A DNA stretch of 64,000 nucleotides from Mytilus edulis (lineage: Eukaryota), in the NCBI RefSeq assembly GCF_963676685.1, contig NC_092355.1, positions 11,656,001-11,720,000 on the forward strand, given 5' to 3'. A program made the translations under genes and the position numbers. Of this stretch, positions 1 through 64,000 are shown one piece after another (position 1 is the first letter of the stretch; each line of letters opens with the position of its first letter). A model generated the notes under the pieces. It was not told the origin of the DNA. It ran no database searches and was given only the letters and a program-made list of their open reading frames with translations.

Positions 1-383
1 GTTATCTAGTATTACCTTTATTAAGTAAAAATGTAAAGCCAATGTTGACTGTATAACATACGTATAATACACTAAAAGGAGAACACAAATTATCAAGAAC
101 ATAAGACATTGCACCAACGTCTCCGACGAGACCAATATAAAGACATGTTTTACTAACAACATATGATGCATAAGATTAAAAGTCGGTCTTTCTATAAAAA
201 CATTATATGGTTAGGCTGCACACAACTGTCAGTGTGTTCTGTGTTTTATGTTATTACCAAGTTCTGTTACTAGTGTATCTTGTGGTTCACTCTTTGATTC
301 ACGACACATGATTACAAGTTTTGTAATTTTATAATTGCCCTACTTTTAACAAGTTTATATATAATCGTTGTACAACATTTCAG

Positions 384-3300
384 ATATGTTGCTACATCAA
401 AGAGAGACCCTGCAAAAGCTAGAAGACTTGCTTCTAAAGCAGTGAAGAGAGAAAGACAAGTAGAATTTTTTGTGATGGTCAAGAACGATTTGAATGGAAA
501 ATTATCAATCGTTGTTGAATGTGCCTTAAAAACTCAAGGAAAAAACAGGAGAAAATATTGGATACGCAAACGATTTTTCAAACAATCTGTGGAATATAAA
601 GAGTATATTATCAGAGAACATCAGTCATTCAGGGTAAATATGTGTATAATCGTAATATTAGATTCCCTAAAATATTGTACATAGACATATGACTTATAAT
701 CGTAAAAATGAGTTTTCTAGCGGTCTGTTCAGATGTTATAATATTGCAGCAAATTATTTGTCGTATTTTGAAGCCGTAGTTAACCGAGTGTAAACTTATA
801 AACAAAGCATGGATATTAATCACGTAAATAACATGTCAATAAGATTTTAATGTATTTCAATGACAGATCCTTGCGTATTATGATCACTGGATTTTTACGA
901 GAAAGGTCATGCTGAGTTCACTGCATACGGAAAACATATCGGCGAATTGTGTACTGGAAGCAAACAATTACTAAAGTAGTAAATGTCTTCTTAATTCGGA
1001 AAAATTAGAGAACAAAGTATATGAACATAAATATTATAAAAAAAGCCATTTAGCTATAAAAATATTAGCATCATTTATTGTCATTTGAAATTTTATATGA
1101 CTTTAACAAACATTTTTATTGATAAACTTGTTTAAAGAAAAACATTGATAGCCCTACAAGTAATAATCCTCTAGATATAACACGCACCTAATTGAAACAA
1201 CAAAAGGGAACATTGTTAATTTTATATTTGAACTGCATACCTGTGTACTTCTAATGATTCAAATATCGAGTGCTAAAATTTATACACGGATACAGACTGA
1301 CACGAAAATCACGTAATTGTTAATTGTGTGTATATGTTAGACTTTGGTGCCGTTAATTCATGTGTTTATAATTGTATTATAGGTAATGTAAATATATATA
1401 TCACTTTAAGGGCAGTAAATGTGATTAAGACATGATTTTGACATACAAGAAGCAAATATGTAAACATGATACATGCGGATACGTCAACGTATCAGACGCG
1501 GATACGATTCGCTTTTAATGCCCCACTTCTTCATGTTCTATTAATAAATGAAAATGAATCATGTGACCGGCTCTTACCAAATACACGCAATCTACATAAT
1601 TTAACCAAAGAACAGTATTTTGTAAAGCATATACATCAGTATTTTTACTTTACAATCTTTGGTGAGGCTAGCAAGTTTATATCATACAAATTCTAGTTTC
1701 ATTAACTGTTTAACCTTGAAGCCTTCTGCCAATTGTTGCTTTGTTTGAAGTTTTAGAACCAAATATCAGTACTCTGTTGTTTAATGTAAATGATATATAT
1801 GATATATTTCAATGTCGTGTAGATACTTAGTATTTTTTATTCAAATGAATGTGTTCCATTTTTTAACTCCAGATTAAATTCACTGGAAATATTGAAACAG
1901 ACAGTCTTACAGATCGGGATCAAATTGTTACATTTAATCCAAACAAAAAGAAAAACAGCGGAAATTATCGCACATTTAATTTAACGAATGATACCAAAAC
2001 ATCTACAATTCAAGGCGAGGTTAACATTGAATTGCAGGTTGTAGTGAGACAAAATGATAAGCATCACACAGCTACTGTTCAGACAGTAAATGTTAAACCT
2101 GGCTTTTTTGGAACATTTTGTCACAATTCCATTGATCACCTTGAACCTGAAACACAGGCTTCATATGGCAAAGAGTTCAAAACAGAACTAAAACTTCCTG
2201 TGGACAAACAAACTCCAGGTAATTTATTTTAAACTAAACAAGACATACAACTTCATTTAACTATTGTTTATCAGTGACGGAAAGAAAGTCAAACATCGGA
2301 TAATACCATAATTGAACAAAATTTCGTATGGAAGTTAGCCACTGTTGAACTATCTTGATTCAGACATTTTGATTCTATCATTTTTCTCCAACAAAAGGGT
2401 TAACATAGAACATATCAGCATATAGGTATTCATCTATTTTTTTTTTAAATCTTTATAGAACAAGACCAATATTGTATTTGGAACTAAGTAGTTACAATTT
2501 ATGGAGTAACCATCTACACTGAAGCGTAAATAAACGCAACATTTCGTCAAATGTAATATCCCTTCCTGGCAAAGAAACTAATGCATTTTCATTGATGTTG
2601 ATTATTCTGACTACCATGCTCTTTGTGGAACGGACATGCTATTTTTTGTAGGGTTTAAGCATTCAACAATTGATTTATCAGAGGACGATATCAGAATGTA
2701 TCATGAATAATTAAATTGTAGATACCTTGTTTACGTTGATATGTTACATTTTGATACAAAATGCAACTAATTGCCTCATTTCAGACCATGCAGTCATTGT
2801 AATGGTTGACCCAAGTGATCCTCAGTGTAAGTAATATTTGTTAGTAGTAACTGAGTCAAAGTGAAAAGTGGCGTGTTTTCAGTATTGTGTCCAGAAAAAC
2901 AAAACGAAACGGATAATTGAATTCCGTTTTTGTGTTCCCTAATATGAATTTATCATTGATTTGTGTATTCATCCCTTAAGTGAAAAGAGTATTTTGTTGA
3001 AATCAATGATACAGCATTATTAAAGTTTATCAAACCAAGCTTGCTATAAAGTATAAAGCTAAAATGCTTTGCTATTGGTTTCGAAAGCTAACATGCTTTG
3101 CTTGGGGTTTCTTGTATCTCATTTGAATGTTTTTAATAGATATAAAAAGATGTGGTATGAGTGTGGTATGAGTAAGTATGTTAAATGCATACGATGTAAT
3201 GCCAGGGACAATAAAGACGTTTCAAACGTTTTCCATGTAAAAATGAATTGCAACGTTAAATTGTGACATATCTGTATAAAATGTATGTTTTAGACACTAG

Positions 3301-5314
3301 TTTGAACACGAGTACATGGGCTACCCAAGTTTAAAATATAAACATTATGTGTTATTTTATGGAGATTATTTGATCAATTTGTAACGGAAAGACATGTACA
3401 ACAAACCGAAATTTTCAGTAAATGTCCAAAATGTACATTGACCCATCTATCTCTTTTTTTTACACATGTAGGTACTATGTATATTGTGATGTCCACACTT
3501 TAATGAATTTAGCTTCTTTGTTTTTCATAGCATCCCGAAATATTTTATAGATTCTTGTACAAGACAGCTTGACCTCATACACTGTGTCTCAGATTTCCAA
3601 AAACATCAATTGAACAAATTTTATACCACATTGAATTTAGTGATCTCTTATGAATTAATGTTGCAAACTTCATTAAAGATTTATGAGAGAATGAAATACA
3701 ATAGGAAAAATCTGAGACACAGTTTTGGAGGTCAAACTGTGTTGTGCAAGAATCTATAAAATATTTCGGGGTGCTATGAATAACAAAGAAGCTAAATTCA
3801 TTCAAGTATGGACATCACAATATAGCAACTAATTGCATAACAATTAATTATGTAATAATTATGTCATCATGAAATTATCACAATGTATAAGATAAATCAT
3901 TCTTCCTTCTTTTGGTACCTTATTTTTAAAGTTTAAAGAAGGATGAGTGGAATTACATCAGTTTAAAGATGTCTGATTGAGGATGAAAATTCTTTGTATT
4001 GTGCTACCTTAAGTTAGCAAAATTTGATGCATGATTGCAGATATTTAATGTGATGTTTTATGAAAAAGAACCAACTTATAAGAATAAAACTGATAAATAT
4101 TAATATTTTTAGTGTAGATCATTTTTTGTTGTATTTTTAATGTTTAAAATTGGTGTTTCTTTAGCCGGAAAAAAACGTACGGTCACTTTATCTTTTTTTT
4201 TTATACTCTCAAAGCATTGTCTGAAAGCGATCTTTTCATAATGTATTTTACAACTCTATCATTTAGTTTAGTTTCTAATCACAAAATGTGTTTTTTCCTG
4301 TAAAATCCATACAAAATACCTGTAGCTTGAGAAAATGCGCGATGACCTATCATTTCAATTATATTTTTGAACATATATTAAAAGATAATACGCTTTGGCA
4401 AAGTATGAACAAGTTCTATCATTTTTATTTTAGACGCTCATACCACCTTAAACGAGTATTCTAATTTCTTTCTGTATTCAATGACAGTACTTAATTAAAC
4501 TATGCGTGCTTTAAAGCCAACATGGTGTGCTTTTTATGCATATATATTGCATATTTTGATTCAATGTCTATATTTTAAAGTCTTCTGTACTATCATTTGT
4601 TTGTCTTTTTATTTTTAGCTATGACGTTATCATTTAATTTTCAATCCATGAGTTTGAATGTCCCTCTGTTATCTTTTGTCCCCTTTTAAATCAAATGATT
4701 TATTTAGGAATATATTAACACGAGAAATCAGGCTGCATTTATCGAAAAGGTGTATTGTGACCCGTTTTACATCTTTATATCTATATGAATGATAGATAGA
4801 AAGAGTAACCTTGAATTCGTTTATTTTCGTGGGTACCACTTTGAATGGATTGAACAAAACTTTCACTTTCATGTACATCTAATTTCATAGTTTTGCCAAA
4901 TATTATATACAAACCTATGGAAAGTTAGTTATTCGTTGAACGTTAAATGTTTGGTTCACGAAAATTGGTATCCAACGAAAAATAATCAATCCACAGTATT
5001 ACATCAGGATAACTTTCTGTTATGCAGGTACCATTCCAGTACTCAGAAAGAATTCTATTCGGCGAATAGTAAGTACCTTGAGTGAAGAGAACTGCTATAA
5101 TCTTGGACAACATTTGAATATTTCTACAAACAGAATGAATAAGTTAAGAAATGAAGGAACAATAAGAGAAAGACTTCTTCCGACATGGAGACCAAATCGG
5201 CCCAACGAAAGACTAGTTTACAATCTTGTAGAAGCTTTGAGAGCAATCGATAAAGACGAAGAGGCAGATAATATCGAGGAAGCATTTTCAAGCAACATGG
5301 AATACTTAGATTAA
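384..5314 (+). CDS. 3' part of a spliced death-domain protein (UPA-like domain plus C-terminal death domain; DTHD1/PIDD/ankyrin-like architecture). Exons 384-633, 1873-2218, 2785-2826, 5028-5314. The 5' end lies upstream of the window.
   Basis: Canonical AG/GT boundaries with matching phases give one open frame. The exon 1-2 junction reads IREHQSFR|IKFTGNI, resembling the UPA region of ZU5-UPA-DD proteins. The last exon (IRRIVSTLSEENCYNLGQHLNIS...LLPTW...LVEALRAIDKDEEADNIEE) has the death-domain pattern. AATAAA occurs at ~5534 and ~5598. Confidence 0.8.
3480..3824. mobile_element. Fold-back MITE in the death-domain gene intron
   Basis: Imperfect ~120-bp inverted arms: TATATTGTGATGTCC...CTCAGATTT (3480-3597) versus AAATCTGAGACAC...GGACATCACAATATA (~3707-3824). 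TA at both ends. Confidence 0.8.
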
Positions 5315-7311
5315 CCACCGTTCAAAACAATTATACATATGTGTCTACTTTGATGACACAATCTTAGTAAATATAAGAGAAAAACTAAGTTAGTTGATTG
5401 CCCTCTATTTGGCATATATCGTTATATGTTTTTTTTTACTTCTTCTTAGTCCTTTCTTCCCCATACATTTACTTTCTAAGCACATCTTTTCTAGCATAAT
5501 TGGATTCACATTTAAAACGAATTGGGGGTAGACAATAAACATCTATTCGTTTAAGCATTACAATCGTATTGTTTGATTAAATGTTTGATTTATCAAACAA
5601 TAAAAGTAAAATTACAAAAATATCGAATTTCAAGTGTCTTAGAGATATGTTCACTGTTAGATACCAGTACTTTTATAAGATTATTTTGTGTTATTTTGGT
5701 TAAATTGAGTAAAATATCAGATGTGTAATTGTTTTTCAAAAAGTGTTTGTGTTGTATTGGGGTGGGAAGAGATCAGCTTTGCAAACATGGTTGACCAGGG
5801 CATTTTTTTTTAGTTAGTTGTCGCAAAGGAAATGATTATCAATTCATTTGCTGTTGTTGTCTTCTTCAAAATTTGTTTTTGTTCATTGTCGTTTGATTAG
5901 TTGCTATTTCAGTGAACACAAACTGTAAACCGATACTAACCGTGTATATACTCACATGATGCAAAGGTCATACAATGCCGCATGAATTTCATTCGCATCA
6001 CAATGTTTCAGTCAATTACTTTAAATTCTTCCTAGGTTATAAAGCTTGGTTTTGAAGTTTGGATAACACATCCTCACTTTCTTTTCCGGAGATTTCGTTT
6101 ACCGTCCCGGAAATTTAGAACCATCCGCGTAATTTGTTTATACTTTACATAAATTTATCATGAAAAGTGATTAACTCATCACTGTCATTAGATCTTTGAA
6201 TAATGTCTCAAATGGTATTTAAAATATTGTTTTGCTATCAGTCATTTAAAGGCCAACCAAATATTATTGTTAAAAACATTTGTATGCAGTTGCAATCTCT
6301 CGATTATTAAATCTTGAAATTGCACAAGGTCATGTTTTTCTATTTATAAGGCATTTTCATTAAATCAGTTTGATGTTGAATGTGTTGTAATTGATAATTC
6401 AGTCTTATTTACATGGTTTTTTTTATATAAGTTTTTTTAGAGTTTGAACTACCTGCCAGTGACTTCGAGAACTCTCAGAGGTAAACTTAGTATCTTTCTG
6501 TTGTTGGAATGTACAAGTACCCGCTCACATCCACGTGATTTTGTTATATGTATTTATATTTGAATCTATCCGATGAATTGTATAGTTCATTCTTATGTTG
6601 TACTGTTAAACCACTGTAGCAGGTTGAGGGAAGTTGGGATCCTGCTTACATGTTAAACCCTGCAACATGTTGTATGTATGTGGCTGTCCCAAGTCGGGAC
6701 CTTGTACTTAAGTCGATGTCATTTGTTGATTTGTTACATATTTGGTTTCCTTTTTTTCTTTTTTTTTCTTAACTTTTCCAAATATGTGGATGTAAGCAAT
6801 TTAAAGCTACCAAACGGCCTTCAACGATGATACGGCAAAATCTGCTCTTAAGGATTACGACATGAAAAAAACTCAATAAGGAAAACTAAAGACATTATTC
6901 AAAACAAAATGTTTACAAAAACAAATATCATAAACATAAAAAAAATGACCCCCACTGAAATACGGACTCCTGCCTAGGCACAGGCACATACAGAATGTGA
7001 CGGGTTAAACAGGTCATGAATGCTTAACCCTCCCCTACCCCTGGGTAGTGGTGTAACTGCATAACATAAGATCGAACAATCAAAATGAATTGAAAATGCC
7101 TTACTCATTTCATTTTACTATAAGGAGATTTTTGTTTTGGCAGATGATGCATGCATAACAATATAAGCGTTCTTATAGCCGAATCATCCATTTGGCGTCT
7201 GTTCAATATGCATGCGATTCCTCGGTCTGTCTGTGTTACTTTAGGTCATCTTCTAAACAGAATTATACAGCTAAAACAACTGAGATCATGATATACGTTA
7301 TTTGTTTTCCT

Positions 7312-10300
7312 TATTGTTGAATGACGTATAGTCACCATCAATTTCAACAGGAATACATATTATTCGTGCCCTTTTTGTGACTCAGAACTCTAACCATTTT
7401 TTACCGTTTTATTATTCTCAAGGAACTGTGTACTTTGAAAATTCAATTACGTACTTATTCATAAAACACGTCTTTACCTTGTTAGTTTTACAATGGTTCA
7501 ATATGGTTGATAAAGGCAACAGTAGTATAACTGTATTTAAAATTCATAAATCGATTGAAACATATAAACGAACTACAGTTAACTCTCGTTGTCTCGAACT
7601 CGGTTGACTCGAAATTTCGGATGAGTCGAAGTTTTCACTTGGTCCCGAACTTTATTCCATACAAAAGTATGTAATTCGACTCCTGATGAGTCGAAATTGG
7701 ATGAGTCGAAATGTCGGTTGAGTCGACCTAAATCTACGGTCCCAAGGTTAACAAAAGCATTCAAAATTCATTTTTTATCTCGAACTAATACACATATGTC
7801 AAAACATGACCTCCGGGATTTAAATTGATTGAAGAGTTAATCTGACAATAAAAGTGTAATTAAATTTCCGGTCATTGACCACTGTATTGATTTTTGACAT
7901 GCTATTTCCATGAGTGTTTACCTAAGATTATCTTTTATAGAATTTTGATAAATAATTAGTGATACATTGTTAATGTTCATGAAAAAGTATTTAAAATGTT
8001 TACAAAACAATTAATTTGTGATTTACACTAATGAGCTTGGGTGTGTATAAAGTGAGGATTATGGCTTCAGTTGATGATCACCTAAAAACTACTCAAACGG
8101 CGTCTTTGATCTTGTTATATTTTCTTTTGAAAAGAAAGAGTGAGATAAAACAAAATGAATAGAAATAAAAATTTTCTTAAATCTTTTGTATCCGAGAAAA
8201 AACAATTTTGTCAGCTATAACCGACCTGAATAACGAAACTATCGATTGGAATTTACACTCTTGGAAAAGCCATAGGATTTTTTTTAATTGAAACAATTGA
8301 ATAAGTAAAAATAATATAATTATAATAATAAAAGACTGACATACAAACACATCGATCTGATACTAGAATATCGATCCCCTTGCCATATTCACCCAGATTT
8401 ATTTAAGCTTTACCAAGCTTAGCAAGAGTTGTGTCCCTTAGATTGTCGAACTTCCGGTGTTCGTTTGAGTCGAACTACGTGTATCTCGAAATATTTCTCT
8501 GGTCCGGCTGACTTCGACATAACGAGAGTCGACTGTATTTGAACAACTGTCATATTCCTGACTTGGTGCAGGACATTTAAAGAAAAATTGTGGGTTGATC
8601 CTGGTTTAAACCTACTGCTTTAAGACTATGTTACAAAATCGCTAAACACTACGCGACAGAAATACACACAATAACATTGAAAATATAGAAATGCACCAAC
8701 AAATAGTACTAGAAAACACTAGTTCAAGTTGAGAACTATTGAAAATGTAATGCTGATACACAACTTCGGTTCGTGTTTCTCAAACTGTTTTGTTTATTTT
8801 GTTATTTCTTCCATGAGAACTTGAATGTCCAGTTAGTAGTTTCTGGCTAGGAGTTAAACTGGTTTTCCATGAACAGAGAAAATAACTCAAAGTCGACGAG
8901 GAAAACCTAGAAAACTGATGATTTAAACTTTTTTAGTGGGTATAATTTGTAGTATTTCTTTTTTTTTTTTCGAAGCTGCGTATCAAGTTATGTCTCTGTG
9001 TATACGTATGGTCCAAAAACGGAGTAAAGAACTAAAAGACTATATAAGTGTGTATCAAGTCTTAAATATACGCATTTAAATTATATAGTTTTTCCAACAT
9101 GATATATGTCCGTGTGTTAAAAAAATGTCAAAAAAACACAAACTGGTTTCTTCGTTCGTCAGATCAATTAGTTTTTGTTTATTAAGTAATTAGAACTTGC
9201 TTACGAGTCAAAACGAAAGAAGTCTGTAATTTGTGTTAATTTGTTTGTAACTTTAACATGTTTCATATAAAGATGAAGCTGTTTTACGTGTTTGCCAAAA
9301 AAAATGTAAAATAAACAAAAATCACTAAATTGTTTTTTAACCTTTATTTGTATCTAATTGACTGATTTATGAATATTAAACTTCAGTTGGCCGTAGTAGA
9401 TAAATTAAAAACCGTCATGTCATCATTATTAACCTAAATATTGACATAGTGACAACGTTACTCTCCAATCCTCAAGGGGAAAATATTGTTCAGATCATGA
9501 TTTTCTTTTAGATGGAAGAGTTTTGATTAACATTTAAAAAACGTTGATTTGTTATTATTTTCGTCTCTATTTAAAACGATGCGCAGTGTATTTGTAGTTT
9601 TATAACTGCATTTAGGTTAAATGTATTAACGGCACACTGTCATTTGAATACTAATACGACGTAATCATTGTAGCTTTTTTGATATCATATACGAAAAAAA
9701 TGGCCTTATGGAAACTTTCGGTAAAACAAGCTAAATGATACTGTTATCGTTGATTTAAATACAAGTGCACCATTTTACGAAAAATAGTTCAGAAATAATT
9801 TTATCAAACCCTCATTTGGCAACATTGTTGTTGCACGTTTTGCACTTAAACAATTAAACCCACCAAGGATAAATGACAGAAATATGTATTTCAATCCTGT
9901 TGTTTATTATTCATGTTATTAGAAGAAACTATATCGATCACCATCAAATAAATGATTTAAAAAGATACAAATAATCATCGACATACTGCTATTGACATGT
10001 TCAAAAATTTGCAAAATCAGGATGTATGACCTATTAATGAAAATGTTTATCCCCTTTAAAATCAAACATGTGATTTAAACATTTGTATTGGATACATCAA
10101 TCAGGAAGTTTTGGCAAAAATGATCCTATATTTGACCTCAACAATTATAATACACATCAGATAAATATCTATATTCAATATTTTAAAACCACATGCAATA
10201 TATTAAAATCCTTTTATATTTTTGTAATAGTTAATTACAACGACGGCAGCCATAAATGTATATTATAAATGAGTTTATCGATGTCGAGAAATCAGAGACA

Positions 10301-11506
10301 ACCGGAAGTATTCAGAAATCATGGAAACACGAACACAGTCAAGATAACATACACATATTGTTGAATACCATATAGTCACCATCAATTTCAACAGAATTAT
10401 ATATTATTCGTGCCGTTTAATAATTTGTGTGACTCGTCCTTACTGGTATATTATTCGCAAGGAACTGTGTACTTTGGAAGTTCAATTACGTACTAATATA
10501 TAAAGAAAACTCTTCACCAATGCAAGCCAGTTCTTTATCGTGTTTGTTATACAAAAATGCTTTGATATGGTTGAAGAAGGCAACAGTAGTATACCTGTGT
10601 TCAAAAGTTATAAATCGATTGAAACATATAAACTAACTTTTTGAAAAACTGTCATATGCCTGACTTAGGGCAAGACATTTCAAGAAAAAATAGTAGATCG
10701 ATCCTGGTTTTAAGGATAGCCAAACATCCTGCTTTATGACCATATTACAGAATCGCTAAACATTATTAATGACACATTGTCAATATTTTCACATACATTT
10801 CAAAACTTAAAATACCAAACGGTGTGTTCATTGTAGCGTTTGTGATATACGAAAAAACATGGCCTTAGTATAACTTTCAGTAAAACAAGCTGAATGATAC
10901 TGTTATCGTTAATTTAAATACATAAGCACCATTTTACGAAAAATCGTTCACAAATAATTCTATAAACCTTCATTTGGCCACATTGTTTTTGCACGTTTTG
11001 CACTTAAACAATGAAACCCACCAAAGTTAAATGACAGAAATATGTATTCCAATCCTGTTGTTTATTATTAAAAGAAACTATATCGAGGAGCATGAAATAA
11101 ATGATTTTTAAACAGATACAAAACAATCATCGACATACTGCTATTGACAAGTTAAAAAATTTGCAAAATCAGGATGTATGACCTATTAATCAAAATATTT
11201 AACCCCTTTAAATTGAAACATGTAATTTAAACATTTTCATTGGATACATCTATCAGGAAGTTTTGCAGAGTTTGGTTCTATATTTGAACTAAACAATTGT
11301 TACACACAGAAGATAAATATCTAAATTCAATATTGTATAACCACATGCCAGATCTTTAAATCCTTTGATATTTTTGTAATAATTAACTACAATAAAGGCA
11401 GACATAAATGTATATTATTAACGAGTTTATCGATGTCGAGAAATCAGAGACAACCGGAAGTATTTAGAAACCTAGGAAACACGAACACTGTCAAGATAAC
11501 ATACAC
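7312..11506 (+). repeat. Head-to-tail tandem duplication (copy 1 ~7312-10355, copy 2 ~10356-11506)
   Basis: TATTGTTGAAT...TATAGTCACCATCAATTTCAACAG occurs at 7312 and 10356. 9660-10355 aligns with 10830-11506. Copy 1 additionally carries the MITE at 7576-8535 and ~1 kb around 8660-9660. Confidence 0.9.
7576..8535. mobile_element. Non-autonomous Tc1/mariner (pogo/Tigger-like) MITE
   Basis: TA-CAGTTAACTCTCGTTGTCTCGAA ... TTCGACATAACGAGAGTCGACTG-TA gives ~23-bp TIRs with CAGT termini and a TA TSD. Repeated GAGTCGAA subterminal motifs. The empty site is visible in the duplicate copy at ~10630-10650. Confidence 0.9.
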
Positions 11507-11520
11507 CAGAGAAAGTAAGA
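11420..11520 (+). promoter_or_regulatory. Putative promoter/first non-coding exon of the membrane-protein gene
   Basis: TATCGAT (DRE-like) and ACCGGAAGT (ETS consensus) followed by an AAA|GTAAGA donor at 11515. A paralogous copy lacking the donor lies at ~10270-10355. Confidence 0.45.
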
Positions 11521-12110
11521 TTATCTATAAATCTAATTTGACGTTCTTCAAACGTTTTTTTTTTAAATGTGCACACCTTTTGTAAAAAATTAGAATATAT
11601 TAATATGTCGATGACGTCCAATGTAAGAATGAACGGGTTTTTTTTTGTTTGTTTTTTTTGGAAAATGCACGAATAAGAAACTGAGAGCCGTCAAAACATG
11701 ACAACATAAACACATGATGATAAACATTTGTTCAATGTCTACATCTTCCTAAACGAAAGAAATGTAGTCAATTAAATGCATCAAAATTTGTTAAAAGTAT
11801 GTTTTTGTATATCATTCAAGAATTTCACACATTTAATTTTCTTCGTTGTTTACGTTATTATCATAAATATAAATGCGTTCAAATTCGGGAACAACAAGCA
11901 TTCGTCGTCACTTTAAGCTATTCGATCTTAAAAGTAATGCTGCATTTGTCCTTTTAGAATAGAAAAAAGTCCATGAATCATGTTTCAGTTTTGGGTTGCT
12001 TAACTTACACTTTAATGCATCAACACGAGACACAAACAACGTTCAAATATTGGTGACGTTTATTATTTGCACAGCTTAATTATTTGTAATGTGGAATCGG
12101 TAATAATTGA

Positions 12111-12740
12111 GAAATAATTAATCGGGGCTTGAATATATCGTGCTTTTACCACGGGTTGGCTCTTTATGACAAATGTCTTACTCCGAGCGAAAGCGAGGGG
12201 TAAAATATCGGCATAAAGGAACAAACCCGTGGTAAAATCTAGATATATATTCAAGCCCCTATGAATTATTTCGAATCTAATAGGACAAATACGGCAATTC
12301 TTTTGGATCGAAGCGCTCTATTTGGAAGCAAATATTTGCCGTTCCCATAAATAAACGCACTATTAAATTGTCTTAAAAGAACAGAGCTAACTGACTAAGT
12401 GACATGCTTAAACTATTTACCATTACGTATTTAGATCGTTTTGGATGAGTTAAAATGATAATTGACTTATATGTCTTATATGTTTTAAAAAAGGCTTATA
12501 CCACATTTAAGCATTGTTTGCTTACGTTTCCTTTTTGCGATGATCTTCGGTTTCAGAAACGTGTATTTTCCCAAAAAATGCGTATTTTTTTTCGTCATTG
12601 TTCAATGACGTCGGGAAGCTTATTCATAAAAAAATATATGACGTGGGAGAATGATCGGTACAGTCCTGGCAATATATTCATATTTTACAACGGGTGTGTA
12701 CTCAAAGCTTTTGAAGGAAGATAGGTTAGAATTGAATATA
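12111..12740. mobile_element. Non-autonomous element with a terminal 160-bp hairpin (Crypton-like)
   Basis: Palindrome at 12111-12272 (GGGGCTTGAATATAT...TTTTACCACGGGTT / AACCCGTGGTAAAA...ATATATTCAAGCCCC) centred on CCGAGCGAAAGCGAGG. Short inverted match at ~12725-12740. The family call is from pattern recall only. Confidence 0.5.
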
Positions 12741-12958
12741 ATGGTCGGAATTGAATATTTTACAGTTTGTACAAGATGCGTTATTTCTTAATTATCAATA
12801 CCTGTAATAACTCTATCACTTTTCTTTGGTTGTATAGGAAATGACTACTCTGCTCGCCATGTAATTTTTCTCAATTGATGTTTATCAGCATTTGTTGTAT
12901 GAATTACTTTAACTAGTCTTGTTGACATTGAACTTTCGCAATTTTGCATTTCTTTCAG

Positions 12959-15900
12959 TTACCTCAGGAAATCTCTTGTCTGGTAAGTATAAATACCATT
13001 ATATTTATTTCTATGAACATAACTTTATCTAATTTTGCTAGAAAATTGAGAAAAGAAATGTTTTTAAGAGACCACAACCCGACTGAAGGCAACCGATTGT
13101 TTTTCAACACAGCAAGAAATCCAGCACCCTGTAGAAAGTTGAAAACTTATAAGAGACATTAAGCAAAATAGGTTCTTTAAATGAAATACTTGAAATACAA
13201 CATGTTTTAAATGTGTAGTTTTTATATCAATGGTTTCGTGGGATACTCTCTTGCGCCGATTTTATCGTTCAATAATAAAAAAAACTATTGAAAATAAGAA
13301 GGCATAGATTTGATTTATGACTTTTAAACGGACATAAAAACTGTTCTTAAAGTGCATAGTCCGTTTATAAAGAAAGCATGCTATTGTAAATAAAAAAAAG
13401 TAATAAGAATAAATATGAGGTTAAATATTGCTCAAACTAGATTTTGTATTTCTTTCATTTTAGGAAAATGTGATATTGGACCCGGCAGTGGTCGACAGAA
13501 TTCAATAACATTTGCATATGAACAAGGTAACAAGTATTGATAAACAATAATTATCAAAAAAATAAATATAATATTTTCATGTTTTCAAGACGGAATAAAC
13601 ATTTCATATTTTAGAACATAAACCGGAGGCAAAATTTTCATGACACCACAATAAAACAAAATGTGTAAACAGCGGTAATCGTGATCACGGGGTTTGCGCT
13701 GAACACAGCAGCTTCACAAGTGATTTCACCTTGGTATTATGACGACATTCGTCTAAAACGTCTTTGTAATAAAACAAACAGCTATACTCACTTAGGAAGC
13801 AACTTATTTGGTTAATGCATCAAAAGTATATAAAAACAGGTTAGAGCCTGCATTATAAGATCAGATATAAGCTATACGTACTTGAAAAACTGAATCGCAG
13901 TTATACTTGATAACACTATCAAATATCATACATAATTCATTTGAATATATAATGATTAAACGTTGTTTCTGGCCTTGGGCTGACACTAAAATATTGGCAG
14001 TTAAAAAAAACACCATCATATGTTATATTGAAATAAAACCGAAGAAATGTTCACGTTATATTTTTTTTCGTAACAGTCCTTTAATTATTAATTAAATATG
14101 ACACATAGGTGAATCAGGATAGACATTGTTCATTATAACAAATGCATGCATATGATACTGTGAAAAATAAATTTGGTTCGTTAAAATGTTGATGGAATAT
14201 TCATTCTGCCCTTTGACAAAATATAAAAATTTCAAAAAACTTTGGCTATGTACTCTATCGGAAAATAAAATCATTGGATATCAGTTAGACAAACACCCAC
14301 CTTGATCATTGAGAACCTTAGTTTATATTTCCTAAACAATGGAACGTGATATAATTGTTTAAATGATTTTTCAACGATTTATCTCCAAGTTGACTTTTTG
14401 CTTGATAAAAACTGCGTTATTTTAATGTACAGGTGAGAGAGACGTTCAGAATGCGTTTGTAATACAATGCAAAGATTGCAATGATGCATTATTGGCGGAC
14501 ATCAGGTTCGAAAAAAGATGTGGTTTTCAAACCATGGAAATGTTGAGTCCTAGTGGGTATACTATTGCGTCCGCAAGACAAAGGTGTGTACATATAAATA
14601 GTGTAGTCAATGTCAAAAGAATTTCAGTAAAAAAATATTTTAATAAGGCAGGTTTATAACAAAACAGGCAATTGGCAAAGTAAAGTCGATTTGAATAATT
14701 TAGAAGGCCACTACAAAACTTTGAGGTCATCTCATTAATGTTAATGGAGGCGGCAAAAAATTAAATAACAAAAGTGTACAACATACAGCGACATGAACGA
14801 TACCCAACTAAAAACTAGGCACAAAATGCACACCACCTCAATCAAAAACTAGGGTAAACTTATTTGGTCAAGAAGCGTGAGTAGACCCTGCTCCACAGCT
14901 GATACTCATACAGCATAGGATATAAACTATGTCAAGAAATTTAACATAACATCACTTTCGTTGATTGTCCTCTATTAAACTCTTTTTCAGATTACATTGG
15001 TCATCATTTAAACTTGAAATGCAAGATGTAAATTATATTTTGCAAAAAAGATCACAAAGTCCACTTCTGATAGATGTGAGTTGTAATTTTTATAAAGGAA
15101 AAAAATAGGGATTTGAGCAAGGATAACATACGAAATGAACACGCGTATTGTCTTTCCTTACTTTTTTTTTTCAATAACTTACGAGTCGCTTTGTTTATAT
15201 TTATTCGTATTATTATATATATTCAAATTTCACAAAATTCAAACGGTCCGATTGTTTTTTTTTCCTTCATTTTTTTTTTGGGGGGGGGATATGATTTTTT
15301 TAAACTTGCAAAGAAAACAAACATGTTCGAAATTAAATTTGAAGTTTATTTTTTAGGAAGCTAGATTTAAAAGAAATAGACATGCGTGTATATATAAAAC
15401 TAAGGATATGCGAAAGAAACAAAGAATGTAAGCAAGCAAAGGTTCCCGTTCTGTCTCAATCTATCAATGACTAGACTGAAAATCGCATATAGCTGCAAAG
15501 AGCTCCGGACAGAAAATGTTACCAGGTCAATCGAATATGATATCATTGATATTATTATCATTTGTTTTATAGGTGATAAATACTGAAGATAGATCTGTGG
15601 TGGCTAAATTGGTTGAAGATTTAAATTCGTCACTTTCAAGTAATCAGTTAACCGTTAAGATTCTTTGTGAGTATGCATCCATGCATTATTTATAAAAAAA
15701 CAAAATGAAACCTAAACGTTATTAAATTCATGAATTCGACGTGTTGTTTGGATAAACCATTCACAGCTGATAACTGATAGCAAATGATGTATAAAGACCA
15801 AAACCGTTGAAGAGCAATAAACCAAAAAAAGAAAAATCCACTTAAATCCAATTTTGCTCTACGAAGTGGACACCTTAGTTTCTATTCAAGTTCAAAATGT

Positions 15901-16749
15901 ATGAAGGAGCATTTTACATGTCGTAGATAGTTTGTTCATTTGAATCATTTTGGTATCGTACTACTGAGCTAGTAATATCCTGTTGGACCGATAGTCCATC
16001 AGCAGATGTTACAACTCAGTGCTGTAAAAATAATAACAACTTCTATGTCTACAATATAGTGACCGCCTTCAACGAATTGAAGATTATGTCACACATCTTA
16101 TAATTTTATAAGAATTTGCCACGCTTTTCTGAATTCACCGTTATTAGGAATTCCCGAAGACGATTATATAATAGCCAATAATGTATAAGGACCGAAAATG
16201 TTAAAAAGCAAGACATGGTTTCAATGCGGAACACATTTTCAAGAAGCAACATGCGTTTATAGTATGTATATTGTAAAGTACATAAAAACTGCTTATTATG
16301 ATTATACAATGTTTTGAAAGTACAAAACAGTAATGTTGTGTCGTGTGTACTATTGTTTTTCTGTTTGTCTTTTTCATTTTTAACCATGGCGTTGTCAGTT
16401 TGTTTTAGATTTATGAGTTTGACTGACCCTTTTGGTATCTTTCGTCCCTCTTTTTTTAACCGATGTTAACATATTAACGACTCAATGTAGAAAACATTAG
16501 CTACCTTATTCGATGGTTATTGGTTTTTTTTCTATTTCAGATCAAACAGAACTGAATTTGAGTCAAAAGATTATGATATTATTGATGACGGTTGCACTCA
16601 ACATGACATTTAAACACAAAAAGCATTTCATCAACTTAAAATGTTCGATCTGTAGTCAGTTTTCTAAGGGAACGATATTCATTATATCTGCTCTTATAAT
16701 CTCATTAATGACTATGGTAGCTGTACTGGTCGCTAAAGATTGGATGTAG
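12959..16749 (+). CDS. Spliced gene for a small (~180+ aa) protein with a C-terminal transmembrane helix and a possibly CUB-like ectodomain. Exons 12959-12982, 13464-13526, 14433-14505, 14991-15075, 15573-15666, 16541-16749. Start codon unresolved.
   Basis: Six AG/GT-bounded exons with compatible phases (1,1,2,0,1) give a stop-free frame: TSGNLLSGKCDIGPGSGRQNSITFAYEQGERDVQNAFVIQCKDCNDALLADIRLHWSSFKLEMQDVNYILQKRSQSPLLIDVINTEDRSVVAKLVEDLNSSLSSNQLTVKILYQTELNLSQK...KGTIFIISALIISLMTMVAVLVAKDWM*. Confidence 0.72.
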
Positions 16750-18139
16750 GATGAAATAATCTTGCAACAGACGAATATTTACATAAATTCGATTTATTTA
16801 CATTAAAATACCTAACTATGCTTGGGGTAACAATATATTCACTGCATGCGGAATTTGTTATGTTACTTGTGTTAGTTTAACATATTGTCATCGCGCTATG
16901 AGAAAAATTAGACTGTGTTGATTCGGGTTTGATCTGTCATTCATCAATCAATCAATCAATCATGCAAACTCCTGATTTTCTACATGAAATCAAAATCATT
17001 CGGAAGATGCAAGTTAATCTGGAAGAACTTACTAATTGAGTAAAATATTTAGATTATTGTTTTTTTTTCTTTCTGTATGTCCATTGGCAAATGTATTGAA
17101 CCAGCAGGCAGGTCTTGTACATTTCTAATGTGCGTTTAGGAATTATTTTTCATCATACAATTAAAATGTCTACTAATCTTTATGAAAAATCTTGAATTTC
17201 TGCTAAGCATGCTCTTTTGTGTTTTATTCAAGCCAAATACGACAGTGTTTTCCATTGATTTATTGAAGAAATAGAAACACTAATTTAATATCCCTCCATT
17301 TCTAATATCTAGGTTTGAGTTTTCTTGAAGAGACACGAACAAAATGAGCTTCAAGAACAAAAAAAAGGTAGTTAGTCGCAGCTTTGCAATACAATGATTT
17401 GATGGAAAGGCGAAACGATTTCGGTATTATCGGGATCATAATTTTGGTATTATAAACTGTAATGTTTATTTGATACGATATACATTATTGTAAAACGTGT
17501 ACCGCTGTATGTGTTGTATGTAAACTAAAACATTACGAGCATAGCATCCAAATTCAATAACAATATGTCCATGCAGTGTGTGCATACAGGCCTCGATATT
17601 ACGCTTTGTTCTAAACCACAAAGATCTTGATAACCTTTGAATCTCAGTTTTCTGTTGTCACTGTTGTCAAAGTAAGACGGATATTTCAAAATAAATTATC
17701 ACAATCTTTGACAAATATGACAAAAGTTGGAATCATTGCAAATCTATTTTCGGCCTTTCTTCAATAATACTGAGCCGTTGAAGCGTACAAAACTACCGAG
17801 AATAATGATAAAAAAAATGGTACAAATATAATTATAATTTCATTATATTCGTTAGAATTCATCAATTACAGATACGTATAAATAACTCAATGTAATGTTT
17901 TGGTTGTTGAACTAAAGTCAACTCTAACCATGATTGGGCCGTAAAACTACTGCCGTACCAAGAGTATCGTGTTTTGTTCCAATGGCTCTCCATACTTTAA
18001 GAGATAAAGTTTCTGACATTTATTTTAAAGTGTATGCAACTTACATGATTTATCTCAATCTGACACTAATTGTTGTTTTGTTTTTCTGTTTAAATGTTCA
18101 TGTTGAGCACAAATTCGAACTTTATCGGTTATGTGGATG

Positions 18140-18372
18140 GGTAAAAGAGGCACGAAATATACCAGACGGACAGTCAAACTCATAAATCGAAAAAAAAACT
18201 GACAGCGCCTGGCTAAAAATGAAAGAAGACAATCAGACAAACAATAGAACACATGACACAACATCGAAAACTACAGAATGAGCAACATGAACCCCACCAA
18301 AAACTAGGGGTGATCTCAGGTGATCCGGAAGGGTAAGCAGATCCTGCTCCACATTTGGCACCCGTCGTGATG
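18140..18372 (-). repeat. Interspersed repeat fragment (SINE or retroelement 3'-end-like)
   Basis: GC-rich block CACGACGGGTGCC...GGAGCAGGATCTGCTTACCCTTCCGG...CACCTGAG on the minus strand. Related fragments at ~14790-14900, ~16340-16450 and ~18745-18800. Confidence 0.55.
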
Positions 18373-21300
18373 TTATGTTATCTTGTTCTTCAATGCAGGT
18401 AACGACCTGCATTTTCATTTTCATAGATTTACAGGTATGAGTTTATGTCAATTGTTTTAAACAGTAATATATGCAGAAAAATCTAACAAGACAGCGGACA
18501 ACAATGTTCAAAATTTTTAAGGCGAAGCTTGAAAAAGTAAATGCAAGCGATTAATTTGTTTTTGTTAAGATAAAATGATAGGTTTTGACAATATTGATAA
18601 AAAAAGATTTACTAAATGTAATTCATCATTTCTTAAATTTATCAACTGCTGAAGTCGGTTTATTTTCCTGTTCACCAGACTTAACTGAATATCTAAATAA
18701 ATTATCATGGATCATCCTTTAGCGCATATGGCTGTTTTTGAAGAAACAGGAACTGCTCAGCTTTTCAGAACACCTGTGTTAACCTCCAGCTGTTGGGGTA
18801 CAAGCTGTTTGTTGATGTGTGTACATTTTTTTTTGTCTAATGTATAAGTTGGTTGTCTGTGTTTTTTTTTATTATATTTTTGTTTTTCATCTTCAGATAC
18901 TTTATTTCACTATAAGTTGTTAAAAAGGCCCTATAATTGTTATAACAATGACACCAAAGTTCTTTCCTATATTGTTTATAACCAATAAACAAAAACCAGG
19001 GGATTTTATTGGCAAACTTTTTTAGTTACAATTTATAGAGTAATTCCTCAAGCCTGTACACAATGAAAAAAACGTAGCTTTGGCCATCTTTTGTTTAGCA
19101 TTTAGTTTTGTATTTCAAAAGCGAAAGTAAAAAATATGGTTTCTGATTTATCGAATTAAATGGCCGATATAACTGAATTACGATTGTTTTTTAGTATCGT
19201 ATCATTCAAATACACTAAACATTAAATAATATACCATATCTTGTAGTTTTAGCTGTTAAGTAATAGTGTTCTCATTTTTGCTCTTCGTCTTTTTTGGACT
19301 TTGTACAAAACTACGATATGATATGAGTCTAATGAGATGTTTTCCATCCAAGTAAAAAGCAGGTTAGGAACCACTTCCAATATAATAACTATCCCTTGTA
19401 TAAGGGTTACATTTCACTTGATATAAAGTTGGTTTTTTAAACCAATTCTTAACACAAAAGGGCACATATTAATATACTTTAGTTTAAACATATTTATTCA
19501 TCATCAATACAAATATATCATCATACAAAATACACAATAATAATAGGACCTTTTCCCAAAGTACTATATATCTATCTGGTATTATATGGTCAATACATGT
19601 CCAAAAATTTTATAGTATTCATTGACTTTGATAAATCTTCTTTATTATTGAAAATAAGTAAACCCCTTTTTTCAGAATATTGGTTTTAGATATGAAACAG
19701 CAAGCTATAAAGGAGCAAGCAACACATTACTAGTGTAAAACTATCGGTATTCATAAAGGAGAACAAAAGATCTTATATGTATATACAAACGGCGAAATAT
19801 CTATAAACCGTACATACAAACGACAACTACGGAACAACAGGTTCATGTCATGTACAAACATACATGTATGCACCGTATATGAATAGTTTTGTTCTGCCGA
19901 CAAACAGTATTGCAGATGAAGGCAATACCTCTCCTTCTGAGAACTTTATTCTAATATCAGCATGATTTCGCAGGAAAATATAAACGATCCGTTTAGAACT
20001 TGCTGGCGGGTCCGACGAACAAGGAAATCGGCGTGGTCAAAGAGAAGATATACAAATAAGTCGGCATGAACGAAATTGTCAGTCAATTCCTCGAAGAGTA
20101 ATTGCCCTTTGATAATGAAGTTGACCATTTTTGGGGCGTGTTTGCCTGTTATCTCAAAAAAGGAGTGTGTCCAGTAAGACTTCTTTTTGGCCCCGAAATA
20201 TGGCAGTTTTACAAAATTGTTAAAATGTAAACTTAAAGTTATTTATTGGAAAGTAGGATGCTTCTGCTACATAAATATGGGCTGTTTTTTGACAATACAA
20301 TGCACATATATCGGGTACCAGCATCATTTAGTCATTCTAAATTACTGAATTCTTCAAAATTTTAGCATTTTAGTATAACTTTAGACGGTTTCCGTCTTAA
20401 ATGAAAGTGGCTGCATTTGTGTGCATTCTTACAATGGAAAAAGAAAAATCACAAAAATACTGAACTTAGAGAAAAATCAATTCGGAAAGTCCATAATCAC
20501 ATGGCAAAATCAAATACGCATCAAAAACGAATGGACAAAAACTGTCATATTCCTGACTTGGTACATGCATTTTCAAATGTAGAAAATGGTGGATTAAACC
20601 TGGTGTTATAGCGCTAACCCTCTCACTTTGACGAAAGTCTCATCAAATTCCGTTATATTTACATTGATGCGTTAACTAAACAGACACAATACATAAAATA
20701 TACAAAATATGGGTACATCAGTCATAATCGTATACCAATTTTAAAAGGAACAATTTAACAGAACACAAAAACATCTATCTACAAAAACACTCATTGATTT
20801 GTGTGTCTGACGTCAGAAAATTGTATACGTCACATAGATTTGTCGTTCAATGTGCATACAAACAATTTTAAAATTTACATAGGCAATGTTAGCATACAGG
20901 GTTAAAAAATCAAAAGTATGTAAGAATAAATTTCAGAAATAGACCGTGATTCAAAATAGTCCAAAAGTTGTGTATATAATTGATAGGAAACCACAAATAG
21001 TTAAATCCGTTACGCGATTGAATGATTTTGACGTTTGTGGTTCTAAGTATTTTGTAATTTACCCTTACCGGACCTACTCCTTTATAATAAACAGATAAAA
21101 ACCTAAATAAGTAAAAATGATCAGCAATATCTTCATTTAAGACAATATGAAGGAAATCGTCTTACGACTCCTATGAGTAGTTGGCCTTTATTAACAATGT
21201 TTAAATTTTTTTTGCCTTTATATGATTGACAATTTCAACTGCAAAACAAGACAAGATATACTTACAAGTAAAAGTTTAGCACTATATATAGCAGGCCGTT

Positions 21301-22806
21301 GTTCTTTTTAGAAGTGAATGTCTTAAGATTATTTTACTACTCTGTCCAAGATCAACAAAACAAATTCTGTCAATGTTTGAGACTGTTTTTTGTTGCATGT
21401 GCAAAAAGACAAATGTGTTCGATAAAGGCATTTTAAAGCCTCTGGTTTCTCTTATATTGAAGGATTTTAATTTAAATTAATCTCATCAATTTTCAGTGTA
21501 TTGTGTATTGGAGAATTGATAAGAAGTAGTGGATTCGTAAACGATATCAAATCTTTTCAATTGCAGGTAACCATACAGCCCTTTATAGCTTCACCAATGA
21601 AGAAAACCATTCTTGAACACTCAAATATAAAATGACACGACTTCACTTAATTCAAACTAACTAAAACGAAAAAACCAACGGCGTTATTTATGATAAGAAA
21701 CATAGACTGATAGAGTGTTTGTTGCTGAACGTCCAGTGGCAAATATTTCATGCATGAACGAGGACAAGATAACAGTAATTAAAATAAATTGGTCCTTAAT
21801 AGAGATCATTTGAAATTAATATTTCGAAAATTTCGACTGTGACAGGATTAAGAGCAATAGTGGCTATGAACTTTGCAATAAATCAACTACGGACATCTTA
21901 AAGAATTGTACACAATAAGCATGGAACAAGGTTCTATTTAACGTCCCCGTTTAGACCAAATAGGAATATGTACATATACATCTTGCGATGTCAAATAGAC
22001 ACTTTGAGAGAATTTTGACGTCGGTATAAAAACACTGAATTGAATAAACTCATCCTTTGTAATCCTTCTCTGAATAAAATACACATGCATGCAGTAAAGG
22101 GAAACAAAAATGAAAAACTTCACCAAATATTTACTGCAATAAAGGCCTCTGACTTGCAGCAATCCCATCAGGGATATTGATATAAAAAGGATGTTGTACA
22201 TGTATGATTCCTAAATTAAAGCACGATCCAACATGTTGAAGTGAAATAAGTATATTGTATTACAGGCACCCGTACATGTTCAAATACTGTAAGATGAAGA
22301 TTTGTTATGTGAATATAAAATTGAGAATTGAAATTTGAGTGTTCAAGAGCAGAAAACATCCGACGGCGACTAATGCAGCCAGAATATTCCGCATCGGAGT
22401 CATGCTTCTGTCGGCCATCAATTGACATAATTTATAATGAATATTTTATTCGCGACATGGTTAATGACATCGCCTCTGACAGTTGTTTTTACGGCTTTAA
22501 GATCAACTTAACCTTTGAAATTAATCTTATTCAAAATGATTCAATATTGTAACTATTGTATTCCATTGGCCAAATTATAATTATTATGACAGGTTATCTT
22601 GCAATAAATGAAAAAACATTTCTTAATTTGTTTAAAAATGGCAAAATATTTTGGTACAAAATCTGATTCCTCCTTGTTATCGTTGTTTATCAAAGTTACA
22701 ATTTACAAAAAAATAACTATGGATTGTATTGGTATGATTTCATCCACTGGTAAATCGATATAACTCAATCATTGCTATTTATCTACATTTTGTTTTGAAA
22801 TAAGAT

Positions 22807-25800
22807 CTAAGAGTTGCGAAATCCGGTTGAAAGAAAATTATACAGATAATTATTTGCAATCCTATATTCTTGCATTATTTTAACAGCCAATTCAAGATAA
22901 TAAGCCACATTGTCAATTGTTAAACCTAATGCATGGTGATGTTGAACAATCGCGTTTTTATTACGCAGGTCAATCTTAATGTTACGTCGTATTTTATTGC
23001 AGCTAACTATGAGATGAAGATTGAATGCTTTATGGGAATTCTTAAAAAAACTACAGGAAGTTTCGCAAACTGAATTCATAGCTGCATATTCATATTCACA
23101 TTTGTGTTCGTCTCCAATTCTAAAAAAGCATAAACATCGTAGAAAGTGCATGTAGCTTCTTGGGCACATATAATAAATATGAAAAACATATTTGTTTGTA
23201 AACTCGGCATTAATATAAAGTACTCTTGATAAGTCACTCACGACTAAATACGAATTTTCCGGAACCATAAATTCGTATGATGATAAATAATGTAAGTCGT
23301 TGCAGTCGCGTGTACAGATTAAAACTTTTTCAAATAAATCCATTCGCATTATCCTCTTTCCGTCATGACACATACATAAATCGATATTCTTCAGACAAGC
23401 ATCGGTTATTTGTGAACATTCGTTATGTTTTCCTTGCATGTGTAACCAAGAAGCTAGTGATAGTTTACCAGTTATGATGTTATCTGTAAAGTCCATCATC
23501 AACAGTTGCCATTGAAACTTACGTAATGCATCAACTATTTTGTTATCAAGTTTTTGATTGTTCGTGTCAATAAAATGGGACAACACTGGTATGGTTTTTT
23601 GTCTAATCATCGGCACTTTGCACACATTTGATAAAAAAGATTTAAAATTTGAACGAATGTGTCTGGACATAAACAAAGAAATCCTCTGTCTACAATGTAT
23701 AACTATTTCCAATAGTAAATCATACATGTCGAAGTGTTCCCTTTTGTGAGACGTATATTTTATCATCTCTATGTTTGATTCTTGACTAGCAATATAGTAC
23801 GGAAATTTTTTTAGTGTTTCAGTTTGTAGAACCCATTGCCACCCGTTGCAATTAATTTCACATAAAACATTTAACAATATTCCTCTACTAGAAGTATTAA
23901 ATCTTTTATGGAACATGTTATTACCTGTTACAAAATAGTTCGGACAATTTTCTTCAATCACAAACTGAATTAATCGTCGTATGCATACATTAAGGCAGAG
24001 GAGTATATTATGAGGTATCCAATATGATGAACTAGTTCCCTCTATTACCCAGAACATGACCGTTTTCAAAATATAAGAACAAATCAATTGTGCAATATTC
24101 TGTGTGTCTATAATTTCTTTCAAAACAAGTTTAAGGACCCCATACACTAACATCTGACTATGATTGAAAGTTGATATTAACTCCTGTTCTGCTAAACAAA
24201 ACGATAATCTCCAGTCATGGTTGTTATCGTGATCTCTACTACTTCCAACAGGAACTATAAAACAGCCTTTTTGTATTATGGAAGTAATCATTTCCCCAGA
24301 CGGCCAGCCAAATTTCCGTTTTCGATGAATCCATTCATCTGCAATTATCGGCCATGTTTCACTTTGTACAGCTATAACTTTATCGAAATCATCAGAAAGT
24401 GTGGTAGTCATAAGGGCTGGCCCGTGTACTACATGATCTTGAAAACTTGATTTTTTTAAAGACGCCTCAATTGATTTTTTATAGACATGACTCGATTCAA
24501 ATTCTCCTGAATTATCATTTATTTCAAGTATTACATATCCGGGATATACGTTACTCATCAATGAGTCATATGTGTAATATGCGTCAAGAAATGATCCGTT
24601 ATGTGAATTGTCTCCTTTTTCGCGTGCTGAATGCGTTTGTATGTTTAGCATATCAGTATCACTTCCAGGCATGTTTAATCCTTCAGATTTACTTCCAATG
24701 ATATACGCTGATTTGGGTATATTAACATATGTATTTAGTAAAAGTCGACGAAATTTTACGGTTCTCTCAGTTCCAATATGAATACACAGAAAATGAAAGA
24801 AAATTTCTGACTGCTTTTTCAGTATAGCTATACGCTCTTCTCTTTTACCTTCAAAAAAAATATCAATCATAGAACACAATTTTGATAACAGCATGTTATT
24901 CATGTCCTTGTTCATGTTGAATTATTTGATTAAAATGCGCTATATTCCAATAAAAGGACAGTTTTTGGCAATTCGAACGTAAACACTATGCTATTCATGA
25001 ATAGAAAATACCAGTTTGATAATTACAAACGACATACATGGTTAAGGAAACATGCAAATTGCCGACGAAAGGTCTTAACATTTGAGAAGATGTATCTTAG
25101 AACAATTTAAGGGGTACACAACTCTGTACGCCAAAGGAAAACCTGTTTTTTCCCCTAATTTTCCTGTCATTCATAAAGAAGGCCTAGCTAAACATCGTAT
25201 ACAAATATGTTTAAAAGGTTTGATAACTCGAGTAAGGCATCTTTTACATGCTAATATCGCTCAAAATTGAAAATTTCAGAAGAATCGGTATATTTGTTGA
25301 AATTTTTTAAAAACAATCCTTAATTGGTAAAAGCATTGTGTACAGTAATAACTGAGGCGAATGTTAGTTCACCAAAAACCCTTTTCATGTAGGCTTTTTT
25401 ATTATTCTAGACTTCTTTGTCGTTTTTTGATATATCATTAAATAGCAGCATTAAATAGCAGTGTGCCCCTTTACAATTATTTTTGAAAATACATACTTTA
25501 GCAGGCAAGGACATGTTGTCTTTTGAAAGAGACCCGATATATTTGGCATGTTAATTCAAAGTTTTAACAGTCAATATTTAAATAAAAATACATATTAGCT
25601 AAACTCGACAATTCAATAATATTGACATACATTATGACATACCAGCAAATGCAATGCACACGGAATACCCAAAGGACATGTGGTTACACAAAAAAAATCA
25701 AACATTGTCTAGTTTCTGTTGAGTCGAAATGCTTGAAATCTAACTTACCCTTAACTACTTCATCGAATGTTTTTAAATTTCACATACGGATTATGCCTGT

Positions 25801-28800
25801 AACACGACACGAAAAAGAAATAAAAAGGGAGTAAACGTTTCGTTTTTGAGTCACGAGCTGTTATTATTAATAATACACATAATACATACATGTAAGACAA
25901 TTCTTAAAAATCGGCAAACACTATACATGATCAAGATTTTCAATTTTGTTGGTCTAAAGATTTAAAAACAAAAAGATATACGAAACAAAAATGAAATACG
26001 AATGTATTTGTGAAAGAACCATGGCTCCTGAAAATCTTAACTGCCAGTAAGATATGAAAAAGGTGTGATCGTGGAAGATCCATATGTATGATCAAGTTCT
26101 TCAACAAAGTAATATTTCTGTAGTGGTTTTCAAAATCAAATACAACTGGTTTTTAGATTAAAACAAAACATTCTTACACATTTTATCATTATGTAAGAGT
26201 CTTATGTTATCATTTCCCCTTTTATTCTACCAGATATCAAACTGCAGTTCCAAGTGTCACATTTTTGTAGCCTCCTTATACTCTATTTGGTCATAATTTT
26301 GAATTGAGACTTTATCTCAAAGTTGTATTCACTAGTCCGGAAAGATACATAAACGCACACAAAAAACTTCGGTATCCCTTCGAAATAATAATTTAACAAA
26401 GTTAACATGGCATGTTATTTTTTCATAATATATGTGTAGTTTTAGTTTCAACTATGGTTTTAAATTCAGACTTTACTCTCGTGAAAAAATTTCGGAATAG
26501 CAGACACTTGTTTATTATATACACATATCTGGATACAGGTTGACAACTAAGAGTTAATTGATAAAGTGTAATGTTTTTTAGACTCAATCCGATTGTTGTT
26601 TTTATCTTGTTGTTGTCTCTGTTTCTCGATTTGTAAATAATGCACTTAGACTTGATGCTCCCCTTGGTGTCTTCTGCTCACTATAGTATAATTTAAAGTA
26701 TAAATAATAATAATTCATGAAAAAATTGTATGTTGTGGGGACCAGAATCTTGCATAAGATGCTACTCTATTATTTTTGTTTGCAATATAAAATTCATTAG
26801 ATTGGTATTGTTTTATTCTGGATTGAAGTCATTTAAAACTAGGAGCTATATGTCTTAACGTTCTTCTAAAGATGTACTTTTTAGCTATAATAATTAACAA
26901 ATTTATAAACAAACTCTAAAATTTCCGTCTCACTAATGCTGAATTGCTCATCTAATAATTGAATTTTCTGTAGAATTGACAACCAAAAACTGTATGTACC
27001 ATTACAATCATAAAATGAATGTTCTATTGTTTCCTCTTCCTCACTACAGAAGGTCTATAGACTTGTTTCCTTTTGCTTAATTCTATATAAAAATGTATAA
27101 GTAGGTATAATTCTATGTAATATATTATATTGAAAATTCCTCAAATATGTATCCCTACAACATCTTTTCAAAAGAGAAAAATACTTAGATCATTCTGAGG
27201 TTTCAGAATTTGTTACATCCTCCCATTTTAAAAATTTCTCATATGGGAGTATGCATATAAGATCTCTGTATACAAAATTTAACTTCTCATTTTCCAAGAT
27301 CCTTTTAGAGAATGCATCAAAAGGAACAAAATTTTCTAAGTTAAAATCACAATAATATTTGATGTATTTTTTATTTACTTTGGAATGTTAGATACAAACT
27401 TTGGTATCTCAAAACATTTTCCAAATTAAGTGTTTGTCTTACTTGTTGGAATGTTAATAGTGATTTATTTTGACTATCTACAATGTTTCTTATAAACTGT
27501 ATACCATATAACTTCTGTTTCATATAAACAGGGTATTCAGATATTGGTATAAAGTTATTTAAAATATCCAAATTTCTGGAACACATAACTTTGTATAAGG
27601 CTTTGCCATGTGTAGACATTCAAATATGTCTATCCAAAATGGGGGATTTTTTTAAGCAATTAGAAATTTCTTTAATCTTATCCTTTTGTAATGGAAAGAC
27701 TCTGTCACCACCTAACTTTTTTAGTTCTGTTAGTAATAAATTCTGCCAAGTACCCTCTGAATTTGAAAAAAATCACTGTACCCAAGGTAATTTAAGATAT
27801 GTACAGAAAGACTGCAAATGCACCATATTTAATCCTACCTGTGAAAAATCTGCAATAAGAGTACTATGCTTTACTCTATCAGTCTTACCATTCCAAATGA
27901 AATTAAAAAAACATAGCACTCAGCCCATTTAATAGTGAGTGAGGTAAATATGGCAGGGCAGTTAACAAATGAATCAAATGAAATCAATATCAAGAATACT
28001 TTTTAAATCAAGCGAAAAATCAATTCCTAAAAGTCTAAAATTTGTGATTGACCACAAAAGATTGTAACATGTAAAAAGAATCAAAACAATTTAGGCTTTC
28101 TTGCAGTCATGTCTAATGTCTAATGTTAGAAAAGTCTTATCTGTATACTGACTTAAAAGTGTTTGTTTTTCATTAATGAGGATTCCATGCATTTTGGGGG
28201 TTGTCTTAAGTTTCAACGATAATAACTCTACACCAATAACAAACAAATCAGGGGAGATCAAGTCACCATTGGTCATGCATGTTGTTCCTGTGTAAGGGCA
28301 ACATCGTGAGAAAAAAAGCTTTCACTTGAACAATCAATTTTTCTCTTTGAATACATTTTTTTATAAAAAATATGCTGTTCTAAGAGAATCGTGGATTGAT
28401 AAGATATATGATTACCCTAATCACTAATCATTTCAACCATTGTCTTCTTTATAAGATTTCTCTTTTCTAATTTTAAAAGGTATTTGGAACATTTTCCACT
28501 ATTTTCATGCCAGTTAGCCCGGGACCGTAATGGTAAACCCTCTAGCTTCTGCTCTCTCATGGATTCTAACTCCACTTTTTTATCATTTAAATTGGTCTGT
28601 ACAGCTTCAGTAAGGGTTGTATTCATAATAATATCTAAATTTTGTATATCTTTTTCAAGTTTCAGAGTAGATTTTTTTTTCTTCTTTTCATTTAAATATA
28701 CTGTGTGTAATGGACAAGGATCGGATTTTCATCTTCAGAACTTCAAGAAACAATTGATCTTTACAATAAAATTGTACATGAAATTGGTCATATCTACTGT

Positions 28801-31800
28801 TTTAAAGATAGAACTCAGAAACAGTATCCTTAATACACATCTTTACCTTTTCAACATATACAGTATCTCTCAACAACTGTGAATTATTGTAATATTATTA
28901 TCAATACTCATTAAATAATATGTTCAATCAGACAAAAGAAAAACAAAGCAGTGCAATACTTATAATAAAAATGTTTACCCATACTAACAACACATTTATA
29001 CATTGCAAATACACACGAAAGATGGCACTTGAAACAATATACAATATACATCAGATACTTATTTACAGATTGGCTTCATATGATAAATAACATATTTTTT
29101 ATTCTGATAATTTGGTGTTAAGTGCTTTATTTTCTTTATAAATCTTAAAATCTCTTTTTATCTTCTGAGAACTTTATTCGAATAAAAATAATTTTTTAAC
29201 TCTTTTATACAGCTGTTATAATATATAAATTATTTCTATAATTTTACACTACTAGGTGTATTTCATTAAAAACAAACGTTGAAAAGCCAATTCCGATTTG
29301 ATTTTGATTAATTTGGTACGAATAGAAGAACACTTGTCCTTGGTTTATTTATTTGTTTAGTTATAATTCTTACCGTTTTCATTCTTAATTCTTAAGTAGA
29401 CACTTACAAACCAGCTAACGGTGTTTATATTTCACAATATGTCCATGGCTGTTGGGACGTTTTGATTTTAATGAACGTAATCTATGAATCACTAATAAAT
29501 TATCAAGCGAGGGATTTCGTTACCATAAATTACTTTTTTTATATTAAGTTCATCCACACATATAAATATCTGGTTTTGAAGTTTAGTTGTTCCTGTAGAA
29601 CACTTATATAAACGGGATAGAACACCCTCATTTTTACGGACATGTTAATTTGCGTGCCTTGAAATTTTGAAACGATCCTGGTAAACTTATCGATCCTTTA
29701 AATAAACTTAATTTAAACGGTTATCGATTCAACACTGTAATTAGATCATTGAATATATTTTTTATTCGTACTAATATTGATTTTTTTCGGTAAATTTAAA
29801 GCAAACAATTAAAATAGTATTGTTATATACATTTTGTACATGATCTATCATCTACAATCGTTCGATGCCTGTATCTTGGTAATTTACAAGATCATGTTTT
29901 TTCTCTGACTGTTAATCAAGTCTTTACATTTTATTGGATAATGAATGTGTACTGATTGATAATTCAGTCTTAGATGCATGACTTTTTTTATTAGTTGTTA
30001 ATGGCTTTGAATTAGCTTTTAGTAACTGTAAGTTCTCTCAGTTCTGTACTTAGTGTCTTTTTGTTGTTGGGATATGCGATTCACTCTGAGTTTTTAAACT
30101 GATGTGTTTCTATTTGTACAAAAATGAGTTAATCGATATAGGAAGATGTGGTATCAGTGCCAATGAGACAACTCTTCATCCAAATAACAATTTATAAAAG
30201 TAAATCATAATAGGTCAATGTACGGACTTCAACACGGAGCCTTGGCTCACACCGAACAAGCTATAAAGGGCCCTAAAATTACTAGACTAGTGTCAAACCA
30301 TTCAAACTGAAAAATCAACGGTCTAATCTATATAAATAAACGTGAATCGAGCAACACGTATAAATTACATAAACAAACGACAACTACTGTACATCAGATT
30401 TCAGACTTAGGACAGGTGCGAACATTTGCCTTTATAAACGTTTTTTTATAATTCGTTCATATGTTGTACTGTAACACCACTGTCCGAGGTTAAGGTGAGT
30501 GTAAGGATCTTTGTTGACATGTTTAATCCAACCACATTATGTATGTATCTGCCTATCCCAAGTCAGGAGCCTACAATTCAGTGGTTGTCGTTTATTGATG
30601 TGCTAAATACTGTTTATTTTTCGTTTATTTGTTTGAACATTATTAGGCCGATAGTTTTCTCGTTTGAACTGTTTGACATTTGTCATGTCGAAGCCAATAA
30701 TAGCTGTCTACGCGGTATGGATTTGCTCATTGTTGAATGGTGTACGGTAACCTAAAATTGGTCATTTCTGTGTCATTTTGTTTCTTGTGGAGGTTTGTAC
30801 CATTGACAATCATATCTTCTTTTTTATATTATAGTAGTATTTTCTCAAAATAGAAAAAAATCCAAAAAATCTGTACACATTTGATACAAATATACGCTGC
30901 ACAAAATTGATAAACTCAATTTATATTTGCTTATTATAATAATAAATGTATTAAACAAAAACTGTTTGCTTAGTACCAGTCGGATCGAAGGATAATGCAT
31001 AAAAAGATGTTATGAACGTATGATATGTGTATGGGAACACGAGAATACACGTTTCAAAACTTGAATTCTCCATCGATCAAAAACTCAATCAATGCATGTG
31101 TAGTTCAAAAGACATTGGCGAATAAAAAATGAGGTATCGTAAAAATGAGAGCTTGTTCTCATTTCTTTTGTACTCTGGTTGTTATACTGAGTAGTCTTTG
31201 TTTGTTATCTCTAATGTCTGATTTGACTAGGGGCTAAAAGTGACAAATTCCCTTTGATCCTATATTTAAATGATATTATGAAATTGCATTATATAGAGAA
31301 TAATACATGGAAAAATCCGTATCATGTGTCGTATCATCCCGAGACATCAATATCAGCCCAAGGGCCTTTAGGATGATACGGCACTGGGTAACAGCTTTCC
31401 GTTCTACCTTTGTTTTGTTTAAAAAGCATTAAAAGAACTGCTCAATTACTTATCCGAAGCACTTGGGTTACCTTATAATTTGCAAGCTGTTGTTTTAAAA
31501 ATATTTTGTTTATTGTATTTTTTGTGTGTTTGGTATGTTTTATAGATGCATTTAGTGTACTAATAAATATGAAAACTTGACGTGCGTGACGTCACATGCC
31601 AAACAATGACGTATTTCAACAAATTGCGTCCCGCCCGAAAGACCGTTTATTTAGGACATATTTTGAGGGAAAATATTTCAAAGCTTACATATTAAGTAAA
31701 AACTGTAAAAAAAAAAGTAGGGGTGTGATAAAGGGTGCAATAAAGGGTAGGGTGTGATAAAGGGTATGATAAAGGGTATGCTAAAGGGTGTGATAAAGGG

Positions 31801-32556
31801 TGCGCATCAAAGTTGCACGATATTGATTAAACAGCAGGCTATTTTTCAAATATTCAAATCTACTGCATTTACTACTTAACATATGATAAATAAAAGTATT
31901 TCATATTTCGTCTATATTGTCTGTATACCTTTTACTGTTGTGTTGTGTGAATCATTTGATGTATTCTTCTACCGTTTTGTTGTTCATCATGAACTAATAT
32001 TATGACCTTTTCCCTGTTTCCTAATTTACAATTATATGATTGCAATCTTGAATGATATATGTATTTCTTATATGCAGAAACAAATGTAAATCATATAATT
32101 CTATGGCAATCACTTAGCACCTTGAGTAAAGTTTCCTACTGTATCATTACAAAATAAAAAACACATACCTTTAGCTATTTGCAAACAATCTAAGAATTCA
32201 TCTGTGACTTCCATATCTGTAAATGGTGAATCGAACATTTTTTTGGTCCTGCATTTTTTTCCATCATGTCCAAGATCTTTTCTAATAAATCGGGATTTAC
32301 CTTCGAATGCCTTTATCTTGTTGTCTTCGTGAATGCAAATTACTTGCTCATGAGATAATTCAGAAGTTTTCTTCCAACTTTTACTCAAAAAATCATTAAC
32401 AAAGTTGAATTTTCCAATTTTGTTTTTCATGTAATCACGATACACATTAGCTTCAATGTCACACTTTTGATTATGACGCCAAACAGAATGCAGAAAGTTG
32501 CTTGAATTTCTAACTGTTTTATAGGAGAATTCGTTTAAATGCTTTTGTGTCATCAT
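22807..32556 (-). CDS. cGAS-like receptor / Mab-21 nucleotidyltransferase A. Coding exons 32556-32169 and 24848-22807, ~810 aa.
   Basis: NTase signature GSKSEGLNMPGSDTDML, third Asp region DFDKV, plus HGPA, WRLSF, CSYILKTVMFW and CPNYFVTGNNMF motifs, and a long helical C-terminal extension. Donor AAG|GTATGT after 32169 joins acceptor TTTTTTGAAG| before 24848 in frame (IAK-G-KREER). Confidence 0.88.
25111..25469. mobile_element. Short MITE, Kolobok-like, in the cGLR-A intron
   Basis: TTAA-GGGGTACACAACT ... AGCAGTGTGCCCC-TTTA: ~13-bp imperfect TIRs with a TTAA-like target site. Confidence 0.5.
26700..28880 (-). mobile_element. Decayed L1/Tx1-clade LINE ORF2 remnant inside the cGLR-A intron
   Basis: Minus-strand fragments RSRANWHE..KCSKYLLKLEKRN, GDLISPDLFVIGVELLS...SQYTD (degenerate YADD) and FQYNILHRIIPT...FCSEEEETIEHSFYDC (zf-RVT). 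Many stops, frameshifts and internal deletions. Confidence 0.8.
31296..31802. repeat. Hairpin-containing repeat ending in a 12-bp minisatellite (GGGTGTGATAAA)n
   Basis: GTGTCGTATCATCC/GGATGATACGGCAC hairpin at 31326-31384. About 6-7 copies of the 12-mer at 31721-31802. Confidence 0.65.
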
Positions 32557-34980
32557 ACGTCATATTTTATCACTAAAATTTAAAATAATAATTTGATAGA
32601 TAAAGAGAGTCAAGCATATGTGGCACTTGAACATGTAATAAATTCAAAAAAAAAACTTTCTATAAAACACGGTTATGTGTACATGTATTTTAGTTAGACG
32701 GTTTTTTCCTCTAATACTGGAAATTGATAATTTGCTTTATTTATACCCCACAAAAAATATCATAAGCATGAATATGCCAATTTTGTCCATATATGATAAA
32801 AATGGTAATTTATTCATCTTATACCGGTGTGCAATTTCAATAACAGTGACTATTAATCAATTGAACATAACTGGTTTATGTTCAAGCTCCATCGGTCCAT
32901 GTAATAAGTTTAAGATATGAAAAGCCAGTTGCAAATTGAGGCGTAACTCGACAGGTTATTTGATTTATTTAAGCAACCAAGCCATGAAACCTTTTATATT
33001 TTTCTCTTTATATAATACGTATTTTAAATCGATAAAATTTCAATAATGTTTTTAAGTACACAAGCATACCTTTAACTGTAATGTCCTACTACACATGTAT
33101 ACATGTAAATTGACCTCTTTCTGGTATTTTATTTCGCGTATATTGAATTAAACTACTACATCTTTACAGTCTACAATCGTTGGTTAAACAATGGATCATT
33201 ATTTTAATACAAAACATGTGTTCCTGTTGAATGTTTGCAAGAACATGCCATTTTAACTGTTTATCAACGAATTGGGTCATAATATTAAAATAAATGCATA
33301 CCTTACATATGTATATACTTCTTTTCAACACAGTAACAACACAGTTCCGAACTAACTTGAATATCACATGGTTTTAACTCTTTTGAACCAGACAAGCTTC
33401 ACAAGGATTAAGTCGTCTGTTTTATGTATAATGTGTGCGCGTACACATTATATCAGACCATTCTGTCTGTGTTCTATCTAATCTAATGCTACAATTGCAA
33501 GACACAAACACAGGAAGGACTGTCATGGATGAACGAATTAAATTATTACTACAGATCTATAAATTATCTCCGAGTATGATTGTATTCTTTTTAAATGAAA
33601 CACAAATGCGTCACAATATTGATTATCGAATACATGTTGTATAAAGGTACTTATAACCAATCATTAAAAAAGAATTAAAACATAAAATATCCAGTGCATC
33701 TGATGTACTGATGAATTTTTTTATTTTTTATTTTTTTTTGGAGGGGGGTGAGAGGGTACTTTTTTATGATCACCAGTGTTAAGTCATCCTTTTTAATTGA
33801 AATAAACTGAAAAATGACACCCTTTAACCAAAATAATTCCATGAACAAGTCCATATTTGATTTAAAGGACTTCTTAAGATCGAAAATAAATATTATTTTA
33901 GAACAATTGGAGTGAAGCAGAAATATTGCTTTGAAAATAAAAACATGTGTATCATCAATATCATTCTCTGTTTTATACATCATGGCTCTAGCCATTGTTC
34001 TTTTATTAAATCCCCAGAACTCTTGTTTTCTCAAATAAGAATTACTATAACCAAATAAATGTAATCTCCTTGGCCTTCGCCATTTTCCAAAATCCTCTTG
34101 TCTATTTAAAAAACATATATAGTCAATTGCCATTCTACAATTATATGACCTCTTGTTCTGCTAATATCATATGTCTCCATGCCATTTTTATTGACCTCTT
34201 ATCATTATAATATAATATGGCCTCTTGCCATTTAAAATAAGAAATAAACACTATGAATTAAAGTATCAACGCTGGCCTGAGCAGTCAGGATACGTCCGCC
34301 CTCTTAAGTGGGTATTAAAAAAATGAGAGAGAATCAAATGTACTTCAGCCTAAGTAAATTGACCAATGAGGTTAGTCTTTATTTTCACAGATATAGAACT
34401 AAATACTTATTTGGGCCAGTCTTAACGTTGTTGAAATTTATCTTTACATAAAAAAAAACACCCACATGAACGATGTTTTCCCAATTTATGTCATAAATAT
34501 GATCATAGTACCGCGTACTTTATATTTGACGAACAGTGATGTTGACATACAATTGTATATGGTCGCTGTCTGTAAGACACAAATGATGCTCCTTTCAAGT
34601 AAAGGTTGTCATTAAATACAACTTTCCGGTATTAAATATTTATTTTAAAAGTAATAAAATATTGTATTCATTGCATTAGGGTCTTCAAACTTTAATAGTG
34701 CAAACAAATCGTGTTTTCAATTATATAACAAGTGAGTTGGAAAACAAGTTTAACTACCTTTTTTTTGCACATCTTACATGCACATGATGCATCCCTTTCT
34801 GATAGTTTTTTCAGGAGCTGAGAGATTGAAACGATATTTGTTTTTGTATTACAACTAGACAAAAGAGTGCTTACATCTATAAAAAAAAATATACCGATAT
34901 ATATATAACATTGTTGGGTTGATGTTTAGACGAGTTGTATATATATATAGGCGTCAAAAATAATTTTCACATGTGCAGAT

Positions 34981-35110
34981 ATATATATATTCATTAAATA
35001 AAATAATAAAATAAGTAAAAAGTTAACAGTTCCATTCTATCGATTTCATCCTTCCATTGGGACTCTTCAGGATAACTTATTTTATTATTTTATTTAATGA
35101 ATATATATAT
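34981..35110 (-). ncRNA. Minimal type-I hammerhead ribozyme inside a ~130-bp inverted-repeat mini-element
   Basis: The minus strand of ~35072-35035 reads UC-CUGAAGA-GUCC-CAAUGGAA-GGAU-GAAA-UCGA-UA-GA, with a palindromic AUCGAU stem III. It is flanked by 36-bp perfect inverted repeats at 34981-35016 and 35075-35110. Confidence 0.7.
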
Positions 35111-35766
35111 ATATATATATATATATAACAAGTCAAAAAGGGTACAACATCACCATTAAATAACTATAAAATACACAAATATTAGATATTTCGGATAACA
35201 GATATCCTTCTTCGGTAATTGCACAATGACAAATGAATCATGTCAATTCAAATTGAGACTCTATCAAAATCTTGATTTATACAATTTAAGCGAACGCTGG
35301 AACAATTTTAAAATTTCCAAACACACCGCAAAGACTACAGAAATATGCCAAAAATAAAAATAGTTATTTACGATGTGAAATGGCACAACTCTAGATTTCC
35401 AAAGGTTGTGACAGTTGAGATGTTATAACTGCATTGAGGGCAGTCCTCAAACAAAAAAATCAAAAATGTCCTAACCGATCAAGGATGGTATAAATTAGAC
35501 AACGGTAGGGCAATTACAACAGAAACTACATATTTAAGCCTCCCAAACGAATATCAGTATAATACTGATTGAAAAAATAAGTATTGTATAATGAGGTAAA
35601 ATAATTGAACGTGGCAACGTACTTATACATCATCCCGAATCAATGAAAACCTGTAATTTAAACTGTTATTTTAAAAATAATTTCGAACTGTAAAGCCAGT
35701 ACTAAATCCGGCGTTGTTTGAAACAGGTAGTCACAGGAAAATGAGGGACTCGTTCTATGTTTTTTC

Positions 35767-37953
35767 GACGAAACTAAAGTCTTGTCCAAGGGTTTGAATT
35801 TTTGCCCTACTCCCAATAAAATAGATGATATGAAACTGGGAGATGACCTTGATAACTTTGCTAGAACCCTCAGAATCAAAGAATATTTTGGTAACAAGGA
35901 TAAAGAGGTGGATAATGAGAAAGACACAGACACGTCCGACTCGGAGGAAGAAATCATAATTCCACATTTTAAAAAGAAGAGTTCATGGATTCCAAAACCT
36001 AGTAAATCTGCTACACTGGAAGATGTTATCGACAAAATCAAATCGGATGTTGTTCATCTAGCTAGCAACAAGTACTCGTCATTTTACAACACCTCTCCTG
36101 ACGAGAAAAAAGCCATACAATCGCTAAGAAACCGAGATGATATTGTGATAAAACCAGCAGACAAGGGCAGTGCCGTTGTGATAATGGACAAAGCTAACTA
36201 CATCGCGGAAGCAGTGCGTCAGCTCTCTGATGAGAGATTTTATAAAAAGCTAGACTATGACCCTACTTCCGAGTTTAGCTCCAAAATTATCACTGCGGTA
36301 CAAACCATGTACAATGACGGTCATATAGATGAGGATACAATTGGTTATTTAAAGCCAGAGAATGCCAAGCCTGGTCGATTGTATCTTCTTCCCAAAATAC
36401 ACAAGGTTAACAACCCTGGTAGACCCATTGTATCCGCAAACGGCCATCCGACTGAGAAAATCTCGGAATTCGTCGATTTTCATTTAAGATCTCATGTAGA
36501 AAATCTTCCTTCCCACATTCAAGACACTACAGATTATCTTCGTAAAATGGAATCCATGAACCCTCTTCCTCCGGAAACCCTCCTTGTCACTTTAGATGTC
36601 ACCTCATTGTATACCAACATACCTCATGATGACGGCATACAATCTTGTAGGGAAATATGGGACTCGCGCAACATTTTAGAACCACCTACTGAATGTTTAG
36701 TCCAGCTACTTACTCTGGTCCTGAAATGCAACAATTTCACCTTTAATGGTGAGCATTACCTTCAAATTAACGGGACAGCGATGGGGACGAAAATGGCACC
36801 GTCTTACGCCAATATTTTCATGGGCAAATTAGAAAAACAAATTATTGCAACATCTTTATCCAAACCTTTGTCTTGGTTCCGTTTCATTGATGATGTTGAC
36901 ATGAAATGGATTGAATCTCAACAAAAACTGGATGATTTCATCAGACATGCAAACAACGCCCACCATTCAATTAAATTTACGTATGAAATTTCCGACTCTA
37001 AGATATCTTTCTTAGACACAACCACATCTATAAAGGACGGTGTCATATCAACAGACCTTTACTGTAAGCCCACAGATAAACATCAATACCTTTCTCCCCA
37101 AAGCTGTCACCCCAAACACTGTACAAAAAGTATCCCGTACAGTCAAGCTCTCAGAGTCAAGCGGATTTGCTCCTCTGAGGAGGCTGTCACGAAACGGTTA
37201 CAGGAACTTCGCGGATTTTTGAAAAAACGAGGTTATAAGAAATTGGACATAGATAAGGGGTTTGCGCGCGCTAACAATAACAGCCGCAATGACCTCTTAC
37301 AGTACAAACGGAAGAGGCGCAGCAAAATAGTCCCGTTTGTTCTTACATACAATCCAGCCTTTAATAACCTTTCACGTTTGATCCGTGCCAATTGGCAAAC
37401 TATTGCCAAACACCCTAAATTATCCAAGATCTTTCCCAATCCTCCTGTCTTAGCTTTTCGTAGACCAGCAAGTCTGAAAGACTTATTTGTTAGAGCTGAC
37501 GTCTCCTCAAATAAAAGCTGTTCAATTGCAGGATGGTGCAAGTCATGTGGTAACAGACGTTGCCTGACTTGTCAACAAATACTGAATACTCAAACATTCA
37601 CTTGCCACTCGACTGGGTCTGTGTACACTATATATTGCAATGTAACTTGCAAAACCCAGAATGTTGTATACCTCCTTCAATGTCGATGTGGCATGCAGTA
37701 TGTTGGCGAGACAGAGCAGCCATTTAACAAACGCATGAATGGTCATCGAAGTGACTACACTTGCAAGCCCGACCTACCCGTAAGTCGTCATTTGAGATCA
37801 CCTGGACACACACAAGCTGATCTCAAAAACCTTACCATCACGATCATAGACCACAACGAGGGTTGGTCGAAGGTCGACAGAGTCGCTCGGGAAAGATTTT
37901 GGATAAGAAAGTTACGGACAGTCTCCCCAGAGGGTATAAATGAAAAAACATAG
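35767..37953 (+). CDS. Penelope-like reverse transcriptase plus C-terminal GIY-YIG endonuclease (5'-truncated ORF)
   Basis: Motifs LSKGLNFCP, IKPADKGS, LYLLPKIHK..NPGRPIVS, LDVTSLYTNIP, GTAMGT, RFIDD, FLD, Cys pairs, NVVYLLQC..YVGET..R...H and RERFWI...PEGINE. An in-frame TAG lies at 35728 with no ATG before the first conserved motif. Confidence 0.95.
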   Translation, partial: DETKVLSKGLNFCPTPNKIDDMKLGDDLDNFARTLRIKEYFGNKDKEVDNEKDTDTSDSEEEIIIPHFKKKSSWIPKPSKSATLEDVIDKIKSDVVHLASNKYSSFYNTSPDEKKAIQSLRNRDDIVIKPADKGSAVVIMDKANYIAEAVRQLSDERFYKKLDYDPTSEFSSKIITAVQTMYNDGHIDEDTIGYLKPENAKPGRLYLLPKIHKVNNPGRPIVSANGHPTEKISEFVDFHLRSHVENLPSHIQDTTDYLRKMESMNPLPPETLLVTLDVTSLYTNIPHDDGIQSCREIWDSRNILEPPTECLVQLLTLVLKCNNFTFNGEHYLQINGTAMGTKMAPSYANIFMGKLEKQIIATSLSKPLSWFRFIDDVDMKWIESQQKLDDFIRHANNAHHSIKFTYEISDSKISFLDTTTSIKDGVISTDLYCKPTDKHQYLSPQSCHPKHCTKSIPYSQALRVKRICSSEEAVTKRLQELRGFLKKRGYKKLDIDKGFARANNNSRNDLLQYKRKRRSKIVPFVLTYNPAFNNLSRLIRANWQTIAKHPKLSKIFPNPPVLAFRRPASLKDLFVRADVSSNKSCSIAGWCKSCGNRRCLTCQQILNTQTFTCHSTGSVYTIYCNVTCKTQNVVYLLQCRCGMQYVGETEQPFNKRMNGHRSDYTCKPDLPVSRHLRSPGHTQADLKNLTITIIDHNEGWSKVDRVARERFWIRKLRTVSPEGINEKT

Positions 37954-38484
37954 AACGAGTCCCTCATTTTCCTGTGACTACCTGTTTCAAACAACGCCGG
38001 ATTTAGTACTGGCTTTACAGTTCGAAATTATTTTTAAAATAACAGTTTAAATTACAGGTTTTCATTGATTCGGGATGATGTATAAGTACGTTGCCACGTT
38101 CAATTATTTTACCTCATTATACAATACTTATTTTTTCAATCAGTATTATACTGATATTCGTTTGGGAGGCTTAAATATGTAGTTTCTGTTGTAATTGCCC
38201 TACCGTTGTCTAATTTATACCATCCTTGATCGGTTAGGACATTTTTGATTTTTTTGTTTGAGGACTGCCCTCAATGCAGTTATAACATCTCAACTGTCAC
38301 AACCTTTGGAAATCTAGAGTTGTGCCATTTCACATCGTAAATAACTATTTTTATTTTTGGCATATTTCTGTAGTCTTTGCGGTGTGTTTGGAAATTTTAA
38401 AATTGTTCCAGCGTTCGCTTAAATTGTATAAATCAAGATTTTGATAGAGTCTCAATTTGAATTGACATGATTCATTTGTCATTG

Positions 38485-38535
38485 TGCAATTACCGAAGAA
38501 GGATATCTGTTATCCGAAATATCTAATATTTGTGT
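38485..38535 (+). ncRNA. Minimal hammerhead ribozyme in the PLE 3' pseudo-LTR (mirror copy at ~35173-35223, minus strand)
   Basis: AUUA-CCGAAGA-A-GGAUA-UCUGU-UAUCC-GAAA-UA-UC-UAAU: stem I AUUA/UAAU, stem II GGAUA/UAUCC, palindromic AUAU stem III, and a CCGA variant of the CUGA core. Confidence 0.65.
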
Positions 38536-38742
38536 ATTTTATAGTTATTTAATGGTGATGTTGTACCCTTTTTGACTTGTTATATATTATATTTTGTAGT
38601 GTACAGAATCATATTACATGATCCATCGCCCTGTAAGATTGATCGTTGACTATTTATTCAGTCATTTTATATATATATATATATATATTGAGGGTACTTT
38701 ATATGGCCTTCCAAATACCGTTTCGATCCCTAACATCACTGT

Positions 38743-39381
38743 ATACATAATTGACACAGCCATGTATCACCATCATTGCTGGTGATCCGATGGATAAATC
38801 TGTTATAGAGTTGTCACTGACTCAGACGTACTTATATATATAATTATATTCTGTGACTGTATCTTGCATTAAATTGTAGGATCCTTTACTATAGATAATT
38901 GAGCTGATCTGTAACTATAACATCTCCATGCCTTATATATCATGTACTGTAGTACGACGCTAGATTAAAACTGACGAGGAAAGGTAACACTCGGCCATTG
39001 AAAGCTTTATTATTTGTGAAGCCCAGGTGGTCGTGTGGTCTAACGGGATGGATACGGTGCAGGCGGTTTGTGTCACGATATCTCAGTAGCATGGGTTCGA
39101 ATCCCGGCAAGGGAAGAACAACAAAAAAATTTGCGAAAGCAAATTTCCAGATCTAACATTGTTAGGTTGATGTTTAGACGAGTTGTATATACATAATGTA
39201 CACAGCCATGTATCACCATCATTGCTGGTGATCCGATGGATAAATCTGTTTTAGAGTTGTCACTGACTCAGACGTACTTATAAAGATAATTATTTTTTGT
39301 GACTGTATCTTGCATTAATGTGTAGGATCCTTTAATATAGATAATTGAGCTGATCTGTAACAAATACATCTCCATGCCTTA
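38743..39381 (+). mobile_element. Non-autonomous repeat (~445-bp unit, 1.4 tandem copies) with an internal tRNA-like Pol III promoter
   Basis: 38743-38935 is repeated at 39188-39381. The tRNA-Leu/Ser-like segment at 39021-39114 has an A box (TGGTCGTGTGG) and a B box (GGTTCGAATCC). The unit tail also occurs at 34906-34948. Confidence 0.75.
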
Positions 39382-39779
39382 CACGTTACAAGAATTAATA
39401 TTAACCTCTGAAGATTCACTCGCCGCGATATAGCCTATTAGTGCTAATGCGGCGTAAAGCAAACAACAAACTATCAATCTGAGGGTTTAAGCAGTATATA
39501 TTGGACGACTTATGAAGTTATACATTTGTTTACAGAACACCGTAAGACTTTTCTTAATACGTCATTTCCTTTATTTGGTCAACTGTACGTAATTGTTGAC
39601 CACTCCCGTGATACTACAGTTTATATCACGTGTCTATACATATATACGAAAGAACCTTTAGTACAAACAAAAATCCTCAATATTTCGAAACGCGGAAATG
39701 TATTAGTACACACTATATTAATATTAGGGATAAAATACCTTAAACACATTTTACAATTGCCGTTTGCCCACAAGACTAG

Positions 39780-41692
39780 CTAACTCAAAGCAAGGGCTGA
39801 AACGATAAAATGATATGACTATAATCTGTAATAATCTGAAATGCTATTATCAAACAAATCTGCAACGAACCCGTCCTTACTTTACTCAGATCTCCAACGT
39901 TCATGCCTCTTTATACATCTCTAATTAACATCTGACTTAGCTGCAGTCGAATCACCTCCTAAATGCAATGAGTTTAAACCTATGTTTCGTTGAGGAGAAA
40001 CCCGTTTTACCATTTTTTCACGATAATTTGACTGGACACTGTATAACTAAGTTTCTAGGTTTTTTTTAATTAACTTGGATGCACCTACTGATATAATTAT
40101 GGGTCTGAAAAGAAAGTGATCAGAATGCACGTCCAGACCAGATAAACCAAAAAAAGCTGGTAGATTAAAAGGCGACATGCTTGAGACCTCCCTTTAGAAA
40201 TTAAAATCTAGTTACCCTGGTTATACTCATCAGTTTTGCTTTATCTTAATGTCCTTACGAGTAATTGAACTTAAATCGTCAAAAAGTAAAAAAACCTGCA
40301 TAAGATGCAATTATGATAGTCAAATCCCTAATTTGTAATAAGTCACTAAAACATGTAAAATTCTAATAGAAACGTTATGAAAGAATTTCTAATATGATCT
40401 ATGTAAACGTTTAATTCGTTAGCCAATTTCATAGAATAAATATGGACTTCAATACACTTGGTGAAGACTGTTTACTATTAACGTAAATAAGAAATGTTAA
40501 ATATACAAAACATGTTCATCAATAAATGACTTCCAACGATTAAAGCCGGCGATGTTCTTCTTTGACGTTTTTTTTTCACCTTTTGCCAAAGATCTCATCA
40601 CATTGTTTTCTCAAACACCAGCACTCTCAACGGCGCTCTTGGCGATCGTTCTCTAATCTGATAAATAAAGCAATCATTCTAAATCTTTTCACCGAAAAAT
40701 CACATTTTTTCCTGTATCCTTTACACAACTGCTGTCTCTAGGCCAATAGATAATCTCTTGTATGAAATCTCTTAATCGTCCGTTTTGATATAAAAGTGGC
40801 CAATGATGTGCATATTTACATTCAGGAATAACTTACATGCATTTGGCCTTGTCCTTAATGATCTTGTTTATTGGCATGTCAACTAACGATCGAGGTGACA
40901 CATGCCATTTAGTATCACCTCCTCTAACTGACTGGAAGCGTTTATTGCCTCAGAACCTGGGAACCAAATTCTTGAATTAAATCGAGAGCACCGGGCATTG
41001 TAATTCATAGAAAATAAGTTAATAGTAAAAGAACCAACTATGATCTTGGAAAACATTCCTTTTAACACTCCAATCATAGTATCAATGTGTCTACTTAAAA
41101 AATCAGCATGCTTATTCCCAGTTCTTGGTACTCAATTCCTTTTCAAATGTATGCTCTTCCGGGAGCAAGATTTGTGAATATCTGTCACAACCTGCAATTT
41201 ATAATTTTTGCTACCTACCTATGTGTCACTATCTTATTATCATAATTTACTTTAACTGTTCTGTTTTCATGAAATGAGTCATATGTGTTCAAAACTCTTC
41301 TTGTCGTCCCTAAATCACGTCAGATAGAACTTCCAAATTGTTCACTCGCAAACCAAAATCCAAAATTGTGGACAAATCTCCACAAAGTAACTCCATGTTA
41401 TGCATGTCAGATAATTTGCTCGAAAAACAACATCAAGTGTTTGCAATCTTTTTTCTAAAAACCAAGCTCATCAATAATCTACTTTTTTTTAACAATTGCA
41501 TTCAAACTAGCACGCGCTTGAACACAATCATATTACAATGATGTGTTCAGTCTTAGAATATCACCTAAAACGATTTGCACTGAAATCAGCTGACCAATAA
41601 AACTGACCAATGTTCGAGCACTGAACAAATGTATTCGTTTACCAATATCGCTTTAAATGTCATTTGAAGCTTGCTCTGCTTTATAAATTCAT
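39780..41692 (-). pseudogene. Old DIRS/Ngaro-type retrotransposon, 3' part (RT connection, RNase H, MT-like domain and tyrosine-recombinase remnants)
   Basis: Minus-strand remnants SARTLVSFIGQLISVQIVLGD (~41560-41625), FSMNYNARCSRFNSRIWFPGSEAINA (~40940-41015) and GLNSLHLGGDSTAAKSDVN*RCIKRHERWRSE (~39885-39980). Confidence 0.85.
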
Positions 41693-41772
41693 CGATAAGG
41701 GCGTTGACCATTCGCATGTACACACGTAGTTTTTGTTAGTTAAACCTGTATTGCCGTAGACTTACGTTGACA

Positions 41773-42522
41773 ATGTCCGATATGGAGGAGGAAATCTTGG
41801 ATTTACCGAGTGAACAAGGTACGTCTACTAGAAATCCGCATGAAATGTCTAATGCAGACTTATTTTCACTTCTCAAGACGTATATGGATACTAGACTGTC
41901 GGGTATTGAAACATCTTTCACAGATACTACGCATACTTTGGAGAAAAAGGTTAAAAAGGCTGAAAATTCGTTCAAATTCAAGGGTCATCAGGTCCAGTAC
42001 GAGCTGAACGTAGATTTACAGGATTTGGTACAGAGGGCGTTGGATTATCTAGGGAGAAACAAGTCGGATAAAGCGGTAACTATTCTGAATGAGGCTCTTA
42101 ACACGCTAAAGAAAAGAAACAAGCTCATAAGAATTGCTGACAAGTCGGAGGGAGGGTGGAAGACCGTACAAGAATATTTGTCCGATGATTTAGCCAGCGA
42201 CTCCGAGGATGAAAAGAAGATAAGGGCAGCTGATACCCGGGCGGTGAAAAAGTTAAAGTCCGTTAAATCTGCAGACAAGAAGCAGAACGTTCGAAAAAGA
42301 CCAGCCGAAGCATCCGGTTCTACATCGCAGACAGCGCATAACGCAATTCCAGTTTCTGTCAGCATGCCGCCCTTTCGCGGGAGCAGACCTGGTTACGGAA
42401 ACCAGGTCAAAAGGTCCAGGGAAGGAGATATGTGTTTCAGGTGTGGATTATTTGGACATTGGGCATCCGATTGCAAAAAAGACACCAAGACTGGATTTGG
42501 AGCTCCCAGAGGAAATTCATAA
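41773..42522 (+). CDS. Gag-like protein with CCHC zinc knuckle
   Basis: RNKLIRIADKSEGGWKTVQEYLSDDLASDSEDEKKI (DIRS-family gag motif) and CFRCGLFGHWASDC. First ATG at 41773. Confidence 0.9.
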   Translation: MSDMEEEILDLPSEQGTSTRNPHEMSNADLFSLLKTYMDTRLSGIETSFTDTTHTLEKKVKKAENSFKFKGHQVQYELNVDLQDLVQRALDYLGRNKSDKAVTILNEALNTLKKRNKLIRIADKSEGGWKTVQEYLSDDLASDSEDEKKIRAADTRAVKKLKSVKSADKKQNVRKRPAEASGSTSQTAHNAIPVSVSMPPFRGSRPGYGNQVKRSREGDMCFRCGLFGHWASDCKKDTKTGFGAPRGNS

Positions 42523-44497
42523 GGATTTCAGCGCTCATACGGACACTTTACAGGTACAAGATGTTTATGAAACTTATTTTGAATATGAAAAGGGTCGTTC
42601 AGATATTTTTGTTAAAGACAGGCTTAAAAATTCTGTAAACTTTTGGAAAAGTATTAACGCTTCTAGTTTTATTGTTGATATTATTGAAAATGGTTACAAA
42701 ATACCTTTGTTAAAAGAGCCCGAAAATATGGTTTCTAAAAATAATAAATCTGCGTTAGAGCATTCAGATTTTGTTTCAAGTGCAATTAAAGAGCTTGTGT
42801 CGGGCGGTTTAGTAAAACGTGTATCAATTATGCCACACGTTGTGAACCCTTTAACTGTTTCAGTTAACGGTAAAGGTAAACACAGATTGATTTTAGATTT
42901 AAGACATGTAAATAAACAAGTGATTGTAAACAAAGTCAAATTCGAAGATTGGAAAACTTTAGCACAATATGTTACTTTGAATTGTTATGGATATGTCTTT
43001 GATTTGAAGGCGGGATATCACCACTTAAACATTTTTGAACAACATCAAAAGTATTTAGGGTTTTCGTGGGAAGGAGAATTTTATGTTTTTACTGTGTTGC
43101 CATTTGGTTTAAGTTCAAGCGGGTATATATTTACTAAAACTGTGAGACAATTGGTAAAGCACTGGCGTAAATCTAGCATAAAGGTAGCTGTTTATTTAGA
43201 CGACGGTTTTGGGGTCGAAGTTAGTTATGAACTATGTGAAAAGCACGCTCGAAGAATCAAAGCAGACTTGATTGCTTCTGGTTTTGTGCCAAACAAAGAC
43301 AAGTGTGTATGGTTACCTGCACAGCACGTTGAGTGGTTAGGTTTTTCATGGAATTTAATTTCTTGCAAATTGCAAATTCCTCAAAGAAAAATAGATGATA
43401 TATTGAATTTGGTAGCTTTTATACTAAATTCTAGTTACAGGGTAAAGGTACGACAGTTGGCCAAAATATGTGGTAAGTTAATTGCTTTAACACCAGCAGT
43501 AGGTAATGTTACCCAGATAATGACGAGAAACATTTTTTCAGTCATTAATATAAGAGACTATTGGGATCAATATGTAAACATCGGCAAGTATCCAGGTTGT
43601 ATCAATGAGCTTATTTTCTGGAGAGATAATTTGCCTTTATTAAAGGCGGTTGATCTGGTAAAGAACATTTCAAATTTTCATGTTTTCACAGATGCTAGCG
43701 ATACGGGTGCTGCTGGTTTCATACAAAATTCAACAAACATTTTGCACAAAATGTGGTTAGAAACTGAGCGAGGTAGGAGTTCTACTTGGCGAGAAGTAAA
43801 AGCAATTCAGTTATGTGTCAGTGCCTTTTCAAAACTCTTACAAAATAGTATCGTGACTTTTCACACAGATAACAAGAATGCTGTTAGCATCATAAATAAA
43901 GGTAGCAAAGTACAAGAATTACAACAGTTGTCCTTAGAAATTTATAGGTGTTGTTTACATGAAAACATTACATTACACATTATATGGTTACCCAGAAAAG
44001 AGAACGAGCAGGCTGATTTTTTAAGTCGGATTATAGATATTGATGACTGGGGTATTTCTCCAGAGTACTTTCAGTTTTTAGACGACCTCTGGGGTCCTCA
44101 TACCTTTGATAGGTTTGCTAATATGGACAATAACAAAGTAGATAAATTTAGTTCGTTGTACTGGAACCCTGGTTCCTCGGCAGTAGACGCTTTCTCGTGC
44201 CACTGGGCACAAGAAAACAATCTATTAGTACCACCTGTGTCTTTAGTTTGTAAGTGCATAAACCACTTGGTTAAATGCAAAGCAGAAGGAACACTGATAG
44301 TTCCGAGTTGGCCGTCGTCTCCTTACTGGCCATTAATTTTTGATGAAAACACAGAACACAGATCTTACGTGTTAGATGTGCTCGAATTTAACGAGGTAGA
44401 CAGAATTTTAGTTTCTGGAAACAATTTAAATTCTATTTTCGCGAACGGAAAATTCAAAGGTAGAATTTTAGCTGTTCGATTAAAAGCTTCTGATTGA
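42443..44497 (+). CDS. Reverse transcriptase + RNase H + degenerate DNA N6-adenine methyltransferase-like domain
   Basis: RT motifs RLILDLRHVN, DLKAGYHH, LPFGLSS and YLDD. RNase H motifs TDAS, STWRE, TDN and NEQADFLSR. MT-like DRFA...YWNPGSSAVDAF...NLLVPP. Overlaps gag in another frame; true start unknown. Confidence 0.93.
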   Translation: MDYLDIGHPIAKKTPRLDLELPEEIHKDFSAHTDTLQVQDVYETYFEYEKGRSDIFVKDRLKNSVNFWKSINASSFIVDIIENGYKIPLLKEPENMVSKNNKSALEHSDFVSSAIKELVSGGLVKRVSIMPHVVNPLTVSVNGKGKHRLILDLRHVNKQVIVNKVKFEDWKTLAQYVTLNCYGYVFDLKAGYHHLNIFEQHQKYLGFSWEGEFYVFTVLPFGLSSSGYIFTKTVRQLVKHWRKSSIKVAVYLDDGFGVEVSYELCEKHARRIKADLIASGFVPNKDKCVWLPAQHVEWLGFSWNLISCKLQIPQRKIDDILNLVAFILNSSYRVKVRQLAKICGKLIALTPAVGNVTQIMTRNIFSVINIRDYWDQYVNIGKYPGCINELIFWRDNLPLLKAVDLVKNISNFHVFTDASDTGAAGFIQNSTNILHKMWLETERGRSSTWREVKAIQLCVSAFSKLLQNSIVTFHTDNKNAVSIINKGSKVQELQQLSLEIYRCCLHENITLHIIWLPRKENEQADFLSRIIDIDDWGISPEYFQFLDDLWGPHTFDRFANMDNNKVDKFSSLYWNPGSSAVDAFSCHWAQENNLLVPPVSLVCKCINHLVKCKAEGTLIVPSWPSSPYWPLIFDENTEHRSYVLDVLEFNEVDRILVSGNNLNSIFANGKFKGRILAVRLKASD

Positions 44498-44746
44498 TAT
44501 TTGTGAAAATTTTTATTATTTTTTGCAGATTTTACTGACTGGAGGTTCTCTATTCAGAGATGTTGGCTTACAGAAGCTGATTAATGTGTATGTTGTGTCA
44601 CTTGACGATATTTTTGGGGCCACATGGTCTGTAGATACCACTGGGTATAGTTATGGTCACTGGACCTGTTTTTTCTGTTTGTTGTAAGCTGAGCAGTTAC
44701 GCATATTTCAAGGTAAATATTTATTTAATTTATAATTATTTTACAG

Positions 44747-45766
44747 AAAATATTTTCAACGGGATTTTGGAAAAATGACACACAAGTAAAGCACACAGAA
44801 CTTAAGATTTTGTTCAGAAAGATGAAGAATTCAGTTATTGACTCAAAAGCCAGAAATACAACTGTTAAATATGCATACAGTTTTAAGCGTTTTGTAGTGT
44901 GGTCTGAAAAGTATACAGAAATCAAGTCTGTCCTTCCTGCAGACGAAATCTATGTCAGTTTATATCTTCAATATTTAATGCAAAGTGCTAAACATTACAG
45001 TACTATAGAAGCTGCATGTTACGCTATAAAGTGGGCTCACAGTTTAGCTGGGTTTGAAGACCCATGTGCCTCGGATATAGTTAAATGTATTGTTGAGGCA
45101 TCTAAAAGAAAGCTTAATAGGCCTATTCAGAAAAAAGAACCGATGAATGCAAACATCATGCTTAGTCTTTTTAAGAAATTTGGCGGTGCTAATAGTTCGT
45201 TAAAAAATCTTAGATTATTAGCTATGTGTTTTCTGGCTTATTCCGGATTTTTAAGGTACAGTGAACTATGCCAGATTAGAGCTAAGAACATTACATTCGG
45301 AAACGATCATATTGACATATATATTGAGAGTAGCAAAACAGATTGTTATAGAAAAGGAAAAAACGTTTTGATAGCTAAACTTGATCAAGCTCACTGTCCT
45401 GTTAAAATTTTAAGTGATTATTTAGATAAAGCTAAAATAGACAGGTCCTCAGATGATTTTGTGTTCAGAGCTTTATCGTATTGTAAAAGTACAAACAACT
45501 GTAAGCTGAGAAAAAAGAATATACAACTATCTTATACTAGGACTAGAGAGATTTTAAAAGGGGCTCTGTCGGAGTTAGGTTTAAACGCAAGAATTTTTGG
45601 TACACATAGTTTTAGGGCAGGCGGTTGCTCAGCCGCTAGTAACTCTGGTGTATCGGACAGATTATTAAAGATTCACGGAAGGTGGAAATCTGATATTGCG
45701 AAAGACAGTTACATAAGCGACAATTTGAAAAAACGCTTATTAGTTTCAAAATCTTTAGGTTTATAA
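44747..45766 (+). CDS. Tyrosine recombinase (phage integrase family)
   Basis: GFLRYSEL, SKTD, HSFRAGG, HGRWKS and DSY catalytic motifs. The frame is open from the acceptor-like TTTTACAG at 44746. Confidence 0.93.
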   Translation, partial: KIFSTGFWKNDTQVKHTELKILFRKMKNSVIDSKARNTTVKYAYSFKRFVVWSEKYTEIKSVLPADEIYVSLYLQYLMQSAKHYSTIEAACYAIKWAHSLAGFEDPCASDIVKCIVEASKRKLNRPIQKKEPMNANIMLSLFKKFGGANSSLKNLRLLAMCFLAYSGFLRYSELCQIRAKNITFGNDHIDIYIESSKTDCYRKGKNVLIAKLDQAHCPVKILSDYLDKAKIDRSSDDFVFRALSYCKSTNNCKLRKKNIQLSYTRTREILKGALSELGLNARIFGTHSFRAGGCSAASNSGVSDRLLKIHGRWKSDIAKDSYISDNLKKRLLVSKSLGL

Positions 45767-46505
45767 GATTTATTACTGCAATTTCTTTCTTTGTACAATC
45801 GAGAATGGTCATCGTGCCTGACAAGTTCTAAAACTAGTGTTTTAGTTATTTATATATGAATGAGATAAGAAAAAGATTGGGCCGAGGTATATAGAAATTA
45901 TATAGTCTAGTACATAAATAATTTATGTTCGTTTGAACGAAGAGAATTTAGAAAATAAATATATTTATGTACGTGGCGGAAGAATTTTATCGTATGATAA
46001 TTCTATTAATATAACAATAGAATTGTAACAGGTTTTATGAACCCGAGTGTATTTAAATACGGTGGACTCGAATTGAAATTATCGATAAGGGCGTTGACCA
46101 TTCGCATGTACACACGTAGTTTTTGTTAGTTAAACTTAAGCACATATAGATTCGAAAACAGTATTAAATGTATTTTTTGTAACATTTTTTGTTTGTTTTT
46201 TGTAGATTGTTGAGACAACCTTTTTAAGTTTATTTAAACAGAGGACGTATATATATTCTGTGATGTGGACTGTATTTGCAAAATTACAAACATTTGTAAT
46301 TTGTTGTTCATTTGATAAACATGTATTGTAATGATTTGGTATTAGATAAACGAGAATGGTCATCGTGCCTGACAAGTTCTAAAACTAGTGTTTTAGTTAT
46401 TTATATATGAATGAGATAAGAAAAAGATTGGGCCGAGGTATATAGAAATTATATAGTCTAGTACATAAATAATTTATGTTCGTTTGAACGAAGAGAATTT
46501 AGAAA

Positions 46506-47700
46506 ATAAATTCATTTATCACTGACACAATTTTTTCCTTATTTTGTGTTCCAAGTTTTACCTTACTATCTCGCATTATGAGACGTGAACAAAGAACATC
46601 TTTCAAGTGCAATAAAAAAAATCCAAGAACTTCCAACTTATGTTTTATATCTTTTCTAGTTTTTTGACACGCGCTCAAATCGCGATCTCCACCTAAACCA
46701 TCATCAAGAAACATGATGATCTATTTGCCTTCACACCTCAAATGGTTGACTAATTCTCATAGTACTTTTAGCAAAGTGTACCCAGCCGTAGCAAAAAATG
46801 TCAAAAGGCAGTACATTGAAAACAAAGTATATTACTTTTCCTCCAAATCCAAGGAAAATCTAAAAAAAAACGTTAATGTATTTGACAATTCTCAGTATGA
46901 TGTTAAATAGTTATCAAAGGTACCATCCTAAGACTTGAGATCAAAGCTAAACAGAAAATCATCTTTCTGAAACATTGGCTGCTTTGTAAACTGAATTTGA
47001 ACAAATGAATGTTTATATGTCTTCAATTAGTACCAGTCTATCTTTGCTCGATTTGTTTGCGACAACTAAAGGGTTAACAAAATGTGGAACCCATTGTACC
47101 TCACAAATACATTTTTCTGTAAAGTATTGCGGATCTCAGCTTGAACAAATATCTTAATGGTTAATGTCGATCTGTGGATCTGACGATTGAGACTAGGTTT
47201 TGATTGGTATATACAACCGTTTTCAATTTCGTCAATAATGTGTTTGGTTTTTTTTGTAATAAATTTCCATCGACCTACGTTGACCTTGATCTATCAACTG
47301 GCGAGACGCATTCATGGTGCACGATTGTATTCGTATCAATACACATTTAACGTTTGAGCATTTGTAACAGTACTTGCTGCAATAAGAAGATTAGTGCTTG
47401 AATTATTAGATGTAGACCCAAAACGCATTAAATTAATATTTCCAAAAACTAACATTTAAAAAAAAGAAGTAGTAATCCTATTTTTCATATCTGGCTTTTG
47501 TCTATCAAATGACGCTTTCTTCCACGCTTCCGTAGGTTTCTGCTATAAGGGGTTGTTCTTGGTTTGTTTTTTATTTACTTCTACCGCCTCATTCTGCTCT
47601 AAACTGAGTCCTCATCATTTTCTTTTCGTTTTCTGAGTCGCAACAATCTGTATTTATAGGCCAGGCCACGGCTAGAGGGTCGAGTTGATAGATGTTTTGC
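46506..47700 (-). pseudogene. Old DIRS/Ngaro-type retrotransposon, 5' part (gag and RT remnants)
   Basis: Minus-strand FLDDGLGGD (~46685-46714), PHFVNPLVV...K.RLV (~47030-47090) and gag-like DSENEKKMMR (~47610-47640). The sequence is contiguous with the remnant at 41692 once the young element is removed. Confidence 0.85.
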
Positions 47701-48578
47701 GACAAAATGTCACGATATTAAAAAATCGTTTACATTTAGTATACACATACACATAATCACACACAAACAAAAACAGAACAGTACCTTTTTTTTTAAATGA
47801 ATATCCATGTACTGTGCAACCTGTCTAATCCGAAACACTAAGGGACGAGAGAATCGTGTCGTTTTGTACAGGTTGTCGAAATACTCTGGTTAAACAATTG
47901 AAAAAAACTGGACACGAACTTTAACATTGCATTGACCCTATTATTTCTGCTTACTTTAGTCTGTCATTATATTTTATCATAATATGTTTTGAACTTAATA
48001 AACTAAGGATCAAAATATTTAATGAAATCTCTTATATTACCACCTTTTTGAGTTATATCAGTAATGAAATCAAATTTGAATTTATATTTTATATAAAAAC
48101 AGCTTCTGTCATTCGTTGGACACCGATTTGCGTATGTTTCGTGGGTACAGGTAAACCACGAAAATAAATGTTCAACACAAAATAAAGCTTGTTTGGAGAA
48201 TGGACAAAACCATGAAATGAAATATCCACGGGCAAGTTTTCCTTCATTAACGAAAATTGTAACCAACGAAAATAAGTATTTTCACAGTATGTTTTCGATC
48301 AAATCAAACCGATATCATATGTAAAATGGTAAAATTAGGAGTTTAGAAGTCAACATGTGTTAGAATCCTAATTACATAGCAAACAATATATGTCTACAAA
48401 GTAAATCAAGATAGCATAAGGACCTCACTTGGTTTTCAGATGTCAATTTCAAACTGATATAAAGCGACATTACTTGACTGATACTTAAAACTTGTCAAAC
48501 GATCATGAAATGGCATATGAAGGTTATAAACATGATAAACATAACTTTAATCATTTCTGTCCTTCGTCCCGAAAGAAT

Positions 48579-51500
48579 TCAGTCTTTAAAGAAGTCTTCG
48601 ATTAAATTTACTGGTGCTTGATTTAGAAATTTATTTAAGTTCCTTAGGAAATCAACACATTCTTTTGTTGTAAAATCAAATTTCTTCCGGTGTTCCCTTA
48701 AAACTCGTTCCCATTCCAATCTATTGCTTACGTCAAAATCAATGTTATGTCGTATTCTATTGCACGTAAGTCTAAGGTCAAAATTGCTTGCTTGGTGTCG
48801 GTTCTCAAACTGTCCACAATAAGTTTTACACACTGACTTCATTTCGTTGTATTCATGTTCACATCTATGTGTGTCTCCAAGTCTAAAATAGCACAAACAC
48901 CGTAAAAAGTAAATATAACTTCTTGAACAATATTTTGCAATTGTCAGTCCATATTGAAAACACATATTCTTTTTCTTTCCCTTAAATACTTCTAGTAATT
49001 CTCGGGGAACTATTAATGATGTAATCGGGAACTCAAAATTAGACGACGTTAAATATAACATTTCAGTGAAATCGCGTGTAGTCCTTAAGAAGTTGTAAAA
49101 TAAACCAGTCTTCATTATTCTTTTACCTTCATGAAACATACACAAATCTAAGTTCTTCAAACCTGCATTGGTTACTTGTAGACTTTCATTATATCTCCCG
49201 CGAGTGTATAACCATGAGGATAATAGTATTTTACCAGATACAATACTGTCTAAAGATTCCATTGTTAACAAATGCATTTCCAATTTACGTAATGTGTACA
49301 GTGATTTTTGTCCAAGATTTGAATTATCCGTGTCTATGAAATGGCAAACCAGTGAAATAGTTTTATGTCTAATGACTGGCACTTTGCAAATTGTTGATAA
49401 GAAAGATTTGTTCATAGGAATAACTTTAGACATAATATAATACGTTCTTTCCCTGCAAAGCTGAATTATATCAAAAGTTAATTTGAAAATGTCTAATTGT
49501 TCCTTTTTGTAGACAGTATGGTTTAAAATGTCAATATCAAGCTTTTGTCTTGTCATAAAGTAAGAAAATCGTTCAAGAGTTTTTGTTTGCAGCACCCATT
49601 GCCATCCATGGCAAGCAATATCACATAAAATTTGTAACAAAACTTTTTTTTCTGCAGTATTGAATCTTTCACGGAACAAGTTATTACCTTTTACAAAATA
49701 ACTTGGACAATTCATGGCATTCACAAACTGTATTAATCGTCTGAGACAAAGATGAAAACAAAGGAGTATATTCTGAGGAATCCAATAAGATGAACTAGTG
49801 TCTTCTATTACCCAGAACATCACCGTTTTCATAACGTAGGAACAAAGTAGTTCTGCAACATTTGGTTTGTTCATAATCTCTCTCAAAATTAGTTTGAGAA
49901 CCCCATATACTAATATCTGGGTATGATTGAACGTTTCTATTAGCTGTTTTTCCGCTGTACAAAACGATAATCTCCAATCTTTATCCACGGCATGATTTCT
50001 GCTGCTTCCTACAGGAACAATATGACATCCTTTTTGAACAATAGAATAAATCATTTCCTGAGAAGGCCATCCAAATTTCCGATTACGATGTATCCATTCC
50101 ATTGCAATTTTTGGCCATGATTCACTTTTTAGTGAAAAGATCTGATCATAGTCTACATCCCGTGTTGATCGCATAAATGCAGGTCCATGCTGTTTTAACT
50201 TAGTACAATTCTTTATACCTAATATATCATTAAGTACATTCAAACAAGTGTGAAGTTCATTACTTGGTACAAAGTTTCTTAACATCACATATCCAGGGTG
50301 TATAATATCCATCAATGAATCATATTCAACAACAAACATTGCATCATTGTTTTGTTCTCCCGTTTCATGCACCGGTATATTTGCTACAAAAAGGTAATCA
50401 ATGTCACTTCTAGACATGTCTAAACCTTCAGATGTACTACCGATAATTTCCATTTGGGCTGAATAAGGATGATTTATTTTATTATGAAATTTATTAATCA
50501 ATAGTCGACGAAGTTTCACTATTTTTGCAGTCCCAATATGAAGACTTAGAAAACGGGAAAATAATTCGGATTGTGTCCTCAGTATAGCTATCCGTTCCTC
50601 TCTTTTACCTTCAAAATGAAAAAAAAATGTCGAAGTGAAATGTGAACAGTATATATCAATATATGTTACAGTAAATGTATAATTGTGTAAGAAGGGTATT
50701 AATTTGTCGCGAATTGTGCACAATCACTAGAAAAAAACAAGACATCATTTTAACAGGATGCTAAAATGAAGTCTCCTAAGCAAAATTTGTATAAGTGTGA
50801 ACCGATGAAGACTCTCTATTAATCATCAATTTTTAAAGCATTTGCAACATTTTTGGAGAACTGCTGCGGTGTTCAAAATTGAAAATCGCTGCGTAATAAT
50901 AGTAATAATAATAATAACACTTGCAATAGGAACTTAGCAAAACCACTACATTGCCAAACTTTGTTTCTTGAGACTTAGATTTCAGGGATCATAACTGATT
51001 ACAGGAACAAACAGACAAAAAATTAAAAAATAAAAATTTGACACAATCCACATTATATGCAAATCATAGATTTTGTGTAATATTACCTACACTACAAATA
51101 AGAAGATGTGATATGATTGCCAATGAAACAACAGTCAACAAGAGACCAAAATGACACAGCCATTAACAATTATAGGTCACCGTACGACCTTCAACAATGA
51201 GCAAAATTCATACCGCAAAGTCAGCTATAAAAGGCCCCGAGAAGACAATGTAAAACAATTCAAACGAGAAAACTAATGGCCTTGTTTATATAGAAAAAAA
51301 TGAACGAAAAACAAATATGTGACACATAAACAAACGACAACCACTGAATTACAGGCTCCTGATTTGGGACAGACATATACTTAAATAATGTGGCGGGGTT
51401 AAACATGTTAGCGGGATCCCAACCCTCCCCCTAACCTGGCACAGTGGTATAACAGTACAACCTAAGAACGAATTATACAAATCAGTTGAAAAAGGCATTA

Positions 51501-53186
51501 CTCATCAGATGGGCAAAAATACAAGTGTACGTGGCCGGGTACTTATACATCCCGACAAAAAAGACACAATGAACAGATCTGAGAGTACTCGCAGTTATCT
51601 GACAGCTAGTTCAAAGTCACTAACACGAATCAATCTAACCTATTTCTTATACATGTTATACGTACAGAACAAGTCGGTTTCCTAAAATATCTCACAATTT
51701 TCACGAAGCCAGTGCATAAGGGATTGTATTTGAATATTGTAAAGAAGGGATAATTGTTATTTATATACTTTTCGCATTATTAAACTAGAGGCTCTAACGA
51801 GCCTGTGTCGCTCATCTTAATATATGTGCATATTAAACAAAGGACACAGATCGATTCATGACAAATGTGTGTTTTAGTGATGGTCATGTGTTTGTAGATC
51901 TTACTTTACTTAACATTCTTGCTGCTTACAATTATCTCTATCTGTAATGAAATTGGTCCAGTAGTTACAGTGGAAAATAGTGTAAACATTTACATTTTAT
52001 GAAAATTGTAAAAAAAAAATGACTATTAAGGCCACAACTCCTTAGGGGTCAATTGACCATTTTGATCATGTTGACTTATTTTTAGGTCTTACTTTGCTGT
52101 ACATTATTGCTTTTTACATTTTATTTATATCTATAATAATATTCAAGATAATAACCGAAGACTGCAAAGTTTTCTTAAACGATCACAAAAATTTATGAAA
52201 AATGGTTAAGAATTAGCTATAAAGGGAAATAGGGGTCAATTGATAATTTTGGTCGTGTTGACTTATTTTTAGATCTTACTTTGCTGAACATTTTTGCTTT
52301 TACAGTTTATCTCTATTTATAATAATATTCAAGATAATAACAATAAACTGCAAAATTTCCTTACAATTACCAAAATCAGGGGCAGCAACCTAACAACGGG
52401 TTGTCCGATTCATCTGAGAATTTCAGGGCAGATAGATGTTGACCTGATAAACAATTTCACCCGATGTCAGATTTGCTCTAAATGCTTTGGTTTCAGAGAA
52501 TCTATATTTTACCCCTGTCTTCTAAGATTAGCCATAGCGGCCGTCTTGGTTGGTTGGCCAGGTCACCGGACACATTTTTTTAACTAGATACCCTAATGTT
52601 GATTGTGGCCAAGTTTGATTTAGTTTGGCCCAGTAGTTTCAGAGAAGAAGATTTTTGAAAAAGTTAACGACGACGGACGAAGACGAGGAGATCGACGACG
52701 ACAACGATGGACGAGGACGCCTGACGCAAAGTGACGAGAAAAGCTCACTTGGCCTATCGGCCTTTCCGAAATTCTGTTTTTCGGATTCTATTGAAGACAT
52801 TAGTGTTACTGAGGAAAACAAATGACATTAAAAAAGCATTTATATAGCTTAAGAAAAATCAATGAAAGGACAAACGTTAGCGTTAAACATGTTAAATACA
52901 ATTAAATGTCTAATAATTTCATAATTTTTGGGATATTTACATGACATCATACTCAAACTCAACAAATATATTGTCAATTTAAGCTCCAGCATTTTTTTTA
53001 AATCATCTGCAGTATATATTTTGATAGAATCCGTGTGGTTCTTCATACATTGATAAGTATTATAACCCAAAACATGAAATTTATGTTTATGATTAACTTT
53101 TTATAGAAAAGCAACAAACCTTGAGGAATATTCAAACTATCTAGGAATTTGTCTGTTACTACCACTTCGGAAGAATGTTTTGACAT
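48579..53186 (-). CDS. cGAS-like receptor / Mab-21 nucleotidyltransferase B. Main exon 50608-48579; upstream exon 53456-53120 partly decayed, possible start ATG at 53186.
   Basis: Motifs GSTSEGLDMSRSDIDYL, HGPA..DYDQI, WRLSF, CSYVMKTVMFW and CPSYFVKGNNLF, colinear with cGLR-A. Donor CAAG|GTTTGT after 53120 is in frame with acceptor CATTTTGAAG| before 50608. Confidence 0.85.
51098..51625 (+). repeat. Abundant interspersed repeat family (near full-length copy)
   Basis: AAGAAGATGTG.TATGATTGCCAATGA...CCTTCAACAATGAGCAAA...GGCTCCTGA.TTGGGACAG...GGCGGGGTTAAACATG. Related pieces at ~6430-7110, 29900-30820 and 62635-63240. Confidence 0.75.
51782..52770 (+). mobile_element. Helentron/pearl-like non-autonomous element with internal tandem core repeats and a GACG-rich tail
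   Basis: Starts AACTAGAGGCTCT..GAGCCT (subterminal palindrome). ~185-bp internal repeats (TAGGGGTCAATTGA at ~52043 and ~52230). (GAC)n/GGAC microsatellite at 52667-52725, then AAAAGCTCAC. Confidence 0.7.
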
Positions 53187-54159
53187 ATTGCTGTCGCTTA
53201 AAGACAGTGAATCAACACAGTGTCTGTCTTTTCTAAACACTCTTCATTTAAATTTGAGTTACACAAGCCTTTCTTTAGTTGTTTTACTGATCGCAACCCA
53301 CTTGTTCGTGAAGTAGTTCTGAGGTTTTCTTCAATCATCTATTCGAGGAGTCATTATCGTAGTTCTACTTTCCCCTTTTGTAATAATCTTCATAAACTAT
53401 CTTATAAGGGAATTCGTAGAAAAGGTTTTTGGGCCATTGTTCTTCATATGCTTAAACTGAAAGAGATAAAGACATAATAAAATATTTGATACAAAAGTTT
53501 TTCGTTCACTTTCCAATTGAGGAGTTTTATCTGACAGTAATTTATGCAAAGTTCAGCTTAGTAAATAAATCAGTTATTTCAGATAATTAGCAAACTTAAA
53601 AAGAATAGTATATAGGAAGATAAACCTAAAAAAATGAATGGAATATTATGAAATTTCTCCCTTTGTATCATTGCCGTATTATCAAATATTTTTAAGTCAA
53701 AAGTCAAAGATCTGAACCTATTTCAAGATACTAAGTCTGGAAAACATGATTTATTTATTTGTTATAATAGTCTTTGCGTTTGCTTTCAGTAACTATAAGT
53801 AGTCTTAGATCATTACGTTGTGACCTTTGTCATTTTGTCAGTTGTGTAACTAGGTGCTTTATGTAGAACTGACGACTCAAGCCTTTTTGTTTGATAGTTG
53901 TTTATCATTTTGTACCTTTGTACATCTGTCTAAAATGAGTAAAGGATTGAGTGACCTCGAAACATGTAGCTCCGCACGATATTCATTTGGGTCTGAATCC
54001 ATTAGTCAGCTGCGAATGTGTTTAGTCGCTGAATTCATAGTGTTTTTGGTTTATTATTATGTATGAATTGTTTACATTTGAAATTTCAGGTTGAAGCCGC
54101 AAGGTGACATATAGCTGAGTTATTCAATCTTTGGTGTTGTAAAATCCAAAAAATACATA

Positions 54160-57100
54160 TAGTACGGCGGCTTTGTGAAAAATTGTGCATATCCTGCTAC
54201 AAGCATGAAATTTGGCATAGACCTTCCTCAGCTATTACTCTTTTATTTCAGATAGGGAGGCATTTGAAAAAAAAGTCTCACTTCCGGTAAAATCCAAAAT
54301 GGCGGACGTCATACTTAAATCAGCCCAATATCGAAGGCTAGTGTGTAAAAATGTGTTATTATCATGCTACTATCATAATATTTGAAACAAACCTTTGTTT
54401 TTTACTTCTTTTGGATAAATGAAATAAATAAGATGTCTTCAGAAACCCTACTTCCGGTTAAAATCCAACATGGCGGACATTGTACTTAAATAAGCTTATT
54501 TTTTAGAGAGGGTAATTGAAATGTGTTTTAACGTATTGCTACTATCATAACATTGTGCAGGAACCTTTCTTTGGTGCTTCTCATGGATACAATGTATAAG
54601 ACATATGTCTTAAAAATCCTTACTTCCGGTAATATCCAAAATGGCGGACATAGACATATCAATTTATTATTCAAATTTTCACCTTTTTTTTAAAATGTAA
54701 AAAAATGATTTTTTTTTTATGCTGGTCATTAAAATTTTGGCTTTAAGTTATCCCCAAAACCACAAATTTTATCATTTTGTAAATGTTTATATAAATATAT
54801 ATATGTAAATATAAAGTTGACACTTCCGGTAAAAATATGACGAAAATTTCAAAGATGAGTCCTCAATCCATTTCTTCGATGTAGAGTTTTGGATAGATTA
54901 GTTTAAACAAAATAAAATCACTATAGTACTAAAACATATTTAAAATTACTACAATTTTCGGCCAAAAATAACGATTTCCACGACATGCACACATCGCAGT
55001 GCATGGGAGACCCGATTTTCACAATGTACAAGCTTCTGACAAAATGATGAGGCCTCAGAAAGAGTTTTTATTAAAGGGACCCTCTTTGTCCCTTCGCAAT
55101 CCATTAGTGCCTGGACTGGGTAGCATAAGAGCCAATCCCAAGCTCGTCTCACTGGACACCTGCATTAGTATATTTGCACGTTTTACATGCTTGAAAAGAC
55201 TAGACCAAGTTGTGGGAATAGCCTCACTTATAATTAGCCTTCCCTTTTGTGCAAAAAATGATTTTCTTGCTTCGTTAATCATGTTAGCTCCATCTGATAA
55301 GTTTGTGCGATCTAGCAGTAAAACCCCGGTGATTTAGGCTGATCAATCATCATTCTTTATATTATAGTCACATCTTCAAATACCACCAATGTCTCCCACG
55401 CAGTCGTTTTTTTCCTTTTCAAGCAAAAGAGAACCGTATCACAACCGGTAAAGGTATGGGTCAGAAATAAGTGTGTGTGATTACTCATTGCCTAGTGCAT
55501 TTGAAAGGCCATTGATAGATATTAATCCAAAGATTTTTGCCTTCCCAAAAACAATCCATAGTTCGTCTACCCCTATGTCATGGAATAGCAAAACAGTAGT
55601 GACAGCATCATCGGTGACTGTTAATCATGAATCGTTTAAGTTCGTGTTTCACTGCATCAGACAAAGCACCATGATTTTAGTGCATGTTTCTTTATGTGAA
55701 CATGGTGCTACACTTGAAATACATCAAGTGGTGGATAAGATAGAATATCCTGAGCATGTGTTGCTACAATTACAATACTCATCAAAGACTTCATCCACTC
55801 TTGTTACAGTTTCAAGGTATTTTATTAAGGTAAGGACATAATACCCAATCATCATACTCGTTCGGAAACACCTTGAAACTGTAACACCATGGATGTAGTG
55901 TCGGATGCGAACATAGAAGCTAAAAGAAGCAAGAGCAACATTTAGGGGAAAGGGAATACACAGACGAATCCAGGGTTAAAAACATCCTCAAAATTGGCAA
56001 AGTTTTCTTAGAGATGACGACAATAAGAAAGAACTTTTAAGTTTTCATTCACAGAGGCTTGCTCAATACAATTTTGAGTACAAGGTAGTTGTAACAACAA
56101 ATGCTCAGGATGTTCAATATTATCCACCACTTGATGATGTTTCAAGTTTAGCACCATGTTTACACGAAGAGACTGACACTATAATCAAGATCTATGTGTC
56201 TGATGCAGTAAAAACAGACTTAACTGAGTCATGACTCGAACAGTCGATACTGATGTCATTGCTGTTTCGCTATTCCGTGACATAGGGGCAGACAAACTTT
56301 GATTTGCATTTGGAAGGGGAAAAAGCTTAAGATATATATCTATCCATGACCTTTCAAATGTACTAGGCATTAAAAGATAACACGTTTGCTGGAAAAGGAA
56401 CTGCGTTGGTGACAATAATCATGTTAATGGCGTTTGAAGATGTGACTTTAGCATTTAGAATGATGATTGACCAGCCAACACCACCATATGGATTTGATAA
56501 ATTTAATGTCATTGAAAACGATACGTGGTTTTGTTGTAAGATCGAAAAAAAACTTATCAGATTGGGTTAACAAAGCAGGAAAATATGTGTTTTTGGAATT
56601 TATGGATGTGAGGACCAATACCACAGTCTTTGTAAATGTGGGAAATCAGCTCTCCGATTATGAATTGCGGCCTAACGAGTATGCTGATTGGGTATTATGT
56701 CCTTACCTTAATAAAATACATTGAAACTTTAATACGAGTGGATGAAGTCTTGGATATGTGTGGTAGTTATAGCAACAAATGGTCAGGACATTCTATCTTA
56801 TCCACCACGTGATGTGTTTCAAGTTTAGCACCAAGTTCACATTTAGAGGCAGACGCTAGAATTGTGGTGCATGTGTCTGATGCAGTGAAACATGAACTTA
56901 AACGAGTCATGATTCGAACAGTCGTTAATGATGATGCTGTCACTACTGTTTCGCTATTCCGTGACATAGGGGTATACGAACTATGGATTGTGTCTGGGAG
57001 GGCCAAAGACTTTGGATTAATATCTATCAATGACCTTTCAAATGCACTAGGCAATGAGTGATCTGACACACTTATTGTTATCCATGCCTTTACCTGTTGT

Positions 57101-58373
57101 GATATGGTTCTCTCTTTGCTTGAAAGGAAAAAAACTATGTGGGAGACATTGATTGCATTTGAAGATGTGACATAAAGAATGGTGATTGTCAAACTAAATC
57201 ACCGGGGTTTTACTGTAAGATCGCACAAACTTAACAGATGGGTATAACATGGTTAACGAAGCAAGAAAATCATTTTTGCACAAAAGGGAAGGCTTATTAT
57301 AAGTGAGGCTATTCCTTCAACTTGGTCCAGTCTTTTCCAGCATGCAAATCATGCAATATACTTAGGTAGGTGTTTAGCGAGACGAGCTATGGATTGGCTC
57401 TTATGCTACCCACTCCAGGCGGGGACAAAGAGGATAACTTTTAAAAATCTCTTTTTGAGGCCTCATCATTTTGTCAGAAGCTTGAACATTGTGGATATAA
57501 AAAAGGATGCCGCGGTCATTTTTAATGTAGAAAATCAGGTCTCCCGTGCACTGCGATGTGTGCATGTCGTGGTGATCGTTATTTTTGGCCGAAAATTGTA
57601 GTAATTTTAAATATGTTTTAGTACTATAGTGATTTTATTTTGTTTTAACCAATCTATCCAAAACTCTACATCGAAGAAATGGATTGAGGACTCATCTTTG
57701 AAAATTACGTCATATTTTTACCGGAAGTGTCAACTTTATATTTAAACATTTACAACATGATAAAATTAGTGGTTTTGGGGATAACTTAAAGCCAAAAGAT
57801 TGATGACCAGCACAAAAAAAAATTTATTTTCTTTAAAAAAAGTTGAATATTTGAATAATTAATTGATATTTCTATGTCCGCCATTTTGGATATTACCGGA
57901 AGTAAGGGTTTTTAAGACATAAGTCTTATACATTATAACCATCAAAAGCACCAAAGAAAGGTTCCTGCACAATGTAATGATAGTAGCAATACGTTAAAAC
58001 ACATTTCAATTAACCTCCCTAAAAAATAAGCTTATTTAAGTACAATGTCCGCCATGTTGAATTTTAACCGGAAGTAGGGTTTTTGAAGACATCTTATCTA
58101 TAAAATATACCAAAAGTAGTACATAACAAAGGTTTGTACCAAATATTATGCTAGTAGCATGATAATAACACCTTTGAAATACTAGCCTGCGATATTAGGC
58201 TGATTCAAGTATGACGTCCGCCATTTTGGATTTTACCGGAAGTGAGACATTTTTTTCAAATGCCTCCCTATCTATAATAAAAGAGTATTAGTTGAGGAAG
58301 GTCTATGCCAAATTTCATGCTTGTAGCAGAATGTTTACAATTCGTCTGAAATATGCTTGTAGCCGCCGGACTT
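54160..58373. mobile_element. Fold-back derivative of an Academ-like (XPG-nuclease-bearing) DNA transposon
   Basis: Arms 54160-55862 and 56674-58373 are inverted copies. Termini are TAGTACGGCGGCT / AGCCGCCGGACTT with a probable ATA TSD. Decayed XPG/FEN motifs H(L/E)E(A/T)D, DTDV/DDAV and HAFTCCD, followed by a Cys-rich tail. Three subterminal CTTCCGGT..AATCCAA.ATGGCGGAC repeats per arm. Confidence 0.75.
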
Positions 58374-59477
58374 ATAACTCTGAGAAAAATTCAAAACGAA
58401 AGTCCTTTACCAAATGGTAAAACTAAAAGCGCAAGCACATCAAATGAACAACTGTCATATTCCTGACTTAGTACAGGCAACACGATGAAGTAAACCTAGT
58501 TCTATATCTAGCTAACATTTCAATACAATGATTTTTTATTTGACTTTTAGAATTAGAAAATTAAAAAAAATTAAAGCATTGATTCTTCTCACATTCAAAT
58601 TGTAAATGCAAACTCCTCAAATACATTAAAATTAAAAATATTCGTACATGTCTAATGTGGAGCCTTTTTCAAAGTAGCATGATCAATTGAAAAAATCAAA
58701 ATCAAAATTTTTCAACTTTTTCATTTGTCATGAACAGTAGTTTACCGCTAGCCATACCGACCGCTTAAATTGCAGTGTTGAAACAACGGAGCTTACATTA
58801 AAACACTTCCTGACAGATAGCAAGTACAAACAAAAGCCAGAACACACAAAACAGAGAAATTCATGAATAAATAATATTAAAGTAGATTCCCACAGTTTTA
58901 GCTTGTAACCCGGATTTGATTTTTCCTGTTTAAGTCAGTGAAAAGCTCATAGAAATATAAAAGTACTAAAAATACTAAATGAATACCGGTGTATGATTAC
59001 TTTCTTCAAATGATTGATTATCAATGACTTGGTTTGCTTAATCTGCGTTTTACATTTGCACAAATTAGATCTTGACTTCAATTGTTTCGCCTCTGTCTGA
59101 TCTGATTTTGTGACTTATGTAAATGTCATCATTCCGAATTTATAGACAGAGCATGATCTTATTTGGCCATTAGGCATCGTTCTGGTTTCATGACATGTCA
59201 CCAGATAGTAAAGACGCCTTATCTCATGTCAGGAAGAGGGTAAATACAGACCAATGTTTTATATAAGACAATTATCTTCGTTTGTATTTATATTAGTTTT
59301 GGCGTAAATATCTATGAGTTGGTTTCTTTATGATTAATAATATGCAATCTCAAATAAATATTCTATTAACTTCAATTTTATATATACCATAATTAATAGA
59401 ACACGTTAAAGTACATATCTTTTGAAGCATCTGTACCAAAGTATATATCTGGAACTGATCGAAATGCAATAACACCT

Positions 59478-59649
59478 AGATTGCGTTCAATATCGTAGCG
59501 GCTACATAGGGGTACGTAGATTTATGACTTTTGAACTACAGATAGCTTAGCTGCTACATATATAGTGATAGCAGCTAGGCTAGCTATTTGTTCAATAGAC
59601 AAAAATCTACGTAGCACTGCGTAGCAGATACGATATTGAACGCAACCCT
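59478..59649. mobile_element. ~170-bp palindromic MITE
   Basis: TTGCGTTCAATATCGTA...TACGTAGATTT...AGCTGCT / AGCAGCT...AAATCTACGTA...TACGATATTGAACGCAA forms a near full-length hairpin. Confidence 0.8.
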
Positions 59650-61739
59650 TGTGTCAACGATCATTATTTTAAGTATTGGATTCTAATAAACTATTCTATT
59701 TGGAGACAATGGTCAAGTAAACGATAACACATTCAAGTCACAGGCAAGATATATATCTATCAAATTAATGTTAAACATTGTCATGATTTAATAGAAAACT
59801 AATACTTGCACGACAATTGTATTTTTTCAATCTAAAAATATCAGTGTGCGTAGGACACAACCATGTTGCTCAACAAAGGAATTGGATTATTGTTTTTATT
59901 TATGATATTTATAACTACTTCCATTTTTGTAGGTTATATATTTCGGAAACTTGTTTCCAAATTGCATGCTCATGGAATGTCTATTGTTTGCTTTAAGTGA
60001 TAATGATTAATTAACTCAAGTGATAGTATATATATTATTTGACTTTAAACTATTACATATACATTTGATTATTATAACATATACGTACCTGTTCAGCGGA
60101 AAACTGCGAGGATATCGATTACCATGTCTATATTAAAGTATTTATAAATTAAGTGAACAGTAGTCCATTGCCGATGTAACACTGTTTTTCTTTTTAATCA
60201 CTATATGGCAAAACAAATTATCAGTGGGCATACACTTAAGATATTGTATTTTTGAACAATAATTGTATCCGTATTGAACGTGAAAGTCCTGTGCTTGTAA
60301 ATCATATGAAATACGCTTAATTTAAAATGAATCAATATCGCTGATTTTTTACTTATGCTACGTGTGCAAACTAGTTTTAAACATCGACCTATTGTGGTAA
60401 TATGATCGGCTACAAATAAGAATTGCATACAGGTAAAGTGTTCACGGATGAAAAAGCGGAGATACTTTGACTATTTTTGTATCTAGAACTAAACAACAAC
60501 GCGTGACAAAGTTTTAAACAAGTATATTTATACATGTTATATAAAAATGAGGTCCGGTATAACACCTGTCTATCATTAAGTATTTCGTATTTGCAAATGA
60601 ACTTTTAAAAAGTAGATCATAGCAATAGATTATAATATCAAATTGTCTATAAATAACATTAGTTCATGGACCAATTGCAACGGTCATAAGAGTAAAAAAA
60701 GTGTTAAACCTGATCAACTCAACGCCAACATGTTCTATCATAAAAACGATGTTTAGAGCTCCTAATGGGTGAACATATACTGCTTCACATGCGAAGTGCA
60801 TTCTTTGTCAAATAAACTATGTTAATGGGAACAGCTATTCCCGAGTTCTCTGATTTGAAAGAACGAATCAAGCCGTTAAAGTTTTGATAAAGATTTATTT
60901 GACGTATCATTTAAATGGATTATTTGTAATACATTAAGTCAAAGTGTAACAAGTTTACGGGAGTGCTTGGTACTGTCTTAAATATTCTCAGATACCCAAT
61001 ACACTAAAAACGTTTACTTTCCAGTTTACTCTAATAGTTTTCCCTGATTGTTTTGTCTGCTACCGGTTTCGGAACTGCCGGTCACTGGGATCGGAGTACT
61101 ATTATCAAACCTTAAAATGTCCCGACCAGACCACAGAAGTTTACCGGCGACGCCCTGATGTCATACCTGATGTTTGGTTAACCTGTTACCATTTTAGGTG
61201 TTTTCAAAATATATCTATAGTTACTATAACTTATAAATTGTATACTATGCAGTTTGTACTTTTTCAACGGCAAACATGGAAAACAAGAAGACACAAACAT
61301 GAATATAAGCAAATACAGGTCACACTTGGCCTCTTATAGCACATAAATAATGAGCAAATCCCATAAAGCTACAAAAGCCCCGGAATAAAATAATGTCAAA
61401 CAATCAAATGGAGTTACCTAAAAGTGATCTAATTCACATTGTTCATATTTATTAGGTTGTAAATGATCAAGATAGATCTATGGGGGATAACTTGTATGCA
61501 GATTGAAATTCGTAACTTTTAGGTAATTAAGTTACTGCGAAATTAATGTGTAAGTATGTGTCTGTGTTACTATCTTTTACAATTACATCTAACAGTCGAT
61601 TGTTTCAATTTGAGTCTAAACATTTTAACTGCTCGACTTTGAACTTACATTTGGTCATTTTTCAATAAAAACCTGATTTCTTCTCCAAGCCAATTAAACA
61701 GTTTTGACAAAGGAGTTTTAATTTTAGAACGTGTGTCCC

Positions 61740-62560
61740 TGACATTCCTGAAAAAAATGTCCACTACGAAACGAAGTCATAACATTTTGCTATAAACCAG
61801 TTTTATAAAATCAAAGTTTGCAAGAGATATAAACATTAGGGTCTTACAAAAGAAGTGATGCTTTTATAATGGCAGTTAAATTGTTGGAAATTAACATTGA
61901 GCACATCAAATGCATTAGAGTGATACCGGTTTTTTTTAATGTCCACTACTAAACAAGTCAAATCTCCTTGAGAATCGGGTTTTAAAATTATGAAAAAATA
62001 TCAGTGTACAGCTAAGTATGTGCTTTGATGAAGAATATCATTGTTACTATAGCAATATAAGGATTGTGGGGAAAGAAAATGAAATATGTGAATATGTCCA
62101 CTACGTAACGGTCAACTACGAAACAAATATGGGAGAAAAACGTTTCGTAGTAGACACTACCACAACAATGCAATCTTTTTTTACTCTTTTTTTCAAATAT
62201 ATTCGGGCAAAATAAATAACAAATAACAAGTGCCAGTTTCTTGTAATTTTTAGTATGTTTTTATCATCATAGAATAGTGTTGATGTCAACTACGAAACTT
62301 TTTGTCCACTGACGAAACGGTTGTGTCAACTACGAAGCTCATCAAAATGTCCACTGCGTAACATGAGTTGTAACTTCATATGTGAAGTATTGTCTAACCT
62401 GTATCGATAAAAAATGCGTCTCCAATTCAGAATAAAATGATTTATCTATTAAATAAAGTAAAACAAACTGGAATATCAATAGGATACATTAAAATGCGAT
62501 ACGATGTGCGTTTAGGAGCAATTTCCTAGTGGACAAATGCCTCCTACGAGACAGTATATA
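61740..62560. repeat. Cluster of dispersed TGTC(C/A)ACTACGAAAC motifs, probable DNA transposon subterminal region
   Basis: About nine direct copies at 61758-62362 and an inverted copy (TTTCCTAGTGGACA) at ~62522-62535. Confidence 0.55.
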
Positions 62561-64000
62561 CATTAGGGAAAACAAAATCATTTTAAAGAGTAATTAAGTT
62601 TACACCTTTTATTCACAAATAGGTATATCAATAAAATTGAGAAAGGAAATGGTGAATATGTCAAAGCGACAACCACCCGACCATAGAGCAAACAACAGCC
62701 GAATGCAACCAATGGGTCTTCAATGTAGCGAGAATTCCCGCACCCGTAGGTGTCCTTCAGCTGGCCCCTAAAATATGCATAATAGTACAGTGATAATGGA
62801 CGTCATACTAAACTCCGAATTATACACAAGAAACTAAAATTTAAAATCATACAAGACTAACAAAGGCCAGAGGCTCCTGACTTGGGACAGGCGCAAAATT
62901 GCGGCGGGGTTAAACATGTTTATGAGATCTCAACCCTCCCCCTATACCTCTAGCCAATGTAGAAAAGTAAAAGAATAACAATACGCACATTAAAATTCAG
63001 TTCAAGAGAAGTCCGAGTCTGATGTCAAAAGATGTAACAAAAGAAAATAAATAAAATGACAATAATACATAAATAACAACAGACTACTAGCAGTTAACTG
63101 ACATGCTAGCTCCAAACCTATTATAGCTGACTATGGTTTATGGGCTTTGCCCATTCCTGGCGGCCGTACACTGACCTTCAGTTGTTAATTTCTGTGTCAG
63201 TTTGTTCTTTGTGGAAGAGTTGTCTAGTTTGCAATTATAGTATACTACATCATTCTTTTTTGTTTTACATTTGTCACTGGACATAAAAAAATAAACTTCG
63301 ATACTTCTATTTTATTACATCATTTAGCTTACACAATTGATTTGTGATGTTCGTTCGTTGTTTATAATTGTTAGCAAACCTTGATTTTGAGTTCACTTTC
63401 AATATGATACATTTGACCTATTGATATATGTGCAATGGCAGACCAGAATAGTTTATCCATATCTTAGCGTGATTAGATTTGTAAAAATTGTTCTGTTGCA
63501 CAAACAAACTGATTTACATCACTGCATTGCCAACAAGCACAGCTATCCAAAGCCATTAACGAGAAAATAAATGTTACAATCAATAAAGCTCTAATTCATG
63601 TACAAAAAAATAACGAAAAACATAATGAAGATAACATTGATTTGTTACGGAATAAAATGAACACACATCCATCCGGAGTTGTCTTTCTTCAAACAGAGGT
63701 TGGAAAATAATGTTATCGACATTATATAACAGTGAATGTTATTGAATAAGATCTAAAAACTATCAGATTATAACATGGCTTTTTCAAATCTATTTTTGAA
63801 GCAAAGCCAAACTATTTCAATTCAAATATTATTGAAAATAGATAGTTTTGGGATAAACGTTCGGGAAGTATTTTTTTCATTAATTAGAGTTTTACCTGGG
63901 ACATCACTTGATCTGATCGCGCCAAAAATACCCTCCCCCTTTTTTCCTTTTTTTGCCCTTCCACCCCAGAAATCTACCTTCAAATACTGTTGCACCCAAA

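What the first reader, a model, noticed from the sequence alone, without database searches (positions are those of the whole stretch)
22807..53456. Tandem cGLR pair with a hidden, shared N-terminal exon
Seen: both large Mab-21 ORFs become homologous exactly at an acceptor (..TTTTGAAG|GT AAA AGA GAx). Each has an upstream minus-strand exon ending in a homologous peptide (DMEVTDEFLDCLQIAKG vs EVVVTDKFLDSLNIPQG) followed by a phase-1 donor. The ORF-track start codons are therefore probably intronic. cGLR-A gains a ~130-aa basic N-terminal region of no family I recognise, and both proteins carry a ~300-aa Cys/His-rich helical tail after the Mab-21 domain. Known: cGLRs make cyclic dinucleotides, are expanded in bivalves, and cGAS uses a basic N-terminus for nucleic-acid binding and regulation. 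Inference: a three-part cGLR subfamily (new N-terminal region + NTase + helical tail) with intact catalytic acidic residues.
Basis: partly seen in the sequence, partly recalled or inferred. Interest (0 to 1): 0.8.

Follow-up and report, generated by a model that had tools for sequence, protein, structure and literature searches.

The report
Mussel cGLR gene pair, upstream exon
Two neighbouring mussel genes of the cGAS-like immune-sensor family each begin in a small upstream exon that a plain open-reading-frame view misses; one copy keeps an extra mussel-only front end of unknown role and the other has lost it, which is a useful correction to the gene models but not a new kind of system.

Summary
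Two head-to-tail minus-strand genes (A 22807-33553, B 48579-53456) each have one large exon: a Mab-21/cGLR nucleotidyltransferase core plus a ~330-aa helical tail. A-B homology starts exactly at an AG|GT acceptor. Each has an upstream exon ending in a related peptide and a phase-1 GT donor.

Gene B's model is not new. RefSeq XP_071141321.1 from this same Mytilus edulis assembly matches window 53186..53121 (22/22) and 50606..48582 (675/675).

No protein above 54% identity to gene A was found. Its model rests on four things:
- the same intron position in 5 of 5 paralogues;
- open 129-147-codon N-terminal exons in four of them;
- annotated 791-855-aa relatives;
- contigs of one probable RNA run showing a GT..AG 5'UTR joint and a break at the donor.

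Three raw RNA-seq runs show essentially no reads on A's exon. The 32169->24848 joint itself was not seen.

The catalytic GS/DxD/D residues are kept in 59-60 of 61 relatives. The tail is TPR-like and found across bivalves, and its Cys/His are not conserved. The N-terminal region is an orphan with 10 hits among 1.84 billion representatives. Function is inferred, not shown.

The parts
33302..33553 (-). Gene A 5' non-coding exon (at least this span)
   Evidence: X1 contig joint 33302->32572 skips 729 nt. The skipped ends are CT..AC on + strand, i.e. GT..AG on the gene's strand. Contig piece lies on 33302-33553 (tables 5 and 8).
32169..32572 (-). Gene A N-terminal coding exon. Acceptor is before 32572, ATG at 32556, 129 codons, then a phase-1 G at 32169 followed by GT. 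A uORF ATG sits at 32563 in another frame.
   Evidence: Sequence. X1 joint ends at 32572, and an X1 contig lies on 32166-32498 with 121 letters that leave the stretch at the donor. Open homologous exons exist in three paralogues.
24849..32168 (-). Gene A intron (7320 nt), containing a very abundant repeat at about 30000-30400
   Evidence: GT at 32168-32167 and AG at 24850-24849. No homology to B's intron except an inverted repeat copy. Depth up to 60,000 in X1.
22807..24848 (-). Gene A large exon. cGLR core is residues 1-~350 (23797-24846), helical tail is residues ~351-679 (22810-23796), stop codon at 22807-22809.
   Evidence: Pfam Mab-21 2.5e-7 and Mab-21_C 2.2e-13. AF2 pLDDT 89.9, pTM 0.89. 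Cv-cGLR1 Z 24.9.
24382..24696 (-). Gene A catalytic motif: G51 S52 (24691-24696), D63/D65 (24652-24660), D155 (24382-24384)
   Evidence: IIGS-X10-DTDM-X87-FDK. These columns are kept in 59, 60, 59, 60 and 60 of 61 aligned relatives. They align to the catalytic acids of cGAS and Sp-cGLR1 in the profile search.
53120..53456 (-). Gene B upstream exon. Acceptor AG is at 53458-53457. 53187-53456 is the decayed remnant of the N-terminal coding region. ATG at 53186, 22 codons, then a phase-1 G at 53120.
   Evidence: Sequence. Stops in all three frames. 22/22 identity to residues 1-22 of RefSeq XP_071141321.1. Remnant is 63% identical to the intact relative P0043, with in-frame stops.
50609..53119 (-). 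Gene B intron (2511 nt)
   Evidence: GT donor and AG acceptor. Implied by the RefSeq protein.
48579..50608 (-). Gene B large exon (cGLR core + helical tail, 675 codons after the split Gly, plus stop)
   Evidence: 675/675 identity to residues 24-698 of XP_071141321.1. Pfam Mab-21 4.6e-8 and Mab-21_C 4e-14. IIGS-X10-DIDY...YDQ.
35782..45766 (+). Retroelement ORFs filling the A-B spacer; not part of the genes
   Evidence: RVT_1 ORF at 35782-37953. CCHC gag, RT-RNase H and tyrosine-recombinase ORFs at 41767-45766.

Best explanation
These are two head-to-tail paralogous genes of the bivalve cGAS-like receptor (cGLR) family in Mytilus edulis.

Gene structure (shown):
- Each protein is encoded mainly by one large exon. 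That exon holds a Mab-21 nucleotidyltransferase core with an intact active site and a ~330-aa TPR-like helical tail. The model places both in one compact body.
- Each gene is spliced from an upstream exon at a conserved phase-1 glycine codon just before the first core helix.
- This intron and exon define a small clade: A, B and three other paralogues in this genome, plus their Mytilus orthologues. The rest of the very large family has no such exon.

The two genes differ at the front:
- In gene A the upstream exon encodes 129 residues. It has a conserved block containing a predicted beta-hairpin and long helix, then a variable disordered linker, then a conserved TDEFLDxLxI(P/A)xG motif.
- In gene B the same exon has decayed into untranslated sequence. 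Translation starts 22 codons before the junction, close to the position of an internal Met (A residue 107) that several relatives share.

Function (inferred, not shown):
- Both proteins are ligand-activated synthases of a cyclic nucleotide second messenger.
- The tail acts as the ligand- or partner-binding or regulatory module.
- The N-terminal region acts as an accessory regulatory or targeting module that B does without.
For: Gene structure:
- Homology starts at the acceptor.
- Donors are canonical GT and acceptors AG, at the same Gly codon in 5 of 5 paralogues.
- Each N-terminal exon lies 1.6-2.7 kb upstream of its large exon on the same strand.
- B's model equals RefSeq XP_071141321.1 of the same assembly.
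- The paralogue at C12:34.2 Mb equals the annotated 840-aa P0009 (707/707 over its large exon).
- Annotated Mytilus proteins P0010, P0016 and P0018 carry the full N-terminal region.

Gene A transcript:
- In run X1 a contig joins 33302 to 32572 across a GT..AG interval on the gene's strand.
- Another X1 contig lies on 32166-32498 and then leaves the genome for 121 letters. The intron and the large exon both begin GTA, which explains the 3-nt offset from 32169.

Coding status of the N-terminal exon:
- It is open for 129-147 codons in A and three paralogues.
- It appears in 10 representative clusters of the exhaustive search.

B's loss: stops in all frames.

Enzyme core:
- Pfam Mab-21_C hits 61 of 61 relatives and Mab-21 hits 55 of 61.
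- The PDB profile search gives 8gjy 3.8e-38 and cGAS about 1e-25.
- Foldseek finds cGAS and Cv-cGLR1 at E about 1e-9.
- VIA gives Z 24.9 (Cv-cGLR1), 23.9 (Sp-cGLR1) and 23.9 (mouse cGAS).
- G51, S52, D63, D65 and D155 are kept in 59-60 of 61 sequences.

Tail:
- AF2 gives pLDDT 89.9 and pTM 0.89 for the whole 679 aa.
- One repeat matches consensus TPR at E 1.6e-4.
- BBS4 gives Z 10.2 and PilF Z 9.6 over model residues 379-642.
- A profile of 43 Mytilus tails finds tails in two scallops and a unionid.
Against: - The joint 32169->24848 was not observed directly. It spans 7.3 kb, which exceeds the 6-kb limit for laying reads.
- I did not see the 121 loose letters of the X1 contig, so their identity is unknown.
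- X1 is labelled RNA only by the tool's guess.
- Three raw RNA-seq runs, sampled at 6-18%, gave depth 0-0.09 on A's exon.
- No protein above 54% identity to A exists in the 5.8-billion collection, so annotators apparently did not call gene A.
- The strict cGLR motif of Li et al. is not met. A and B have I where [QT] is expected before GS, and K or Q where the last hydrophobic residue is expected.
- No product, ligand or STING link was tested.
- The TPR assignment of the tail is weak. Z of about 10 is below the tool's noise bar for helical repeats, and Pfam TPR families hit only 1-2 of 61 members.
- The N-terminal model is confident only for residues ~50-88 (mean pLDDT 63).
Confidence: 0.72

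Rival explanations
1. Gene A's 129-codon upstream ORF is mostly 5'UTR. Translation starts at the internal Met (residue 107, KKMFD...) as in gene B, so the real proteins of both genes have only a ~22-aa leader and no N-terminal domain.
For: B starts near that position. The RefSeq model P0017 of a related gene starts at the homologous Met. A uORF ATG at 32563 overlaps A's first ATG. The N-terminal fold prediction is weak.
Against: In a 31% GC genome the ORF stays open for 129-147 codons in four paralogues. It also appears as ORFs in 10 representative clusters with conserved blocks. B shows what decay looks like: stops in all frames. Annotated proteins P0009, P0010, P0016 and P0018 include the region.
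Confidence: 0.1
2. Gene A is silent or decaying and is not a working gene. This would explain why it is unannotated and shows no RNA-seq reads.
For: Depth was 0-0.09 on the exon in three raw RNA runs. No matching protein exists in the collection. Neighbouring copies decay: B's exon, and a third pseudo-exon 54 kb away with 4 stops.
Against: Both exons are fully open, 129 and 679 codons. Catalytic residues are intact. Splice sites are canonical. Spliced contigs are present in run X1 at depth 7-8. Immune genes are often silent without challenge (established knowledge, not tested here).
Confidence: 0.12
3. The proteins have the cGLR fold but are not cyclic-nucleotide signalling enzymes. They could be another kind of nucleotidyltransferase or a non-enzymatic scaffold, like MiD49/51 or Mab21L1.
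For: The fold search scores MAB21L1 (Z 21.1) and MiD49 (Z 19.8) nearly as high as cGLRs. The strict h[QT]GS...h[DE]h motif is not met. The first look at this genome gave 831 candidates for the family, an unusual number for a signalling enzyme. No biochemical data exist.
Against: GS and all three acidic residues are kept in 59-60 of 61 diverse members, which argues for catalysis. The closest sequence relatives among solved structures are active cGLRs: 8gjy at 3.8e-38, against MAB21L1 at 7.6e-12.
Confidence: 0.2

Closest known systems
Invertebrate cGAS-like receptors with solved structures: Cv-cGLR1 (8gjw, Crassostrea virginica) and Sp-cGLR1 (8gjy, Stylophora pistillata); Li et al. 2023 preprint PMC9980059 (passages read)
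   Same: [quoted passage not shown] They also share GS/DxD/D and the WP..A.EW..R.R..GWP block. Both belong to large bivalve expansions (passages).
   Different: The solved proteins are about 350-aa cores. A and B add a ~330-aa helical tail, and A adds a 129-aa N-terminal region. The residue before GS is I, not Q/T. Product and ligand are unknown.
cGLRs fused to TPR or ankyrin repeats (Li et al. 2023, Fig. 1C legend and text passages; Table S2 not seen because supplements are closed)
   Same: The general architecture is the same: a cGLR core plus a helical-repeat module.
   Different: Pfam TPR families recognise only 1-2 of 61 tails at E<=0.01. A domain census based on conserved-domain records would therefore probably count these proteins as having no extra domain. 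Whether this family is in their table could not be checked.
Vertebrate cGAS
   Same: It shares the fold and catalytic acids. It also has an extra N-terminal region ahead of the core.
   Different: Identity is only 16-18%. A's residues 196-212 contain no Cys where cGAS has its zinc thumb (motif recalled, not from a call). A's N-terminus is only mildly basic (pI 9.2) and is partly predicted as folded. cGAS has no tail.
RefSeq models XP_071141321.1 (M. edulis), XP_076083514.1 (M. galloprovincialis) and the 840-aa M. edulis protein P0009
   Same: XP_071141321.1 is gene B itself. P0009 is a paralogue with the full three-part form and the same junction.
   Different: All are named 'uncharacterized protein'. 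No equivalent model for gene A was found.

Membership tests
cGLR (criteria quoted from Li et al. 2023 preprint) | GS, then 8-20 residues, then two acidic residues, then 50-90 residues, then a third acidic residue | tested here: met
   A has GS-X10-D63xD65-X87-D155 and B has the same pattern. These columns are kept in 59-60 of 61 relatives.
cGLR (criteria quoted from Li et al. 2023 preprint) | Strict flanks of the motif: h[QT]GS ... [DE]h[DE]h ... h[DE]h | tested here: not met
   A reads IIGS, DTDM, FDK. B reads IIGS, DIDY, YDQ. The family column before GS is S in 33, I in 9 and T in 4 of 61. The solved cGLR 8gjy itself has K there, so the flank is not universal.
cGLR | Homology across both the NTase core and the C-terminal helix bundle | tested here: met
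   Pfam Mab-21 and Mab-21_C hit both A and B. The profile alignment to 8gjy covers profile positions 50-354.
cGLR | Predicted structure homologous to known cGLR/CD-NTase enzymes | tested here: met
   VIA gives Z 24.9 (rmsd 3.4, 295 aligned) to Cv-cGLR1, with bacterial CD-NTases at Z 14-16. Foldseek gives probability 1.00 to cGAS.
cGLR | Synthesis of a nucleotide second messenger on ligand binding | not testable with these tools
   This needs a recombinant protein assay.
TPR repeat proteins (for the tail) | Recognisable TPR repeats by profile and a TPR superhelix by structure | tested here: inconclusive
   One repeat matches consensus TPR at E 1.6e-4. BBS4 Z 10.2 and PilF Z 9.6 are below the tool's bar of about 13 for helical repeats. 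Pfam TPR families hit 1-2 of 61 members; A has none at E<=1 and B has TPR_2 at 0.2.
cGAS proper | Zinc-thumb insertion and a strongly basic disordered N-terminus (features recalled, not from a call) | tested here: not met
   A residues 196-212 have no Cys (translation). The N-terminal exon has pI 9.16 (K+R 24, D+E 18). Residues ~50-88 are predicted ordered.

The most novel reading that the evidence does not exclude
The helical tail that packs on the NTase core, shared across bivalves, and the Mytilus-only N-terminal module make these cGLRs sensors of something other than free nucleic acid. The ligand could be a protein or another pathogen or stress signal. The long and short N-terminal forms would act as a regulatory switch, with full exon versus start at the internal Met. 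Gene B would then be a natural 'short-only' variant, and the A/B pair a ready-made comparison for what the N-terminal module does.
Probability: 0.15. Interest if true: 0.65.

Novelty: new variant of a known kind. Interest (0 to 1): 0.36.

Why it matters
Bivalve cGLRs are a very large and almost unstudied set of putative immune sensors. Most have no known ligand.

This locus gives three things:
1. A corrected model for gene A, for which no annotated protein was found. It has at least three exons and about 809 codons.
2. A natural pair that differs by the presence or loss of a 129-aa orphan N-terminal region on an otherwise intact enzyme.
3. Evidence that the ~330-aa tail, invisible to Pfam in most members, is a conserved domain across bivalves, confidently modelled against the catalytic core.

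These are leads for biochemistry, not a new principle. Gene B's model and the three-part architecture are already in automated annotation.

Tried and rejected
- RNA check of the A junction. Only 6 kb could be laid and the intron is 7.3 kb. I laid 28000-33999, covering exon 1, its upstream region and part of the intron. It gave the 5'UTR joint and a contig break at the donor. It did not show the acceptor side or the identity of the 121 loose letters. B's junction was not tested with reads; it rests on RefSeq.
- N-terminal region. All of the following were blank or noise:
  - Pfam: none.
  - Word search with P0009 residues 1-136: 3 proteins, all Mytilus.
  - Atlas by features: no usable hit; by structure: TM <= 0.32.
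  - AF2 model: weak.
  - Foldseek: best E 3.8.
  - VIA wide: best Z 3.8.
- Tail.
  - The region search returned nothing, although searches show clear tail homologues. I treat as uninformative.
The notes say such parts are barely tested.
- Zinc site in the tail: rejected. No Cys or His is conserved beyond 45 of 61 sequences.
- Further copies.
  - No other Mab-21 fragment lies in the window.
  - A third N-terminal pseudo-exon lies 54 kb away, with no large exon in the 40 kb of flanks sampled. C12:11770001-11772629 and other gaps were not sampled.
- Literature. Five searches found no paper on this N-terminal region or tail. Only passages of PMC9980059 were read. Its Tables S1 and S2 were not seen and could list this family.
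- Not attempted: Ka/Ks between A and B (51% identity, synonymous sites saturated).
Full report
WHAT IS THERE

The window is C12:11656001-11720000 of a 1.37-Gb genome. I identify the genome as the RefSeq Mytilus edulis assembly on two grounds. The annotated M. edulis protein P0009 sits on a contig of 82,303,794 bases, which is the length of C12. P0009 is also 707/707 identical to an exon of this genome.

Two minus-strand ORFs of 702 and 714 aa lie at 22807..24915 (gene A) and 48579..50723 (gene B). They are 51% identical over 638 residues. The alignment begins exactly at EGKREER, and the 21 and 37 residues before it do not align. At DNA level the homology stops 8 nt upstream of the exon start. 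Both sequences read ...ttttgaag|GTAAAAGAGA there.

- A has its ATG at 32556, then 129 codons, and ends ...GCTAAAG|gtatgt after 32169.
- B has its ATG at 53186, then 22 codons, and ends ...CCTCAAG|gtttgt after 53120.

There are no N runs in the window.

IS THE SPLICING REAL?

For gene B, yes, and it is already annotated. RefSeq XP_071141321.1 (M. edulis, same chromosome length) is 698 aa. Residues 1-22 equal window 53186..53121 (22/22). Residues 24-698 equal window 50606..48582 (675/675). Residue 23 is the split Gly. The M. galloprovincialis orthologue XP_076083514.1 is 673/675 identical over the large exon and has the same leader.

For gene A the evidence is indirect but consistent:

1. A genome search with A's exon finds open homologous exons at C12:34.20 Mb, C6:63.32 Mb and C12:47.82 Mb. 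Each lies 1.6-2.7 kb upstream, on the same strand, of one of the closest large-exon paralogues. All five genes have a GT donor after a phase-1 G and an AG acceptor at the same Gly codon.
2. Annotated Mytilus proteins of 791-855 aa (P0009, P0010, P0016, P0018) carry the full N-terminal region joined in this way.
3. Reads were laid on 28000-33999.
   - Run X1 (contigs, 'RNA?' by the tool's guess) has a contig joining 33302 to 32572. The skipped interval has ends CT..AC on the + strand, i.e. GT..AG on the gene's strand.
   - A second X1 contig of 454 nt lies on 32166-32498. Its other 121 letters leave the stretch at the donor.
   - The 3-nt difference from 32169 is expected, because the intron and the large exon both start GTA.
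   - The coding exon therefore begins at an acceptor 16 nt before the ATG, and gene A has a 5' non-coding exon.

Evidence against gene A being active:
- Three raw RNA-seq runs of the same species label, of which 6-18% was read, gave depth 0-0.09 on the exon.
- I did not see what the 121 letters are.
- No protein above 54% identity to A's large exon is in the 5.8-billion collection.
- Neither ORF-only version of A is in the collection.

WHICH COPY CHANGED?

B's region 53187-53456 aligns with A's exon. It has stops in all three frames and lacks about 75 bp. It is 63% identical, with in-frame stops, to P0043, an intact exon of this type found in Logan contigs. The acceptor at 53457-53458 is retained. 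B therefore lost the coding capacity of the region. This agrees with the scan's own note s1-838117. B's ATG lies one codon off the position of an internal Met (A residue 107) that several relatives share and at which the RefSeq model P0017 starts.

Outside this clade, family members in this genome and annotated proteins of other bivalves mostly start 1-10 residues before the core. The extra exon is therefore a derived feature of a small clade.

THE PROTEIN CORE

- Pfam finds Mab-21 and Mab-21_C in both genes. Mab-21_C hits 61 of 61 aligned relatives and Mab-21 hits 55 of 61.
- A profile of 61 relatives hits Sp-cGLR1 (8gjy) at 3.8e-38, cGAS at about 1e-25 and MB21D2 at 9e-25.
- The AF2 model of A's large exon has pLDDT 89.9 and pTM 0.89.
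- Foldseek finds cGAS, Cv-cGLR1 and MB21D2 at E about 1e-9.
- VIA-align gives Z 24.9 (Cv-cGLR1), 23.9 (Sp-cGLR1), 23.9 (mouse cGAS), 23.3 (MB21D2), 21.1 (MAB21L1), 19.8 (MiD49) and 14-16 for bacterial CD-NTases.
- The active site reads IIGS-X10-DTDM-X87-FDK in A and IIGS-X10-DIDY...YDQ in B. G51, S52, D63, D65 and D155 are kept in 59, 60, 59, 60 and 60 of 61 sequences.
- The strict motif quoted by Li et al. (h[QT]GS, h[DE]h; passages) is not met at the flanking positions.

THE TAIL

- Residues ~357-676 are helical and confidently modelled together with the core.
- One repeat matches consensus TPR proteins at E 1.6e-4.
- BBS4 (Z 10.2) and PilF (Z 9.6) align to model residues 379-642. That is below the tool's noise bar for helical repeats.
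- Pfam TPR families hit only 1-2 of 61 members.
- The Cys/His content is raised, but no position is conserved beyond 45 of 61. I see no metal site.
- A profile of 43 Mytilus tails finds the tail in scallops (P0026, P0027), a unionid (P0025) and three unnamed proteins. It does not find it in the crinoid hit or in 11 other non-Mytilus rows.
- The family is very large here. The first look gave 831 candidates, of which the 65 that were scored all matched. This is a lower bound on matches, not a copy number.

THE N-TERMINAL REGION

- It is 129 aa with pI 9.16.
- Its layout is a conserved block (about residues 1-85), a variable linker, and then the TDEFLDxLxI(P/A)xG motif.
- It has no Pfam family.
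- An exhaustive HMMER search of 1.84 billion representatives gave 10 proteins at E<=0.001. Three are long proteins and seven are short ORF calls, most of which run through the donor. The named holders are all Mytilus.
- AF2 with 11 sequences gave pLDDT 63. Only residues ~50-88 are confident: a hairpin at 52-63 and a helix from 69. Residues 96-114 fall below 50.
- There is no fold match: Foldseek best E 3.8, VIA best Z 3.8, Atlas TM <= 0.32.

HOW IT MOST LIKELY WORKS

Shown:
- the gene structure;
- the cGLR fold;
- the intact catalytic residues;
- the conserved tail;
- the orphan N-terminal exon, kept in A and lost in B.

Inferred from what is known of cGLRs (Li et al. 2023, passages):
- ligand-triggered synthesis of a cyclic nucleotide signal;
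- the tail as a binding or regulatory module;
- the N-terminal region as an accessory module.

Nothing here identifies the ligand, the product or the receptor.

COMPARISON AND NOVELTY

The family, its expansion in bivalves and the existence of cGLRs with appended repeat modules are in print. Gene B's model and the three-part paralogue are in RefSeq as 'uncharacterized protein'.

I found the following neither in annotation nor in five literature searches:
- a model for gene A;
- any description of the N-terminal region;
- any description of this tail as a conserved bivalve domain.

The supplementary tables of Li et al. were closed and may list the family.

Verdict: a real and correctly read gene structure, and a modest variant within a known family. 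The polarity of one inference is reversed.

The joined spliced models were not built, searched or folded.

Noticed in passing
window 35782-37953 (+) and 41767-45766 (+): The A-B spacer holds two retroelements. One is a 723-aa RVT_1 ORF. The other has CCHC gag, RT-RNase H and tyrosine-recombinase (Phage_integrase) ORFs, a DIRS/Ngaro-like make-up. The scan's note s1-838119 reads the second as Ngaro-type.
   Followed up: partly
window 30000-30400, and 30427-30816 vs 51110-51497: A repeat in gene A's intron has enormous depth in RNA data: up to about 60,000 summed contig depth in X1, and 6-25 reads deep in each direction in the raw runs. An inverted copy at 78% identity sits in gene B's intron. 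It is probably an abundant transcribed mobile element.
   Followed up: no
G000:C12:11774130-11774345 (-), 54 kb beyond the window end (locus L004): A third copy of the N-terminal exon has 4 in-frame stops. No large Mab-21 exon was found in the 40 kb of flanks sampled, though the sampling had gaps.
   Followed up: partly
window 32561-32563 and 32236-32238: An upstream ATG at 32563, in another frame, opens a 14-codon uORF overlapping gene A's start at 32556. An internal Met (residue 107) is shared by several relatives and coincides with B's start and with the start of RefSeq model P0017. Long and short isoforms are possible.
   Followed up: no
whole genome G000: The tail-bearing Mab-21 family is huge. 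The first look gave 831 candidates, and the 65 scored all matched at E<=1e-46, many as open frames of 600-740 aa in clusters on C12, C10, C5, C13 and C14.
   Followed up: partly
protein P0026 (Ylistrum balloti, 991 aa): One scallop family member carries a Piezo_TM1-24 match at 1.7e-62 ahead of the cGLR core. This is either a gene-model fusion artefact or a real fusion.
   Followed up: no
G000:C12:34208641-34213890 (loci L003, L008, L022): Next to the intact paralogue at 34.20 Mb lies a broken copy. Its N-terminal exon fragments have a stop, and its large exon has 4 stops.
   Followed up: no
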